Assembly (NCBI GenBank): GCA_000165345.1
Contig: CM000429.1
Coordinates: 96,001-160,000, forward strand
Reading direction: 5' to 3'
DNA: 64,000 nucleotides
Shown here: positions 1 through 64,000 of the stretch, one piece after another
How the letters are laid out: each line of letters starts with the position of its first letter
Numbering within the stretch: position 1 is the first letter of the stretch
Notes under the pieces: model-generated
What the model was told of the DNA's origin: nothing
Databases searched by the model: none
The model's input: only the letters and a program-made list of their open reading frames with translations
Program-made: the position numbers and the translations under genes

Positions 1-227
1 ACGACGGTGAAATTAGTATTTTGACAAAGGGTGATAATAACGATGTTGATGATAGAGGATTATATAATGAAAATCAATTCTGGCTTAATAATAAACATAT
101 TATGGGAACAGCTGTTGGGATTATTCCAAAAGTTGGGATGATCACAATTTGGCTTAATGATTATCCTTGGCTTAAGTATGCTCTTGTAGGGATGATGGGA
201 ATCACAGTCTTACTTGGAAAAGAATAA
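1..227 (+). CDS. 3' terminal fragment of a gene that begins upstream of the window (C-terminal ~75 aa with two hydrophobic segments)
   Basis: The frame of track ORF 21..227 stays open back to nt 3 (DGEISILTKGDNND...). Stop TAA at 225-227. Hydrophobic stretches GTAVGIIPKVGMITIWL and ALVGMMGITVLLG. Confidence 0.3.
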   Translation, partial: DGEISILTKGDNNDVDDRGLYNENQFWLNNKHIMGTAVGIIPKVGMITIWLNDYPWLKYALVGMMGITVLLGKE

Positions 228-244
228 GATAATAGATTTTAATT

Positions 245-2011
245 TTACTTGCAATAACATGATGAAAGCATATTTGATATATTTGGGCTAATAACAAGAT
301 AACAATTCTCAAGATTTTCCAAAGATTGAAGTCTTCTTCCTCTAGGAAGATTTGGAATTGGTATAGGAGTTTGATCATAAGTGATAATTTGCATATCATA
401 AGTTCTTGCAACTCTTTGATCTAATGAAAAGTTTGAGTTAAGAGTTTCACTAGATTCAGATTTTAATAATGTAATTGGAATATTGAATTCTTGAACTTGT
501 TTAACTTCATCTTGATTTGTAGTAAAAATTCCATCTTCCAAGAGAATTATATTATTCTTAGCATTATCATTATAATCATCAGCTTTATTATTATTGTTAG
601 GATAGTTTATCTTAGGTTCTGATAATTTCTTACTAAATTGAACATCAGAATAAGTTTTTGAGGGTCTTCTTCCAAGTAAATTTGAGAACCTTTTTGATAT
701 TCTGGATGATCTCTTCTTTTCTGGTTTTTTAAGATCCATTTCAAATGAAACTTGTTTCTTAGAATTTTTCAAATTTTTTATTGTTTTGTTCAAAGAGTTA
801 AGATCTTGGTCATAAAGAGAAGGAGAGTTTGAGACAATAGTAGAATTTGAATGTCTTGAAAAGGAAGATTCGGATGATTTAGAGCTTTGAATTTCTAAAT
901 TATTAAGTAATTTATTAATAGATTTAACTTCATTTCTTTCACTACGTCCTTTACTACCTCTTTTGTTCATAAGATTAATTACACTTTGTGCTAAAATTCT
1001 TAGAGATGATGTTCTATGCCTATTCTTAGTGTTTTTAATAACTTCTTTACCTTTTAATTCATCGTTCAAAAATTGGTCAATATGAATAATTGGTTCATTT
1101 GGAGCAGAAAATATTCTCTTTCTATTTTCTGGAGAATTCTTATTAGAAATTTTCGACTGAATTGTAGAAATTGGTTTATTTTTATCAGGGTCATAATAGT
1201 AATGATTATTGTCATGATCATGATCATTACTAACAGAATTTGTATCTGAAATGATTAAATCAGTAATGTTATTTTCTAAATCATTTTCTAAAACATCTTC
1301 TAAAACATCTTCTGTGCTCTTTTTCTTGCTTAAAAATCTCTCAATATAATCATTTGATGTAATATAATCATTAAAAGAAAGATCCTCAAAGTGATTACTT
1401 GAAGATTTTAAAGGTTCATCATTTTTCTTTAAAGAACTTGTGGATTTAACAAAGTTATTTGATGAATTAGTACCAACTCTTTTGATTTCCCTTGGTTTAA
1501 TATTAACTGGGTTAACAATAACACTATTGCCAGTTTGTCCATTAACGGGTTTAGATTTAAGTTTTTGAATAATTTGATTATTTGACTCATCTAAATAATC
1601 ATTAGAATTCTTAGAATTGGTATTTTGATTTTTAAGAATTAGGTCAGATTCATTATTAGAGTCTAGACTTTGATATATATAATAATCAGGATTCTTTTCA
1701 TTATCATATTCCAGATCCAAATCTTGATAGTTGTTTTTGAAAGATAAATTTTCTCTTAATAAGTCACTTTTTGTTGGAAGTTTTTCAAATTTATTTTCTA
1801 AAGAATATTGGGATTGAGAATCTGAAATAGTATTTAAATCCTCAACATCCAAAGATAAGCTCAAAGCTCTGGATAATTGTCTTCCTTCCCTAATAAATCC
1901 TGGAATTACCAACGATTTCTGAATTAGAATAGGCGGTGGATACACACTAACGTCAGCAATTGAAGAAGATTTATTAGGGTTTCCCTTTCTTTTACCAAAA
2001 CAAGAAGCCAT
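245..2011 (-). CDS. Ser/Asn/Lys-rich low-complexity hypothetical protein (588 aa)
   Basis: Uninterrupted 588-codon ORF with ATG at 2009-2011. Composition typical of apicomplexan low-complexity proteins. No recognisable domain. Promoter motifs (GTACCGGTAC, GCATAC) lie just upstream at 2199-2230. Confidence 0.5.
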   Translation of the reverse strand: MASCFGKRKGNPNKSSSIADVSVYPPPILIQKSLVIPGFIREGRQLSRALSLSLDVEDLNTISDSQSQYSLENKFEKLPTKSDLLRENLSFKNNYQDLDLEYDNEKNPDYYIYQSLDSNNESDLILKNQNTNSKNSNDYLDESNNQIIQKLKSKPVNGQTGNSVIVNPVNIKPREIKRVGTNSSNNFVKSTSSLKKNDEPLKSSSNHFEDLSFNDYITSNDYIERFLSKKKSTEDVLEDVLENDLENNITDLIISDTNSVSNDHDHDNNHYYYDPDKNKPISTIQSKISNKNSPENRKRIFSAPNEPIIHIDQFLNDELKGKEVIKNTKNRHRTSSLRILAQSVINLMNKRGSKGRSERNEVKSINKLLNNLEIQSSKSSESSFSRHSNSTIVSNSPSLYDQDLNSLNKTIKNLKNSKKQVSFEMDLKKPEKKRSSRISKRFSNLLGRRPSKTYSDVQFSKKLSEPKINYPNNNNKADDYNDNAKNNIILLEDGIFTTNQDEVKQVQEFNIPITLLKSESSETLNSNFSLDQRVARTYDMQIITYDQTPIPIPNLPRGRRLQSLENLENCYLVISPNISNMLSSCYCK

Positions 2012-2339
2012 TACTTTTCTCTTTCAATTACTAATCTTTAGCTGTAGTTTAGACAACTCAAAAAAAAAAAAGAAAAAAAGTGTAATATATTAAATATAAA
2101 AAAAGAAATTCATTACTCACACATATATTACAATCTCTACACTTTTTTTCTTATTATTATTGTTATCTTAATATTTTTACATTTTCAATATTTTACAAGT
2201 ACCGGTACTGCAGTGCATACGTCTATGTCTTCCATGCATAAATTTTAGTCGATGAAAAAAGGTGATTATATATATTAGAATGTCAAGAATGAATAAAAAA
2301 TAAATATATAAAAATAATTCAAAAGATTATAGTAAAATT

Positions 2340-4154
2340 CTAGGGTCCTTTAAGTTGTTGTATGACAGAGAATATTTCATCCCAATTTTCATCGGAATAA
2401 TTATTGTGATTCAAGGTTGAATAATAGTTTTTAGATCTAGATAGTTTGTTAAGTTTTAAATTGTTAATTAATTTATAATTTTCATTATAATTATGATCAA
2501 AATTTTGATTTGATAAAGAAGTATTATAAGTTTTATTTCTGATAATTTTGTTCTTCAAGTATGAGATTTCCTCTGAAAGTTTCTTATTTTCAAGATCTTT
2601 GAGTTTAAGTTTTTGTTTGGAGGCATCCAGCTGATTCTTTAAAATATTGATTTCGTTTCTAAGTCTTGTAACTGATACACTGCTTACAAAGTCAATATTT
2701 CTTTCATTATTAGTTTTATTAAGAAAATCTTTCTTGTGAACATTTTCTAAAATATAATTGCTTGTAATAGGAATATCTTCATAATAGTTTTGGTTTTGGA
2801 GATTGCTTATTGATTGGATGAAGATATTGGAAATTCTTTCGACATTTAATTTGGTTTTAGTTTTATTTTGAGGATTTGTTTGAGTTTCTGAATCCATTAA
2901 AAAAGTATTTTTTTTATTCCACAAGAGTTCTTTTAGAGGCTGGAAGACTTTATCAATAATAATAATAAATTCAATTAAATTTGGATAGCTTTCCCAAATC
3001 AGTGAGTCTTTGGAATAATTATCAAAAAGATCAGAAAAGTTTGACTCAAGAATAGATTCACTTTCAATATGATATCCAATGAAATTTAATAGATCTTGTA
3101 AAAAGTCATTTAAGCTTTTTTTTTCAAATTCCAGTTTCTGAACTACTTCATTTAGAACGGAATTATTAGTATTAAATAATTCTTGTTGCTCTAAATGATA
3201 TTTTTCATTTTCGGATGCTTTTTCTAAAAGCTGTTTCATTTGATTTCCCATTTCAATTACTGTTTGTTGACTCTTTTTTAAATTCTCTGATTCTTTTGCA
3301 AAAAGACTTTTTTGTTTAACAAGCTCAAGACTGACTGATGAAAACTGCTCATTTCTCAGATCTAATTGTCTTTGAATTTCAATGTTTAAATCTTCAAGTC
3401 TTTGAATATAGTTATTTTTCTCTATTAGTAATTGTTCATAATCTGTACTTTGCATTGTAGTATCTGGTAAAACCTCAGGGAAAAGTTCAATTTTGTGTAC
3501 CAAAGAACTTACAAACTCATTATTAGTTTTACTAAGTAAAATTTGAATTGAATCTAACATTTGTAAATTCAATTCTATATTTGTATTTGTATTTATTCCT
3601 TTCTCCTCAAACTTTACTTCTTCATCTTTAATATTAATTCTTTCTTCTACTTCTCTCAAACTTTCTTTCTCCTCCATAATATCATGTTCTGCAATTTCAT
3701 TAATCTTATTCTTAGACATCTGCAGAATTTGTGATCTTAATTCTGCAATTTCATCCAAATATATTTTTACCTCCTCTTTGTGTACATTTTTAATTATATC
3801 AGTAACTTGTAATAACTCTAGAGTTTTTGATTTTCTTGCCATATTATAATCATCTAATTTGTCAGGTTCACCAATTTCTCTTAATGTTATATCTACATTG
3901 TTCACATTATCCACAGGTGGCTCCTCATATTGGTTTAATTCTTGCTCATCAAACAGATTTGTTCTTCTTAAAATCGAAGATAAGCTATACTGGGGTTTTC
4001 TATTAGAGTGAACAATATGCCCTATTTCTGACCAAATCATTTTACTCTTATTGCTTTCCGTTTCATCTTGGAAAAATCCTTCATTCGAGCTCGGCTCAAA
4101 TTCAGAGTAACTTTCTGAATTCATTCTTTTTTCTAATTCTTTCTCTTCAATCAT
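2340..4154 (-). CDS. coiled-coil protein (604 aa), function unknown
   Basis: ATG at 4152-4154. Long heptad-like E/K/L/Q-rich stretches (IEIQRQLDLRNEQ..., LEQQELFNTNN...). An E2F-like GGCGGGAA box lies upstream at 4343-4350. Confidence 0.55.
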   Translation of the reverse strand: MIEEKELEKRMNSESYSEFEPSSNEGFFQDETESNKSKMIWSEIGHIVHSNRKPQYSLSSILRRTNLFDEQELNQYEEPPVDNVNNVDITLREIGEPDKLDDYNMARKSKTLELLQVTDIIKNVHKEEVKIYLDEIAELRSQILQMSKNKINEIAEHDIMEEKESLREVEERINIKDEEVKFEEKGINTNTNIELNLQMLDSIQILLSKTNNEFVSSLVHKIELFPEVLPDTTMQSTDYEQLLIEKNNYIQRLEDLNIEIQRQLDLRNEQFSSVSLELVKQKSLFAKESENLKKSQQTVIEMGNQMKQLLEKASENEKYHLEQQELFNTNNSVLNEVVQKLEFEKKSLNDFLQDLLNFIGYHIESESILESNFSDLFDNYSKDSLIWESYPNLIEFIIIIDKVFQPLKELLWNKKNTFLMDSETQTNPQNKTKTKLNVERISNIFIQSISNLQNQNYYEDIPITSNYILENVHKKDFLNKTNNERNIDFVSSVSVTRLRNEINILKNQLDASKQKLKLKDLENKKLSEEISYLKNKIIRNKTYNTSLSNQNFDHNYNENYKLINNLKLNKLSRSKNYYSTLNHNNYSDENWDEIFSVIQQLKGP

Positions 4155-4342
4155 TTATTAAATTTTACCTACGTACTTTTTATTTGTCATTTCAGTATAT
4201 CAATACAGCCTTTCGTTTATTATTCCTCAAATTTCTATCTTTTCTCATTTACATTTGTTGGCTTTATTAATTTGTTCTTTCTTAACGCATGCAAAAAAAA
4301 AATGAGCCCCTCATCAACAAATTAATTTTAAATTCCGGTTTA

Positions 4343-4366
4343 GGCGGGAACAGCTATACCGGTATT
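4343..4366. promoter_or_regulatory. E2F-like box GGCGGGAA followed by ATACCGGTATT, in the divergent promoter between the 2340..4154(-) and 5219..8017(+) genes
   Basis: Sequence taGGCGGGAAcagctATACCGGTATTact. GGCGGGAA and TGGCGCCA are the established Cryptosporidium upstream (E2F-like) elements. Confidence 0.5.
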
Positions 4367-5218
4367 ACTATTTATTTATTAATATTATACTAGTAAAAAA
4401 AATAAGTTGAAGCTTAACTAAATAAAAAAAGTCTTAAAAACAAAGCAAATTTTATCCATTTTCCTAATTAAAATAAGTTTTATATACTCATTCATTGTTT
4501 TTATTATTTTGTTTTTGTTCGTTTTTTTTTAATTTTAATTATTCTCTCGCATTTAGTAATTTTATAGAGTTTGGCGCCTACTATTTTTTCTAAGAATAAA
4601 ACCTCTTAGTTACTTGCTCAGAAATTCACCGCATCTTTTTTTTCTCAATATTATCATTACGAATTAGCAAAGATATATTAAATGGAGGTAGTCTTTGATA
4701 ATGGTTGGGTTTAGGAGCTTCAAACCTTAAAATAATTTCAAAATTTGAAAACAGGTACCTGACTTAATATAATAGACTGAAATAGCACTAGTATAATAGT
4801 CTAGAATATTATTTAGGAGATTTCTCGGATGGAAATTAGGTATTAATCTGGTATTTTTATTTAAAGGAGGCTGGGATCCTAAGTAATCATGGCTTTGAAA
4901 CGTAGATGTTTACGAGTACTAAGTTTATAATTTAATCAGAAGAATATCGCGATATCGTTCACTCATATAAATGTACAGTCTCTTGGGTGCCCCCCCTAGA
5001 AAAGGCTAGAAAAAGATAATAAGATATTTTATATTGTTAAGTATAACATTCTATTCATTTTGCCAGAAAAGTAATTTTCAAAAGTCGATATAATTTGACT
5101 AAATTTTCCTATCCAAAATTTATCAGTTTTAGTACATCTTTCACTTACTAAACTGTAAATAACTTGGATTCTTCTACATTTATAAAATCAGAAATAGAGA
5201 CAATAATATTCATCAAAT

Positions 5219-8017
5219 ATGAGATATTTATTTCTGGCTATTTTTTATTTATTTACCTTATACACTTCACTAATTTATCCAGTTAGTTATGGTTCTAATT
5301 ATTATCAAGCCATTAGTGAAGTTTCTTTGGTAAAACTTAAGACTCTCCCCAAAAATAAGACTGGAGAAAATGGTAGTGGTAAACCAGCTACCCCTAAAGT
5401 AGGATCAAGACCTTCAGCTGTAGGAGGTTCAACTACTTCAGGATCTAGCAGTAAACCTAGGGTTACTATACCAAGACCATTAGGGCATAGCGCCTCTTCA
5501 TCTTCAAGAGTTGTCTCGGGAGCTACGCAAGGGCCTTCAAAAAGAAATAATCAACCTAAGCCAAATGAATCTGGAGCTACAGGAGATCCTTCTGATAAGT
5601 CTGTAGGAACTCCATCTACAGGCTTGTCTACACCAAAAGAGGGGCAATCAGGAGTACAACCTCCATGCGGTGAACCATCTCAAGAGGGAATACCATCTCC
5701 ATGTTTAACATCAAATTCGGCAGCAGGAGGAGTTTCTGAATCCAAGTCATCTACATCTAGCCCAAAGCTTACTACAAAACCAGCACCACTTGGAGTAGCA
5801 CCAAAGCCGTCAGCACCATCTAGGCCAACGAAACCTTCGGGGCCTCTAGCAGGAGTAAGACCACTAGGATCTGGAGTAACATCAAAACCATCTGCACCAT
5901 CTAGACTATCAAAACCACTGGGACCTGGATCAGGAGTAAAACCATTGGGATCTGGAGTAACGCCGAAGCCGTCTGCACCATCTAGACCATCAAAACCACT
6001 GGGACCTGGATCAGGAGTAAAACCATTGGGAACTGGAGTAACGCCGAAGCCATCAGCGCCATCTAGTTCATCAAAACCACTGAAGCCTGGATCAACAGGA
6101 GCATCAAGAGCATCGGCAACAGGAGTAGCACCAAGAGTATCGGCAACAGGGTTAACAAAACCGACATCGTCAGGTTTGTCAAGAGCGTTTTCATCAGGGT
6201 CATCAAAACCATCGACTGGGGGATTATCTAAACAATTGGTAACAGGAACGACAAAATCTTCTGCAGGATTAGGAGCAAGACCGAAATCATCACTACCTAC
6301 TACCAGAGCTTCTCAACCCAAAACCAAACTCGGTACTACAACAACTAGAACTCGTTCTAGGTCTAGGAGCAGATCTAGGAGTAGAGATAGATCTTCAGGT
6401 GGCCATCATCCTCTTGAATCTACAAAACCAGGTTGCAGCGGTGAAACAGGAGATAAAGGAGGTTCAGGTGAGGACCGTTCATCTGGAGGATCATCTGGTG
6501 GTGCATCAGGAGGAGGAGAAGGAGGAAGTGGCGAATCAGGATCCTATGGAGGAAGTGGAAGTGGAGGCGGTGACGATAAAGGAGACAAAGGCAATAACTC
6601 AGGAAGAGGAAGATACGGAATATCTATCGACTCTTCTGGTTCTAGTTCTGATTCTGATTCTGATTCTGATTCTGATTCTGATTCTGATTCGGATTCTAAT
6701 TCTGATGATGAAATTAGAGATGCAGTTTCTTTTGCTGCCATACCTTCCGTCACACTTTTCTGTAGAGAAGTCATTAATTTCGTCACCAACCCCGGTAAAA
6801 CTACCCTATCTTTTGAACAAAATAAAGCCTCTTCACTCGATTATGTTGAAGGGTATTTTTATAAGTGGGAGGCTATCCTGAAAATGTTAAAAAAAAGACT
6901 AGAATCCTTGATTAGGAGGTTTGAGGCGTTGGGTTGTGAAGGTCCAGAAGCTAAAAAAGACCGTAAACTGCAAAAATTATGCCAAAAATTAGAGGAAAAA
7001 ATCAGAGATGTTGAAAGTTCCATCTACTTAGCTAAAAGGAAAATCCACAAACTAAAAAAATGTTTGAAAAAGATTGCAAAAATTGAAGAGGAAGAAGAAG
7101 AAGAAGCGCGTGCACCCAAGAAACATCGTAGAGCTAGGAGGTCACAATCTGATTTGGAAACAGGACATAAAGATTCTCAACAAGAAGCAGGAAGCTCCAG
7201 TGACGAAGATTCATCTCAAAGAGAAAAATACCCTAAAAGACGTTCTAAGAGAGGAAGAAGTGGAGTGGCTGTGAAATCACTCGACGAATCAGCTCTTGGT
7301 GCAGTTGGGGGTCAGCCTTTGGACGGTTCTTCGCTTGAATCCAGAAGTTCAGGCTCCACTTCCAGTCTTGATTCCACAAGCTCCAGTTTATTGGAAAATT
7401 CTGAATCAAGTGTAAGACCTGATCCAGAAAAAGTGCCTGTATATAATGGAAAGGTTATTACTCCTTCTCTTATTTATGAAGAGATAGAATCTTCTCGACG
7501 TCACTGCAAAAGAATCTTATCCTCAATTGGAATTGTAAGCGAAGAAGATTTATCGCAAACTCTAGAACAATTTGGTGTCACAGTATCGGCTTTAAAATCA
7601 TTACTTAGCTCTAACTCAGAAAAGATGTTACAAACTCGAGAGAGATTACTTGAACTTAATCAAAAAACTGGAGAATGTACAAATTCTGGACGTGAAGTAA
7701 AAAGGTGTGAAGTGCGCGCTTTATCTTTGAAATTGAAAAGTGAAATCTACGAGGGTAAGCTGTCTGTTCTAGAAGAATGCCTTTTAAAGATATTAGAAAA
7801 AGTTGTTGAATTGGAACTTGAATATCTATTACCCCAAGTTAAATCAATGGCTTGTAAATTCCATCCTGAGCTCGAACAAACTGTTGAAGAAACTGATCAG
7901 GGAGATGGAAATGATGGCGAAGATGATGATGAAGATGATGATGAAGATGACGATGATGAGGATGGGACCCGATATGATTCTGAATTTTTGAAAGAACTTA
8001 CGGATGATGATTCTTAA
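5219..8017 (+). CDS. secreted mucin-like Ser/Thr/Pro-rich glycoprotein with tandem repeats and an acidic C-terminal tail (932 aa)
   Basis: N-terminal signal peptide MRYLFLAIFYLFTLYTSLIYPVSYG. About 27-aa tandem repeats (KPSAPSRPSKPLGPGSGVKPLGSGVTP) x3, RSRS run, Gly-rich block, (SD)n block, a KEKIRDVESSIYLAKRKIHKLKK coiled segment, and a DDDEDDDEDDDDED tail. Confidence 0.65.
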   Translation: MRYLFLAIFYLFTLYTSLIYPVSYGSNYYQAISEVSLVKLKTLPKNKTGENGSGKPATPKVGSRPSAVGGSTTSGSSSKPRVTIPRPLGHSASSSSRVVSGATQGPSKRNNQPKPNESGATGDPSDKSVGTPSTGLSTPKEGQSGVQPPCGEPSQEGIPSPCLTSNSAAGGVSESKSSTSSPKLTTKPAPLGVAPKPSAPSRPTKPSGPLAGVRPLGSGVTSKPSAPSRLSKPLGPGSGVKPLGSGVTPKPSAPSRPSKPLGPGSGVKPLGTGVTPKPSAPSSSSKPLKPGSTGASRASATGVAPRVSATGLTKPTSSGLSRAFSSGSSKPSTGGLSKQLVTGTTKSSAGLGARPKSSLPTTRASQPKTKLGTTTTRTRSRSRSRSRSRDRSSGGHHPLESTKPGCSGETGDKGGSGEDRSSGGSSGGASGGGEGGSGESGSYGGSGSGGGDDKGDKGNNSGRGRYGISIDSSGSSSDSDSDSDSDSDSDSDSNSDDEIRDAVSFAAIPSVTLFCREVINFVTNPGKTTLSFEQNKASSLDYVEGYFYKWEAILKMLKKRLESLIRRFEALGCEGPEAKKDRKLQKLCQKLEEKIRDVESSIYLAKRKIHKLKKCLKKIAKIEEEEEEEARAPKKHRRARRSQSDLETGHKDSQQEAGSSSDEDSSQREKYPKRRSKRGRSGVAVKSLDESALGAVGGQPLDGSSLESRSSGSTSSLDSTSSSLLENSESSVRPDPEKVPVYNGKVITPSLIYEEIESSRRHCKRILSSIGIVSEEDLSQTLEQFGVTVSALKSLLSSNSEKMLQTRERLLELNQKTGECTNSGREVKRCEVRALSLKLKSEIYEGKLSVLEECLLKILEKVVELELEYLLPQVKSMACKFHPELEQTVEETDQGDGNDGEDDDEDDDEDDDDEDGTRYDSEFLKELTDDDS
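6648..6706 (+). repeat. GATTCT hexamer microsatellite (about 9 units) encoding (SD)n inside the mucin-like CDS
   Basis: gattctgattctgattctgattctgattctgattcggattct. Confidence 0.8.
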
Positions 8018-8808
8018 AGGAAATTGGTATAACTGATTAAGATGGAGTAATTGGGATAACACAATTTGGGATTCGTAATGAAAAAAATTAAAACTTTTTT
8101 CATTATGAATATACAAGATAAAAAAAATCTGACTTTTTAAAGTTAATGTATGGTTAAAGCATAGAAAGTTAGTAGATGCTGAATAAAATGACAAAATTCA
8201 CATTTAACTAAAACTAATCCAATTAAGCCTGAATTGGAAGTTCCAAAGTTATGTGATTATGAATAAGCATATTTATTTTTTTATTTTCAAATATTCATTA
8301 CATGCAACTAATTTTGCACCATAGTTGGAAAATTATGACCATTTGGGCGCCAACAACAGGGCTGCATGTAGTAATAAGAATTCAATTAATATAATAATGG
8401 GTGGTTGAATAGTTCTTGAGAATTTCCGAGATTTTTAATGTTACATTTTACTTCATTTTTGAAGCTGTAGGGTTAGCTCTTAATGTGGCAATAAAATTGA
8501 TTGAAGATAGAAAAGTGACAATATTTCTCGCATGCTCATCCAAATGCATTCAGATTTTTCAATGAATATTCTAAATAATTATTTATGTTCAATCAGTTGG
8601 CGCTGGATTTAAAGTTATAAATTTAAGCAAAAGAAGCTGTAACATTAGTACGCTTATGTATCTTTTGAAGTGTTTATATATTTATATTGTGATTCTTTAT
8701 TTCACAAACTTTCAATTAGAAAATAATTCAGAACAAAATTTTCTTACATAATTGTGATTTAGTTAATTGAAATGGGGAATTTTATTATTATTATTATTGC
8801 TTTCCGCA

Positions 8809-10057
8809 TTAATGAAAATAATCATTAATTTCAATCTTTGATTTCAATGTAATGGCATCACTGACTTGAACTCCAATGGCACCAATGATCTGGATAACAA
8901 CATTCTGAAATTTGTTTGAAATTTTAAAATGTTTCACGAATAATTATTTAGATATGGCAAATATTTCAAAAAAAAAAACTTACAAGTAATGATGTGTAAA
9001 GAACACGATTGATTTTTGTAGATGATTGCTCTGGAGACCAATTGATTAACAAATTATGATTATTTTGCATATTAAATAGATACAATGATGGTACAGTTAA
9101 AACTGAAGTTATATCTTTAAATTTTTGTCTAATGGGTATGATATTAATTGTCTTTGACGTAATAGTCTTAGAAGAAGGGAATAGAAGTTAATGTGTGATA
9201 TTTTTGTTTAAGTTTAAGACTTACTATTTTAACACAAGTTAATTGATTTTCCATAAATAAGCTTATGGTTTCGTGAGAACTGGATGACAATGTCAATGAA
9301 TTAATCTTGAAGATAATATCTTTGTATTGATAAGGAGAGTATCTCGTAGATTGGCATATACTTGACTTGGGATCGTATGAAATGGAGGAATAATTGAATG
9401 CTTTAAATATTTTTGAATCTTTTTCTATATTCTTATGAACCATTATTTTAAAATTCAACTCACTAAGTTTATTGATTTCTGTTTCCTTAACTATATTGTT
9501 TGGAATACAAGAAATCAAACAGAGTATATCTTCGTATACTTGTTTAAATAATTCAAATAGAATGATTTGATTATTATCAATTCTTGTAGGTAAATATTTA
9601 ATTATAAGACTGAAATTTGTATTTTTATTTGTTATGATTTGAAATTTGATGATTAAGTTAAACATTACCTTAAATACTTTGAAAAGTATGCCCCATTAAT
9701 TAATATTATTCTAAAATCATCTTTGTAATCTCTAATTTTATCATCAGATCTCAGAAACTGACAAATATTCTCAAAGAGCTCTCCTGTTGAAACAACTCCA
9801 AAGGAATTTCTTTCTGTTGCCAATATTTGGTCCAATGGTATTTCTATTTTTTGTTCTATTTCACATTTTGGGACTAGTAATTCTTTACCATTTGAATCAC
9901 TTTCTTGAAATTTGCCGCTCAAATCAAATTCATGTTTTTGTATTTTCATGATTAATGCATTCATTTTATTAATTTTCTTAGATTTTACCCCTTCGTTAAA
10001 AAATTCCATCAACTTCTCCTCAAATAGACTGCTACCTACTAATACAAACTCACTCAT
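8809..10057 (-). CDS. four-exon gene, ~350 aa hypothetical protein: join(10057..9669, 9609..9225, 9166..8984, 8904..8809) on the minus strand
   Basis: Track ORFs 9665..10057 and 9168..9665 overlap as G-TAA-TG. Intron 1: donor AAG|GTAATG at 9668, acceptor caaatttcAG at 9610. Intron 2: donor AAAATA|GTAAGT at 9224, acceptor ttcttctaAG at 9167. A third frame then stays open for 61 codons to CTT|GTAAGT (8983), with acceptor aaatttcAG at 8905 and a final exon NVVIQIIGAIGVQVSDAITLKSKIEINDYFH*. Total 1053 nt = 351 codons. Confidence 0.45.
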
Positions 10058-10500
10058 TTTGATACTTTATTGATTAAATTGGCTTCCTAACTTATTTGAG
10101 TTTTTAACATTTTATTTATCAATTTTGTTTTATTATATAATTTTTGAAAACATCATGCCTAATGCTGCATGCATTCTTTTTTTTATGGCAGTTTAGGCGG
10201 GAAGTCAATTAGAGAGGGGAGGAATAAAGTGGAAAAATTAAAAAAAGTAATTATGATTATGGGATATGAAATTAATTAATAGAAAAAGAATGATTGGTAA
10301 ATTATTGGTAGTATTGAATATAATTAGATGTAAGAATTGATTATTTATATATTTTCTACTAAAAAGTAATATGATTACAGAGTAGATTTTGCTTAAGTTT
10401 TAAAAAAAGTACGTGTGCATGTGAATTTTCTCCAATTATATGTGGGGTAGTAATGAATAATAAAACTTATTATAAATCTATTATAATTTAAAAATTATCT

Positions 10501-11305
10501 TTATTTTTTATTAATAACACGATCTTTTGTTTCAGTCAAAGTTGGATAATTATCAGTGAAACACTGAGTATAGCACTTAATCAAGTCATGGTCTTTATTT
10601 AAACTATTTAGAAGATCCTTAGGTTTCTGTTTGTATATAAATTATTTATAAAATAAGGAGAAGAAATTTTAACAAAAAAAAAATTGTCATTTTGTTGCAA
10701 GTAGATATAAAGTTAAGTAAATTTTGCCTTAATAATTATTAGCTTACCTTAAATAGATTTTCGAATTTATTGAAACACAGTTGGTGGCAATTCATCACAT
10801 TTTCGTTAATAATATTTAATTCTTGATTAACTTTATTTTGAAAGGTTTCAAGAGGATCTTGACATTTCTGCATTATAATGGAAAACCAAACAAAGAAAGA
10901 AAATCCAATATAAAAAAAGTATAATCATTTTTATTAAATTTTGCTATTATCATTAGTTTATTAACATACCTTTAGACAATCTTGAATATTTTCTAATGAT
11001 TTTTTTTTGTCTGAATTTTTTAAGTATTTTGAAATACAATTTGAAGAGCATTCAAAAGCTTTTTTCTGGTCATTTAGAGTAGAGAATGTGATCTAATTAA
11101 AAAAAAAGTTTTGCAATTTTATACGTAACAATCAGCATTCAATGGCATGAATTATAGATTAAGTATTAAATCAAGTATTATTAAAACTAGTTTTGGAAAG
11201 GGGAGGAATGAAACATACATCATCAACTTGATCTTCAAATTTTTTTCTGAAATCTCCAATATATTCCTCAATTTTATTTACTAAGTCAATTGTAAAATTT
11301 GACAT
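10501..11305 (-). CDS. FAM136A/DUF842-like protein with four CX3C motifs (151 aa), four exons: join(11305..11219, 11092..10970, 10867..10748, 10626..10501)
   Basis: No track ORF. Exons end in GAT|GTATGT, AAG|GTATGT and AAG|GTAAGC. Acceptors are ttaattAG, ataatgcAG and acaaacAG. Spliced protein MSNFTIDLVNKIEEYIGDFRKKFEDQVDD-ITFSTLNDQKKAFECSSNCISKYLKNSDKKKSLENIQDCLK-KCQDPLETFQNKVNQELNIINENVMNCHQLCFNKFENLFK-KPKDLLNSLNKDHDLIKCYTQCFTDNYPTLTETKDRVINKK. The four CX3C motifs align with human FAM136A (FRCSASCC, QCIERCHVPL, RCTMHC, SCVTKCVDD). 456 nt = 152 codons. Confidence 0.6.
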
Positions 11306-11787
11306 TCTTAAAATTTTCTTTTGTGGCTTATTGTCAAAATTACTTTTTTAGTTACTTGGCCGGGTGAAAATAAAAATTAATGTGGGGGGCTGTTTACAAT
11401 GGGGGAGAGCGCGTTGGAAAAGTTTCAAAAGGTATTAAGCTACAAAGGCAACAAAAAACTATTAGCTTTTTAATAAGCTTATCTTATTTTGGTATTAAAA
11501 AAACTAAAATTTTCATTCTAATTCAATTTATGAGAAGAAACTAAACTCTTAAGTAAAATTTTGAATTTATTCTTCTTTTTCTTTTAATCGTAATAATAAA
11601 TAAAACAAATATTGAAATAATTTCCTTTTATTTCTCTCATCTAATTATTTTATTTATTAAAAGAAATAATTTGTCCACATGAAATTGCATGTAATTTTTT
11701 ATCATCAAAAACATTAGCACACATTCCTATACCGGCATTAATAAAATAAAGAAATTGCATGTGGGGGAAAAAAAATAATCATAAATA

Positions 11788-13128
11788 ATGAATATTTCAT
11801 CATTTAGAATAAAAAGAAGGAAAAAAAGTGAGGATGACGATGATGAGAAAAAAGATAGTTCAAGCTATGAGGAATTACTGGAAGTTATTGCACCAATAAA
11901 CAAATTTAAGAGTAAGCCAGCATTAGGAGTAACTACATTTTCAAGACAAATGTGGTGCGAAAAAAGCTTAGAAATTTGTCTCGAAAATAATATTAAAATT
12001 ACAAGTAAAGCTATTGAAGAAGGTATTAAACACCATGAAGAATTAGAGCTAGAAGATCACCAAGTTCTCAGTGTAATGGTAGAGAATGAATACGAGAAAA
12101 TGGCAATTGAAATTTTAAGTATAGTAAATCTATTGGATGGGTTAATTGAAAGAGGATATATTCGTGAGCTTCCAATAATTGGATTTTACAAAGGAATAAT
12201 GTTAAGGGGAATAATTGATTCATTACAATTAAAACCAAAATTAAATGGAATTGGAGAAACTAATAATGTAAAATATTCATCAAATAACATCAACAAGTTT
12301 ATTATTTTGATATCAGATACAAAAACTAGAAGAAATACAACTCTTCCAAGTAATGTTCAGCAAAAGACTACAGTTCTACAGCTTGGATTGTATAGAAAGA
12401 TATTGGGTGAAATGATTAATTTTGGAAAAATCTGGAAATCTTGCCATCCTAATTTAATTGATTCCAATGCAATTAAAAAATATTTGAATTCTTCTTCAAC
12501 CATAGATTTGTCAAACTGTTGCTCTGGTTGCAGTTTCCTAAATAATATTTTCGAGTTTCATGGATTAGACCCATTAATTTCTTTTTCAATATTTCAAGAA
12601 TTGGAAGATGCAAAAAGAAAGCAATCTTGTAAAGAAAAAAATGATATTTGTGATACAAATCAAGACCAAATTCAAACCGAAACACATTCTGAGACAGAAT
12701 CTGTAGTTGATACTGACGGGAAAAGCGTCCTAAAAGAGTTTGAAAACGCCCTTGAAATTGGTTTTAACATGTTACTTTGCTTCTCAAAACTTCCAGATAT
12801 TCAGTCAGAAATGAAAGTTGAATACGATTGCCAAGGTAAAACTTTCGCTACAAAATGGTATAAGTCTTCAGAACAGACTATTGAGCTTGAACTAGATTAC
12901 TTATTGGGTTGGTGGCTTGGTGCTAGAGAAGCTGAATTTGTTAGAATCTCAGAGGCATGGAAATGTAAGTTTTGTAATGTAATTGAATATTGCCAAGTAT
13001 GTCCTCTTTCAAAAGAAGAAAAAGAGAAATGTATTGAAAAAATACGTCAAGACGAACTAGAGTCATTACTAATTAAAGATTTGGAAGAATCATCTAATGA
13101 GCATATTTTAACATTAAATTGTTCATAA
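11788..13128 (+). CDS. EXO5: Exonuclease V (Exo5/DEM1 family; PD-(D/E)XK nuclease with Cas4-like 4Fe-4S cysteines), 446 aa
   Basis: N-terminal VTTFSRQMWCEKSLEI (the WCE motif of Exo5). C-terminal C-x2-C-x5-C (CKFCNVIEYC) plus the N-terminal Cys gives the one-plus-three cysteine FeS pattern of Exo5/Cas4/AddB nucleases. Basic KRRKK N-terminal tail. Confidence 0.65.
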   Translation: MNISSFRIKRRKKSEDDDDEKKDSSSYEELLEVIAPINKFKSKPALGVTTFSRQMWCEKSLEICLENNIKITSKAIEEGIKHHEELELEDHQVLSVMVENEYEKMAIEILSIVNLLDGLIERGYIRELPIIGFYKGIMLRGIIDSLQLKPKLNGIGETNNVKYSSNNINKFIILISDTKTRRNTTLPSNVQQKTTVLQLGLYRKILGEMINFGKIWKSCHPNLIDSNAIKKYLNSSSTIDLSNCCSGCSFLNNIFEFHGLDPLISFSIFQELEDAKRKQSCKEKNDICDTNQDQIQTETHSETESVVDTDGKSVLKEFENALEIGFNMLLCFSKLPDIQSEMKVEYDCQGKTFATKWYKSSEQTIELELDYLLGWWLGAREAEFVRISEAWKCKFCNVIEYCQVCPLSKEEKEKCIEKIRQDELESLLIKDLEESSNEHILTLNCS

Positions 13129-13436
13129 CTATTTTAAATTTTATTATATGGTCATTAATCAAAAATATGAGATTCAAGTTAAAATATTTTTTTCATATTT
13201 TCTTATATTCATTTTAAACTTAAATAAAGAAATTACTTTTTTTAACAATTCAAATTTAATTTATTGTTAAATACGTGTGAAGCTTAAATAGTACCATAAT
13301 AACTATTAACAAATAATATTTACCTAACACACACTATAAAAGACCCCAAAAAAAAAAAAATTAATGAACAAATAAATGAAATTACTCATCTAAATAATTT
13401 TTAAAAAATAATAAAATTTCATAATTTTGATATATA

Positions 13437-15221
13437 ATGCCATCAAGCTCAGCTTTATCCACTAAATGCTGTAAAATTATTGATGAATATGAAACTAAGC
13501 TAAACAAAGAGCTTGGAAATGCATGCAGGGAGGGGGCAGTAAGCGCGCCAGAGTTAAAAAAGTACAATAACTTAAGAAAAGGAAGTCTTCTGGGAACAAA
13601 TTTGGTAAATAGTGTTATAGCATCTGAAAGTCCATTTAGAAGAGATTCGAGCTTATTGTGGTTATCATATGATCCATCTAATGAAAGACAAAGTGAGATA
13701 AATAAGATGATTAAAAATGAAGATGGAACAGCAGTTCCAGATATGTGCGATAAATACGTGTTGGTAGATACTTATACAAGTATTTTAGCTTCAAATAGAC
13801 AGCAGGCTTGCTATATTTCACTATTATCTCCTCTTCCTCAGGATACTGTAGTTGGTATAAAATTTGGAGATCACTTGTGTCAAGGAAGAATTAACGATAC
13901 AATGATTGAATATATATCTCCATCTCTTCCTGTTGGACGTCAATATGCAAGACTATATTTAAATAGTGTGAAGATGGGAGTAAAGTTTGGGAATGGGAAT
14001 ACAATGTCAGAAGCAAGAAGTTATTTACCTTTTGATGTAATAGTTCAAGAACCAAAATCGCGAAGATTGAATATTAAAAAGCATAAGACCTCAATACCTG
14101 TTGGAGTTATGGGGCCAGCCCCATTACCAGAAGTTGATATAGAAGATGAAGTTGAGGAGCTATTAATAATGCATAAGCCAAGAGGAAATGCTTCTATAAT
14201 TTCAAGAAGGCATGCTTTAGATAAATATTTCAAAGGCACGCATTCAAAAGTAGTTAATGCTCCAAGACGTGAAACTGGTGACTTAAATAACTTAGACCCA
14301 TCATTCAAGGCTGCAGTTAATAGAGATTTTTTGAGAAGACTCTCAAATATTACTTTAGAACCAGATTGTAGAAGAACTATTAATTTATTAAATGAATTTA
14401 TATCTAAGTTAGACCCAGGTGCAACAAATAATTTAATACCTTTTAATGTTAAATTAGAGTATTGGAACAGAGTTTTATCCGATGGATGCCAAGAGATTAT
14501 TGATAATTATCATAGTTATATTACACAAGAATCATCCAATGAGAAATCTGTTTATATATTTACTAAAACTTCTCCTGATTCACTTGAACCATACAATGTA
14601 TTTATGTTTTCTTGTATTATGGATGAGGAAAATAACAATTGTGTACCATTATTGAGAAGATTCACATGTAGCCCAGAAAATTGTGGAGATGTAAGGCTTT
14701 GGATATGTATTGGAGATTGCTATCTTGCAAAGAACGAAGTTGCAAATAATTATCGAAAGATTGATTTGCCTTGCCCAATTCCTCCAATAATGAAGTCAAA
14801 AAAATCTGCTCATATTTGGAGTAGAGCAAAAAATAAGTCTAATACAAACTCAACATTTTCATCAAGGAAGTTTGGTATTGGTAATTTTGTGTCAACACGA
14901 GGAGTTGGAGGAGGGTTACTAGGAGCTGCTGGTGTTGGTGCAGGCGGTATCGGAGCAGGAATTGGTGCTGATGAAGATTTTAATGCTGAAAACGAAAACT
15001 CTTCTGAAAAAGAAAGGTGCATTCAAATTTCGAATGATGTTTTTTTATTTTTTGAGATGTGGCCTTCAAAACTTCTTCCAAATGCTGGTAATACTACAGA
15101 GTCATATTCATTTATCTTATGTATTAAAAATCATCAATATCACTCAATAACTGGTATTTCAAAGCCAGTACTTAACTTTATTCTTCAAAAATGGCTCACA
15201 AAAGTCCCCATTAACTCTTGA
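13437..15221 (+). CDS. hypothetical protein (594 aa) with a Gly-rich segment near the C-terminus
   Basis: ATG at 13437. Continuous 594-codon ORF. No recognisable domain. GVGGGLLGAAGVGAGGIGAGIGAD glycine tract. Confidence 0.5.
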   Translation: MPSSSALSTKCCKIIDEYETKLNKELGNACREGAVSAPELKKYNNLRKGSLLGTNLVNSVIASESPFRRDSSLLWLSYDPSNERQSEINKMIKNEDGTAVPDMCDKYVLVDTYTSILASNRQQACYISLLSPLPQDTVVGIKFGDHLCQGRINDTMIEYISPSLPVGRQYARLYLNSVKMGVKFGNGNTMSEARSYLPFDVIVQEPKSRRLNIKKHKTSIPVGVMGPAPLPEVDIEDEVEELLIMHKPRGNASIISRRHALDKYFKGTHSKVVNAPRRETGDLNNLDPSFKAAVNRDFLRRLSNITLEPDCRRTINLLNEFISKLDPGATNNLIPFNVKLEYWNRVLSDGCQEIIDNYHSYITQESSNEKSVYIFTKTSPDSLEPYNVFMFSCIMDEENNNCVPLLRRFTCSPENCGDVRLWICIGDCYLAKNEVANNYRKIDLPCPIPPIMKSKKSAHIWSRAKNKSNTNSTFSSRKFGIGNFVSTRGVGGGLLGAAGVGAGGIGAGIGADEDFNAENENSSEKERCIQISNDVFLFFEMWPSKLLPNAGNTTESYSFILCIKNHQYHSITGISKPVLNFILQKWLTKVPINS

Positions 15222-15465
15222 AATAGATCTTTTTTAAACCTAGTACATTAATCATCTATAATATCTCATCTATTCTTACCTGAATAAACTTATATATTCT
15301 TCGTTTAACTTGAAAATCCCCATTATTCAGGTCAAAGAAAAACTGAATAGATTAAAAACTGAAATTAGAAAAAACTATAGAAAAAAAATAATGCAGACAT
15401 GTCATAAATAATTTATTTAAAATAAACTATAACTAGTATTCTCTCCCTTAATAATGCATGCAAAT

Positions 15466-15540
15466 ATTACGTGGCCAAATTAATCTTTAATAATTACATG
15501 TGGAAAGCGTGCATATACTATGCAATACCGGCATTACATG
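15466..15540. promoter_or_regulatory. promoter-like motif cluster (GCATGCA ... ATACCGGCATTACATG ... TTGCCGCG) inside a 3'-3' convergent gap
   Basis: taatGCATGCAaatattacgtgg ... caATACCGGCATTacatgtaaatg ... tttgccgcg. The flanking genes (13437..15221 on + and 16051..16548 on -) both end here, so there is no obvious promoter target. Confidence 0.35.
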
Positions 15541-16050
15541 TAAATGATTAAAAACTTTGCCGCGTATACAAATATCAGCTGTCATAAAGATTTAAAAAAA
15601 AAGAAACTGCATACACGATAACTGGAGTATTATTTGTTTTGAATCATTTATATAAATCTTTGTGACTTCTCAAGTGTAATTGTGGAAAGAGATAATAACC
15701 AAGTAAAAATGATCATCAAAAACCTTATTCATTAGTTTACAATGCTTTGAGTAGGAATAAAATATGGATTGTCCGTTCTTCAATCACTTTATATTTGTTA
15801 ATAGGTTCATAAGGCTATAAGAGTAGAAATAGTAATATGTACAATTGTCTCAGATGGATACATAGAAGTTACCATTTCAATTCAAGTAAACACCAAAAAC
15901 AGAAAAAAAAAATGAGAAAGACGAATTCTCTCCATATCACTATAAACTCAAATGAACAATTTTACTAAAATATGTTTATTGCCCAATTATAATTCCCAAC
16001 CTTGAACTTTTTAATAGTCACAAAAAAAAAAGAAATATTTAGTAACTGAT

Positions 16051-16548
16051 TTAAATGTATGATGCACATAATTGGCCAGTTGGCTTTGTAGTACCCATAA
16101 TGATACCAATAATGACACCATAAATGGCCAAAGCTTCACCGAAAACCAAAATCAAAATCATACCAGTAAGAAGTCTTGGTTGTTGAGCAGCAGCTCTAAC
16201 ACCAGCATCACCGACAATACCAATAGCAAGACCGGCAGCTAAACTACTGAGACCAATAACCAAACCAGCGCTCATTTGAGCATAAGCAGTGTAAGCAGAG
16301 TACAAATTTGGTTCTCCCATCTGGAAGAAAATGACCAAAGAACCAATCAAACCATAAATACCCAAAATACCTGCCATAACAGCTGGAATAATTGATCTCA
16401 TAATTAAATCTGGTCTCATTACGGCCATAGATGAAATACCAACACCTGATTTAGCAATTCCATAAGCTGCTCCTAAGTTTGCAAAAATCAAGCATCCTGC
16501 AATTCCCAGAAATCCAAAAAATAAACTGTTTGGGTCACAAGTGATCAT
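16051..16548 (-). CDS. VHA-c: V-type H+-ATPase 16 kDa proteolipid subunit c (165 aa)
   Basis: Four transmembrane helices. Signature GAAYGIAKSGVGI...MRPDLIMRSIIPAVMAGILGIYGL...IVGDAGVRAAAQQPRLLTGMILILVFGEALAIYGVI with the conserved proton-binding Glu in TM4. Confidence 0.9.
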   Translation of the reverse strand: MITCDPNSLFFGFLGIAGCLIFANLGAAYGIAKSGVGISSMAVMRPDLIMRSIIPAVMAGILGIYGLIGSLVIFFQMGEPNLYSAYTAYAQMSAGLVIGLSSLAAGLAIGIVGDAGVRAAAQQPRLLTGMILILVFGEALAIYGVIIGIIMGTTKPTGQLCASYI

Positions 16549-17180
16549 CTTTTATCTACCAATATACAGCTAATTGCCTTTCAGCGATTATTGTTTAATT
16601 ATATAACAAAGTTCTTGTACTTACGATTCTTAATAGAAAAAAAAATTTCTATATTGAACCAAGCTTGCCTAATATTAGTTAGAATTTGTCTCTTGGGGGT
16701 ACATTATTGGATAAATCTTACCGCCACAATTTGGCGGTAATGATTCAATTATTCCTCAAAGTTGCTCAAATTACTTATTAAATATTCCTTAAAATGAACT
16801 AAAATTGTGTCCCAGATTAATTATTTTTTACTGAAAAATCAAATTTATTTTATTCACAAAGGTCGATATTTTTTAATTATTTTTTTGTTTTTAATTTATC
16901 AAAATTCATATTTTATTCTTTGTTTTTTATGCTGATATTTATATATATTTCATCTTCTTAAAGTCTACTCACAATTTTCTCTACAATTTTAAACTAGTCG
17001 TATGATCATAAATCTTCTATTCTTTTGAATCATTTGAATCATTTCGAGAAGTTTTTCGTTCTATATGAAATTCTATTGCTAATAACTTTGGCGCCAGACA
17101 TACGGCGCCTCAATAATAACATTGAAATACGATAAATAACGCTGCATTTTGATTAGGAAGTTACGAATTAATAAATAAAG

Positions 17181-17420
17181 ATGTTTTTGAGGTTTTACAA
17201 GAACGAGAAAGGAGAGAGAGTTTATACATTATCGGTAAGTTTTTGATTTTTTTTTCTATTATGAATGCTTAATGATATTGAAAATTAATAGGCAGTGAAT
17301 AAGGAGGGTGAAATCACATTTTCAGCTCATCCTGCAAGATTTTCTCCTGATGACATTTATTCATCTCAGAGAATTGCATGCAAAAAGAGGTTTGGACTAT
17401 TACCAACTCAGCGTCAATAA
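17181..17420 (+). CDS. NOP10: H/ACA snoRNP protein NOP10 (60 aa), two exons: join(17181..17234, 17292..17420)
   Basis: No track [21 protein letters not shown] | GTAAGT ... ttaatAG | [42 protein letters not shown]. Matches the NOP10 consensus (YTLK....[29 protein letters not shown]). Intron 57 nt. 183 nt = 61 codons. Confidence 0.8.
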
Positions 17421-17878
17421 AATGGGTGAAGCTTTTGCAAATAGAGAGTTTAGGTTAAAGTGAATACATTCCTATATAATGATCGGGAATATTTCATTGT
17501 TATAACGGTATTCATCGATTCTAACAGGATACTTTATAAACAATACATAGGAATATCACTGGAAAAAAAATAATATTTAATAAATTGAATAATTTCCTAA
17601 TATAGATAAAAATAATTAATCTAATTATTATTATTCTTATTATCATCTATCCATTCTGTCTAATTTTTGTATGAATTCCTTATATTTAAATGAAATCACA
17701 ATATATTGAATAATCAAACTTATTCTTATGTTCTTGAAAGTATATTATACCTTTATAATAATTATAAAAATAATACAATAATAACAATAATAATAATAAT
17801 AATAATAATATTGATATTAATATTAATAGTGATTATAAACACTAATAGTAATAACAGTAAGATTAGTTATATTAATCA

Positions 17879-18376
17879 TTACTTAATAGGTACACAAAGA
17901 TTATTCGCAGAAGGGCTGGAAATGAGTACCAATGAAACAATAATACCATAAATTGCAAGTGCTTCACCAAAGATAAGTATAAGCATTGAAGCAACAAATA
18001 ACTTAGATTGTTGAGCAGTACCACGAATTCCTGCATCACCTGCAACACCTATAGTAAAACCACTAGCAGCACAACTGAAACCAGAGATTAATCCAGCAGC
18101 AAGATGACAATATCCCTGATATAATGAATAGTCTGTCCTTATTTGAGAACAAATAATGACTCCCACAATTAAACCATAAACTCCTAAAATACCTGCCATA
18201 ACAGCTGGAATAATTGATCTCATTACTAAATCTGGTCTCATTACACCACATGATGCAATTGCTAATCCTGCTTTAGCTGTACCATAAGCTGCTCCAAAGT
18301 TTGATAAAGCTGTAGCCAAAGTTGAACCAAGCATTCCAAATAAAGTTGCTGTTGGTGTACAAAATGGAGGTGCCAT
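17879..18376 (-). CDS. second V-ATPase proteolipid c-type paralog (165 aa)
   Basis: MAPPFCTPTATLFGMLGSTLATALSNFGAAYGTAKAGLAIA...MRPDLVMRSIIPAVMAGILGVYGLIVGVII...IGVAGDAGIRGTAQQSKLFVASMLILIFGEALAIYGIIV. Same fold and orientation as 16051..16548, roughly half the residues identical. Confidence 0.85.
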   Translation of the reverse strand: MAPPFCTPTATLFGMLGSTLATALSNFGAAYGTAKAGLAIASCGVMRPDLVMRSIIPAVMAGILGVYGLIVGVIICSQIRTDYSLYQGYCHLAAGLISGFSCAASGFTIGVAGDAGIRGTAQQSKLFVASMLILIFGEALAIYGIIVSLVLISSPSANNLCVPIK

Positions 18377-19404
18377 CTTTATCTAATTTTCTTATCTCTG
18401 TTTTCAATAATATAACAATTGGTAGATATTCTCTATTATTTGTTCAAGATTCCGTAAATTTCCGAATTTTGTCTAATAAACTTTTATTAGTCTAATCTTC
18501 TTTAATCGATCTTCTAATTGGAATCTTTTTCAAATCTTATTACTATTATTATTTTCTTTCAGTTTTTCCTTTCCCTCGTAATTGATATTTTTCTCTTAAT
18601 TATTTAATTCTCAATATTCACCAAACCTACCCATTTTACCGCCATGAGACAATTTCCTTCCCGCCTATTTCTTATTGCTTTATATTAATTTTTTGGTTAA
18701 GAAAATTTCTGTCATCCACTCTCTTTTCAAATTTGAATTAATAAAATGGATTAATATTGTGTTTTTATAGCTTAGTATCAGCTTTATAAGTTTTCAAAAA
18801 AAACAATTGAACGAAAAAGCATAAATATTGTTAATTGCGCATTGAATGTTCACTATTTTTGTTTTTTTTTCTCTTGAACTTTATACATTCTTTTTTCTTG
18901 ATTAACTTATTAATTTTTATATAAATTTTGGGAAAAATTACAATATATGAGTTACAGACAATTTCACGATTGGTTGATATCTGAATAGTTTTTTTTTTTT
19001 TTTGCCTTTTCTTTTTGATTTTTTTTCATTAATTCCTTTATTTCTCACATTTCAAATACTTCTGCGAAATACGGTCATATTGTTTTGCTCTTCATATCGA
19101 TATTTGCATGATTATCTTTTAACATTCATTCTTTTTCCTAATTTAAAATAAATAATTTATGTGGATGCATGCCATTAATATATTCAGTTAAAAACGATGA
19201 CGTAATACATGCAGAAAATGATTAAACAAATTATTGTCATGCAATTTGTATACCGGTCTGCAAACATTACATGCAAATTACACGTAATAAGTAATGTAGT
19301 AAATGTTGAGAAAAGAAAATATATTAAACAAGTAAAACAAAAAAACAAAGTTATCATACAAAATGTATTATATATAAATACATAAATATATATTTTAAAT
19401 CTAA

Positions 19405-20094
19405 CTACCTGGTCATTTCAGCTGCAAGCATTGAATGATTTTCCGTCCATGCTTCTTCTGTCTGAACTTTTTTTAACCTAAAAAAAAAGAATTATGAGTA
19501 ATAAGTATATAAAATTAATATAATTATGGCAACAATTATTAGATAAATTTGGAAAGGAAGAATATCTCCAAATAATTAAGAGAATTCTCATTCATTTGTG
19601 ATGATGATTATTATTATTCCCTTTAAATTCATATAATAGCCATAATTTAATTTAATAATATAAAACTTACATTCTTTTATGGTCCTTACTTTTATTATGA
19701 GACATTAAAGATGGAGAATCAATAAAATATCTTGCACATGTAATACAATAAAACTGGCCTAAAGTTTATTATGATTAATTATATTAAATTTCATTATTTT
19801 GTTTAATCCATTATAACGTACCATTTCCTGGCAAATCTAGATCCACTGGTAAATTTACACCTTTTATATAATCATTTTGAACTAAATATCAAGAAATAAT
19901 GAAAAAATAATAAGGGAAAAAAAAAGGAGGAAAATTGGAAAATAATTTAATAATCTGCTTTACCCCCTTTTTTCTTTCTATTAAAACTTACCAGTCTCAA
20001 AATCCTTCGTTCTTCTTTTAGTCTTCACATACTTTCCTACAGCTCTATTTTTTGCTCTTCCTGCTTTTCTAGATTTTCTTTGACCAAGCCCCAT
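19405..20094 (-). CDS. BUD20: Bud20 / ZNF593-type C2H2 zinc-finger protein (60S subunit export/biogenesis factor), 107 aa, four exons: join(20094..19992, 19881..19822, 19758..19671, 19477..19405)
   Basis: No track ORF. MGLGQRKSRKAGRAKNRAVGKYVKTKRRTKDFET-V-QNDYIKGVNLPVDLDLPGN-G-QFYCITCARYFIDSPSLMSHNKSKDHKR-M-LKKVQTEEAWTENHSMLAAEMTR*. Compare yeast Bud20 (RYSVKRYKTKRRTRDLD...LPGLGQHYCIHCAKYMET...HLKGKVHKRRVKEL) and human ZNF593 (HKKRLKQL...QEEAERAAGMG). Donors GTAAGT, GTACGT, GTAAGT. 324 nt = 108 codons. Confidence 0.7.
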
Positions 20095-20330
20095 TGAGTT
20101 TTTGAAATAACAACTAGAAATTTAAAAAAAAAAAAAAAAAACTTTTTTCTTATTATTATCTGAAAATTGTCCTCTAAATAATTATTCTAATATTACCAAA
20201 CTCTCTTCACCTTTAATCCTCTTTTATTCTTATCCACTTAATATGGAAATATACCGATAATCATTAAAGATAAGATGAAATCTCTATTTCATCTTTATTT
20301 TATAAATACCATTTTGTAAAGTCTGACATT

Positions 20331-20350
20331 GGCGCCAAAGTTTTGGCGCC
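20331..20350. promoter_or_regulatory. tandem E2F-like GGCGCC boxes in the divergent promoter between Bud20 (-) and the giant gene (+)
   Basis: attGGCGCCaaagttttGGCGCCcgtt. Confidence 0.5.
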
Positions 20351-20769
20351 CGTTACTGTAATTTAATTTTTTAATAATAAATTGTGTGGAATAAAGAAAA
20401 ATTCATTATTGGTTGATTAATATATGAAGAAAAGGATCCAAAAAGGATTCACCAATTATTAAAAAGTTGTGATTTATATCTATGCTTCTTTTATAAGAGT
20501 TTTATCAATTATTTAAACTTTTTAAGAACTGTTTTTATCATTTAATAAGTAATTTATTATAAAAAGAGTTTGCTGAAGAAATTATTTAAAGCTTCTTATA
20601 TTATAGAGTTGAAAGAAATACCAATAAATAATTATTAATTTGTGGCCTTTTATGATTCTGAAATGCAAGAATATCAATTATATTCAAGTAATTAAAGCAT
20701 TATTTAAAGTCAATGCACTTTTAGTGTAATTGGTTGAATGAATATATATTTGGAAAAGCAATCAGAAAA

Positions 20770-23700
20770 ATGAGTGTTTTACAAATCATTCTTTCAATAA
20801 TATTAATAATATTCTCTCTATTATGTATATTTGTCCATATTTTAAAACAATTTCTTCAAAAAAAAGGCTTTGAAGTTTCTTTTTCTGGATTTTTTTCACT
20901 TGGAAATTTGAAAATAAAGATACTTGAAAAATATCTTAAAAAATATGATAATATTAGTGGATTCGAATTTTTTCTTTCAAAAATTTCAATCAGATTTCAA
21001 TCTTGGAAGCTTAAGTTTATTTTATATGAAAGTAAATGTATTTGTTTTATATTAAATGGAAATCATTTCAAAAACAAACAATTTGATCATCATCTTTCCC
21101 AATATTCTAGATTACAAAATCATTCATCTAGAAAAACTAATATTGGTACTGATGATAATAGTATTGGAATTATTCGTAATTTAATGTTAATTGTTACAGC
21201 ACAAATTATTTCCAGAATTATTTTATTTGAACTTGAAAATATTCAATTCCAATTTTATATGGTTGATTGTAAATGTATTGGTAATCATAGAAATCTTAAA
21301 ATTACTCAAGATGGTAGATGTGAAAAATGTGGTATTCAAATGAAGTATGGTATATATTCCAAACTTGATATTAATAGTTTAAGTATATTTCCAAAAGCTT
21401 ATTTTGGTGGAATCATGGTAAATTTTCTAATAAATAATCCAGTATTATACTTGAATCCTATTGAAAATACAATTTCTGAAAAAAGATGTCATACATTTTA
21501 TTTAAATTCCAATAATAAATATAATTCATCATCCAATCATAAAACAAGTATTTTGAATTATATTCTTAATCAGTTTTACATGAAAAATAATAAAACTATA
21601 TCAAAAAAATGCCATTCAAATCAAAATAATTATCCTCCTTTAATTTATATTGATAATAATTTAAATATTAAACTCAAATTAATGCATTCAATGTCTGGAT
21701 CTGATATTAGAGTTTGTATTCTTCGAAATGTGAATATTGAAATGAATCAACTTTGGATTACATTAATACCAGAAATTATTTGTGAACTGGTTTATATATT
21801 TCATACAATTAAATCCAATTTTAAGAATTTGAATAAAATTTCTTTTAATAAAAATAATCTTCAAGTATTAGATCCCAACATTATTAATCAATCTGATCCA
21901 ATTATTAAGTTATCCCCAAAATACCAATTATTAAGTAATAATGTACTTCCAATATCTCCTATTCCTTTAGCATCACCTTCTTCTCCAAGTATAATATCAT
22001 CATCAAACTCATACTCTCATTCTCCTCTTCCTCCTTCATTTGGTAACTTTGAAAATAAAGTCCCTAGAAATAAGAAAAAGCTTATAATGAATGAGAATTT
22101 AGATAGACAACTTCAAATTACCTTCAAAATTTCTCAACCATCTTTAATATTTTGTGATAATACTCAATCTAGCTCAGGTTTTGAGATATTATTTCATGAA
22201 TTTGAAGCACATCTTATAATTCAATATTTTATTGAATATCTTCAAAGTACACTTAAACTTTATAATCAAGATTATGATTTTGAATCTTCAAATTCAGAAA
22301 TATCTGACTTTAATATTATTGGTAATGAATCCAATCATTTTGATTTAGATACAACAGACTTGAAAAAAAAAACTAGAAGAAGCTTAAAACTTGTTTTTGG
22401 AAGTAAGCTTATCTTTGGGAATTCTATTTTATATTTAAACCCTAAAGAAAGCCATTATTTTTCAAAACAAATTATGCCAAATACCATAAAAGATGGAGAT
22501 TTTACCTTTGATCGAATGTTTGTGATTGAACATTATAAATCAATTGTTGAGATTTCTGACAACAATTTTGTTAAGCTTTATTTGAAGAGTTCCATTCAAA
22601 GAATGTTTGGAATATGGAGGGAAAATGGATTTTACCAGAACCTGACTCTATTTCTCCAATTAATTAAGTTTCAAAAGTACCTTTCCAAGATTAAAAACCA
22701 AGTTAATATTGATAATAGTGGTAATAGTAATAACAATAATAATAATAATAATAATAATAATATTGAAAAACCATTCATAGATCAAGCAACTGAAGAGATT
22801 CCAAAATTGCCTTCAAGAGTTGAATTGGAAGATGACGATATTCTTAAAAGTGATTTTCTTATTAAGAATAACAAATACTTAAAAGAGATTATGACAATTA
22901 AAGATTTTGCAGTTAATTTACTCTTTTACCTTGAAATCAAAGATATTACCATTCAAACCAATGATATTAATTGTTTTAACCATGAACTACACATTCTCAA
23001 AAAGAATGATTGCTCTAACAATCATTGTGAAAATTGTTTTATTGAATCCTTTGGTCCAAAAGAAAGGTATGAATGGAGAACTGATTTTGATTATGAATCA
23101 GATACCAAGTTCAATATGAAAATTAAAAAAGATGATAATGATACTGATCATGATAATCATAATGATGACAAGTTCTTCATTTTGAAAATTAATAATTTGA
23201 AGATCTGTAATACATCAATAAATAGAAGTTTCTCAATGCTCTTTTCTGATTTAGATCTTTACAGTATGAATGAATTTATTGATTTGGAAGATATATCTAC
23301 CAAGTATTTAAATTTACCATCATGCTTGAAACATAACCATGATATTTTAGATTTTCAAAAAACATGTATTTATCGTTATGGTTGTTTTGACCAAAGAATT
23401 CAAGTATTAAACTTTGAAATCTCACCAAAAATTAGAGATAAAAACCATTTAGTCAAATTATGTGAATCAATTATTATATCTCCTTGGGATTATAAAAGAA
23501 TTTCACTCAGATTTAAAGGTATTAATGGAAATCTCCATACTTGTTATATTCCAATATACCTTTATATTTTGGGTTGTTTTAGTATTGATTGTCTTGCTCT
23601 TAAAAAGAATAATTTAAACAAAGTTTATTATGGAATAAATAACCAATTTGAAGAAAATTTTGATTTTTATTGTAACCAAAGATTTAATTATTTTGAAAAA

Positions 23701-26700
23701 TTTAATGAAATAAAAAATGATATTTCCAATATTATCAGAGAATTTAATCCTCAAGAATTAAAAAATAGAAATATACAATTTTGGAATATTCCTGATTTAA
23801 TACAAAGTAAAGTTGGATCTTTAAAATATACTTGGTACTTTGACTTTGATGATATCACAGTAAACTTTTTGGATGGTTTTAAATTATTAGTTAATAAATT
23901 AAGCCTTTATAGATGTAATGAATATGGAAATTATGATATAAAAATGAATAATGTTAAGATATTTGATATTTTTGGTATTAATATTATTAATTCAAATTGT
24001 ATTAGATTAAGATCTGATATACCATATAAAAGTACCAAAATTAAATCACCAATTTGTCTTAAAAAACAACTGAGAAGAATTTTAGATTTGTCAGTGAATG
24101 GAGATTTACTTTTGCTTTCTATTCTTGGAAATACAGAAAAATCTGAGAATAACTTGAAAGATATTAATAATGGAATGATTTTCTTTGATTCAAAAAGGTT
24201 CATTCTTGAAATAGATAAGCTTGATATATTATTCTTTGTAAATTGTGAATATATGGAATCTTTTTTCAAATACTTTTATCAGTATATATATATAACTTAT
24301 TATCAGTTATTCCATCCTCCTTTAATAATAAGAACAGGAAAATTACTTTCATTTTCACGTAATCATCCAATAATCTTTTCTTGCAATAATATATTTGATT
24401 TTTCAATTACAAAAATGAATTTAAGCTTAATAAGTTTAGCTAATTTTATGCTTTCACAAAACTTTGAAAGATTTTCTCTTGGTTCTTCAGTATATAGAAA
24501 CAAAATTTACTCCAAGGATGATTTATATATTCAAAATAATTTTAAATTTGATAATTCTTTAAATCATAAAATAAAATTTGGAATTAATAATATCTTTAAC
24601 TTACCAATTTTTGAATTAAAATTAGATAATTTAAGATTAATCATCCGAACAAAGCATACATCCAATTCAAAATCTGTTTGTAATGATAGGGAATGTTACA
24701 ACATTCCAAACTATCTTACTAATAGTATGATTTCGGAAGAAGGATTTCTTATTAATTCAAGTTATAATCCAATCAATATTTTTGTATCTTTATTTGGAAT
24801 TTCTTTCAATTTATATAACCAATTGAATCTGTATAAAAGCAGAACCACAATTCAATCAAGGAAAGAAATTACTTTTTTTAGCGAGAATATTGTTATTGAC
24901 TTTAGAAGGAATTATTCTCATGTGGATTCCAATATTAATGGTGATTTTCCTGAGTTAAGTTCTGATGTGACAATTTCAATTTACTCAAAGTCTAAGACTT
25001 CAGTTAATTTGAGTAATGCAAGCTCATTTAAAGCCATAAAATTTATAAATCCAATCTTTGAAATGATTAAAAATTGTCCAAATTTCAAATCCAAGTTTCA
25101 AAAAAGTAACTGTGAGGTCTTCTCAAAAGAATTCAAGAATATAATCATCTCAAGAAATACCCTGATAATTTCTATCATCACTTCGGATTTGACAAGCTTG
25201 TATTTGGTTCCTTATATTAATCTTCAAAGCGAAAGAGAAATGAGTGAAAATTCTTCAGTATGTATTCAATTACCAAAAATTGAATTTTATTTGAAAAAGT
25301 ATAATAATTCTCATGTTGAAAATCAAGAAATAAATAACTTTTTAAGTCAGATAGAATCATCTTCTTTATTTCTTAAGGAAGGAATCTTAATTTGGATACT
25401 TTCCAAAGAAATCTTTGCTCCTGTATCAAATAAAAAACTTCAATGTCGTCTTTCTTCAATTTTGAATTCAAAAAATCAAAAATACTCTTTAAAAAGTACC
25501 TTGGTTTCTATTTCAAAGTTCAATATAAATACTCAAAGGAATACATATAATAATTTCAATATAAAATTGGACTTGGATGGTTTGGATAAGAAGTCAATAA
25601 TAGAAAGATGTTTTGGAAATGACTTTAATAATGGTGATAATACTCAAAATATGGTTATACCTTTGACTTTAAATTTGGATTCAGAGAAATTGATCCAACT
25701 TTCCACAATATTAGAATCTTTTCTTGATGAAAGTAATTTTGATAGTATTTCCATATATTATTGTGAAGATTGCAATAAATTTAAACCAACAAAATCAGAG
25801 TCTTTATTGAGATCACAAAAAGTTTTGAATTTGGATCAAAAAAGCTTATCCCATGAAAAGAATAATAATCAACCAGAATTGAACTTTAAATTAAAAATTT
25901 CTTTGAATTATATTAATTTGAGATATGAAATCTTTAGCCTGATAATTAATCATGTATTACTTGACTTGAGATATTGTAATTCAAAGATTGGAAATCTGAA
26001 ATTAGGAATAAAAGAAACTCAGCTGATTGCTGAATATTTTCCATATAAACTCAGTCAATTTTCTAAGTCATCCCAGTCTTTCAAAATTTTACGTGAATCT
26101 AGTATTCAGATATCTTCAAACTTTAGTGCGAAAACAAAAATGTTGGAAATAGCTAGAATTGGAAGTATTTTTTTTGATAATAATAATGACTCAATTTTGC
26201 TTGTTTTAAGAGCTCCTCAATTTAGTTTAAGTACTTTAACAATTATTTACTTGGAAGTTTTAATTAAAATCATTAATATGTTAAAGTTAAAATCAAAAAG
26301 AGTTCCATTCAAAAACGAGAAATCTTCATTAAGTCCAATAAATAATACATCATCTATTCCTTTAATTTCAGGAAGGAAGCTGAATATCCAGATTAATGAA
26401 ATTATGTTTAATATGCATAATCTTGGAACTTTTAGAGATTATACAATTCAAAGAGATGATCGAAAGTTTCGTCTTGGATCTAGCTATTCAGGATTCAAAA
26501 AGATAAATATAGTACCTGATTTAGATACTCAAAGTGAATTTCTTTTTCAAGTTATAGAAAGGAATCCAATAAATAGTACTTTTACTTTAGTTGATGATTT
26601 GGAAGAATCAAATACAAATCTTGATATTTTTAAAGGTAACAATGGCCAATCTTGTCTTGAATGTAGGTATCATTTAAACAAAGCACTAATATATACTTCA

Positions 26701-29700
26701 AGAATTTCCACAGATTTGAAAGATAATAACCATTTTCGAGGAAATACTAATATTAATATTAGTAATTGCAATAATAATAGCAGTAGTAGTAACAGTCAAT
26801 TCGATGAAATCTTTAGGAATTATTGCAATGACTACTTCTCCTTGCTTGATGAGCATGTGATTTCAGACAAATATCAAAAATCCAGCTTTGAGATGATCCA
26901 AGAATATAAGAGGATTTGTTTATATACTGAAAGTAATATAAGCATCCCTTTAGAATATGGCCAAATAACAGATTACATGATTCTTGGAGAATTTGGATAT
27001 GGAATAAAATCTGATCATATTTCATTATCAAGAAGCTTTAAGCAAATAATAACTAGGATTCCTAGAGTTGATTGCTCAATTGGTATTCATGATAGAAACA
27101 AGAATTTCGAGTTTGTATTAAAGATATTTCCTGTTTCAATTGATGTTTTTCTCTCAAACAGATTGATTTGGGATTTGTTTGGAGAATGTACACTTGAGGA
27201 TTTATTTGATATAAATAAGGAAGATCATCCCAGAATTTTTCCAGAAATCTCCAATTATTATTGCTGTAGATCAGAAGAGTCATTTCAATGGGATGATCAT
27301 AATTGCCAGGCTCACCCTCATTCTCAAAATGACTGTAGTAGGATCATTTCCGATATTCCACATGTAATAAAAAGTAATGAGAATTTTGAGGTGGTGACGG
27401 AAAATTTCTTATCATCTTCATCATCATCCTCTCCGCCTTTAGCCCTCATAGAGGAATTCCAATCGGATAGAAAAAGAAGTTTATATGATTCCACTCAAGA
27501 GATTCTGAAGACAACTCCCATTTTTGTTAGTATTCGAATTCATACAGAAAAACCAAGTACTCAACTAAAGATGTATTCAAAACTGCTTTCAGTTTCAATT
27601 GATTCAAGTAGAGTCCAATCAATTAATGAGATCTTGAATTCATTTGAGCTCAGGAATATAAACACAAACAAGAATAATCCGTCGTACCAAGTATCCAATA
27701 ATATCTCAAATCACCCTTCAACTTTGACCAGTTCGAACAATACAACTATAAATAATCATCCAATGAGCGTTTTGTCAAACACAATGAATAGTGTTGCAGG
27801 TGGAAATCTTCCACCTCCAATTTACTATTCACATAACTTGAACCCAACAAACAGTATAGTAAGTTCTGGAGATCAGGCCCAAAATCTAAGTTCCCATATT
27901 TCACAACAAGGATACAACTTTAATGCATATCCCACAGCAAAGACTCCTTCAGTATTATCTTTCTCGAACTATTTTTACGACCAAAAACAAGAACAGGGTC
28001 AAAGAATAAACGCAATGAACCTATTGAACTTGAATAATAAAACCAAGAATGCAAATCCCAAATCTAATTCTTTGGACTTTAATGCCAATCGACTTCTTTT
28101 AAATTGTGATTTGAATGATAAGAATGTAATGAATATGCTTAAGTTTGAAATTGATAAATTTTTAGCAGATAATCCGCTTTTTTATACAGTTGTTGATAAT
28201 ATCCAATGTCAGGCTGGAGGAGACAATAACCATCTTAACCAATATAGGCTTCAGATAGAATGTATTGTAGATCAGCTGAATGTTGATATGTTCATTAATA
28301 ACAAAAGATTCTCAAATTTCCAATCAAAAGATATTAACTTTGTTATGTTCTCAAATAATAATCCTTCAAACTCAACAATAATAGAGTTTGATACATCATT
28401 TATCCATTTATCGGCCAATAAAGACTTTGTACAGTCGAATGGCAACTCAAATGTTATTCCAGGTACAAACGGCGTTGGTAGTGGCGTTGTTTCTGGTAAC
28501 AATAATAGCAATTACAATAATCAAATTAACTTTAATATCTCGAATTCCAATTTAAATCCAAATTCAAACAATATCTTCAATGCAAATGGTAATGGTATTG
28601 GTAATGGAAATGTAAATTCCAATATCATTGGAGAAGGTGGAACGGGTCTTAATCATAATAACTCAGGCTTGAATGTTAGTTCGGTATCTACGATTGAAAA
28701 TAGCATTAATGCAACTTCTCAGGAAGAAATTTCCATAATTCATCCCATGTACATTGATGGACATACTAGTCAGGGGCATGGACATGTTTTATCAATTCGT
28801 ATAAATATGAGGCAGGTTAGATTACTAGAAGTATATAACATACGAATCTTAGAGAGCGTTGTAATCAGAGTCCATCCAATTCGGGTAAACATTACTCAAT
28901 ATTTAACTTCTTGTTACTATGATATATTCTTCCCACCACCAATAACAAACCAGCCAAGCATGACTTCAATCCAAATTGGAAGTAATACCCAGAACTTTTT
29001 ACAAATGTCAAATGTTGCTTCTGAAGCTGCTTCATCCAAGATAAAAGAAGATAATGCTATTTATGCCGAAAACTCTTACATTATCAATAGTAATACCAAT
29101 AGTGATATAACAATACCAACAATTGAACAAGAAAATTCTTCTTTAACATTTAATAACCAACAACCACAAAATAATAACACATCAGTAGACACGCAAAACT
29201 GCTCAAAAAATATACTATACTTTAATTACCTTCGAATATCATCAATTCTTGTGGAAGTCACTTATCGTGGATCTGTATCGTTAAATAACGTACTTTTGGA
29301 ACTTAGCTCTTTCACTCAAAGAAGAAAGCATAGAACTGTAAAGGAAATGGTTGACAAATATATCTCTTTCCTTAGACGTCAAGCTGCTAGACCTGTTATT
29401 TCATATACTTTCAAACAACTCAGACACTCTTTACTTCCTAAACACTTCAAATCCCATAAACGTAATAGCAACTATAATTCTCATTATGATATTATCCAAG
29501 CAAATATTCAAAATAACCACCTTAATAATGGAAATGAACGTTCCTTGAAAATTGATTCTTCTTATCAAGACCTTCTTTCTGAAACTACAAACAATGGAAA
29601 TCATTCCAATTACAACAATAATATTAACTCCATTCTTTCTAAAAACGACGATGACCTTCCTAACACTTATCGCAAGATTCAAAATACCAACTGCTCAAAA

Positions 29701-29757
29701 AATGACTCAGAATACAATAAATTTAGACTCATCTTTGGTAATCAACTTTTGATTTAA
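20770..29757 (+). CDS. giant (~2995 aa) Asn/Ile/Ser-rich protein with an N-terminal transmembrane anchor; function unknown
   Basis: The first codon of track ORF 20734 is TTG. The first ATG in frame is at 20770 (MSVLQIILSIILIIFSLLCIFVHIL, a transmembrane helix). The frame stays open to 29757. Poly-Asn encoded by (AAT)n at about 22735-22775. Confidence 0.6.
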   Translation: MSVLQIILSIILIIFSLLCIFVHILKQFLQKKGFEVSFSGFFSLGNLKIKILEKYLKKYDNISGFEFFLSKISIRFQSWKLKFILYESKCICFILNGNHFKNKQFDHHLSQYSRLQNHSSRKTNIGTDDNSIGIIRNLMLIVTAQIISRIILFELENIQFQFYMVDCKCIGNHRNLKITQDGRCEKCGIQMKYGIYSKLDINSLSIFPKAYFGGIMVNFLINNPVLYLNPIENTISEKRCHTFYLNSNNKYNSSSNHKTSILNYILNQFYMKNNKTISKKCHSNQNNYPPLIYIDNNLNIKLKLMHSMSGSDIRVCILRNVNIEMNQLWITLIPEIICELVYIFHTIKSNFKNLNKISFNKNNLQVLDPNIINQSDPIIKLSPKYQLLSNNVLPISPIPLASPSSPSIISSSNSYSHSPLPPSFGNFENKVPRNKKKLIMNENLDRQLQITFKISQPSLIFCDNTQSSSGFEILFHEFEAHLIIQYFIEYLQSTLKLYNQDYDFESSNSEISDFNIIGNESNHFDLDTTDLKKKTRRSLKLVFGSKLIFGNSILYLNPKESHYFSKQIMPNTIKDGDFTFDRMFVIEHYKSIVEISDNNFVKLYLKSSIQRMFGIWRENGFYQNLTLFLQLIKFQKYLSKIKNQVNIDNSGNSNNNNNNNNNNNIEKPFIDQATEEIPKLPSRVELEDDDILKSDFLIKNNKYLKEIMTIKDFAVNLLFYLEIKDITIQTNDINCFNHELHILKKNDCSNNHCENCFIESFGPKERYEWRTDFDYESDTKFNMKIKKDDNDTDHDNHNDDKFFILKINNLKICNTSINRSFSMLFSDLDLYSMNEFIDLEDISTKYLNLPSCLKHNHDILDFQKTCIYRYGCFDQRIQVLNFEISPKIRDKNHLVKLCESIIISPWDYKRISLRFKGINGNLHTCYIPIYLYILGCFSIDCLALKKNNLNKVYYGINNQFEENFDFYCNQRFNYFEKFNEIKNDISNIIREFNPQELKNRNIQFWNIPDLIQSKVGSLKYTWYFDFDDITVNFLDGFKLLVNKLSLYRCNEYGNYDIKMNNVKIFDIFGINIINSNCIRLRSDIPYKSTKIKSPICLKKQLRRILDLSVNGDLLLLSILGNTEKSENNLKDINNGMIFFDSKRFILEIDKLDILFFVNCEYMESFFKYFYQYIYITYYQLFHPPLIIRTGKLLSFSRNHPIIFSCNNIFDFSITKMNLSLISLANFMLSQNFERFSLGSSVYRNKIYSKDDLYIQNNFKFDNSLNHKIKFGINNIFNLPIFELKLDNLRLIIRTKHTSNSKSVCNDRECYNIPNYLTNSMISEEGFLINSSYNPINIFVSLFGISFNLYNQLNLYKSRTTIQSRKEITFFSENIVIDFRRNYSHVDSNINGDFPELSSDVTISIYSKSKTSVNLSNASSFKAIKFINPIFEMIKNCPNFKSKFQKSNCEVFSKEFKNIIISRNTLIISIITSDLTSLYLVPYINLQSEREMSENSSVCIQLPKIEFYLKKYNNSHVENQEINNFLSQIESSSLFLKEGILIWILSKEIFAPVSNKKLQCRLSSILNSKNQKYSLKSTLVSISKFNINTQRNTYNNFNIKLDLDGLDKKSIIERCFGNDFNNGDNTQNMVIPLTLNLDSEKLIQLSTILESFLDESNFDSISIYYCEDCNKFKPTKSESLLRSQKVLNLDQKSLSHEKNNNQPELNFKLKISLNYINLRYEIFSLIINHVLLDLRYCNSKIGNLKLGIKETQLIAEYFPYKLSQFSKSSQSFKILRESSIQISSNFSAKTKMLEIARIGSIFFDNNNDSILLVLRAPQFSLSTLTIIYLEVLIKIINMLKLKSKRVPFKNEKSSLSPINNTSSIPLISGRKLNIQINEIMFNMHNLGTFRDYTIQRDDRKFRLGSSYSGFKKINIVPDLDTQSEFLFQVIERNPINSTFTLVDDLEESNTNLDIFKGNNGQSCLECRYHLNKALIYTSRISTDLKDNNHFRGNTNINISNCNNNSSSSNSQFDEIFRNYCNDYFSLLDEHVISDKYQKSSFEMIQEYKRICLYTESNISIPLEYGQITDYMILGEFGYGIKSDHISLSRSFKQIITRIPRVDCSIGIHDRNKNFEFVLKIFPVSIDVFLSNRLIWDLFGECTLEDLFDINKEDHPRIFPEISNYYCCRSEESFQWDDHNCQAHPHSQNDCSRIISDIPHVIKSNENFEVVTENFLSSSSSSSPPLALIEEFQSDRKRSLYDSTQEILKTTPIFVSIRIHTEKPSTQLKMYSKLLSVSIDSSRVQSINEILNSFELRNINTNKNNPSYQVSNNISNHPSTLTSSNNTTINNHPMSVLSNTMNSVAGGNLPPPIYYSHNLNPTNSIVSSGDQAQNLSSHISQQGYNFNAYPTAKTPSVLSFSNYFYDQKQEQGQRINAMNLLNLNNKTKNANPKSNSLDFNANRLLLNCDLNDKNVMNMLKFEIDKFLADNPLFYTVVDNIQCQAGGDNNHLNQYRLQIECIVDQLNVDMFINNKRFSNFQSKDINFVMFSNNNPSNSTIIEFDTSFIHLSANKDFVQSNGNSNVIPGTNGVGSGVVSGNNNSNYNNQINFNISNSNLNPNSNNIFNANGNGIGNGNVNSNIIGEGGTGLNHNNSGLNVSSVSTIENSINATSQEEISIIHPMYIDGHTSQGHGHVLSIRINMRQVRLLEVYNIRILESVVIRVHPIRVNITQYLTSCYYDIFFPPPITNQPSMTSIQIGSNTQNFLQMSNVASEAASSKIKEDNAIYAENSYIINSNTNSDITIPTIEQENSSLTFNNQQPQNNNTSVDTQNCSKNILYFNYLRISSILVEVTYRGSVSLNNVLLELSSFTQRRKHRTVKEMVDKYISFLRRQAARPVISYTFKQLRHSLLPKHFKSHKRNSNYNSHYDIIQANIQNNHLNNGNERSLKIDSSYQDLLSETTNNGNHSNYNNNINSILSKNDDDLPNTYRKIQNTNCSKNDSEYNKFRLIFGNQLLI

Positions 29758-29782
29758 TTGCTTCAACTGACTGCTTTGCAAC

Positions 29783-29870
29783 TCCCGCCCACTATTCCTC
29801 TTGTAATTATCTGCATGCGACCAAGTACATGCAAAAAAACACTTGCAATATACCGGCATTGGTTGGCGCC
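29783..29870. promoter_or_regulatory. motif cluster upstream of the WD40 gene: CTCCCGCCC (E2F-like, reverse), GCATGC, ATACCGGCATT, TGGCGCCA
   Basis: aactcccgcccac ... ctgcatgcgacc ... caatATACCGGCATTggtTGGCGCCAtacg. Confidence 0.45.
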
Positions 29871-30129
29871 ATACGTGGGAAGTTTTTTATCTGACAAATT
29901 TCCTGAATTATTTATTTTTTTTATTTTCTTTATTCTTTAGTTTATTCTTTTTTTTTAACTTGAAATAATAATATGAGAGTTAGGGTTTAAAATTATGATT
30001 ATTTGTTCTTTTTTCTTGGATTTTAGAGAAAGATATTCTTGTTGTGTATAATTTGGATTTTAAGTTATCCACATAAATTAATGTTATTTGACTTTCAAAA
30101 AGGCCAGAAATTGAATGAATTGAAAGAGA

Positions 30130-31567
30130 ATGGAAGAACCTAATTACCAGGAGGAATCAATAGAATGTATTGCATCTTGTAATCTTTCTGTAAGTTCAAA
30201 TGATTAGAATAAGTGAAATGCGGATTTTTTTTTTGTTACTAAATGAAAAAATAAAGAAATTTTCGTTATCAAGTAATTAAATAAACTAAATAACTTTGAT
30301 TTTTATAATTTTCACTAATAATCATAATTTCAGAATGAAAACACTCCTGTTGGAATAATTCTAAATGATACAGAAAAGAAAGTCTTAACAGCATGTAATG
30401 ACAAGCTTTACTACTTTAATTTGAGTGAGATTATTGATTCATATACTTCATTTCTTGAAAAAGAAGATGGAAGAATTTCCTATTACAAATCTATTCATCT
30501 AGGGTAAGATTTCACGAATTTAATCATGAGAAATTATTTTTCAAATTTATCAAAAATCTAATGATTTTTAGAGGAAATATAAGAAGTATTTCTAGAAATA
30601 AACAAATAAGAGACCATTTAAGAACCAATAATATGGCCTTATTTGCCTTGAATTGTAGAAATTATCCAGTAAAAGTATATAATTTTGATGGTGAACTAAT
30701 AACTAGCGTATATATGAGAAACCAATTTGAAGAAATTGATGAAATTTATTCACTGGAATTTATATATTCAGAAGAATCATCTATTATTTTAGGAGGAGGA
30801 AAGAATTGTATCCATGTATATGATTATAATTCCGGTAAAACACTTGAATATATCGTAAGTTTAATCCCAATATTAATATTCTTAATTAAAATTAAACTAA
30901 ATATTCGTAGAATTTCAATTCCAAAGAATGTAAAATAGAAAATTCAAAATGCCAGAAAGGTATTATATCATGTCTATCACTCAAAACAAGTGGTATAGGA
31001 TCTTTCTCTGTATTTGCATCAGGATCTTTCTCAAAAACAATCTTTTTACATGATTTAAGTGACCTTCATAGCCAAATTCAACTCAGTGATAACAATTTAA
31101 ATCTTAATTCTGTAACTGAACTTTATTGGTTAGATGGTTCCTATGATTCTAAGTTTATGGATTACCACTTAATTTCTGGTCATAGAAATAGTGACTACTT
31201 ATATATTTGGGATGTAAGGAAGCCTAATAATATACTTTTTAAATTAGATAGAGAAAATTTTGGTTCAAATCAAAGATATAATATTAACCTTAAATATTTT
31301 GAAGATGAGTTAATATTAACTTATGGAGATTCCAGAGGAAACCTTAATATACAAAAACTAAAATTTAATTATGATTACAATAAATTCCTTCAAAATGTAA
31401 AGCAAAGACAAAAAATCAAATTAAAAAGTCAATCCATTCCTTGCGTTGAGAGGTTTTTTGATCAAAAGTTATTAGTTACGTTATCTGGTGAAAGATTCAC
31501 GAGTTGCGAAAAAGATCAAGGATGCACTTTCAATGTTTGGAAGATTAACACGAATACCCCCAGTTAA
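30130..31567 (+). CDS. WD40-repeat protein (374 aa), four exons: join(30130..30189, 30334..30503, 30572..30854, 30956..31567)
   Basis: Introns: GTAAGT...aatttcAG (30190-30333), GTAAGA...gatttttAG (30504-30571), GTAAGT...aaaatgccAG (30855-30955). Track ORFs 30561..30938 and 31157..31567 are its exon 3 and exon 4 fragments. WD-like motifs GSFSKTIFLHD and GHRNSDYLYIWDVR. 1125 nt = 375 codons. Confidence 0.55.
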
Positions 31568-31758
31568 TTTGTGTTTCTCAAATCCAAATATCATTTTCTG
31601 ATTGAATCTCATTATTACTTTAAATCTTATTTTCAATTTCAGATCCAAAGTTAATCATTTCCCAAACTTTTTATTTTCATTCAATTTAAAGTATTATTAA
31701 TATATGCTTATTATTAGCATTATTATTTTTAAATTTATATTATAAAACAATTATAAAC

Positions 31759-32463
31759 TTATTTCCTTTTTTTATTACCAGAATTGTTCTTACTATCATT
31801 ATTAGATAAACTCTCCTCCTGTTCAAGTAACTCCTGAGCAATTTTATTTGCAAGATTGCTTTCAGTTTTCTCTTTTTCCTTGGCTTTCTTCTCCTCTAAT
31901 TCTTTCTCCTTAGCAAGTCTCTCCTTTTGTAAGCGCATTTCTTCTTGTTGTTTTCTAATAGCATTCAGCTTTCTGGCATCCAAAAATATATAATCTCCCC
32001 AGGAATCCTGAATTAAGTTTGCTTCATCTCTTATATATTCTACAGTATCTTTTAGTTCTTCCATAGAATTCTCAACATATAACCACTGCTTTTCTGAAAG
32101 AAGTAATTTCTTATATAATTGCATATTTCCCACATACTCTGATGAAATTCTGGAATAATTATCTTGAACTGCCATTGCTGCTCTTAATAAAGCTTTCTTC
32201 ATTTCAGATACAAGCTCTGGACTTGATGCTCTAAGTCTTAGACGGAACTCCTCAAGACCTACATTTTGTGGAGCAACTTCATCTCTTAATTGAAAATAAT
32301 GTTTCAAATCTTTTTTAGGAAATGTTAATCTACCAGATGAAATAAATGCATCACAAAGAGCTTCATCTTGGGAATTCAAAATTTCAACATCCTTAAATGA
32401 ATAATAGACTATTATTCCAAGAAGGAAACATGAAACAATGAAAAATAAGATTTGTAGCCACAT
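31759..32463 (-). CDS. single-pass membrane protein with a K/E-rich coiled tail, possibly a Sec66 (Sec71)-like translocon subunit (234 aa)
   Basis: N-terminal transmembrane helix LQILFFIVSCFLLGIIVYY. Central region MKKALLRAAMAVQDNYSRISSEYVGNMQLYKKLL...EANLIQDSW resembles yeast Sec66 (KVLKAALLNRGA...LLYKNGSIGEDYW...EAERLQPGW). The family assignment is tentative. Confidence 0.4.
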   Translation of the reverse strand: MWLQILFFIVSCFLLGIIVYYSFKDVEILNSQDEALCDAFISSGRLTFPKKDLKHYFQLRDEVAPQNVGLEEFRLRLRASSPELVSEMKKALLRAAMAVQDNYSRISSEYVGNMQLYKKLLLSEKQWLYVENSMEELKDTVEYIRDEANLIQDSWGDYIFLDARKLNAIRKQQEEMRLQKERLAKEKELEEKKAKEKEKTESNLANKIAQELLEQEESLSNNDSKNNSGNKKRK

Positions 32464-34003
32464 ATATGTACATATAATATATTATAAATTGTTTTTGTCG
32501 TTATTTTCTTTCGTTTTTCCTTTAAATCATAAATTAACCACAGCTTTACGTGAGATTTACCCAGTAACTTGTATTATTATTTTAATGTTATTCTTAATTT
32601 ATATTTAAACTCTGTAGAATTTAAGTTTTCAATATTATTAAAAAAAATTGAAGAAAACTGTTGTTTTCCTAATAGTAAGCCAATAAAATTATTATTTTAA
32701 TCCAGAAAAAAAGAAAACACACAGAATTTCTTTATCTCTGTCTTTCTCTCTAAATAAATAAACTTGTTCACTAAAATAACAATTTTACAATATTTCTTAA
32801 TTTGTTTCGTATTTAATCCTCAACTCTTCGCATCAGCGCCCCCCAACCGCCATTTAATCATTATGCCTCATTTTTTTTCTACTAAGCAAATGAATACTTA
32901 GATCTAAACTTACCCTCAAATTGAAAATTATTATTATTTTTTTTATAACTTTTATATTAACTCAATTGAAAGTAAAAAAGCACTTTCCAATACGCTTTTC
33001 TCTTAATCTGTATATCAAATTAATTAATAATCCTCTTAATTCTTTTAATTCATTATTTTTTCCAGGATTATCTTTAGCTATAAAAAAGCTATTATTTTTA
33101 AGCTTTAATATTATTATTCTGCCCATATCACTTTAAATAAGTCCAAAACGAAAACAAATGAGCATAAAAACTGCACCAATCCACCCTCATTTCTCTCTAA
33201 AAGTTACAATTTACTTGAAATTTGTAACTCGAATTTTTGACTCTTCTTAACACACTTTCTGAGAAATTTACTCTTAAAATAAAAATTATAATTTAAACTT
33301 TTCTTGATTTTGTTTACACGTAATATTAATATTTTTTTCTTATTAACTGAATTATTTTCTCAAAATTGCTTGCATGCATTTGCCCCTCACTTTTAAAACC
33401 TCGTCATGCACATTCTTATATACCGGTGTCGCAGTTTTTTATGTGGACAATTTTTTGGCTCAATTGCAATGCATGCAATTTCGAGAAAATCAAATTTGAA
33501 TAAAAGAAATAATTAATATTTCTGGATGGAGAGGGAAAACAAAAAAAAAAGAAGAAACAAAGAGTTCCTCAAGTGTAAAGTTAAAATCAAAATAAAATGT
33601 AACAGAAGCGATAACTATATCATCTATTTTAATATTACAGTAGTCACATAATTTAAACTTGAATAATAATTTAATAAGAAAAAAAGGTAAGTATTACTTT
33701 TTTTGTGTTGAATAAATATGCCAAATTCGTATTTGTATTTTAATAAGAGCAAAAATCAATCCATTTTTCTATTTTCTAGATTCTTCCCTTGACTCTTTCC
33801 TACACTTTATTCATTTATTCTCTTGAATTACTATAAAATTAATCTCTATTATGTCCAAATATAAGCATCTCATATTCAGAAATATAAAGAATTACTAATA
33901 TTTGGAAATTATTAAAGTAGTTGGCTTTTTTTGCTCTGATAATGTGAATATGAATATAAATGCACAGTGGTAGGAATAAATCAAAACAACAAATACAAAT
34001 TAC

Positions 34004-36611
34004 TTAGAAATTAGCAAAAAGAGGGTCTCTTTGAGCTTGCTTTTGTCCAGGAACTGAGGAGAATAAAGCAGCCTTTGCTGAACTGGGATTATTCATATTT
34101 GGATTCTGCATTTGAGAAGATCCTCCTCCAATATTCCCACCAGCTCCACCATTACCACTGCCAGAAGATAATAATTGTTGGTTAGGCATAGATTGTTGAT
34201 TATTTCTAAAATTGTTCTGAGATTGGGAATGCTGCATTTGCTGCTGTCTCATATTTCCTGCTCCAGGTTGACCTCCTCCAGAGAGTTGCATCTTTTGATT
34301 GAAGTTATTCTGCATTTGCTGCAAATCATTATCATATTGCTCATCAAAGTCATTGTTAGTTAAAGCCGCAATATTAGGATCTCTTTGGAGTATTGTTGAA
34401 GCCTTTTTCAAAGTATTCAACTGATTCACCAAAGCCTTACGTTCTTCAACAATATGATTTGGTTCATTTAACAAATCAGAAAGTCTTTCAGCTTTATTAA
34501 ATTCATTATACAATTGAAATTGTAACTTATCCATAATTTGTCTAACTAAAAAGTGACCAATGATCTTTGGAACAGAATCACGAATATTTCTCACAACTAT
34601 TGAAAAGTAAGAATCAAGTCTTTTTCTTATTTCCTTCAAGAATACTTGAGAATATCTAGTTTTCCTCTTATTATTATCTTTATTTTGAGAAAAAGGATCT
34701 TGTGACCACAAATTGGCAGACAAAGAGTTAGTCATACTCCCCACTGTCTGTTGAACCTGACTAAATATTTGTGAAGTCTTTGTTTGCTCTTTTTGTATTG
34801 GTTGTCCATCTGACCCCACTTGCATCATATTCGGGTCTTGCATGCCATTGGCGCCCATCTGACCAGCTCTGGCGCCGGCGGCATTTGGATCGTTTGGATT
34901 ACCTTGTGAGTTATTGTTAATTACACTTCCATGTTCAGTTAAATATTTTGAATCATTTGTGAAAAGATAGCCAGTCTCAGCTTCAACCAATTGTTCAAGA
35001 ATTGTCTTTGTATTTTCTTTCTCTTGTAGTAGAATCTCTTGGCTTCTATCTAGTATTTGATCTGAAAGTTTTGGAAATCTACTAAAGACCTTATGTGCAA
35101 CCTTTTGACTAACATTCTCCAAAGCTGAAGTAACCTTGTCCAAACATTCCATAACAGGAGCTTGAATTTTTCTTAAATGAGGTAAAATTAAGTATTCAAA
35201 CATATCAGGAGAAGGAAAACCAGGCATTGAATCTCCTTCATGCATTCTTATTGCAGCATCAATGTCATAATCTGTGAGTTCTGAAGTTACATCATTTTCA
35301 GTATACTCATCTAAAAGTTCATTAAAAATTACTCTTATTTGAGCCCCACTTGACATTCCACCATCACTTCCATGGTCAAAATAAGTTTGAAGTCTCTTAT
35401 CATATTTTCCACGGATTGTATTCTTAATCATCTCACAATAATCTGTTATCATTGCCCACATTAATTGAGTCCTATCGCTGCTTTCTAAAGGTACTGACTG
35501 TCCAAACTCATCTAATCTTGATGATAAAGTTCTAATTCTTGCATTGATTTCTCTTCTAATATCTGGTAAGAAAGTTCTAATATGTTTGAATAAAACTTTT
35601 GTCAACTTTGAAACTAGATTCTTTGTACCAACTAATTCTGGTGAAAGATTTCTATAAACTGGATGTGTTGAAAAGAATGTTGCTTCATCCTCTAAAGCAT
35701 CTTTTATCGATTTCCCCGCCTTTAAATCTGCTGAACTTCTATTCTTCACACCTGTATACCCTAATCTCAACGGAACTTCATCTCCATGAAGCATTTTTGA
35801 AGCGTCTGTACCTCTATCCATTAAGTCTATCTTAGTTACAACACCAATAGTTCTCAAACCTTTAGGATCCACTCTTCTAGAAAGTTGAAGAGCATCAGAA
35901 GTTGACATATCAGCATTAGCTGGAATTACCGCTAGAATGATTGTCCTTGGATCTCTTGCATATCTTATTGCCATATCTCTAGTCAATTGTTCAATATTAT
36001 CACATTGATCACTACCTTTTAATGGTACCCTTGTAATACCTGGTAAATCTATTAAAGTTAAATCAGGGCATTGGGTACCATAAATTGTTAATATTATTGG
36101 ATCATCTACAATACCTTTATTTTTCCCTGCTACTTCATCAGTAAGACGGTCAATTTCTTCTCTAACTTTCTCAAAGTCTGTGAATTTCTTATTCTTATCT
36201 TTTTCAAATACTACATAAGCTTCATCAATTCCATTTTTACTTGGAATATGTACTAGACGCATTTCAACAGGACGTCTGGTTACTATTCCTTCTCCTCTAG
36301 GTAGAAAATCGAATCCAACTACAGATTCTAATACACTTGATTTTCCTGAACTTTGTGTACCAACAACACAAATCCTAGGGAGATTAATGTACTGTTGTAG
36401 TCCCACATCTCTGAGTTCATCCTAGAATTTTAATTAATTAATTAATAATAGTTATTATTGTTAAATATTTGCACGCATGCATGCAATTTTAAATGTGGGG
36501 TTTAGAATTCAGTTTAAATTCATCCACATTTCATCTTCTTTTTTTTTTAGAAGAAAATTATTAATACAAACTTACCACCAGGCTAATTAGTTTTCTCAAG
36601 TTTTGGTACAT
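34004..36611 (-). CDS. dynamin-related GTPase (817 aa), two exons: join(36611..36576, 36421..34004)
   Basis: G1 to G4 motifs GTQSSGKSSVLE, DLPGITRVP, TKID. The first codon of the track ORF is GTG at 36406. A 12-codon upstream exon MYQNLRKLISLV | GTAAGT (donor 36575) joins at acceptor ttctAG (36422), giving MYQNLRKLISLVDELRDVGLQQYINLPRICVVGTQSSGKSSVLE. This matches the dynamin/Drp1 N-terminus (LIPVINKLQDVFNTVG...LPQIVVVGTQSSGKSSVLE). Q/N/G-rich C-terminal region. Confidence 0.85.
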
Positions 36612-37645
36612 TTCCAAATTAATTTAACATCAATTTGCTTAATTTCTTGATTTATTAACTTTTAGAATTTATTATTATATATATCTTATGCTAACTTAAA
36701 TCCTATTTCTACTAATATCTCATTAATTGTCAAAAAATGCTTTTTTTTTTTAAGCTTAATTATTTTCACAGATTCTTCGAATTATTATTTATTTGTTTGC
36801 CAATATATTTATATTTTAATTTAAATATATATCTATCTATATTTATTATTGTTAATTGAATTTATTATTAAAGACAAATACTTGGGCATAGTATACGTAT
36901 TCTCCCTCATATGTTTATCAGTATAATGCAATAAAATAACATTTTACAAAAAAAAAATTCTCAAACTTGCAAGAATTTGACATATAATTTTTTTTCTTCA
37001 CCTTCATAATTTCAAACATTAAAACCTTAATTAAATTATCCTTTTTTTTATAAATGAAATATCAATTCTAACTATTTTCTGTCTCCCCCCCTCTTCCTCT
37101 TTTTTGATATATTAATATTTTTTTGACTATTCACCCCCATCTCCCTCTAACTCATTTTTTTAGGCTTTAATGATAATTAAAGAAACCATTGAAGGAAAAA
37201 AACCAAGTTAAAATGTTCAAAATATATATGTAAATAAATATATTTTAATTATCTTTTCTTTTTCATGATATCTTATTGTCATTTCTCTTTTTAGAAACAT
37301 TAAAAAACATTTCCACATAATTATTGCATGCAATGGCGGGAACTTGAATAATAGGTATTGCCTTTAAGCGGGAACTTTTCTGAATAATTAAAGGAAATAC
37401 ATGCATTTAAAATAGATGAAAGAAAGAAATTATGATAGGGAAGTAAGAAACATGTATAAAAGATAATAGAAAATTAGTTAAAAATTTAAAGTAGCTATTT
37501 TATGATTAAACTTTAAGATATATTTAATTCTTATATTTAAAAAAAAATTCTTGGAATAAGAATTAATAATTTATATTAAAAATGAATAATATACTCTGTA
37601 TATATAATAAATAAATAATAAACAAATGAGATTTTAAGTTACTTA

Positions 37646-40600
37646 TTAAATATCAGCTTCTTCAGCTTCTTTATTAATATCATCTATTTGTTGTTGTATT
37701 TCTTGGTTGAGAATTTTATCTTCAGTAGTTTTTTTTGCCCTCTGACCAAAATCACGTTGCAAAAAGTCGTCAGAATCACTTTGGTAGTCTCCTTCATCTG
37801 TAGTTATATCAATATTTGTGCTAGGTTGTTGGTTTAAATCAGAAGGATATCCTGAAGTGATAGTTTGCCCTGGAGCTTGTGGGGGTGTTGGTGGCGTTGG
37901 TGTTGGAGTTGGTGGAAGTGTTGGTGGTGGAAGTGTTGGTGGTGGAAGTGTTGGTGGTGGAAGTGTTGGTGGTGGAAGTGTTGGTGGTGGAATTGTTGGT
38001 GTTGAAATTGGTGTTGGTGGAAGTGTTGGTGGTGGAATTGTTGGTGCTTTTGGAGTTGGTGGGAGTGGTGGGAGTGGTGGGAGTGGTGGGAGTTTCGGTA
38101 GTGTTGGAGATGGTGGAGATGAAGGAGATGGTGGAGTTGGTGGGAGTGTTGGAAGTGTTGGTGTTGAAATTGTTGGTGTTGAAATTGGTGTTGGAGCTGG
38201 TGGAGTTCCTGCAGGACCCGATATTACCGAAGCTCCTTGTTGTATTGGTGAAGCTGGCTTTAAGCCTGATGATGTAGTTGCCCCTGAATGACGCATTTCC
38301 TTTTCCTTTTCAAGAGCTTCTTCATGTGCCTTATTTAAATCAACACTGCTTGAATCGGTTAAAATTCCTTTAATATCATCTCCTTCTCCGCCAAGCTCTT
38401 CCAATAACTTATCTTCAACCTCTTCAGGGGTAGGAGATAATGGGCTTGGAAGTGTTGGAGATGGAACTCCTGGGGCTGTTGGAGGTGGTGAAGACGGAAA
38501 TGCTGGCATTGGCGGAGCTGGTGGAGATGGTGAAAGTGTTGGAATTGGAGGCGGTGGAGGTTGGTATTCAGGTTTTGGCGGAATTGGTGAGGATGATGGT
38601 GGTGTTGGAATTGGAGACGATGGAAGTGGGTATCCAGGCATTGGTGGAGATGGTGGAGGGAATAATGGTGGTGCTGGCACTGGCGGAGGTGGTGGGGAAA
38701 ATGATGGTGGTGTTGGAATTGGAGACGATGGAGGTGAGCGTCCAGGCATTGGTGGAGATGGTGGAGGGAATGATGGTGGTGCTGGTGCTGGCACTGACGG
38801 AGGTGGTGGGGAAAATGGTGGTGTTGGAATTGGAGTCCCTGCAATTGGCGAAACTTCTGCAGGTGAAGCAACTCCTGAAACTTGTGAAGCTGGAACCGTT
38901 GGACTTCCTGCAGCAATTGGAGTCCCTGCAACCGTTGGACTCTCTGGAGTCATTGGAGATCCTGTAGCAATTGGAGTTCCTGTAGCCGTTGGACTTTCTG
39001 GAACTGATGAAGAAATTTGAGTTTCTGGAATTTCTAAAGTAGGCTTTGATTCTTTAACTAAAGAAGTACCCAATTTTTTTCCAAGCCCTAATCTTCTTTT
39101 CTTTCCGTTTGTTTTTGCTTTTTGCTTTTTATCACTCCTTGACTTCTTTCTGCCTGCTCCCTTTTTCCCATGCTTTCTAGAAGCAACTCCTTTACCTTGC
39201 TCTGCATCTGATGACAACTCCGAGCTTGAATATTCTTTGTTCCCAGTCTTCTGTATTCTAGACCTTAGTCTATCCAATACCTTTCTTTTTTTCAATTCCT
39301 TTTGTTTAGACCATCTTTTCTTGAATTTCTCTTGTTTCATCTCACTAATTATACTATTTGCAACCAAATCTATTATACTTTCGCTTGAACCTTCTGTTTT
39401 ATTATCTTCTAACTCCGCATTTTCTTTACCTACTTCTCCTTTTTTCCTATCCATCTCTTCTTTAATGGCGTTTTCCTTTTCTTTAGTTAAATCCAAACTA
39501 CTTGCACTTGTGTCAATTCCTTTAATATCATCACCTTCTCCTCCTAATTCTTCTAACAACTTTTCCTCTGATTCCCTTGCTGACTTTTCTGAACCCTCAA
39601 CTCTCACTGTAACTTCTCCTTTAGGTATTTTTCCTTTCTTCTCCTTGTACTTCTCTTCTTTGATGGCTTTCTCCTTTTCTTTAGTTAAATCCAAACTACT
39701 TAAACTTGTTTCAACTCCTTTAATATCGTCACCTTCTCCTCCAAACTTTCTCAATAATTCATCCTCAGACCCCTTACTTCCCTTCTTAATTCCTTTCTTA
39801 CTTCCCTTTTTACCTTCCTTCGGCCTTCTTGATATTGTAATTCCTCTCTTGGTCTTCTCCTTCTTGGTAGCTTTCTCCTTTTCTTTAGTTAAATCCAAGC
39901 TACTTGCACTTGTGTCAATTCCTTTAATATCATCACCTTCTCCTCCTAATTCTTCTAACAATCTTTCCTCTGATTCTCCTGTAGAGCCTTGTAAATAATC
40001 CCAAGTCTCATGTCTCTCAATCCTTGCCTTTTCCTTATTTATTCTCCTCATCCTATCTTCTTCCATCTTCTTCCTTCTATTAGAATCCAAAAGAGATTTT
40101 CTTAGTCTTGTTCTCGGCCAAGAAAACAATAATTTCCTTTTCAAAAACTTAATGGATTCCTCCATTCGTTGATTGTAGTATTTCTTTAATTGAATTGCTT
40201 CTTTAACATAAACAGAAATCTCCTCCCTTAGTTTCGTCCTAGCACTTGATATATTCTTACTCTTCTTTTGACCAGAAAGTGCTTTAAACTGTTCCAATTT
40301 ATCGCTTAATTCCGATCTTAATTTTATCATCTTCGCTCTAACACTTTCTGATTCTCTTTCATTCGTACTTGGACCAGTTGCTATCTCCCTATCCAAAATC
40401 ATTATTGCGTTGGAAATCCTGGAAATCATTAAAGAACCAGAAGGCCCTTGCTCATTTCCTGAACTGTCTGAATCACTAGTCAAATCAAAACTACCTATTT
40501 CTGAATCTCTACTTGCGTCACTTGTTTGAACATCGCTTGTATCTGTCATAAAACTATCCAAGTTTAATCCAGGAACAATGTTTTTCATTGTATTTAATAC

Positions 40601-43600
40601 CTCACTAAATTGCTCCTTCTGCTCTTCAAATTTCTTCTTCATATCACTAAAACGAGAAACAGCTAACCCTAATAACTTTATCTTTGTTGAAATCTTCTTT
40701 TCTAACTTTCTAATCCTAATATTATAAGCAGAAGTTCTTGCCCTCTCTCTCATTCTTGAACTGCTCTCTTCCGTTTCTTCAGTTACTATTACATTCAAAG
40801 AGTTTAATCTACTATTCAATAATTCTCTTGTATTCGATAATAAATACATATCAGAGTTTATTCTTTCTGTCGTTCCAATATATTCTGATAATTTTGCTAA
40901 TATCTTAGCTTGTCTTCTTGCCATTACCTGACATTTCTTTAAAATCTCTGAATTCAGCAGTGTATTGCTTCCAACTAGAGTAAGTGATAAGATTGCTAGT
41001 AAAGACTTGATTCCAGCTTCCAAACCATCAATATTTGTCTCAAAAACTTCCAATAATAATTTAGTTGAGACCAATAATTCGTTAGAAAGTGCAACACAGT
41101 GAACTCCTGCTCGAATAATATCATCTTGATAAGCAACTTCCTCTTCAAATCTTAACCTATCAAGATTTATTTGGCACTTATAGTAGTCCATAAGACTCTC
41201 TAATTTGTTCTCTTGTTGAACTGCTGTATTTAATGTTGAGTATTCACTTTCAAGCAAAACTTCATGTGACAATAATATCAACTTTTCCAAAGATAAAATC
41301 ATCAAAAAGTATGTTTGATTAACCCTGTAATAAATTAAAGTTTGATTAAACAATTCCAAGTTCCTTTTCAGCAATGACTCGTAACTACTTGCCATGACGT
41401 ATCGATTCATCTTTGCTTCACTCAAATTCATATCCTCCTTTCTTAAATTGACCATGATACCCTGACATTTCTTCTCAAGCCTACGATACTTTTTAAATTC
41501 TCCCTGTATTTTCTTCAATAAATCCTTGTAACTTTCAGAATCCATTTTATTCTTACTCTTTTGCTTAGATATCTCACCTTTCAACAAAGAGTAAAAAGAC
41601 TTCTTTGCTTTGCTTAATTCAGTCTTGCATTTCTTATATTTATTATGTATATTCTTTCTTACTTTATTTATTTTATCCAATTTCCTTTTAAAGTTCTTTC
41701 TAATTATTCTAGATTCAATCTCAAGTCCTTTTGTTACCATAATTGATCCTGTTAACTTCTTAAGACATTCTTGATATTGAGCTGTCAATCTCACTACGTC
41801 CGATAAAATACCCTTTGCGTCATCTAAACGATTTGTATTTACAATATCTGATAGCAGACCTTCTTTTAAATCAAGCATTCTATATAAACTACTTTGATAA
41901 GACATACACTCAGACCTCAAATTCTTTATCTTAGAACCTTCCAACTTCAATGAATGGAATATAGCAGCATAATCATTTTCTTCATTTATGTACCCAAATC
42001 TCTCTTCATCACTGCTAGCCATTATTTGTGTGCTTCTCTCACCGATAGAAGAGCTTTTTTCCAACTCAAATTCCTCTTGAAGGAAGAAATTAGATGTGAA
42101 TGGAAATGTTGGTCCAACTGTACTCTTTATTAAATTCTCTTCAAACTGTAATTCCGTAGGTGTTTCTAAAGCAGGAGGTTTATCTTGTGCTGGCTTTTTC
42201 TTCTTGGGCTTTGACGAGGAAGCAGGTTTAGTCTTTCTTTTCGGAGTAATATTTGATAATTGTATCAATTCTTGTCGTAAATAGAAGGGAATCTTCATAC
42301 CAGCTGGGCTGAAAGCTGAAGGTGCAGAGTGAATTTTGGCTGATAATAATCTCTTACGAGCTTTACTTCCAATAGGGAAAGCTCCAGTAGAAGATCTAAC
42401 TTTAGATTGTCCATATCGTGAATGTGAATCTAATAATGGATGTTTTTGACTTGACATTTTCTTTAACATTTTAACCCTCCTGGCAATAAGAGCACTCTTA
42501 ATCTTTAACTCTCTTTCAGTCTTAGGCTTTCTCTTAAGCTTTAATTTCTCAAGTAAAGCAAGCTTTCTAACAACACGAGCTGATCTTTTCTTGGAAACTG
42601 TTTTAAGGTTTGGAACATTTGTAATTAGAGAAAGTTCTAGTTTAGTACCAAAACTAGCCAAAAACGACTCATCTAAACGATCACTTTTAGTCTTCATTGC
42701 TCCCAATATCTTATTTGAAATACTCTTGGACTTGGATTTTCTCCATTTATTTAGAATTTCTAATCTTAATACGGATGAAAAAAATATAGGACGAGTATCA
42801 TCCGAGGTTGGAGCAACAAACATTTCTTGTAACTTTTGGATCTCCTTATATTTCTCAGAATTTAACTTTTTGAGTTTGTTATTTAAGATTTGTCTAGATG
42901 TTTGAATGCCTTCAATGAACTCGCCTTCAATATTGAATAAGTTTGGGATTGGTCCAGAATGTGATGGGATATCTGTTGGACTTTGGGAAGGAAATAAATA
43001 GGTATGTTTATTAAGTGCGTCCAGCATAGCATCGGTTTTGGCTTGTACATTACCCCCATCCAACAATTTCTGATTTTGGGAAAGAGGATAAGTCAAGTAA
43101 TCTCTTTGTCCTGGAACTTTGGAAAAGATATAACTTCCATCCAATTTATCAGAGTTGATTTCAAAGTATTTCTCGGCGTTATAAATTTCGTTTTCAACTG
43201 AACTTATTATAACCAATGGATCCAAAGAACATGCAACTTTTGATGTTGCAATTACCTGTTTGACAATACCAGTATGCATTGAGAATATATTTATCTTAAT
43301 TGGATCCCTATTCTTGAGCTCTGCAGTGAATTCTATGGTAACTGTTCCCAAAAGAGTCTCAGCTCCCTCTTCTCCACTAACAAACATCCCTGCAATAACA
43401 AACATCTCGACAGAATACTTCATTAAGGAAGAAGTATAGATGTTATAATCATCTAATTCACCAAACTTTCCAAACAAATACAAAAATTCTCTGGAAAGAA
43501 GATATCTAATATCTCCATAGCGATACATAGAAACCATTCTAATTACATCCAAACTCAGAAAATCCAAATTCCATGGTCTTGGACCGAATATCTGGATCTC

Positions 43601-45229
43601 TTTCCCAGTGTAACTTGCAGCCTTCAGTTTAATCCTTTTCTCGTCATTCTTCATGTTATTCCATCCTGCAATTGCTAAGCCTTCCCATTTTGGTACTGGA
43701 AGTTGGTTTTCTTGGTAATTTTCGAGATGTTGTTTCTCCATATTGTAAACATAGGTGTTTCCAGGGACGCTTCCACTTCTAACCCTCCTTTCAAAATTTG
43801 ACATTTTTGCTTTGGGAGCCATATTGCTTCTGAGCAACAATTTTGAATCATTTAATCTTTCTAATGAATCATTTTCTTCTCTAAGAACCACCTCTTTGGG
43901 TCTTTCTTTATCCTCACCTTTGTTAGGTTTAGGCAAAGATAAATTTGGTAATAAGTCTAATTCAAGGCCAAAATTTTTCATGTGGCTTATTAAAGTATCT
44001 CTTAATTCATCCAAAGTTTTAGTAGCTTTAATATCAAAAATCATTTCATTCCTCAAATTTGATGAGATATTTTTACTGTTGACCTTTATCAAATTCAGGC
44101 TGTTTTTTATATGTTCTTTTACCAGCCAGTCACTAACCTGGCCAAATCTATCGCTTACCAAAATATCGTTTGGATATCTTTTTTTTAAGCCTGGTCTGGG
44201 AACGAGATAAGAAGGACTTGAGTTGCATTTTATAACTAACATAATCTCTTCCATGTAATCCTTATTCCCGTAATACCCTGAATTTGTCTGGCTAGCATTC
44301 AAGCCTGAAGATTTACCATATTGTAGCCACCTTTCGCTAAGCCAAACAATTGATCCATCACATGGAGAAACAATATTCTCCATATGAGTTTTACCCTCCT
44401 TGGTAATTGAAGCTATCGCAAAAGGAACATTTTCCTTGACAAGTGTGCCCACACTTCCTGTTAAGCTCGCCCCAACATTCAGGTTGAGCTCTAGCTTAAG
44501 TTCTGAATCACTGTAAATAGGTTTAATTTCGGCAACATAACCACTCCTTAGAAAGGCATCCAATGAACTCAAAAGAGTTGATGATGAATTCTTATATTTT
44601 TTTGAATATTTGAAGAGTGCTGAAACATGAAGTAATCCTCGAAACATAATTGGTAGATAAGTATTTGAATCTACAACAATGTCATCCAGATCAATTAGAT
44701 TCATTTCTGGATTCTGTAAACTATAATCTCTCATCTTCCAAAACAAAAATCTTATGTCATCATGCTTAATGCCTCGATTCTTGAACAACTTTGTGCAAGC
44801 TAATATATTCGTTATAGACATATGAGTACTACCAGGCCCTAATATTCCACTATTTCCATTTTCATAGATACAAGGAGATCCCAAAAATATGCCTACTTGA
44901 ACCTCATCCCCAGTACTTTCCAAAATTTGGAGGTCAGTCTTCGAGCCATCCCTTAAATTATGCATTTCAGGCTCAACCAATCCTACAAGTAAATTGTTTC
45001 CAACAACAAGCTCTCCTCCTCCTAATATGGAGCCATTATATCCCATTTCAATATTATATTTGACATTTCCAGAGTGTACTATCTCAACATTTCTCTTTGT
45101 ATCAAATACAGTTATTAAAGGTTCATTACTTCCAGAGCTTGTACTCGGAGACTTTAACCCAATTCCCGTACAAAGACTCGAAAATAAGAACAATGTGACT
45201 GCGGTTGAAGTGAGTAAGAGTCTACCCAT
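37646..45229 (-). CDS. giant secreted repeat protein (2527 aa): signal peptide, ~1000-aa N-terminal region, long coiled coils, repeated EELGGEGDDIKGIDTSASSLDLTKEKEKA units, C-terminal polyproline (PPTLPPPTLPP) block and acidic tail
   Basis: ATG at 45227-45229, signal peptide MGRLLLTSTAVTLFLFSSLCTGIG. Continuous 2527-codon ORF. Nested nucleotide repeats at 37911-38005, 38590-38830 and 39460-39985. Confidence 0.6.
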   Translation of the reverse strand: MGRLLLTSTAVTLFLFSSLCTGIGLKSPSTSSGSNEPLITVFDTKRNVEIVHSGNVKYNIEMGYNGSILGGGELVVGNNLLVGLVEPEMHNLRDGSKTDLQILESTGDEVQVGIFLGSPCIYENGNSGILGPGSTHMSITNILACTKLFKNRGIKHDDIRFLFWKMRDYSLQNPEMNLIDLDDIVVDSNTYLPIMFRGLLHVSALFKYSKKYKNSSSTLLSSLDAFLRSGYVAEIKPIYSDSELKLELNLNVGASLTGSVGTLVKENVPFAIASITKEGKTHMENIVSPCDGSIVWLSERWLQYGKSSGLNASQTNSGYYGNKDYMEEIMLVIKCNSSPSYLVPRPGLKKRYPNDILVSDRFGQVSDWLVKEHIKNSLNLIKVNSKNISSNLRNEMIFDIKATKTLDELRDTLISHMKNFGLELDLLPNLSLPKPNKGEDKERPKEVVLREENDSLERLNDSKLLLRSNMAPKAKMSNFERRVRSGSVPGNTYVYNMEKQHLENYQENQLPVPKWEGLAIAGWNNMKNDEKRIKLKAASYTGKEIQIFGPRPWNLDFLSLDVIRMVSMYRYGDIRYLLSREFLYLFGKFGELDDYNIYTSSLMKYSVEMFVIAGMFVSGEEGAETLLGTVTIEFTAELKNRDPIKINIFSMHTGIVKQVIATSKVACSLDPLVIISSVENEIYNAEKYFEINSDKLDGSYIFSKVPGQRDYLTYPLSQNQKLLDGGNVQAKTDAMLDALNKHTYLFPSQSPTDIPSHSGPIPNLFNIEGEFIEGIQTSRQILNNKLKKLNSEKYKEIQKLQEMFVAPTSDDTRPIFFSSVLRLEILNKWRKSKSKSISNKILGAMKTKSDRLDESFLASFGTKLELSLITNVPNLKTVSKKRSARVVRKLALLEKLKLKRKPKTERELKIKSALIARRVKMLKKMSSQKHPLLDSHSRYGQSKVRSSTGAFPIGSKARKRLLSAKIHSAPSAFSPAGMKIPFYLRQELIQLSNITPKRKTKPASSSKPKKKKPAQDKPPALETPTELQFEENLIKSTVGPTFPFTSNFFLQEEFELEKSSSIGERSTQIMASSDEERFGYINEENDYAAIFHSLKLEGSKIKNLRSECMSYQSSLYRMLDLKEGLLSDIVNTNRLDDAKGILSDVVRLTAQYQECLKKLTGSIMVTKGLEIESRIIRKNFKRKLDKINKVRKNIHNKYKKCKTELSKAKKSFYSLLKGEISKQKSKNKMDSESYKDLLKKIQGEFKKYRRLEKKCQGIMVNLRKEDMNLSEAKMNRYVMASSYESLLKRNLELFNQTLIYYRVNQTYFLMILSLEKLILLSHEVLLESEYSTLNTAVQQENKLESLMDYYKCQINLDRLRFEEEVAYQDDIIRAGVHCVALSNELLVSTKLLLEVFETNIDGLEAGIKSLLAILSLTLVGSNTLLNSEILKKCQVMARRQAKILAKLSEYIGTTERINSDMYLLSNTRELLNSRLNSLNVIVTEETEESSSRMRERARTSAYNIRIRKLEKKISTKIKLLGLAVSRFSDMKKKFEEQKEQFSEVLNTMKNIVPGLNLDSFMTDTSDVQTSDASRDSEIGSFDLTSDSDSSGNEQGPSGSLMISRISNAIMILDREIATGPSTNERESESVRAKMIKLRSELSDKLEQFKALSGQKKSKNISSARTKLREEISVYVKEAIQLKKYYNQRMEESIKFLKRKLLFSWPRTRLRKSLLDSNRRKKMEEDRMRRINKEKARIERHETWDYLQGSTGESEERLLEELGGEGDDIKGIDTSASSLDLTKEKEKATKKEKTKRGITISRRPKEGKKGSKKGIKKGSKGSEDELLRKFGGEGDDIKGVETSLSSLDLTKEKEKAIKEEKYKEKKGKIPKGEVTVRVEGSEKSARESEEKLLEELGGEGDDIKGIDTSASSLDLTKEKENAIKEEMDRKKGEVGKENAELEDNKTEGSSESIIDLVANSIISEMKQEKFKKRWSKQKELKKRKVLDRLRSRIQKTGNKEYSSSELSSDAEQGKGVASRKHGKKGAGRKKSRSDKKQKAKTNGKKRRLGLGKKLGTSLVKESKPTLEIPETQISSSVPESPTATGTPIATGSPMTPESPTVAGTPIAAGSPTVPASQVSGVASPAEVSPIAGTPIPTPPFSPPPPSVPAPAPPSFPPPSPPMPGRSPPSSPIPTPPSFSPPPPPVPAPPLFPPPSPPMPGYPLPSSPIPTPPSSSPIPPKPEYQPPPPPIPTLSPSPPAPPMPAFPSSPPPTAPGVPSPTLPSPLSPTPEEVEDKLLEELGGEGDDIKGILTDSSSVDLNKAHEEALEKEKEMRHSGATTSSGLKPASPIQQGASVISGPAGTPPAPTPISTPTISTPTLPTLPPTPPSPSSPPSPTLPKLPPLPPLPPLPPTPKAPTIPPPTLPPTPISTPTIPPPTLPPPTLPPPTLPPPTLPPPTLPPTPTPTPPTPPQAPGQTITSGYPSDLNQQPSTNIDITTDEGDYQSDSDDFLQRDFGQRAKKTTEDKILNQEIQQQIDDINKEAEEADI
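37911..38005 (-). repeat. 15-nt tandem repeat (GGTGGAAGTGTTGGT)x5-6 encoding PPTLP units inside the giant CDS
   Basis: ggtggaagtgttggtggtggaagtgttggtggtggaagtgttggt... Confidence 0.8.
39460..39985 (-). repeat. three ~205-nt direct coding repeats (EELGGEGDDIKGIDTSASSLDLTKEKEKAIKEEK units)
   Basis: The string ttctccttttctttagttaaatccaa(a/g)ctacttgcacttgtgtcaattcctttaatatcatcaccttctcctcctaattcttctaacaa occurs at about 39462, 39665 and 39875. A degenerate fourth copy lies near 38360. Confidence 0.75.
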
Positions 45230-45580
45230 CCTCCAGTCTTCTTACCTACTAATTAATTTCTTCTAGGAATTCTGGATTTGTAGCCACTTATTTAATATTA
45301 TAAAACTTTCTTTAAGAATCCTTTTACTCAAAAAGCTTGTTCCCTCTAACTATCTTAATTCATATAACTTAACTCGCAACTATCTCCCTAATTTTATATA
45401 TACCAGTAAGATATTGTGATAAACAGCAACACCCTGTTATATTATTTTAATATAAATATCAAATTCCTCCAATTTAATAACATCAACCAAAAAAAAAACT
45501 ATTCTATCGACTTGCCACCCTTCTGGATGTGTATGCCGTTAAATCATCAAATCCATGCAAATTCTGCTTACCCACTAAAT

Positions 45581-45723
45581 TGCATGCATGCAAGCGGTAG
45601 ATCTATTAAACTTCTACATGCAAGTAGATTGATTGGGCGGGAATCCGCTGGGGGGGGGTGGAGAACAGAAATTATAATTAAAAAAAACTTAAAGCTAGTT
45701 TGCATGCGGCGCCTAAAGAGCGG
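45581..45723. promoter_or_regulatory. dense motif cluster upstream of the giant minus-strand gene: GCATGCATGCAAGCGG, GGGCGGGAATCCGC, a G10 tract, GCATGCGGCGCC
   Basis: ttgcatgcatgcaagcggtag ... gattgggcgggaatccgctgggggggggtgg ... tttgcatgcggcgcctaaag. Unusually GC-rich island for this genome. Confidence 0.45.
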
Positions 45724-45926
45724 TAAGTCATTGGTGATTCAATACAAAACTTCTGAATCACAGTGCTCACTACTATTCTAGAGCAAGAGATTTTTCAATG
45801 TCGCCGGACTAAGGAACAAGCCTTTAACTATACAGCCTCATATCAATAGCATTGAATCTGCCAAAATAAGTAGATTGTATTAATCAAATAGCTTTAGAGA
45901 AGTTGTTTGAAAAATTTAATTAATAA

Positions 45927-47015
45927 TTAGAATTTTTTGTTAAGCCAATCCATGCAAAGTAAGGTTATCATTGCATGTGGAGCAATCCTAAAATAGTACG
46001 TTAGGTACCCTTTAAAGAAACCACTTAGCCCTTGGCTCTTGTATATGTGTGTGATAACTTTACTATAACTATTCAAATTGTGATCTTCGTGTTTTGTTAT
46101 TAAAGACTCAGAATCCTCTTCATCAACTGTCTGTTTTTGTATTTGGGTCTTTATTGTGTCAAAAGGGAGGGATACTACGCTTGCAACGGCACCCGAAAGA
46201 ATGGATGAAAGAACCTTAACAAAAACTTGATTCTTTTCTGGTCCTGTCCATCTATAACATACTTCAATAAAATGGTCGAATGTGGCAAGCATTCCCATAT
46301 TAATTGACATTGCTCTAATTATAGAGGGAATGGATCCTTTCCACATTGAAAAGAAACCCTCTTCCTTAATTATATATTTCATTGCTTGTAATACATTTTT
46401 GTAGTATTTTTGTTTGCTTAAAGGTAACAGAGAATTGGTTTGTAGCCTGATAAGTGCTAAATCTACAGGATTGCAAATAAATGAAGAAATACCTCCAGAT
46501 GTTAACCCTATCAGGGCTTTAACTCCAAGAGACAGATTACATACTTTGTGGCCCTGATAAACCATTTGGTTCTTATAGTAATCACATAATAACCTGAAAA
46601 TTCCCAATCTCGCAGTCGAATAAGTTAGTTGTCTGATTAGACCTGCATCTAATCCCTTATAAAGCCCCAAAATTCCATTCTTGTTAACTATATCTCTAGC
46701 TAAAGAAAAAGGAGTTGGTTTTGAATATCCTTCAAAGTTCTGTAATTGCATTTTTATCTTAACAATGTCTATTGGTTGAATCTAAGAGTTGAAATTATAT
46801 ATTAAAGTTAATTAAAATAATAATATTAATTAAAAACGTATATATGGCCTCCACTTAGTTTTCATGACTCTCAGATTCACTAAAAGTCTGAAACCCTACT
46901 TTATAATCCTTTAACTTACACATATTGTCGCAATACATCCTGAAATTCCTCCATTTATGAAAGGCCTTAACACTCTAAACCATCTTCTTACCAACCCTTC
47001 TTTCAACAATATCAT
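45927..47015 (-). CDS. mitochondrial carrier family protein (SLC25; oxoglutarate/dicarboxylate-carrier-like), 316 aa, two exons: join(47015..46920, 46781..45927)
   Basis: The track ORF starts after the first PxDxxK motif. In-frame upstream codons read IQPIDIVKIK-MQLQ with an acceptor (ctcttAG) at the upstream TAG. Exon 1 (MILLKEGLVRRWFRVLRPFINGGISGCIATIC | GTAAGT) supplies TM1. Compare the oxoglutarate carrier (FLFGGLAGMGATVFVQPLDLVKNRMQLSGEG). Two more PxD/ExxK motifs (NPVDLALIRLQ, LPFDTIKTQIQ). 951 nt = 317 codons. Confidence 0.75.
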
Positions 47016-47465
47016 TCTCTAACAGCTATTTGAATCAAATAAGCTTCAAGAAAAATCTTAATATTCTCTTCACCTATTTTTTATTTTTACTCGTCAAATA
47101 CTTGATACAAACAAAAACATTCTTATTCTTTACTATTTAAAAAAAAAAATTGCAACACTAACATAACTAAAAGGTTCATATACTAATATTGTTAAATACA
47201 AATAATATACCACCCTTCATAACCAAAAACATGAACCAGTTAAAATCTTATTTCAATTAATCGTTTTGCCTTATTTTAGTGTCCGCAAGACATTTTTTGG
47301 TCATGTTACATGTTTTTGGCGCCAACTTTATTCCAAACATGTTGAATAATTGGAGTTAAGTATTTTTTAAAAAAAAAAAGTTTGGAGTTGCCGCCTTTTC
47401 CTTTAGAGGTTAAAAAAAAATATTAATCAAGTTAGGAGAAAAAATAAAACCAAGGGAAATTCGAA

Positions 47466-48229
47466 ATGTCATCTTTGAAGCACTCAATCCATAGGAGAGT
47501 GCACTTGGAGAGAGCGACTCCAGTGAACAGACTTCGATTTGGGATTTTAGAGCGTAAGAAAGACTATAAGATAAGAGCAAAAAGGTATCATGAGAAGGAA
47601 AATCTCTTAAAATCTCTATCAGAAAAGGCAAGAACAAGAAATCCAGATGAGTTTGACTTTGGTATGGTGAATTCCAGACTGGAAAATGGTAGATATAAAA
47701 AGATTGGATCTGACCTACAAAACGGCGGTCTTACAAGTGCTGAAGAGAGAAAGCTTGCGGAGAGTCAGAACCTGACATATGTCCATTTTAGAAAATCAAT
47801 TGATAATAAGGTAAGTTGTTTCGCTAAATTATTCCCTGTTTGTTTCTTTTGTTTATATTCTATTAGAAAATTGAAAGAATGGAAAAAGAGTTGACATTAT
47901 TTGGCCAAAATATGCAAAGAAGCCATATTTTTTTTGATGATGAGCACGAACAACTAGAAAGTGGTTCACAGAAAAATAAAAGCAATTCAAAGAAACTCAA
48001 AGATTTAGATTCACTTTCGAATTTAGAAACTATTCCAAAGGAAGTTGTCAAAAATATTACCAAATCTTATAAGATTTTTAATGATACAATTGCTAGATCA
48101 CAGAAACTAGAAAAAGTATCCAAGCATCTTGAGCTACAGAGAGACCTCAAATCTAAAGGAAAGAAGAAGAAGGTTGTAACAAAGAATGGAAATACTGAGT
48201 ATGTATGGTATCCAAAAAGAAAAAAGTGA
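47466..48229 (+). CDS. UTP11: U3 snoRNP / SSU processome protein UTP11 (235 aa), two exons: join(47466..47810, 47867..48229)
   Basis: MSSLKHSIHRRVHLERATPVNRLRFGILERKKDYKIRAKRYHEKE...RNPDEFDFGM...KSIDNK | GTAAGT ... tattAG | KIERMEKELTLFGQNMQRSHIFFDDEHEQ...YVWYPKRKK. Colinear with human and yeast UTP11 (MAAAFRKAAKSRQREHRERSQ...LLEKKKDYKLRADDYRKKQ...KNPDEFYYKM...HVFFFD). Joins track ORFs 47466..47894 and 47879..48229. 708 nt = 236 codons. Confidence 0.8.
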
Positions 48230-48481
48230 CTTTTTCCTCTATTTCTATTTTAGTTTTCTTATACAAGCACTTTTTTCCTGAATATTCCCGCCCTTTCTTC
48301 TACTCGAGGGGTAATTTTTAGATTATATTAATTATTGTCTACTACATTTGTTCTTGAAGTCCTAACTTGAAAGTTGTGGTGTTGTCTTGTGCTTTAAACT
48401 AAACTCTTACAAACTTTGCTTGTCAATAGCACATTCCAACTTGCCTAGTATATTAAAGAATATTCATTTTAATACTAAGAA

Positions 48482-49798
48482 ATGGCTTACCTTAGCCGAA
48501 GATTAAAAGCCCAAGCCATTACACTATTCTTCTTTCTAATTGCTTTCATCTCTTTAAATGAGTTCTTTTCTGAAGCATCATCTACTCAACAAAAAAGAGA
48601 ACTTAAAAGTGTCCGATTTGTTCAAAGTGGGCAACCCCCATATGTATCATCTTCAAAACCAGGGCAATACTTTAGACATCTCCAGACAACTGTAGAACAA
48701 GATTCTAGCTCATCTCCTGATGAATCTTCTCCAAAAGAACAATCTCGTCTCAAACATGTTGGTCCAAAGTATAGATTTGTTCACGCACCAGTTGGATATG
48801 AGAAGTCAAAGAGTACATATTTAGCCGAAATCCAATCATTAAAGGAGGCAAATGAAAAATTAAATGAAGAAGTTAAAAGTCAGGCTCAAAAGATTAAAGC
48901 TTTAATGGCTGAAAACAAAGAGTTGAGAGAAAAAATTGAGGCTGAATTAAAAAAGACTAATTCATCAAATTCCAAGCTTAGAAGTTTAGAAGAAGATTTA
49001 AAGAAGAAAGAAAGACAAAATAATTCATTGTCAAGTACATTATCCCAAAAGGAAAAGACTATAAGTGAACAAAAGGCAGAAATCAGATCATTAGTACAAA
49101 AAATCCAAGATAAGGAAACATTTTTGGAATCTAAAGAAAAAGCACTATCTGAATTAGAAAAACAAATGAATAATAAAATTGAGCATTTACAAGTAAGAGA
49201 AAAAGAACAAGAAAAAGTCAAAGAAGAAAAAGAATTGGAAGTATTGAGACTTATGGAAAAGATTGAGGTTCTTTCTGCCAATGTTAGGGAAAATTCATCA
49301 AAACAAGAATCACTAGTTAGTGAAAAGAATCAACTTGAAGCTAGGATCAAAGAATTAATGGCGGAAAGAGATAATGCAAATAAGGCCCTGAATGAATGTC
49401 TTGAATCTCTTAATGCTAAAGAAGTCAAGAATGAAGCAGAGAATGTTCCGAAAGAAACTCAGCCAGAAGAAAAAAGAAGAGCTTTATATAATCTTGTATT
49501 AAAGCAAATGGGTAGGAAACAAATGAAAGAAAGATGGGTGAAAGCACCTCCACTTAGACGTCCTGAAGGAATTAATGTAGAAAGTGACTTGGTTCCTGAA
49601 ATAGTTAAGGTCTTTGATTCACTTAAGAAAAAAAGAGAGGACGAGTTTAAAGCCTTTGTAACTGAAAATGGCCTTGAAAATGAAGATAGTGTAAAACAAA
49701 GACAATTATATGAAAAATATAAAGAGAAAAATATTGCTTCATCACCAGCTGGAATCCAACAATTTGCCCGTTTTAAGAAAGAAAGCGTTTCTGATTAA
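48482..49798 (+). CDS. secreted coiled-coil protein (438 aa)
   Basis: Signal peptide/anchor LKAQAITLFFFLIAFISLNEFFSEA. Long K/E/L heptad region (EIQSLKEANEKLNEEVKSQAQKIKALMAENKELREKIE...). Confidence 0.5.
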   Translation: MAYLSRRLKAQAITLFFFLIAFISLNEFFSEASSTQQKRELKSVRFVQSGQPPYVSSSKPGQYFRHLQTTVEQDSSSSPDESSPKEQSRLKHVGPKYRFVHAPVGYEKSKSTYLAEIQSLKEANEKLNEEVKSQAQKIKALMAENKELREKIEAELKKTNSSNSKLRSLEEDLKKKERQNNSLSSTLSQKEKTISEQKAEIRSLVQKIQDKETFLESKEKALSELEKQMNNKIEHLQVREKEQEKVKEEKELEVLRLMEKIEVLSANVRENSSKQESLVSEKNQLEARIKELMAERDNANKALNECLESLNAKEVKNEAENVPKETQPEEKRRALYNLVLKQMGRKQMKERWVKAPPLRRPEGINVESDLVPEIVKVFDSLKKKREDEFKAFVTENGLENEDSVKQRQLYEKYKEKNIASSPAGIQQFARFKKESVSD

Positions 49799-50343
49799 TT
49801 TGTCAATTTCATTCCAAAAAAAGCTTTCGTGATGGCGCCATTGCATGGTTTTGAGCGCCTTTCAGCGGCACGGCATGCAAAACGGTAACTTTGTTTATGC
49901 ATAGCATTATAATGAGCAATAAGTAATAGAATAATATAATATTAGTAAATATAGTTAAATGTGCATATGTATAAAATTTGTCTATAATTTGCATAAAAGA
50001 TACAATGTTAAAATTTTTGAATACTAATTTGAAAAATAAGCTATAGGCTTTAAAAAGATTTTATCAAAGGTGGCTATAAATAGGTAATAGTAGAACAAGA
50101 GAGCTGAATACTTTTTGGCTTAAAAGTTATTAAATAAACTGAATAATGGCTTAAAACTTAAGATCACCAAGTTACGTTAATATATTGTAGAAATTATATA
50201 AACGAAAATATATATTTATAATTTGATAAAGCTTTTTCTTCTTTCCTATCTGTTTTAAATGGATTTATGTGTTACTCTCTAAATTAGCAAGAATTAAAGA
50301 TTCCAAAATTCATATATCAGAAGATATCAATTAGAAGGGAAAA

Positions 50344-51273
50344 ATGGTTATGAAATTAGAACTCAAACTTCCAGGTACTGACGTCGGAATGAGAATAGCT
50401 TTTGGTCACCTAGATGAAAATTCAACTGGGTCAAGGACAAAAGCCTCCTCTTCTTCTTCATCCTCCACTTCCTCTCCTACTCTTCCCTCTAAACAAAACT
50501 CTGGAGCGAAGATTAAGGTAATAAAGAATGACCTAGAAGAAAGTGAATGTGAATGTGATGATTGTTCTGGAAAAGCCAAAACTAAAGAAAAGGCTATTTC
50601 TCATAAAGATGATGATCAATATTCTGTTGACATGGTAACCAAGGTATTTGCATCACTTATGCAGTGTACAGCATCCAATATTAATAACAGTCAGTTTAAC
50701 CAAAATAATAAACTTAATCAGAAATCTAAAGGATTAAAACAAGTCAATTCATCCAAATCCAATAATAAATACGCTTCTGATAGTGAAGATGACCCCTTAG
50801 CAAGAGGTATTCTTGGAAAAGGATGTTCATCCGACTTCTCTGTCTCCCAATCTCTCTATCCTGATGATATCCTAGTTTCTTATGAACCCAGAAGGAAGAA
50901 GTCACCTAAATCTAATAAAAGTCCCGCCAAAACTAAATCTGCTCCTTTGAGTAGCCAAGTTCAACAAAATACTAAGGATCTTAAAGATGTAAGAATCATC
51001 CCTATCAACAAATCAACAAATGCTAAGATTCTACCCAACAGAAATTTCAAAGAAAGTAAATATGATATTTCTTGTATTTCAGTCCCAACTTTCTGTAACA
51101 AGGCAAAACTCATTAGTTGTTGTAACGCCAGACTTATTCCTCAAATTCCTAGGTGTGATCTAACCAGACATGAAGACGAAAATCTGATGATTTCAGTTCC
51201 ATCCGCGATTTATCCAGATAATATCATTCTCACATTAAAAAATCCAAAGCCAAAGAAAAATAAGAAAAAGTAA
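50344..51273 (+). CDS. hypothetical Ser/Lys-rich protein (309 aa)
   Basis: ATG at 50344. Continuous ORF. Poly-Ser tract, CECDDC cluster, KKNKKK C-terminal tail. No recognisable domain. Confidence 0.4.
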   Translation: MVMKLELKLPGTDVGMRIAFGHLDENSTGSRTKASSSSSSSTSSPTLPSKQNSGAKIKVIKNDLEESECECDDCSGKAKTKEKAISHKDDDQYSVDMVTKVFASLMQCTASNINNSQFNQNNKLNQKSKGLKQVNSSKSNNKYASDSEDDPLARGILGKGCSSDFSVSQSLYPDDILVSYEPRRKKSPKSNKSPAKTKSAPLSSQVQQNTKDLKDVRIIPINKSTNAKILPNRNFKESKYDISCISVPTFCNKAKLISCCNARLIPQIPRCDLTRHEDENLMISVPSAIYPDNIILTLKNPKPKKNKKK

Positions 51274-52108
51274 CCTATGTCCATGCATACCAATATGCAT
51301 GCGCACACAACTTGGCGCCCAAAAGTTAACTTCTATATTACAATTTATTTATATAAATGGCTCATTAAAGTATATTCATTTAAACAGAGAATTAAAACAG
51401 AATATCAACAAAAAAAAAATTATATCAAAAAAAAAGTCATTCTTTAATAGAATATAATACCAGGGGGTCACAATTCTTTTTACTTTTACAACATCTTACA
51501 ATCATAAAATCTCACTTCATTCATGTCGACAATGTCATAAGGGGCTTTTCAGAAAGAAAAATAATAGAATGAAAAACAAATATAGGAGCTTCAATAATAA
51601 ACCTATTTAGATAACTAAAATTAAGAGCTAATTATTTCTGAAATAGACCTGAACAAAATTACCTAAAAGAATTCGTGTACTTATTAACCTAGTAGGACTT
51701 CCTATTCTTTTTCCTTTTTACTCTAAAAAAAACCTTAATAAAGTATATCCTAGTCTTTTCCTTCCAAAAAACTGACCCACTTTGGCGGGAAAATAGGAGC
51801 CAATATTTTAGCTAAATATTCATCCATTTCAAAAGGCGTCTGTATTTACTTTATCAAATACTTTTTTATTTAAATTTAAACGTCATCAAGAAGTTTCTAA
51901 GAAGGTCCAGATCCTTAATCACATCTATTTTGATGACCACTGTTTAAATAGGTGTTGCTCTTTAGGCCTTGAATCGCTCAAATTCATAATACATGCAAGT
52001 GTAAATGTCTAATCTTAATTAATTTTAGTAATAATAAATACAAACTCTCAAAACAAGCAAATAATCAAAGAGTCTGAGTCATATATGGAAGCTATTGACT
52101 TGATTTAC

Positions 52109-55100
52109 CTAGTTTTTTCTTCTCATTCTTCTTTGTTGTTTATTTGATGGGCTTGGACTCGAACCTTTCTTATCCGAGAGGACTATTTCGCTTTCATTTC
52201 TGCTGCTTTCATCCTCTGAAGATTTTGATTCAGAAAAAATTGTTTCCAAAGCTGAACTACCATAATATTCCCTTTCAAACTTTACTGCACTGTCAAACCA
52301 TTCTTTAATTTCAAAGTAAGCCTTCTTTAAAGATCTTCTCAAATCCTTATTTTTCTCTCTAAATATTAACTTCTTCAATAATTTCATCAACTTTGTTCTT
52401 TTTGTGAAAATACTTGACTCTATGTATTCATCAGAGTAAATTAATTTGCTTAGTTCTGGATACCTCAAGCTATCTAATAAACTCATCATCTCTAAATCAA
52501 ATCTGTAACTGCCCAAGTCATACTCAAAACCTGAAATTAATCTATTATAGAAATCAAGCTTCATATCATAATAATCCAGCTTTTTAAAACCATAAATTCC
52601 GATTGGTTGCTCATCTTCACCTAGTTTAAACTTTGGTAAGTAAGTATATCCAAATCTTGACAAGATACCTCTTTCCTCTAACTCTTTAAGTTTCAAAGAA
52701 GAACTTGGTTTAACTCCACGGAAGTGTGGATAGAAATACAACTTATCAAGTACCTCTCTAACATACATCAACTTTGTCTTTTCCTCGTGAATCTTGAGTA
52801 AAATTCTCATCTTAAGCTCATCATTCTCATTTTCATCAATAATCTCATCCTCTGGCAATGCTACTCTATTTAGTACAACAGATAAGGATTTGCGGTGTCT
52901 TGAGATTTCTCTAATCAAAAAGGACTCCAACTTTAACAACTCTAACATTCTCTCCTTTCTATCAGCTACTGCAATGTATAAATCTCTAACATAGTCCTCA
53001 ATAATTGTCAAAGCTTCCTCAAATACTAACTTTACTTTGCCCTTAAAGTCTGTAGAATACTTGGAAGCCTTCTTTGACTTATCTGAGTCCTTGTCGCTCT
53101 TCTTCTTACCACCCTTAATTTCTTCTTCATCATCTCCCTCATCAGAATCCACAAAATCGCCATTCTTTGGCTCCTCTATATAATACCTTGTTGAAGCATG
53201 GTTGGTATCAATCAACTTCTTAAAGTCGGAAGCTTTCCTATCTCCACTAAAAATACCAAATGTCTCACTATCCAAAGTCTTAGATATCTCTGGATTCTTT
53301 TCAAAGTCATCGAGTTCAATTCGGGTAATATCAACATTACCAACTGCATGTGCATTTTGTAAAAGATAATCATTCAATTTCTCTAACTTGTCCAATTCAT
53401 CCAATATCTGAACTCCTATTCTCTGTCTCTTATCTAAAGACTCTAAAACCTTGGAGGTAACCTCATCTTCCAAAGAGCTAATCTCAACGTTAATCAAGCT
53501 TGAATCTCTTATCAAATCATCACAAGCATCCTCTAATTCTCTAAAGTTATCATGGCATTCCTTTCCAATCCTTTGCAACTCTTGAACATTATTTTCATGC
53601 TCATTCTCAACCACATTTTTCAATTCATCTCTATTCTCAAAGAAAGAACCAAACTTCTTATTATCTGGCTCACTTACATACTTTGAAATGTCAATTCCTG
53701 TATCTGATCCTTTTAAAGCACTTGAAACTATATTCACATTCTCCAAAAGTGCTTTTGTTCTAAGAACTGACTTAGACTTATTCAATTCATCCAATAACTT
53801 CTTCTGGGATCTAATATATTCATTTCTTTTTTCTTCATACCTTTTCAATAATTGTGCACTGCGCGCCAAGTGAGCCGTGATTTTTCCCGCCACCTCCTTT
53901 TTCTCCAAATCATCCGAAGTTTCAATATGGTCTCTATATTGAGCAAGAGTGCCTTCGAATTTATCAAAGTTTGAAACCTTGTCATCAATTGCAGAGATGA
54001 ATCTATATGGAGATGGAGCTTGAGAGTCACTAAGTTTCCATCCTGTTGTTAAGAAGTTTTCTAATAGATTTTTGTGTGGATAACTTAACTTTCCAAGGTA
54101 TCCATTTAGGTAGAAACTGTCTTTATCAGAATAATCGATATTGAATGATAAATCAGTAGCTAAATGATGAATTTTAGCAACACCATCAAAGTTTTCAACT
54201 AATTTAAATCCTGTTGCAGAAACTGGGAGTATTTTTTCATTATTTTTCTCTTTTAAGTAGATAGTTTTGGGAATAAAGAAAAGAGAATTTCCAAATTTGT
54301 TGAATAAAAATTCCCTATAAACTTCAGTATTTGTTCCAACATCTCCTCCTTGTTCTCCAAGACGTTGTTTGAAGTACTTTTCTTCTTCTTTTACATCAGC
54401 ATCTGTATATAGGTTTTCAAATATAAGTGTATGTAATGATAGCATTTGTCCAACAGTCATATTATTAATATCTACCAATGTATAATCATCGATTCTGTCA
54501 ATTACTCTCTTTTGGGAAGAAGTGGAGTATTCTGATCTCTCGAAAAGTAACTGAGAGGGAGACTTAATGTTGTTATATTTGTTAACTCTGGTTAACTTAT
54601 GGAAAGTAGTTGATGATGAATCTTGGTTATTTTCTGACTCTTTTTCGTCAATATTTAAGCTTCCAGTTCCAATAGAATTATATCTATTACCATGATCACT
54701 TCCAGTAATTAATTCATCAAACTGTTCTCCAATATCACTACCATCAGATCTGGTGTTATATCTATCGCCTTTATAGATTAACCTACCATGATTGTCATAT
54801 ACATCTTCTCCTTTAACAATCTTTTCATATGCATTAGTCATGTTAATAATAGAAGACTTCGAAATAGTATCAGTCCAAGCTCTACCTTCAATTGGATCAT
54901 AAGGAGATGGTAAAGAATTATCGAAAGGATCAAAGTTATCAAGAATCAGATTATCGTTGAATAATCCATCATTGACAAAGTTTGTAGCATTTGCAAATCT
55001 GTCAATTGGAGTACCAGACTTATATTTCTCATATTCATCCTTAAGAGCATCTCTGAGGAAATAAGAAATCTCAATACTTTTGGAAATTGGGTCACTGCTA

Positions 55101-55927
55101 GCTTCTCCTGAGACAAAACCAAGCTTGTAAGCTTCTCTTTCTCTAAGTTTAATAGAGTATAAGAGGAATTCCTTTTCAGTCATAACTGGACCAAGTGGAT
55201 TCTTTTCAAGATATTTACGACGATACTCATTATATACCTTTCTAAGTTTGTCATTACTTTTTCCAAGCATTTCCCAAGCTTTGAGATAGGCAGCATCAAT
55301 TTCTTCTTTAGAAGCATTAATTGGAACACGTGGCATGTGTTTGAGAGCTTCTTCAGGATCAAAGTCAAATTTGTCCATATCATCAAATAATAAGTACTTT
55401 GGTAAGACTCCATCAGCTTTTTTAGTGGTTTCAACGCCAAATAGAGACTTCATTTCTGTATCAGTAGCATTGAGTTCTTTCTTGACGTAATCCATAAAGT
55501 GTTTCTTCATCTTTTTCACCTCACCTAGAGTTGGTACTTGTCCTGTAACATTAAATACATGTTCTCTGAAAGATTCTCTCATCATTCTTATGCGAGCTTC
55601 AGGAGGAAGTGGAGCTAAAGAATCCTTAGTTAAAGTACGTTCTGGTTCGTAAGCATATGGATATTCTTTATACTTAGAACCAAAAGCTCTATCCTTAGCA
55701 TCTCCCTTTTCATAATCTCTCAATCCCGGAATAGTTCTTCCATAATAACCTCCTCCAATTGCACCAATCTTAACAACTTTCTCGCTATCTGCTGGACCTT
55801 CCTTTCCCCAACGATTAGTTGCAATATGTTCCAATGGAACAGTCTCCATTGGAAAATAATAGTCGTAACTCATTGCCAGCTCAAAAAGCATTGGCAAGAT
55901 TACTGCCAACTTACGTTTTGATAACAT
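52109..55927 (-). CDS. large secreted protein (1272 aa), function unknown
   Basis: ATG at 55925-55927. N-terminal hydrophobic signal LAVILPMLFELAMS. Continuous ORF with moderate complexity. An E2F-like box (cccgccaatatgtggcgg) lies upstream near 56430-56460. Confidence 0.55.
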   Translation of the reverse strand: MLSKRKLAVILPMLFELAMSYDYYFPMETVPLEHIATNRWGKEGPADSEKVVKIGAIGGGYYGRTIPGLRDYEKGDAKDRAFGSKYKEYPYAYEPERTLTKDSLAPLPPEARIRMMRESFREHVFNVTGQVPTLGEVKKMKKHFMDYVKKELNATDTEMKSLFGVETTKKADGVLPKYLLFDDMDKFDFDPEEALKHMPRVPINASKEEIDAAYLKAWEMLGKSNDKLRKVYNEYRRKYLEKNPLGPVMTEKEFLLYSIKLREREAYKLGFVSGEASSDPISKSIEISYFLRDALKDEYEKYKSGTPIDRFANATNFVNDGLFNDNLILDNFDPFDNSLPSPYDPIEGRAWTDTISKSSIINMTNAYEKIVKGEDVYDNHGRLIYKGDRYNTRSDGSDIGEQFDELITGSDHGNRYNSIGTGSLNIDEKESENNQDSSSTTFHKLTRVNKYNNIKSPSQLLFERSEYSTSSQKRVIDRIDDYTLVDINNMTVGQMLSLHTLIFENLYTDADVKEEEKYFKQRLGEQGGDVGTNTEVYREFLFNKFGNSLFFIPKTIYLKEKNNEKILPVSATGFKLVENFDGVAKIHHLATDLSFNIDYSDKDSFYLNGYLGKLSYPHKNLLENFLTTGWKLSDSQAPSPYRFISAIDDKVSNFDKFEGTLAQYRDHIETSDDLEKKEVAGKITAHLARSAQLLKRYEEKRNEYIRSQKKLLDELNKSKSVLRTKALLENVNIVSSALKGSDTGIDISKYVSEPDNKKFGSFFENRDELKNVVENEHENNVQELQRIGKECHDNFRELEDACDDLIRDSSLINVEISSLEDEVTSKVLESLDKRQRIGVQILDELDKLEKLNDYLLQNAHAVGNVDITRIELDDFEKNPEISKTLDSETFGIFSGDRKASDFKKLIDTNHASTRYYIEEPKNGDFVDSDEGDDEEEIKGGKKKSDKDSDKSKKASKYSTDFKGKVKLVFEEALTIIEDYVRDLYIAVADRKERMLELLKLESFLIREISRHRKSLSVVLNRVALPEDEIIDENENDELKMRILLKIHEEKTKLMYVREVLDKLYFYPHFRGVKPSSSLKLKELEERGILSRFGYTYLPKFKLGEDEQPIGIYGFKKLDYYDMKLDFYNRLISGFEYDLGSYRFDLEMMSLLDSLRYPELSKLIYSDEYIESSIFTKRTKLMKLLKKLIFREKNKDLRRSLKKAYFEIKEWFDSAVKFEREYYGSSALETIFSESKSSEDESSRNESEIVLSDKKGSSPSPSNKQQRRMRRKN

Positions 55928-56852
55928 TTCTGTTTTCTATAAAGTTGGATGTAATTCTAAAAAAATGAATAAACCTGTTTGCTTATATTTCAAAAAAAAA
56001 AATTAACAAATCTAATAAATGCATGAATTTGAAATACAAAAATCAGCGAATTTACTTGCAAGCCTCTCAATTATAGTCAAATCCATTTAGATACCTCTAG
56101 ATACTCTCCTTTATATCCTTTTACCACTATCAATAGACTTGTTATGAATGTAAATATCCATTGATTTTAATTATCATGACGTATATTTTTACCGCCAATA
56201 AGTCTCAGTGACATATTAAAAGTGTATTGTCAAAATAATAGTGAATTTAGCCATTAAGTGTAAAATTGTGCCTTTAATTTAATAAGTGAAATAATAGAAA
56301 CTAATATAATAAATTGCTTTTAAAATTTGGTTTTAACCATGATATTCATTCTTACTTTCTTTTTCTCTCTTTATTTGAAAACTTTCCTTTCACTTGACAA
56401 TTTTTGATATTAATTGATTTGGTACCGTGTTTCCCGCCAATATGTGGCGGTTTCTGCATGGCCAATGGATGGCTTTGCGATTTTGAATATTTTGGGCGGG
56501 GCATTGGAGTTAACAAAGTAAAATAAAAAAGGTAAAAAAACTGGGAGGTAAAAAGTTTGCATGTGCATGCGTACATTGGAATTGGAACAATAGTTATTAA
56601 ACATAAGATAGTAAAGAGGGTGGCTGTAGTTTAATACAAAATTACTTTTTATATAAATGCATGAATAGAAATAAGTAATAGAAAAGAGAGTCGAATAAAA
56701 CTTTATAAATGATTAACATAATTCAAAAATACATTAGTTATCGTTAAAATATATTTAAATTTGTAAGCTTGGGCTTGATAATAAGGCCCATTAATTATAA
56801 TAGTTTATAATAAGAATTACCATAAAATATACATTTATCATAAAAGGAAATC

Positions 56853-56933
56853 TGACAGGGACGGGATTCGAACCCGCGCAGTTACCTATAGGTGCCTAAA
56901 ACCTACCCCTTAGACCAACTCGGGCACCCTGCC
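56853..56933 (-). tRNA. tRNA-Leu(UAG): tRNA-Leu (anticodon UAG), class II with a long variable arm, 81 nt, no intron
   Basis: Reverse complement GGCAGGG TG CCCG AGTTGGTCTA AGGG G TAGGT TTTAGGC ACCTA TAGGTAACTGC GCGGG TTCGAAT CCCGT CCCTGTC A. 7-bp acceptor stem with one G-U pair, GTCTAAG D-loop typical of Leu, anticodon loop TT-TAG-GC, T-loop GGTTCGAATCC. Confidence 0.8.
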
Positions 56934-57237
56934 TAATAATTGTCGTGTTGAATAAGGTCAGAGATGAGATAAGATAGAAATTTAATTGTTTTTGTTGAGA
57001 AGATTTTGTGATGGTTAATTTTGAAATTTTAGATTTTAGGATGATATTATTCTCGAGTATTAATATAGTTTTTTTTAACAGTAAGTAGAGATGATAGTAA
57101 ATTTTATCTTTTAATTAGACAATTTGAATGGTACCATAATTTCTGAAAAGATTTTAGGATAATAGATAATGTAAGTTAGTCCCTTCGCCAGAACGCACCA
57201 CAACCCCTCCAGATAAGCAATAAATAATAGTATTATA

Positions 57238-60200
57238 TTACTCATTCTCCAAGATTTGAGATATAGAGATAGAGAGATCTGGTGTTAAGAATCTCCAATA
57301 ATTTGTTTTATAATCAAACAAGAAAAGATAGAGTGAATTACTGAGGGAAAGTCCATAAAGTTCATTTGCTGCAACTACTGCTAAGCAGTCAAAATCTTTA
57401 TGATTAATTTTCTTAGTCATAGATTTATCGAAGAACTTTTCCAATATTGAGGGGATCCTTTTGCAGAGATTTTCAGCCTTAGTTTCAATAGATCCTGGAT
57501 CATTTGATTTGGCAATTAAATCTTGACTAGTTTCAATAATGAAAGGTCTCTCCAATTGTTCTGGAATCATTCCATCTTTAATAACATCCTGAGTGAAGTG
57601 CTGTTTTAACCAAAAATTGGTAGTATTTAACTTTTTATCTTTTTTATAATGTTCTTGAGTTATTTCAGTGGGAAACAATTTAATTAGATAGCGCTTCAAG
57701 TTTGTAGTAATATCTTTAGTAGTCAAACCAATAGATTTTAAAGCTGTGAAACTACCTCCTCCCAACATTGCAGCTATTTTTTTAATAGCTTTCTCCATAT
57801 CTATATTATCAAATTCGGTTGTTCCTTGATGAAAATGTATAGAAGATTTAACTATTTCATTGATTTCATCAAAAGAGTTCTCAATTACTGCCTTATCAGC
57901 AAATTTGTATCTTAAAGCTGCATAACTTTGAATGAAATAAACAATTATCTTTGACAGATTTTTGTATTCTTCTTCAACATTTAAGTATTGATCTTGATTT
58001 CCTTTTATTTGATCACTTGAAGCTAAATCTTCTTTGGATGATTTTTTATCAAATCCAAAGAACTTTTTTGTGTTCGCAAATAATGTTGATAACTTATTTT
58101 CAAATATCTTTGAAAATTTCTTTTTGATTGGCTTTTCTTTATCTGAGAAACGTGTATCACCCTCTTCTGAGTGCTCTTTAGTTTCCTCTTCTGAAGGATC
58201 ATCATCTTCTTTTGGCAAATATTTACTTGAATTAGAAGGTTCAGTTTTTGAAGTCTCTCCTGTTGGTTCATAATGGAATTTATTCTCTTCTCGATAACTC
58301 GGTACAGAATAATTTTCTAAATCTTCATTTTCTGGAAGAGATGTTGTCTCATATTGAGATCCTAATCCATTATCAATTTTTTTAACACTTTTCTCACTAA
58401 TATCTTGAGAAATTTGATCATTTTTATTAATAATATCTTCATTCTCTTTTAGCTTAAAAGAATCCTCACTATTGAACGATTCATCTGCAAGTGGAATATC
58501 TTCAAATAAATTTACCATCACTGTAGTTTCCGGAGAAACATCTGCGCTTGGTTCTTTTTTTGGAGTTTGTTCAGATAAATCCATTTTTTCTTTTTCCTTA
58601 ACTTCTTCCTTTAAACTTGTTGAAGTTTCACTTTTTTCTGGTTCAACTTCATTATTCTTCTCTAAATTATTTAACTTTTCTTCTAACTTACTTTGTTCAG
58701 GAGAAGGAAGAGAAGGCTCTCCTCCAAGCTTCTTAGGCTCATTTAAATCCTCAAAAGACTTTTCAAATAGAGTATCTATTCCAAATCTTTCAGAAAATTC
58801 GCTATTTTCTTGCTCATCTTTAATAGGAGATCCAAAGTTAAGCAAGTTAAATGGAGAATCACTGCTTTTCTCAACATCATCCAAAGTAGATTCTGATGAA
58901 GAAATATCATTTTCCGAAGATTTGGCTTTGGATTCTTCGCTAGCATGAACTTCAGGTTCCTTTTTAAACGATTCCAATAATTCTTTTGCTTTGTTTAAAA
59001 TTCCGGATCGTTTTTCTTTTCCTTTATTATTTTTTTTCTTTTTACTCTTTCTTTTCTTATTTTTCCCCTTCTTTTTACCTATAATTGATTTCTCATCCAA
59101 TTCTGATTTTTTAGAAGAATCTCCTGCTTTTGAGTCTTCAGTTTCGCTTCCAATATTATACATTTCCGAAATTTCTTTGCTACTCTTACTGAGTTCCCCA
59201 TTACTTTGACTTTTTTCTCCCTTGAATATTCCCATTTCCTTTGCTCTTTCACGATTTCTAATGAGCTCATCTTCAAAAATAGGTTCAATTTCACTTTTTT
59301 CTGGACTAATTGTTCTCTTTTTTGATAAATGAATTAACTTGTTTGCTGTATCGTTAAGATTGCCGTCCCAATGTTGTCTCATGGCTTCTCTTATTTCCAC
59401 ATCAAATAAATCCTTTTTCAACAAGTAACCATTAGCAATGGTTTGCCCATTGAAGATTTCTCTTTCTATTTGATTAAATATCGTCCAAATATCATAAACT
59501 ATATGAATTTTTTCATCTTCAGTTGTAGAATCTGAGAACTGGCTTCCAAATCCGCTTCCCATAAATATATCCAAAATAACTTCTGGTAAACCTTCTGAAA
59601 TAGAAATTTCAGTTTTGAAAAACTCAATGACTGAAGGGTTATTACAATATTCTTCTAATATTGAAAATTTAATCCCAAGTCTCGCCAAATAATCATTTAC
59701 AAATATATTAAACCATTTGATTCTTAATTTAACAAACGTTTCAAGCTGAGAATTTGGATCTATTTCTATTGCTTGACTTTTCTCGCCTTTAATACTTTTC
59801 GATAAAATTTCTCCACTTTGGCTATTATCAATAGCTACCACACTATTCTCATACTGTTTTTTATTTGTCTTAGATACTGATCTTGAAATACTAGATTCTT
59901 CAAAAGTATCAGGAACTTCTAATGATGAGGAATTTATCGAAGAATTTGATAAATCATTTGAAGTAAATTCTTGCGACTTAGTATATTCTTTATCGTTATT
60001 CTTACTCATAATAGAATTATCTCCTTTTGAATCTCGTTGGAAATTTATAGATTCTCTATAATATTTCATCGTATCCAAAGCATTTTCAACTCCAAGCCCA
60101 TTCAAATAAGAGTAATATTTAGAGTCCAACTCAGAATCCATATTCTGCAAATAGTATCTTTCTAAACCATTAAAGAAAGCATTTAAAGACTCTAAGACTA

Positions 60201-61059
60201 ACATTTTTCTCATTTCCTCACTCATATTTGTAGTTGTAATTGATGTGAGAATACCACTAGCCAAGAAAACCCTCCAAATTGAGTTTGGAAGTACTTCAAT
60301 ATTTAATTCCTTTTCCCTTGATGGCCAGTTGGAATTGAAAAAATCAAAGTTTTCTGGACTATACATTGCCTCTTCATTAATATTTAATGGGAGTCCTTTT
60401 CTTGCCAAGTAATCCATGCTGAATTCCTTGAACATGAACATTCTCATCTTAATACCATCATTATTTTTAGATATATCCAAATCATCTAATAGTGATGAAT
60501 CCTCAAAATCTGATATTTCTTCATCATTTTTATTTATTAATTCTGTGTGCGCATGTGGATGACTATTCCCATGCAAAGGAAATACATACTCCGGTATAAT
60601 GGTTGGCTCATTAACCACATGCATGCCAATATTGTCAGTTTTCTGGCTGGCTTTGGCGCCATCGCTCGTTATTAAAAGGTCATTAAGCGCAGAAATAATT
60701 TGTTCATCTTTTTCTGCAACATCTTTTGCTTCATTAACAAGTTGGGAGAATTCTTCATAGTCTTTGGGAATTAAAATATTGTTGTCCCATATATCATTTT
60801 CTATTTCGAATAAATTTCTTGGGCTGTCACAGAACTCTGAATCCGATGGGATTATTAGCGGAATGAGCCTATGACCTTTATGGACCATTAGGATTCCCCT
60901 TCCAGGGATTTCCAAACCATCAAAAGGAGGATCAAAGCAAGAAATTAAATTTGAACCTTCCTCATAATTTCTACCTATTTCTTCTGAATAGCATATTTGG
61001 AACGTTGAATACAATAAAATTAAGCTAAATATTAAATTGAAACCTGATTTTTCAAACAT
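57238..61059 (-). CDS. large secreted acidic/Ser-rich protein (1273 aa), function unknown
   Basis: ATG at 61057-61059. Signal peptide MFEKSGFNLIFSLILLYSTFQICYSEE. Long E/S/K-rich central region with a KKKGKNKKRKSKKKKNNKGKEKR basic patch. Confidence 0.55.
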   Translation of the reverse strand: MFEKSGFNLIFSLILLYSTFQICYSEEIGRNYEEGSNLISCFDPPFDGLEIPGRGILMVHKGHRLIPLIIPSDSEFCDSPRNLFEIENDIWDNNILIPKDYEEFSQLVNEAKDVAEKDEQIISALNDLLITSDGAKASQKTDNIGMHVVNEPTIIPEYVFPLHGNSHPHAHTELINKNDEEISDFEDSSLLDDLDISKNNDGIKMRMFMFKEFSMDYLARKGLPLNINEEAMYSPENFDFFNSNWPSREKELNIEVLPNSIWRVFLASGILTSITTTNMSEEMRKMLVLESLNAFFNGLERYYLQNMDSELDSKYYSYLNGLGVENALDTMKYYRESINFQRDSKGDNSIMSKNNDKEYTKSQEFTSNDLSNSSINSSSLEVPDTFEESSISRSVSKTNKKQYENSVVAIDNSQSGEILSKSIKGEKSQAIEIDPNSQLETFVKLRIKWFNIFVNDYLARLGIKFSILEEYCNNPSVIEFFKTEISISEGLPEVILDIFMGSGFGSQFSDSTTEDEKIHIVYDIWTIFNQIEREIFNGQTIANGYLLKKDLFDVEIREAMRQHWDGNLNDTANKLIHLSKKRTISPEKSEIEPIFEDELIRNRERAKEMGIFKGEKSQSNGELSKSSKEISEMYNIGSETEDSKAGDSSKKSELDEKSIIGKKKGKNKKRKSKKKKNNKGKEKRSGILNKAKELLESFKKEPEVHASEESKAKSSENDISSSESTLDDVEKSSDSPFNLLNFGSPIKDEQENSEFSERFGIDTLFEKSFEDLNEPKKLGGEPSLPSPEQSKLEEKLNNLEKNNEVEPEKSETSTSLKEEVKEKEKMDLSEQTPKKEPSADVSPETTVMVNLFEDIPLADESFNSEDSFKLKENEDIINKNDQISQDISEKSVKKIDNGLGSQYETTSLPENEDLENYSVPSYREENKFHYEPTGETSKTEPSNSSKYLPKEDDDPSEEETKEHSEEGDTRFSDKEKPIKKKFSKIFENKLSTLFANTKKFFGFDKKSSKEDLASSDQIKGNQDQYLNVEEEYKNLSKIIVYFIQSYAALRYKFADKAVIENSFDEINEIVKSSIHFHQGTTEFDNIDMEKAIKKIAAMLGGGSFTALKSIGLTTKDITTNLKRYLIKLFPTEITQEHYKKDKKLNTTNFWLKQHFTQDVIKDGMIPEQLERPFIIETSQDLIAKSNDPGSIETKAENLCKRIPSILEKFFDKSMTKKINHKDFDCLAVVAANELYGLSLSNSLYLFLFDYKTNYWRFLTPDLSISISQILENE

Positions 61060-61603
61060 TGTTTTTCATTTCTTATAAATTCTTTTTAAATTAAAAGATA
61101 TTCTCAGAGTTTTCATATATATGGAAAGCTTTACTTGACAAAGAGAGTTTACGTTTGACCGATTCTTCCTGTTTGTTTTTTATTTTTTGGATTTCTGAGA
61201 TATTAATGTCAAAATAACTATACCGCCCTCCCTTGTGTGTTAGACATGCACACAAATAATTAAAAAAAAAAAAAATAAAGTAAATCACAGCTGACACCAA
61301 AATGTTTGTTCTTCTTTAAACTTAAACGTCGCATTCTAGCTTAATTTAAGATCACAATCTTTGCTGTAATGTACTTGAGTAGTCGGTAGGCTCAAATAAC
61401 CTTGGAGTGATTACTAAAGACAATTTACACACACACGAAAACTATAATTTAAGAATCTTAAACGAAAAAAAAAATCATCTAGAAAGATAACATAGATTTT
61501 ATCTGCCCAAAGTTTTATATTATTTTTAGAAAAGGATAAATTATGTTTTGATGTATTTTAATCGAAATTTTATATGAATGCCAACAATCCAATTCTTTGA
61601 CGC

Positions 61604-62620
61604 TTAGAAAATGAGCGTTGATAACAAAACAAAAATGACTGGTATGTAAAGACTGGTCGAGACCTTAAAAGCAAAAGATGAATCATTTTTTCCAGAATCA
61701 TTTCCTGCATCTTTCATAATAGTTTCGTTGTGTGGGACAATATCATCAATTTCTTTGGTTTTATCATCTTCTGTTTCCTTGACAGAACTTTTTGTCTTAT
61801 TTTCAATATTTTTCGTATCAGGTTCAGTTTCTTTGGAATTCATTATTTCAATGGGCTCTGAAGTTGTAGTTGTACTGCTACTTGAAGTTGGTTTTGTGAG
61901 TAAATCAATGAACTTTTGACAAATTGAAGAATCTGGCTGGACATCGCATGGGCAACCGGGGTTCTTGTTATTTTTGTAACAACTACAGATGAGAGCATCC
62001 TCATCAGTGATTTGTTGATCTGCTGAGCATGGACAACCTTCCGATTCGGGATCTGTCACACATTTGTCCTGAATTGAACTTTCCTCAATAGAAATTGGAG
62101 TTAATCTTCTACAAGACTTTAATGTTACACAATGCTCGGAAAGCTCAGAATCTCCACTACATAAGCCTTCTTCCCCTAATGGATTTAAGAAGGAAGTACA
62201 ATTTGCATATGGGGTTACGTAAGTTAGTGGTGAAACAATGCACATTCTATCATGTTCTTCGTCCAAGCTGCTTAATCCACTTAAACATTTACATTCATCA
62301 GAGTCAGGTTTTGAGCAGAAGCAAGGAGGACTAGAAAATCCACTTTGTTGTGAGTCATAGCATGAACAATCTGATGGCAAGAAGTCGTAAAATGTTGGAC
62401 GAGTTTCTAATAGAGGATCACAAGGACATCCTGGGATTTGGGGAATTAAAGCACATAATAAGATGAAATTTGGTACTTTTGTGACTTCAGTATTACTATC
62501 TGAGTCTGCAATCCCGTTATCATCCTTATTTTGATGGCCCTCTTCAGATTCGAGTATTACATCTTGAGCTGTTGCTCTAAAGATAAGTTCAAAAAGAAAT
62601 AGAATGGCAAGTAATTTCAT
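61604..62620 (-). CDS. Cys-rich secreted/surface protein with a Thr/Ser stalk and a C-terminal hydrophobic (GPI-anchor-like or transmembrane) tail (338 aa)
   Basis: Signal peptide MKLLAILFLFELIFRATA. About 30 Cys in repeated GCPCD / CSCY / CKC contexts. Stalk TKPTSSSSTTTTSEPIE. C-terminal hydrophobic stretch VSTSLYIPVIFVLLSTLIF ending the ORF. Confidence 0.55.
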   Translation of the reverse strand: MKLLAILFLFELIFRATAQDVILESEEGHQNKDDNGIADSDSNTEVTKVPNFILLCALIPQIPGCPCDPLLETRPTFYDFLPSDCSCYDSQQSGFSSPPCFCSKPDSDECKCLSGLSSLDEEHDRMCIVSPLTYVTPYANCTSFLNPLGEEGLCSGDSELSEHCVTLKSCRRLTPISIEESSIQDKCVTDPESEGCPCSADQQITDEDALICSCYKNNKNPGCPCDVQPDSSICQKFIDLLTKPTSSSSTTTTSEPIEIMNSKETEPDTKNIENKTKSSVKETEDDKTKEIDDIVPHNETIMKDAGNDSGKNDSSFAFKVSTSLYIPVIFVLLSTLIF

Positions 62621-63885
62621 AACTTGTTGCGAGAGCTGGATTTAAGAATTGATTCTATATTAATGGCAGAATATTAATATTTAGTGACGAAAAACTTGAT
62701 AAAAGTGTTTTCTTTGGTTTTAGGTTTCAGGATATGTAATGCATTATTTGCATTTCCTTGTATCTCAACTCGGGCGCTTGTAAATTACTCGAATTAGAGT
62801 GTATGAAGTAATTTTGTGGGAAATAATTTTTTTCTTAGCTTCTACTAGGAAAATTTCATCTTTTTTTTTTTAATATAGTTATTCTCCAATAATATATCTG
62901 AAAATGTATTTATCTTATTCATAAGTTATTGGATTTTAAGCCAATATTTCCCTGCCATTTAATTATGTTATTTTCTAAATAATGATCTATATGAGGGGGT
63001 GGGTAATTGCACTGGTGCGCTAATATTAGTAAACATAATAATTATTAAGAAAAAAAACTCTAATAAAACATCAATGATAACCAATAATCTACAGTGTTAA
63101 TTCTCAATTCTTGCTTAATTTTAAAATCTGAAACCTTTAGTTCTTAACCTCAAACTTAAATCTCTACTCTGATTTTATCTAATTGTCAGTGTCCACATGC
63201 AATTGCATGTGCACATGCAAGGAATTTGCAAACACTGCGCTTACGTGTCAGAAAAACTGAATCTTCTGAATTAATTTAGTTGAAATATTACAATTATGAG
63301 CTTTCCAATAAATTTCCTCAGTTTAAGTTATTGAAGGTATTATTATTATTATTATTTCTCAGTTGGAGTTGGTAAAGCCAAGTATTGAAAAAAAGGGGTT
63401 AAAGAATTAAAAAAAAGTATTGGTACAATTAACTACAGTTAAAACCAAATTTAGCTATCTAAATGGTGAGAGCAAAGTATTCAATAATTAGAAGAAAAGT
63501 ACGTAATTAACAATGAAAATAATACAAATAATAAATATTAGAACAATTACGAGTAATATTGAATATTAACAAAATAAAAAGAAATTGGCAGTGATTCAAG
63601 TATAAAATTAATATATTTTCAGAACATTTTTTGGTGATTCAATGAATAAAATGCTTAATTTTTCCTAAACTAGGAAAAAAATTGACTAAGGCGGGAAAAG
63701 TGCATTTCAAATAATTAATTAAAGCAATAATAAGAAATTAAGCTCGATACTCGAGGTGCGCACAAATTTGCAGTATTTGACTCTAATGAGAAAAGTTGAA
63801 GCAAACTAGAATTAAAGATTAAATAAATGCACATTGAACTTACATATTTTTGAGTCAATAGTATTAATTCAAACGTTTGTTTCAA

Positions 63886-64000
63886 ATGGATACGTTTAGA
63901 ATTGCCAAACTGTTGTTATTTTTGACAACGCTAATAGCTATAAAGATCGCAGAAGAGAGAGTAACATTAAATTTATGTCAGATTTCTATAAATAGTTTAA
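63886..64000 (+). CDS. 5' end of a signal-peptide gene that continues past the window end (partial)
   Basis: ATG at 63886. MDTFRIAKLLLFLTTLIAIKIAEERVTLNLCQISINSL stays open to nt 64000. Hydrophobic N-terminus. Confidence 0.3.
   Translation, partial: MDTFRIAKLLLFLTTLIAIKIAEERVTLNLCQISINSL

Follow-up and report, generated by a model that had tools for sequence, protein, structure and literature searches.

Two-exon structure and homology-based subfamily assignment of the mitochondrial carrier encoded at cgd1_600 in Cryptosporidium parvum

Introduction

An open reading frame (ORF) of 274 codons on the minus strand of Cryptosporidium parvum chromosome 1 reads as a mitochondrial carrier devoid of transmembrane helix 1 and of the first PxDxxK signature. 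The locus therefore raises two questions, namely whether the gene possesses a further 5′ exon, and which substrate the complete protein would carry. As supposed in a preliminary description of this DNA, which was made from the letters alone, C. parvum has few such carriers, King et al. 2020 giving eight (PMC7730227) and a count by Pfam nine (PMC5146892). As only the ADP/ATP carrier, among the eight SLC25 carriers, has been characterised, the substrate of the present one bears on the role of the mitosome. We analysed the locus within a stretch of 64,000 nucleotides, called the window below; all coordinates refer to it.

Results

A 138-nt intron separates most of helix 1 from the 274-codon ORF

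The gene at 47015..45927 of the window, minus strand, is cgd1_600 of C. parvum chromosome 1, named CPATCC_000370 in the IOWA-ATCC annotation. The divergent Utp11 gene starts at 47466, 450 bp from the carrier ATG at 47015. Examination of the minus strand from 47400 to 45600 gave the following features.

46920..47015, minus strand: exon 1, 96 nt, 32 codons, encoding MILLKEGLVRRWFRVLRPFINGGISGCIATIC, which covers the N-terminus and the greater part of transmembrane helix 1
46782..46919, minus strand: spliceosomal intron of 138 nt in phase 0, with GTAAGT as donor and CTCTTAG as acceptor, 25% G+C
45927..46781, minus strand: exon 2, 855 nt including the stop, encoding residues 33-316 (end of helix 1, first PxDxxK, repeats 2 and 3)
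46758..46775, minus strand: P-I-D-I-V-K (residues 35-40), the first of the carrier signatures, lying upstream of where the old ORF starts
46749..46751, minus strand: codon of the internal Met43, start codon of the obsolete 274-aa model (ORF 45927..46751)
46782..46784, minus strand: in-frame TAG bounding the 274-aa ORF, its AG being the 3′ splice-site dinucleotide
45929..45927, minus strand: stop codon of exon 2
47015..47013, minus strand: start codon ATG; 6 nt upstream of it lies a TAG in the same frame

Exon 1 ends at 46920 with the codons ATA TGT, and GTAAGT follows from 46919. Exon 2 opens at 46781 with ATT CAA CCA ATA GAC ATT GTT AAG ATA AAA ATG, which translates into I-Q-P-I-D-I-V-K-I-K-M. 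These are the codons from which the preliminary description had deduced that the 274-aa ORF starts past the signature of repeat 1. Its proposal that the TAG bounding this ORF doubles as an acceptor was borne out as well (CTCTTAG at 46782, phase 0 join), and so was the placing of an exon supplying helix 1 at 47015..46920, before GTAAGT: the coordinates are the same, and a helix is predicted over residues 2-46. When the exons were joined computationally, both junctions were in phase 0, and a continuous frame of 316 aa was obtained.

The acceptor end, CTCTTAG, is pyrimidine-rich. The G+C content is 25% in the intron, 35% in exon 1 and 30% over the whole window, and stop codons occur in all three frames of the intron (5, 9 and 2 per frame). 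Alternative donors and starts were looked for in C. parvum within 350 nt upstream of the acceptor; in this interval, a single GT follows an ATG-initiated, in-frame ORF that is 15 codons long or more. The tryptic peptide spanning the junction in the 316-aa product is VLRPFINGGISGCIATICIQPIDIVK. The sequence across this junction, TTGCGACAATATGT joined to ATTCAACCAATAGA, had 0 matches among JGI metagenome contigs, an expected result that weighs neither for nor against the model.

The spliced model is already deposited

The spliced protein agrees at every residue with a deposited C. parvum protein of 316 aa (P0123; QOY43569.1, WKS75958.1, WRK30451.1), which is named “oxoglutarate/malate translocator protein” and covers 100% of the query. 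Two public records of C. parvum chromosome 1, CP029780.1 and CP141118.1, share 100% identity with the window across the gene +/− 2 kb, and both annotate the same 1089-nt gene range and a 316-aa product. Further records of this length exist for C. parvum (KAL5370298.1), C. hominis (CUV04001.1 and others) and C. tyzzeri (TRY53527.1), and C. meleagridis likewise has a 316-aa model (P0002). C. parvum Iowa II has the 274-aa model in EAZ51319.1, XP_001388142.1 and UniProt A3FQC0, and C. hominis TU502 has it in XP_667733.1; it was also deposited for chipmunk genotype I.

Published work suggests a date for the correction. Isaza et al. 2015 re-annotated C. parvum by cDNA and RNA-seq, adding 451 introns, and their supplement reports an identity of 0.987 and a dN/dS of 0.096 between CHUDEA1_600 and cgd1_600 (PMC4637869). 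Comparing P0122 to P0123, we found 312 identical residues out of 316, which is 0.987, a value that 270/274 does not fit. Since the published figure is that of the longer protein, the corrected 316-aa length probably dates from 2015. According to Baptista et al. 2022, RNA-seq supports 100% of the introns in the IOWA-ATCC annotation (PMC8744675); as this annotation contains the 316-aa model, the cgd1_600 junction has indirect RNA support. The short form had itself been recognised as incomplete, Cgd1_600 being listed by King et al. 2020 as 'oxoglutarate/malate carrier (partial gene)' (PMC7730227). This means that the two-exon 316-aa model is correct, but was already known, and that nothing is new as regards gene structure.

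Exon 1 completes the first carrier repeat

The spliced product and the 274-aa ORF were compared on the Pfam profile PF00153, Mito_carr (cut-off 22.3 bits). The former scored 189.6 bits, with three matched stretches, as anticipated by the preliminary description for a three-repeat carrier of 316 aa; the latter scored 152.1 bits. The 42 added N-terminal residues are thus worth 37.5 bits. Of the three tandem repeats of about 100 residues that are typical of the family, repeat 1, where residues 14-102 match positions 4-93 out of the 96 of the profile, is complete only when the exons are spliced.

An alignment of 40 homologous sequences, called A1, served as the basis both for column conservation and for the structure model described below. 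Among the residues encoded by exon 1, F19, G22, G23, G26, A29 and T30 are invariant in A1 and P18 nearly so; just past the junction, Q34, P35, D37, K40 and Q44 are invariant too. The 316-aa protein contains three signatures, on helices 1, 3 and 5, namely PIDIVK (residues 35-40), PVDLAL (137-142) and PFDTIK (238-243). The last of these settles a point raised in the preliminary description, for which lack of a third PxD/ExxK repeat would have spoken against the gene model. In the helix 3 (H3) signature, L142 takes the place of the K/R of PX[DE]XX[KR]. As the L142 column is invariant across all 40 OGC/DTC homologues, this motif is a trait of the subfamily and no defect. Taken together, the score gained with exon 1, the invariant residues and the single qualifying donor place the two-exon structure well beyond chance.

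A product of 274 aa, starting at or near Met43 (46751) and leaving the upstream 32-codon ORF as fortuitous or as a leader, would on the other hand lack helix 1 and the first PxDxxK, both of which are invariant family-wide. It is true that the ORF by itself reaches 152 bits on Mito_carr, and that RefSeq/UniProt still carry this model for C. parvum Iowa II, for C. hominis TU502 and for chipmunk genotype I. The newer, evidence-based annotations nevertheless carry the spliced model, the short form is labelled partial by King et al. 2020 (PMC7730227), and between C. parvum and C. muris the protein sequence of exon 1 has been conserved, the intron keeping the same codon boundary. We consider it highly improbable that the short protein is the real product, and conclude that the 274-aa ORF is an artefact of the 2004-era annotation, in which ORFs were called without regard to introns.

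The intron is shared within the genus Cryptosporidium

Orthologous loci were compared in C. meleagridis, C. muris, chipmunk genotype I, C. canis and C. felis. All five species show synteny around the gene, with divergent Utp11 upstream and a very large ORF downstream, and the equivalent of exon 1 is present in each of them. In the six Cryptosporidium species, C. parvum included, the intron lies at an identical codon boundary, between ...AT(I/T/M)(C/I) and (I/V)QPID. Donors and lengths were as follows.

C. parvum (window): donor GTAAGT, intron of 138 nt
C. meleagridis: donor GTAAGT, intron of 138 nt
Chipmunk genotype I: donor GTAAGT, intron of 130 nt
C. canis: donor GTAAGT, intron of 101 nt
C. 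felis: donor GTAAGG, intron of 66 nt
C. muris: donor GTATGT, intron of 55 nt

Every one of these introns has stop codons in all three frames. Between C. parvum and chipmunk genotype I, the identity of exon 1 is 0.86 and that of exon 2 is 0.80, whereas the intron reaches 0.67 and the upstream DNA 0.68; between C. parvum and C. muris, exon 1 has an identity of 0.49 and the intron one of 0.25. As judged from these identities, exon 1 is conserved at least as well as exon 2, and the intron drifts like upstream intergenic DNA.

The start of the protein was considered in the same species. A true N-terminus farther upstream, by means of an extra 5′ exon or an alternative start, is suggested by the 376-aa model of C. 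canis (P0004), where an extra predicted intron provides an N-terminal extension of about 60 aa. This extension, however, aligns to none of the other 39 homologues, and a length of exactly 96 nt is common to exon 1 of C. parvum, C. meleagridis, chipmunk genotype I and C. muris. Moreover, an in-frame TAG stands 6 nt upstream of the C. parvum ATG at 47015, and merely 450 bp are left between this ATG and the divergent Utp11 start at 47466. A longer protein thus has a very slim chance of being the true one, and for C. parvum we rejected an extension of the C. canis kind, on account of the stop 6 nt upstream of the ATG and of its lack of homology. The start of the two-exon model at 47015 was retained.

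Outside the genus, exon 1 of the T. gondii orthologue is uninterrupted over residues 1-95, and the Plasmodium gene is intronless. An ancient origin of the intron was rejected, since it is absent from both; the intron is conserved within the genus Cryptosporidium only.

The predicted structure is that of an SLC25 carrier

An AlphaFold2 model was computed on alignment A1 (mean pLDDT 83.7, pTM 0.79). It consists of six long helices, over residues 2-46, 76-107, 117-148, 182-211, 217-248 and 291-315, and of three short matrix helices, over residues 56-67, 162-173 and 269-282. Residues from exon 1 make up almost the whole of helix 1, which was modelled with a pLDDT of 90-94 over residues 11-30. The sole poorly modelled stretch, residues 250-266, corresponds to an insertion in matrix loop 3 which is specific to the C. 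parvum clade. When the model was compared to the PDB with Foldseek, human UCP1, Tetrahymena OGC-like carriers and ADP/ATP carriers were retrieved, over 302-314 columns, with a probability of 1.00 and TM scores of 0.66-0.72. The six-helix SLC25 fold, a barrel of three-fold pseudo-symmetry with three matrix helices, is thus confidently predicted.

Homology points to the oxoglutarate/malate and dicarboxylate/tricarboxylate carriers

The preliminary description had placed the protein, by eye, closest to the oxoglutarate/malate branch, and the database matches agree with this reading. Among the best 120 matches, all the named ones outside Cryptosporidium were of the OMT, DTC or SLC25A11 type, 2-oxoglutarate/malate carriers included, with 209-265 bits, 37-46% identity and a coverage of no less than 86% of the length. 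The closest of these 120 outside the genus were the Toxoplasma and Besnoitia proteins named “2-oxoglutarate/malate translocase OMT” (45-46% identity), followed by the Plasmodium “dicarboxylate/tricarboxylate carrier” (42-45%), a Chromera 2-oxoglutarate/malate carrier and many proteins labelled SLC25A11. In the PDB, the best sequence match was human UCP1 (105 bits); this search cannot separate subfamilies, there being no mammalian OGC or DIC structure among its entries. BLASTP against two human references, a comparison to which we give little weight, yielded 172 bits and 32% identity for SLC25A11, and 123 bits and 26% for SLC25A10.

Four arginines, R82 and R90 on helix 2 (H2), R188 on helix 4 (H4) and R297 on helix 6 (H6), are invariant in A1. 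In the BLASTP comparison of little weight, they align with the arginines of the LLRQ, TTRLG, MARAV and YARLG motifs of human SLC25A11. Presumably they also match the substrate contact points R90/R98, R190 and R288 of bovine OGC on H2, H4 and H6, which come from the contact-point model of Robinson & Kunji and from OGC mutagenesis. Membership of the OGC/OMT and DTC subfamily is supported by homology at the sequence level.

With the elements above, we are very confident that cgd1_600 is a two-exon gene with a 138-nt intron, encoding a 316-aa SLC25 carrier that belongs, as far as homology tells, to the OGC/OMT and DTC subfamily.

The literature was searched for functional data on cgd1_600. No transport data were found, King et al. 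2020 having characterised CpAAC only (PMC7730227), and no localisation data were present in PMC7730227 or PMC12691609. From homology, the predicted carrier would sit in the mitosomal inner membrane and would work by the usual alternating-access counter-exchange of SLC25 proteins. Dicarboxylates or 2-oxoacids would be exchanged between cytosol and mitosome, malate, oxaloacetate and 2-oxoglutarate being the likely candidates.

The C. parvum protein departs from its homologues at conserved positions

Columns of A1 were counted as conserved when at least 85% of the 36 non-Cryptosporidium homologues agreed, which gave 103 columns. C. parvum departs from the consensus at 21 of them, and C. muris at 5. 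The C. parvum deviations include R42K, G135C, D148N, K204I and Y260I, and an 8-residue insertion of low confidence is found in matrix loop 3. At position 204, I is found in C. parvum as well as in C. meleagridis, V in C. canis and K in C. muris. This position belongs to the cytoplasmic-gate motif D-Q-x-K of helix 4, whose lysine is present in 94% of the non-Cryptosporidium homologues and is replaced in C. parvum. K204I is thus a clade-specific deviation; subfamily membership by homology stands, but the change cautions against assuming identical kinetics. More generally, 21 deviations out of 103, K204I among them, suggest that transport properties may differ from those of the characterised OGC and DTC carriers.

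Discussion

The gene structure being correct but known, its practical consequence concerns the records in use. The 274-aa entries XP_001388142.1 and A3FQC0, together with those of C. hominis TU502 and chipmunk genotype I, still circulate; cloning or modelling from them would miss helix 1, and they should not be used.

A more delicate matter is what such a carrier does in a mitosome. Intestinal Cryptosporidium species have no TCA cycle (PMC5146892); C. muris, by contrast, keeps it. The gene model may then be right and the carrier of intestinal species no longer an oxoglutarate/malate exchanger, having changed its substrate or mode, or being in decay, now that the cycle is gone. Several observations lean this way. 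The excess of deviations in C. parvum over the TCA-retaining C. muris (21/103 against 5/103) is one, the substitutions R42K, G135C, D148N and K204I being part of it, and there is the low-confidence 8-residue insertion in matrix loop 3 as well. Another is the outright loss of the gene in C. bovis and C. ryanae, where MQO has also been lost (PMC7371110). This joint absence of cgd1_600 and MQO fits a malate-linked role as well. Finally, in a 2025 study using hyperLOPIT, the two MQO-like proteins of C. parvum were placed in fractions of the nucleus or cytoplasm and not assigned to the mitosome, and AOX was found to be dispensable (PMC12691609). With MQO-like proteins outside the mitosome, the textbook idea of malate import feeding MQO is weakened.

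Decay, on the other hand, is hard to reconcile with the intact reading frame, and with the dN/dS of 0.096 between C. parvum and C. hominis (PMC4637869), a sign of purifying selection from which we conclude that the gene is constrained and not decaying. The presumed substrate-contact arginines are all kept, and the signature motifs mostly so, which also counts against a change of substrate. We therefore regard a changed or decaying carrier as unlikely. Repurposing of an OMT-type carrier for another metabolite or mode throughout the intestinal clade (C. parvum, C. hominis, C. meleagridis, C. canis) is a doubtful proposal for now; if it were true, the label 'oxoglutarate/malate translocator' would be misleading about mitosome metabolism. 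We keep, for the time being, the reading of an OGC/OMT and DTC-type carrier under constraint. Since MQO is perhaps not mitosomal and carriers are few, the substrate of cgd1_600 bears directly on mitosome function.

Comparison with known carriers

With respect to the deposited cgd1_600/CPATCC_000370 entry, there is no difference: protein, gene range and flanking DNA are the same as in the window. The nearest relatives with a name, the T. gondii OMT and the Plasmodium DTC (PfDTC being likened by its database name), are 43-46% identical to the C. parvum protein over about 95% of the length. With the apicomplexan OMT/DTC proteins it shares the three-repeat layout, the PxDxxK, PADLAL-type and PFDxxK signatures, and the invariant residues R82, Q83, Y86, R90, R188, N193 and R297. 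It differs from them by K204I, D148N and the 8-residue insertion in matrix loop 3, and its gene, unlike those of T. gondii and Plasmodium, has an intron at the helix-1 position. The organelle context differs too, the C. parvum mitosome being without a TCA cycle.

Mammalian SLC25A11 resembles the C. parvum protein in its SLC25 fold, in a helix-3 signature devoid of K/R (PVDLAL in C. parvum, PAEVAL in the mammalian protein) and in the alignment of the arginines of H2, H4 and H6, whereas sequence identity is only about 32%, in the human comparison to which we give little weight. CpAAC (cgd8_1210), lastly, belongs like cgd1_600 to the eight-strong SLC25 complement of C. parvum, and is its only biochemically characterised mitosomal carrier (King et al. 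2020, PMC7730227). The two differ in that CpAAC is of the ADP/ATP carrier subfamily with a measured substrate range, whereas cgd1_600 is assigned to its subfamily by homology.

Carrier models in related Cryptosporidium species

The truncated 274-aa form of the carrier, which starts at the internal Met43 and lacks exon 1, is the RefSeq protein of chipmunk genotype I (XP_067202463.1), and is still deposited as XP_001388142.1 / A3FQC0 for C. parvum Iowa II and as XP_667733.1 for C. hominis TU502. Upstream of the 274-aa form, the chipmunk locus carries an intact exon 1 (MTLLREGLAKRWFKVLMPFINGGISGCIATIC) with its GTAAGT donor and a 130-nt intron. Regions of the orthologous loci are as follows.

Orthologous carrier regions
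L003 2745..2970, chipmunk genotype I (Cryptosporidium sp., SCFC02000006.1): exon 1, donor and intron
L004 2001..2345, C. canis (JAPCXA010000083.1): 5′ region
L005 2700..3030, C. felis (JABXOJ010000027.1): 3′ region

The deposited C. canis protein, P0004, is 376 aa long; roughly 60 aa of this is an N-terminal extension, which rests on an extra predicted intron and has no counterpart in the other carrier homologues of the alignment. The conserved start is probably MGRAELAGSW... in this species. For C. felis, the 3′ end of the deposited model, P0006 (296 aa), is probably incorrect: a predicted 3′ intron leaves the protein with a C-terminus that fails to align with helix 6 of the carrier, and the uninterrupted frame gives ...FFRGYFTYYFRIAPHLTITLLCMDWLNKKF*, an intact helix 6.

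Neighbouring genes

Two ORFs of 142 and 116 aa, found in the ORF listing upstream of the carrier gene, are linked by a 56-nt intron (GTAAGT...ATTAG) into a divergently oriented Utp11 gene. The joined product is 235 aa, which equals the annotated length of Utp11 (PF03998) in C. parvum, C. meleagridis and chipmunk genotype I.

Neighbours of the carrier gene (window positions)
47466..48229, plus strand: Utp11 gene
47466..47810, plus strand: Utp11 exon 1
47811..47866, plus strand: Utp11 intron
47867..48229, plus strand: Utp11 exon 2
37646..45229, minus strand: downstream ORF, 2527 aa

In the downstream ORF a motif of roughly 30 residues recurs (…LLEELGGEGDDIKGIDTSASSLDLTKEKE…), and there are long tracts rich in proline; no Pfam match is on record among the related loci. 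Its annotated length is 2527 aa versus 2516 aa in two C. parvum assemblies.

Clade-specific changes in the carrier

The noted residues (42, 135, 148, 204 and 250-266) are encoded within one segment.

Noted carrier residues (window positions)
45927..46781, minus strand: residues 42, 135, 148, 204 and 250-266

Matrix loop 3 of the C. parvum-clade carrier has an 8-residue insertion, with a pLDDT below 50 in the predicted model. In the 40-sequence homologue alignment, this carrier departs from the family at 21 of the 103 columns that are at least 85% conserved among the 36 non-Cryptosporidium homologues, including the helix-4 gate lysine (K204I), and the C. muris carrier departs at 5.

What the first reader, a model, noticed from the sequence alone, without database searches (positions are those of the whole stretch)
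48482..64000. Run of consecutive secretory-pathway genes, including a Cys-rich Thr-stalk GPI-like surface protein
Starting at 48482, the genes 48482..49798, 52109..55927, 57238..61059, 61604..62620 and the partial gene at 63886 all open with hydrophobic signal peptides. 61604..62620 has about 30 cysteines in repeated GCPCD/CSCY contexts, a TSSSSTTTTSE stalk and a terminal hydrophobic tail (VSTSLYIPVIFVLLSTLIF). That architecture fits a GPI-anchored, O-glycosylated surface protein. Such clustering of secreted low-complexity proteins in one 15-kb stretch suggests a co-regulated invasion- or surface-antigen neighbourhood. None of these matches a family I recognise.
Basis: inference. Interest (0 to 1): 0.5.

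Follow-up and report, generated by a model that had tools for sequence, protein, structure and literature searches.

The report
Female-gamete Cys-rich GPI-type protein, Cryptosporidium
This stretch of Cryptosporidium parvum chromosome 1 holds five unrelated secreted-protein genes that are not switched on together, and one of them (cgd1_660) is an almost unchangeable, cysteine-rich, probably lipid-anchored protein made by female gametes rather than by the invasive stage, which makes it a candidate for fertilisation or oocyst formation.

Summary
The window is C. parvum Iowa II chromosome 1, and the finding covers cgd1_620 to cgd1_670. The ORFs, hydrophobic N-termini, CxC motifs, Thr/Ser stalk and C-terminal hydrophobic tail are all real. 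Two details are wrong. cgd1_660 has 22 cysteines, not about 30. cgd1_630, which has no signal peptide, interrupts the run.

The genes are unrelated and single-copy. They sit in a syntenic block conserved from intestinal to gastric Cryptosporidium species. They are not one regulon:
- cgd1_620 and cgd1_650 peak together at 12 h and 36 h, when merozoites form.
- cgd1_640 is highest in sporozoites and asexual stages.
- cgd1_660 is almost silent in sporozoites and asexual stages and about 250-fold higher in sorted females.

cgd1_660 reads as a cleaved signal peptide, a duplicated-CxC domain with 22 invariant cysteines, an O-glycosylation stalk, and a textbook GPI-type C-terminus kept in all 16 orthologues. 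Residues 50-147 are essentially invariant across intestinal species although synonymous sites are saturated. No family, solved structure or confident model matches it.

My best reading is a GPI-anchored macrogamete/zygote surface glycoprotein that acts in fertilisation or oocyst biogenesis. It is not an invasion antigen.

The parts
48482..49798 (+). cgd1_620. 438 aa with a signal-like N-terminus (n-region MAYLSRRLKAQ, h-region AITLFFFLIAFISL), then a Lys/Glu-rich coiled-coil-like protein.
   Evidence: ORF. Hydropathy 2.89. Source name CPHLJ_1g620. qPCR primers map inside the ORF with 1-2 indels. Listed as 'predicted as rhoptry protein' in PMC12604037. Transcript is zero at 2 and 6 h and peaks at 12 and 36 h.
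50344..51273 (+). cgd1_630. 309 aa with no signal peptide. It interrupts the run.
   Evidence: ORF. N-terminal hydropathy 1.05. Source name CHM_1g630.
52109..55927 (-). cgd1_640. 1272 aa, 'signal peptide, large protein'. Likely cleavage at ELAMS|YDY.
   Evidence: Primers map. YDY after the hydrophobic segment is conserved in C. felis and C. ryanae. Predicted small-granule protein by hyperLOPIT and enriched in a DG8 pull-down (PMC13241007). Log2 CPM 15.7 in sporozoites; among the top 500 genes in all sorted stages.
57238..61059 (-). cgd1_650. 1273 aa secreted protein, labelled 'CpLSP family' by sources. Likely cleavage at QICYS|EE.
   Evidence: Not a paralogue of cgd1_640 despite the near-equal length (BLASTP E = 0.69). 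Fast-evolving: 36% identity to C. ryanae and 28% to C. andersoni. Profile matches cgd1_620 with r = 0.99. Reported as a host-associated divergent locus.
61604..62620 (-). cgd1_660. 338 aa Cys-rich, stalked protein with a GPI-type C-terminus, expressed in female gametes. This is the focal gene.
62567..62620 (-). cgd1_660 signal peptide, residues 1-18 (MKLLAILFLFELIFRATA). Predicted cleavage before the invariant Q19-D20.
   Evidence: The hydrophobic segment varies between species (17-100% identity). Q19 and D20 are invariant in all orthologues. Residue -1 is A, T or S; residue -3 is A, V, I or C.
61910..62479 (-). cgd1_660 Cys-rich ectodomain, residues 48-237. It has 22 invariant cysteines, seven CxC motifs and an invariant N140-C-T sequon.
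   Evidence: Identity is 86-100% across intestinal species and 70.5% to C. andersoni. For residues 50-147, pN = 0.000-0.017 while pS = 0.4-0.9.
62285..62455 (-). CxC module copy 1, residues 56-112. Pattern: C-x8-CxC-x17-CxC-x12-CxC-x7-CxC.
   Evidence: Aligns with residues 187-235. Smith-Waterman score 71 against 33.8 +/- 6.7 for shuffles; 1 of 2000 shuffles reaches it.
61919..62062 (-). CxC module copy 2, residues 187-234. Pattern: C-x8-CxC-x13-CxC-x8-CxC-x8-C.
61859..61888 (-). Ser/Thr stalk TSSSSTTTTS, residues 245-254. Candidate site of dense O-GalNAc.
   Evidence: Present in every orthologue. It expands to about 30 residues of T/S in C. andersoni. GalNAc-transferase genes are present in the genome (PMC9713705).
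61691..61858 (-). Variable acidic spacer, residues 255-310. It contains a conserved membrane-proximal motif with an invariant N298-x-T300 sequon (HNETIMKDAG).
   Evidence: N298 and T300 are invariant and K303 and D304 are at least 90% conserved, in a region that is otherwise 28-64% identical.
61607..61684 (-). GPI-attachment-type C-terminal signal, residues 313-338. Small-residue cluster D313-S-S-F-A317 (candidate omega S315, omega+2 A317), spacer FKVSTS, then hydrophobic LYIPVIFVLLSTLIF running to the C-terminus.
   Evidence: The 13 orthologues of alignment A1 keep a hydrophobic 14-mer (KD 2.3-3.2) ending 0-4 residues from the C-terminus, and the C. ubiquitum, C. andersoni and C. serpentis orthologues have similar hydrophobic C-terminal tails. 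S315 is invariant in intestinal species and A317 is at least 90% conserved. Tail identity is only 5-25% in distant species, so the constraint is on its physical character. No other non-polytopic ORF in the window has such a C-terminus.
62621..63885 (.). Divergent intergenic region between cgd1_660 and cgd1_670. TGCAT (AP2_1-like) motifs lie at 62739-62753 and 63197-63220. An E2F-like GGCGGGAA lies at 63690.
   Evidence: There are 8 TGCAT/ATGCA hits against about 3.1 expected. Any regulatory meaning is inference only (motif families from PMC3734150).
63886..64000 (+). 5' end of cgd1_670 (1176 aa in full) with a signal-like N-terminus.
   Evidence: Primers map on L002. Orthologues occur in 11 clusters including the gastric species. 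No Pfam family.

Best explanation
The stretch is C. parvum chromosome 1, cgd1_620 to cgd1_670. It is an ancient block, syntenic across the genus, of unrelated single-copy genes. Five of the six products enter the secretory pathway. They serve different stages and compartments and do not form one module.

The focal gene, cgd1_660, is transcribed in the macrogamont before fertilisation. The steps I infer for its product are as follows.
1. It enters the ER through a signal peptide cleaved before Q19.
2. It folds into an ectodomain locked by up to 11 disulfides and built from a duplicated CxC module.
3. It is N-glycosylated at the conserved N140 and N298 sequons and O-GalNAc-modified on the Ser/Thr stalk.
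4. Its C-terminal hydrophobic peptide is exchanged for a GPI anchor near S315 by the parasite transamidase.
5. It is then displayed on the macrogamete/zygote plasma membrane. The stalk holds out a domain that is almost invariant across species.
6. That domain most likely binds a conserved parasite partner during fertilisation or during oocyst-wall and sporont surface assembly.
7. Sporozoites then inherit the protein with the maternal membrane.

Shown here or in published data: gene identity, architecture, conservation, purifying selection, synteny, stage-specific transcription, and presence of the protein in sporozoite vesicles.

Inferred: signal-peptide cleavage, disulfides, glycosylation, the GPI anchor, surface location and function.
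For: Identity:
- Exact protein look-up identifies the genes.
- Published qPCR primers map onto the ORFs.

Architecture and conservation:
- cgd1_660 has 22 cysteines and seven CxC motifs, and all 22 cysteines are invariant from C. parvum to C. andersoni and C. serpentis.
- Residues 56-111 and 187-235 are an internal duplication (1 of 2000 shuffles reaches the score).
- The signal-peptide boundary, the Ser/Thr run and the C-terminal hydrophobic tail with upstream small residues are kept in all orthologues, although the tail sequence itself drifts to 5-25% identity.

Selection:
- For residues 50-147, pN is 0.000 (C. ubiquitum), 0.009 (C. felis), 0.017 (C. ryanae) and 0.145 (C. andersoni), with pS of 0.40-0.90.
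- The neighbours cgd1_640, cgd1_650 and cgd1_670 have pN of 0.10-0.50 in the same comparisons.

Stage:
- Transcript peaks at 48-72 h.
- Sorted females against asexual stages: logFC +8.0.
- The level is equal in unfertilised in vitro females and in vivo females (logFC -0.22).
- It is among the top 500 genes in females only.
- Log2 CPM is 1.5 in sporozoites, 3.3 at 24 h and 10.3 at 48 h.

Protein: detected in sporozoite-derived extracellular vesicles (PMC11039866).

Machinery: GPI synthesis genes, the transamidase (PIG-K, PIG-T, PIG-U) and GalNAc-transferases are encoded in the genome (PMC9713705).

Context: a 2026 review states that early females express membrane and secreted proteins thought to act in fertilisation, and that how females interact with males is unknown (PMC13657310).

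The block:
- Synteny is conserved in C. ryanae, C. felis, C. ubiquitum, C. andersoni and C. serpentis.
- No paralogy among the genes.
- Their expression is discordant.
Against: - No dedicated predictor (SignalP, PredGPI, NetGPI) could be run. The GPI call rests on rule-based features and conservation.
- In the gastric species the alignment places T, not S, at the position of S315, so the exact omega site is uncertain.
- There are no localisation data for cgd1_660. Its hyperLOPIT assignment could not be read because Guerin 2023 is not held.
- Protein in sporozoite vesicles could equally mean a sporozoite function.
- Gamete-recognition proteins often evolve fast, whereas this domain is nearly frozen. 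That fits a structural or assembly role at least as well as a recognition role.
- Both AlphaFold2 runs failed (pLDDT 35), so nothing structural supports a binding domain.
Confidence: 0.55

Rival explanations
1. The block is a co-regulated invasion or surface-antigen neighbourhood, and cgd1_660 is a sporozoite or merozoite surface antigen used at invasion.
For: - Five of six genes carry signal peptides.
- cgd1_620 and cgd1_650 share a merogony-peaking profile and appear in an early-invasion secretome list.
- cgd1_640 is very abundant in sporozoites.
- cgd1_660 protein was found in sporozoite vesicles.
Against: - cgd1_660 mRNA is near background in sporozoites and 24 h asexual stages. It does not peak at 12 or 36 h, when zoite secretory genes peak.
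- It is about 250-fold higher in females and equally high in unfertilised in vitro females. According to PMC13657310, microneme, rhoptry and glideosome genes appear only in in vivo females.
- Products are assigned to different organelles.
- No paralogy among the genes.
- The ectodomain is nearly invariant rather than diversifying.
Confidence: 0.08
2. cgd1_660 is a wall-forming-body cargo and a structural oocyst-wall component, functionally like a COWP. It would be cross-linked into the inner wall through its cysteines rather than acting at the plasma membrane.
For: - It is Cys-rich: 22 Cys in 190 residues.
- It is female-specific, and its 48 h peak with a decline at 72 h resembles the 'Class I COWP' profile described in PMC3734150.
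- The inner oocyst wall is thought to be a scaffold of disulfide-bonded, Cys-rich glycoproteins.
Against: - The conserved hydrophobic C-terminus with small residues upstream is the pattern expected of a GPI attachment signal (general knowledge of GPI signals).
- An exhaustive HMMER search with the domain found no relatives other than its own orthologues, so it is not homologous to COWPs.
- An even number of invariant cysteines in a duplicated module suggests intramolecular disulfides (inference).
- Detection in sporozoite vesicles points to a membrane rather than a wall.
Confidence: 0.2
3. The C-terminal hydrophobic stretch is a true transmembrane anchor. That would make cgd1_660 a type I membrane protein with essentially no cytoplasmic tail, not a GPI-anchored one.
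For: The segment is 14-17 hydrophobic residues long. Generic topology predictors would probably score it as a transmembrane helix (my expectation; none was run here).
Against: - Only 0-4 residues follow the segment, and most orthologues have no basic stop-transfer residues there.
- The segment is short for a plasma-membrane helix.
- Its sequence drifts freely while the small-residue cluster upstream is conserved. That is the GPI-signal pattern.
Confidence: 0.15
4. The CxC-rich domain is a metal-binding module of the metallothionein or CXC type, not a disulfide-locked fold.
For: Seven CxC motifs. The resemblance to metal-binding CxC proteins is from memory only.
Against: - The protein has a signal peptide and would fold in the oxidising ER.
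- No Pfam hit to metallothionein or CXC families at E <= 1.
Confidence: 0.03

Closest known systems
Plasmodium P25/P28 zygote-ookinete surface proteins (Pfs25, Pvs25, Pvs28)
   Same: From general knowledge: signal peptide, compact Cys-rich ectodomain (Pfs25 also has 22 cysteines), GPI anchor, transcripts made in the female sexual stage, and display on the post-fertilisation surface. cgd1_660 shares the overall layout and the female-specific transcription.
   Different: P25/P28 are made of EGF-like domains. cgd1_660 matches no EGF or Pvs28 model in Pfam at E <= 1, and no homologue was found outside Cryptosporidium. cgd1_660 also carries a mucin-like stalk. Translational repression is unknown for it. 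This is an analogy, not homology.
Cryptosporidium gp60 (gp40/gp15, cgd6_1080)
   Same: Signal peptide, Ser/Thr O-glycosylated region and GPI anchor on gp15 (PMC12688253). Both were detected in sporozoite vesicles.
   Different: gp60 is highly polymorphic, is not described as carrying a Cys-rich domain, and is reported on sporozoites, merozoites and male gametes. cgd1_660 is nearly invariant, Cys-rich and female-specific. My attempt to retrieve gp15 for a direct comparison of the C-terminal signals failed.
Cryptosporidium oocyst wall proteins (COWPs)
   Same: Cys-rich, secreted and female-expressed, with a 48-72 h peak.
   Different: COWPs are described as secreted wall-forming-body cargo built into the oocyst wall. 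cgd1_660 has an orphan duplicated CxC module, a stalk and a GPI-type tail, and shows no detectable sequence relationship to any other protein.
6-Cys (s48/45) and SRS families of apicomplexan GPI-anchored surface proteins
   Same: GPI-anchored, disulfide-bonded surface proteins, some of which act in gamete fertility (general knowledge).
   Different: No Pfam s48/45 or SAG match. The cysteine spacing is entirely different, with seven CxC pairs.
Cryptosporidium secreted-protein gene clusters (SKSR, MEDLE, MVP, INS)
   Same: Neighbouring genes that encode signal-peptide proteins.
   Different: Those are tandem paralogue families, often near telomeres. The genes here are mutually unrelated, single-copy, about 150-175 kb from the start of a C. 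parvum chromosome 1 record, and syntenic across the genus.

Membership tests
GPI-anchored protein (class) | Cleavable N-terminal signal peptide | tested here: met
   Rule-based only. The h-region is LLAILFLFELIF (KD 2.81). Residues at -1 and -3 are small or permitted in all orthologues, and the mature N-terminus QD is invariant. SignalP was not available.
GPI-anchored protein (class) | Hydrophobic segment of 12-20 residues at the extreme C-terminus with no cytoplasmic tail | tested here: met
   In the 13 orthologues of alignment A1 the best 14-mer has KD 2.3-3.2 and ends 0-4 residues from the C-terminus; the C. ubiquitum, C. andersoni and C. serpentis orthologues end in comparable hydrophobic tails by eye.
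GPI-anchored protein (class) | Small omega and omega+2 residues followed by a short polar spacer before the hydrophobic tail | tested here: met
   In C. parvum: S315-F-A317, then FKVSTS. S315 is invariant in intestinal species and A317 is at least 90% conserved. Gastric species have SSDATSA. The exact omega site is ambiguous.
GPI-anchored protein (class) | Biochemical proof: PI-PLC release, ethanolamine or myristate labelling, or mass spectrometry of the C-terminus | not testable with these tools
   No experimental data found in the papers searched.
Mucin-type O-glycoprotein | Dense Ser/Thr array and GalNAc-transferases in the organism | tested here: met
   The run is 10 residues in C. parvum and about 30 in C. 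andersoni. Five candidate GalNAc-T genes are listed in PMC9713705. Actual glycosylation was not tested.
P25/P28 (EGF-like) family | EGF-like domains detectable by profile | tested here: not met
   No EGF or Pvs28 Pfam hit at E <= 1 in any of 13 orthologues. PDB profile search is empty at E <= 10.
6-Cys s48/45 family | s48/45 domain detectable by profile | tested here: not met
   No Pfam hit.
COWP family | Sequence homology to COWP Cys-rich repeats | tested here: not met
   phmmer of the core against 1.84 billion cluster representatives returned only its own orthologue cluster and one spurious Cys-free bacterial protein.
Co-regulated secretory gene cluster | Shared expression profile across members | tested here: not met
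   cgd1_620 and cgd1_650 correlate (r = 0.99). cgd1_660 does not (r = -0.2 to -0.3). Female-versus-asexual logFC values are +8.0, +1.6, +2.6, -2.6 and -2.1 for cgd1_660, 650, 670, 640 and 630.
Tandem paralogue family | Detectable similarity between neighbours | tested here: not met
   All pairwise BLASTP E-values exceed 0.06.

The most novel reading that the evidence does not exclude
cgd1_660 is the female-side surface molecule that male gametes recognise, or that organises the zygote surface for oocyst-wall assembly. That would make it a functional counterpart of the Plasmodium P25/P28 or P47 class, built from a Cryptosporidium-only fold. Because residues 50-147 are identical across the intestinal species examined, it would also be a transmission-blocking target common to those species.
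Probability: 0.22. Interest if true: 0.75.

Novelty: new member of a known kind. Interest (0 to 1): 0.4.

Why it matters
Fertilisation and oocyst formation are the least understood parts of the Cryptosporidium life cycle. [quoted passage not shown] CRISPR tagging and knockout could test it directly. If it proves essential, its invariance would make it attractive as a cross-species transmission-blocking antigen. The wider cluster matters less. It shows that adjacent secretory genes in this compact genome need not be co-regulated. All these genes are already annotated, and some already have organelle assignments.

Tried and rejected
1. AlphaFold2 on the full-length alignment and on the core alone gave mean pLDDT of 35 both times. 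The models are unusable, so I ran no fold search.
2. Searches for relatives found nothing:
   - Pfam on C. parvum cgd1_660 and on 13 orthologues.
   - PDB with the single sequence and with a profile.
   - phmmer against 1.84 billion cluster representatives. Its only extra hit, P0042, is a Cys-free bacterial repeat protein and is spurious.
3. After I first inferred that gastric species lack the gene. That was wrong. I fetched the syntenic locus through the cgd1_670 orthologues and found clear orthologues in C. andersoni and C. serpentis.
4. I suspected cgd1_640 and cgd1_650 (1272 and 1273 aa, adjacent, same strand) were tandem duplicates. I rejected this (E = 0.69).
5. I queried with a gp15 C-terminal sequence recalled from memory, hoping to compare GPI signals. 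Nothing was found, so my recollection is unverified and I did not use it.
6. Guerin 2023 (hyperLOPIT) and Walzer 2024 (single-cell atlas) are not held. Several supplements are not held either.
7. Newer locus tags (CPATCC_000361 and others) return no papers.
8. TGCAT and E2F-like motifs upstream of cgd1_660 and cgd1_670 are only mildly enriched. Denser clusters occur elsewhere in the window, so I did not use them as evidence.

Full report
**What the region is**

The window is AT-rich, about 30% G+C. Exact-sequence look-up of the five complete ORFs returns C. parvum Iowa II proteins on contigs of about 0.9 Mb (chromosome 1, from the cgd1_/1g locus tags). Source names include CPHLJ_1g620, CHM_1g630, 'signal peptide, large protein' and 'Secreted Protein (CpLSP family)'. 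Mapping the published qPCR primers of Mauzy et al. 2012 fixes the identities:

| Gene | Window coordinates | Strand |
|---|---|---|
| cgd1_620 | 48482-49798 | + |
| cgd1_640 | 52109-55927 | - |
| cgd1_650 | 57238-61059 | - |
| cgd1_660 | 61604-62620 | - |
| cgd1_670 | starts at 63886 | + |

cgd1_670 is 1176 aa in a full contig. cgd1_630 (50344-51273) lies between cgd1_620 and cgd1_640.

**Checking the observation**

Each of the five named genes begins with a hydrophobic segment. The best 10-residue Kyte-Doolittle mean is 2.15-2.89, against 0.5-1.4 for the clearly cytosolic genes of the window.

These segments are kept in the C. felis, C. ryanae, C. ubiquitum and C. andersoni orthologues although their sequences differ. 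They are followed by conserved mature N-termini: QDVIL in cgd1_660 and YDY in cgd1_640. That is the pattern expected of working signal peptides.

Two details are wrong. cgd1_660 has 22 cysteines, not about 30. cgd1_630 has no signal peptide, so the run is five of six genes.

The enrichment is modest. Elsewhere in the window 3 of 14 genes look secretory (P = 0.018, selected post hoc). With a genome-wide signal-peptide rate of 12-25% (my estimate), roughly 0.5-18 such runs per genome would arise by chance.

**The block as a whole**

The genes are not paralogues. Every pairwise BLASTP E-value exceeds 0.06, and that includes cgd1_640 against cgd1_650 despite their 1272 and 1273 residues. None has a Pfam family.

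The order ABC transporter ... cgd1_670 (one strand) | cgd1_660-650-640 (other strand) is preserved in C. ryanae, C. felis, C. ubiquitum and the gastric species C. andersoni and C. serpentis. This is an old, stable arrangement, not a recently expanded antigen family.

Divergence differs greatly between members. Against C. ryanae, cgd1_650 is 36% identical, cgd1_640 37% and cgd1_670 54%.

**Are the genes co-regulated?**

Published data answer this.

*Mauzy 2012 RT-qPCR series (supplement; correlations).*
- cgd1_620 and cgd1_650 are undetectable at 2 and 6 h. They peak at 12 h, drop at 24 h and rise again at 36 h (r = 0.99 between them). This is the merozoite-formation pattern.
- Both genes are listed among potential microneme and rhoptry proteins in a 2025 secretome/transcriptome study, with cgd1_620 'predicted as rhoptry protein' (PMC12604037).
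- cgd1_640 is high at 2, 12 and 24 h.
- cgd1_670 is low and flat.
- cgd1_660 is at 0-1% of its maximum up to 24 h, 8% at 36 h, 100% at 48 h and 54% at 72 h (r = -0.2 to -0.3 against cgd1_620 and cgd1_650).

*Tandel 2019 RNA-seq of sorted parasites, log2 CPM (supplement 4).*

| Gene | Asexual | Female in vitro | Female in vivo | logFC female vs asexual |
|---|---|---|---|---|
| cgd1_660 | 4.4 | 12.4 | 12.2 | +8.0 |
| cgd1_650 | 6.1 | 7.8 | 7.7 | +1.6 |
| cgd1_670 | 5.0 | 7.5 | 7.3 | +2.6 |
| cgd1_640 | 13.0 | 10.4 | 12.8 | -2.6 |
| cgd1_630 | 6.5 | 4.3 | 7.5 | -2.1 |

*Bulk samples from the same paper.* cgd1_660 is 1.5 in sporozoites, 3.3 at 24 h and 10.3 at 48 h. cgd1_640 is 15.7 in sporozoites. 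cgd1_660 is in the list of genes among the top 500 in females, in vitro and in vivo, but not in asexual stages. cgd1_640 is among the top 500 in all three.

*Localisation.* A 2026 study cites hyperLOPIT for cgd1_640 as a predicted small-granule protein and recovers it in a pull-down with the interface protein DG8 (PMC13241007).

The block therefore mixes at least three programmes and at least two organelles.

**Anatomy of cgd1_660** (coordinates checked)

| Residues | Feature |
|---|---|
| 1-18 | Signal peptide. Its sequence is free to vary (17-100% identity). It ends before the invariant Q19-D20. |
| 19-47 | Acidic segment. |
| 48-237 | Cysteine-rich domain. |
| 245-254 | TSSSSTTTTS stalk. 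|
| 255-310 | Variable acidic spacer. It ends in a conserved motif with an invariant N298-x-T300 sequon. |
| 313-317 | Small-residue cluster DSSFA. |
| 318-323 | Six-residue spacer. |
| 324-338 | LYIPVIFVLLSTLIF, running to the last residue. |

The domain holds all 22 cysteines. All 22 are invariant in the 13 sequences of alignment A3, which includes the gastric species. Fourteen of them lie in seven CxC pairs.

Residues 56-111 align with residues 187-235. The pattern is C-x8-CxC-x13/17-CxC-x8/12-CxC-x7/8-C. The score is 71, against 33.8 +/- 6.7 for composition-preserving shuffles, and 1 of 2000 shuffles reaches it. The domain is thus a duplicated module flanking a five-cysteine middle.

**Is the C-terminus a GPI signal?**

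I could not run a predictor, so I tested the defining features directly.
- The 13 orthologues of alignment A1 have a hydrophobic 14-mer (mean KD 2.3-3.2) ending 0-4 residues from the C-terminus, and the three further orthologues (C. ubiquitum, C. andersoni, C. serpentis) end in similar hydrophobic tails.
- The tail sequence drifts to 5-25% identity in distant species.
- S315 is invariant among intestinal species and A317 is at least 90% conserved. The gastric species carry SSDATSA at the same distance.
- Constraint on small residues 6-11 positions upstream of a freely drifting terminal hydrophobic peptide is the pattern of a GPI signal. It is not the pattern of a transmembrane helix with a functional tail.
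- No other non-polytopic ORF in the window ends this way.
- The parasite encodes the GPI pathway and the transamidase, plus five candidate GalNAc-transferases for the stalk (PMC9713705).

I put the GPI reading at roughly 0.7. The main alternative is a tail-less type I anchor.

**An unexpected result: the ectodomain is almost frozen**

Across intestinal species the core (residues 48-237) is 86-100% identical, while the stalk and spacer are 28-99% identical. The codon-level figures for residues 50-147 are as follows.

| Comparison with C. parvum | pN | pS |
|---|---|---|
| C. ubiquitum | 0.000 | 0.40 |
| C. felis | 0.009 | 0.90 |
| C. ryanae | 0.017 | 0.82 |
| C. andersoni | 0.145 | 0.75 |

In the same comparisons the neighbours cgd1_640, cgd1_650 and cgd1_670 have pN of 0.10-0.50. 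Synonymous sites are saturated, so the identity reflects very strong purifying selection and not recent common ancestry.

An immune-exposed invasion antigen is not expected to look like this. The pattern points to a surface that must fit a conserved partner or build a precise assembly.

**Relatives and structure**

None were found.
- Pfam gives nothing at E <= 1 for any orthologue.
- The PDB gives nothing with a profile at E <= 10.
- phmmer over 1.84 billion cluster representatives returns only the orthologue cluster and one spurious Cys-free bacterial protein.
- AlphaFold2 fails twice, with pLDDT of 35.

The domain is a Cryptosporidium-only orphan. My first conclusion that gastric species lack it was wrong. 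I used the cgd1_670 orthologues as handles and found the gene at the syntenic position in C. andersoni and C. serpentis. There it has the same layout and a much longer Thr-rich stalk.

**How it most likely works**

*Shown.*
- The transcript is made abundantly in macrogamonts, at equal levels in unfertilised in vitro females and in in vivo females (logFC -0.22).
- It is near background in sporozoites and asexual stages.
- The protein is present in vesicles shed by sporozoites (PMC11039866).

*Context.* According to a 2026 review, genes for zoite invasion machinery appear only in in vivo (fertilised) females. Females also stock material for fertilisation, for wall building and for the progeny sporozoites (PMC13657310).

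*Inferred.* The protein is translocated and its signal peptide is cleaved. It is disulfide-bonded and glycosylated, then GPI-anchored and displayed on the macrogamete and zygote plasma membrane. There its invariant domain engages a conserved parasite partner during fertilisation, or during organisation of the zygote and oocyst surface. Sporozoites bud from that maternal cell, so inheritance of a GPI protein with the membrane would explain protein without transcript in sporozoites.

*Rivals.*
- A COWP-like structural wall component (about 0.2).
- A tail-less transmembrane anchor instead of GPI (about 0.15).
- A metal-binding CxC protein (about 0.03).

**Comparison with known systems**

The closest in layout and timing are the Plasmodium P25/P28 proteins. 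From general knowledge, these are female-transcribed, have 22 cysteines in Pfs25, are GPI-anchored and sit on the zygote surface. They are EGF-like, and cgd1_660 matches no EGF model, so this is analogy only.

Within Cryptosporidium, gp15/gp40 shares the mucin-plus-GPI design but is polymorphic and expressed in zoites. COWPs share cysteine richness and female expression but show no homology to cgd1_660.

**Verdict**

The GPI-glycoprotein reading is reasonable and now better supported. The 'co-regulated invasion neighbourhood' reading is wrong.

The genes are all annotated, and the expression data were already public, so the block itself is ordinary. What is worth carrying forward is cgd1_660: an uncharacterised, female-specific, genus-restricted and extremely conserved protein that is probably surface-anchored.

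Noticed in passing
window 47466-48229 (+): cgd1_610 (Utp11) appears as two overlapping ORFs of 142 and 116 aa. A canonical intron of about 56 nt (GTAAGT ... TTAG, roughly 47811-47866) splits them.
   Followed up: partly
window 16051-16548 (-) and 17879-18376 (-): Two 165-aa paralogous ORFs with very hydrophobic termini lie 1.3 kb apart. Names in the Tandel supplement suggest they are the V-type ATPase proteolipid subunits cgd1_520 and cgd1_540. A (ATA)n array lies between them at 17755-17854.
   Followed up: no
window 37646-45229 (-), repeats at 37910-39002: cgd1_590 is a 2527-aa protein with a signal-like N-terminus. It carries a G+C-rich block (43% against about 30%) of degenerate tandem repeats with periods of 15-108 bp. 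[quoted passage not shown]
   Followed up: partly
window 5219-8017 (+): A 932-aa protein with a signal-like N-terminus (MRYLFLAIFYLFTLYTSLIYP), an 81-bp x 3.8 repeat at 5791-6094, a (TTCTGA)12 array and a poly-Asp/Glu tail, with no Pfam family. It is possibly cgd1_470, a mucin-like female-expressed gene, but I did not verify the identity.
   Followed up: no
window 20770-29757 (+): A 2995-aa ORF with a strongly hydrophobic N-terminus (KD 3.66), 57 cysteines and no Pfam family. It is another large uncharacterised secretory or membrane protein upstream of the block.
   Followed up: no
window 62739-62753, 63197-63220, 63690: The cgd1_660 / cgd1_670 divergent intergenic region has two small clusters of TGCAT (AP2_1-like) motifs. 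One lies about 120 bp upstream of the cgd1_660 start codon. An E2F-like GGCGGGAA lies about 195 bp upstream of cgd1_670. The enrichment is mild (8 hits against 3.1 expected), and denser TGCAT clusters occur at 45531-45640, about 49841 and 51241-51340.
   Followed up: partly
window 57238-61059 (-) versus 52109-55927 (-): Two adjacent same-strand genes encode 1273 and 1272 residues but show no detectable similarity (E = 0.69). Both evolve fast: cgd1_650 is 28% identical to C. andersoni and both are 36-37% identical to C. ryanae. cgd1_650 has been reported as a locus where an anthroponotic C. parvum isolate resembles C. hominis.
   Followed up: partly
L005 6671-7786 (C. andersoni), L006 6643-7689 (C. 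serpentis): The gastric-lineage orthologues of cgd1_660 were not listed by either protein search, although they are 53% identical overall and are called genes. I found them only through synteny. Their Thr/Ser stalk is about three times longer than in C. parvum.
   Followed up: yes
window 31759-32463 (-): A 234-aa protein with a hydrophobic N-terminus matches Sec66, a translocon subunit (Pfam E = 4.6e-5). It is a signal-anchored ER protein, not a secreted one. This shows that N-terminal hydrophobicity alone overcounts 'secreted' genes.
   Followed up: partly
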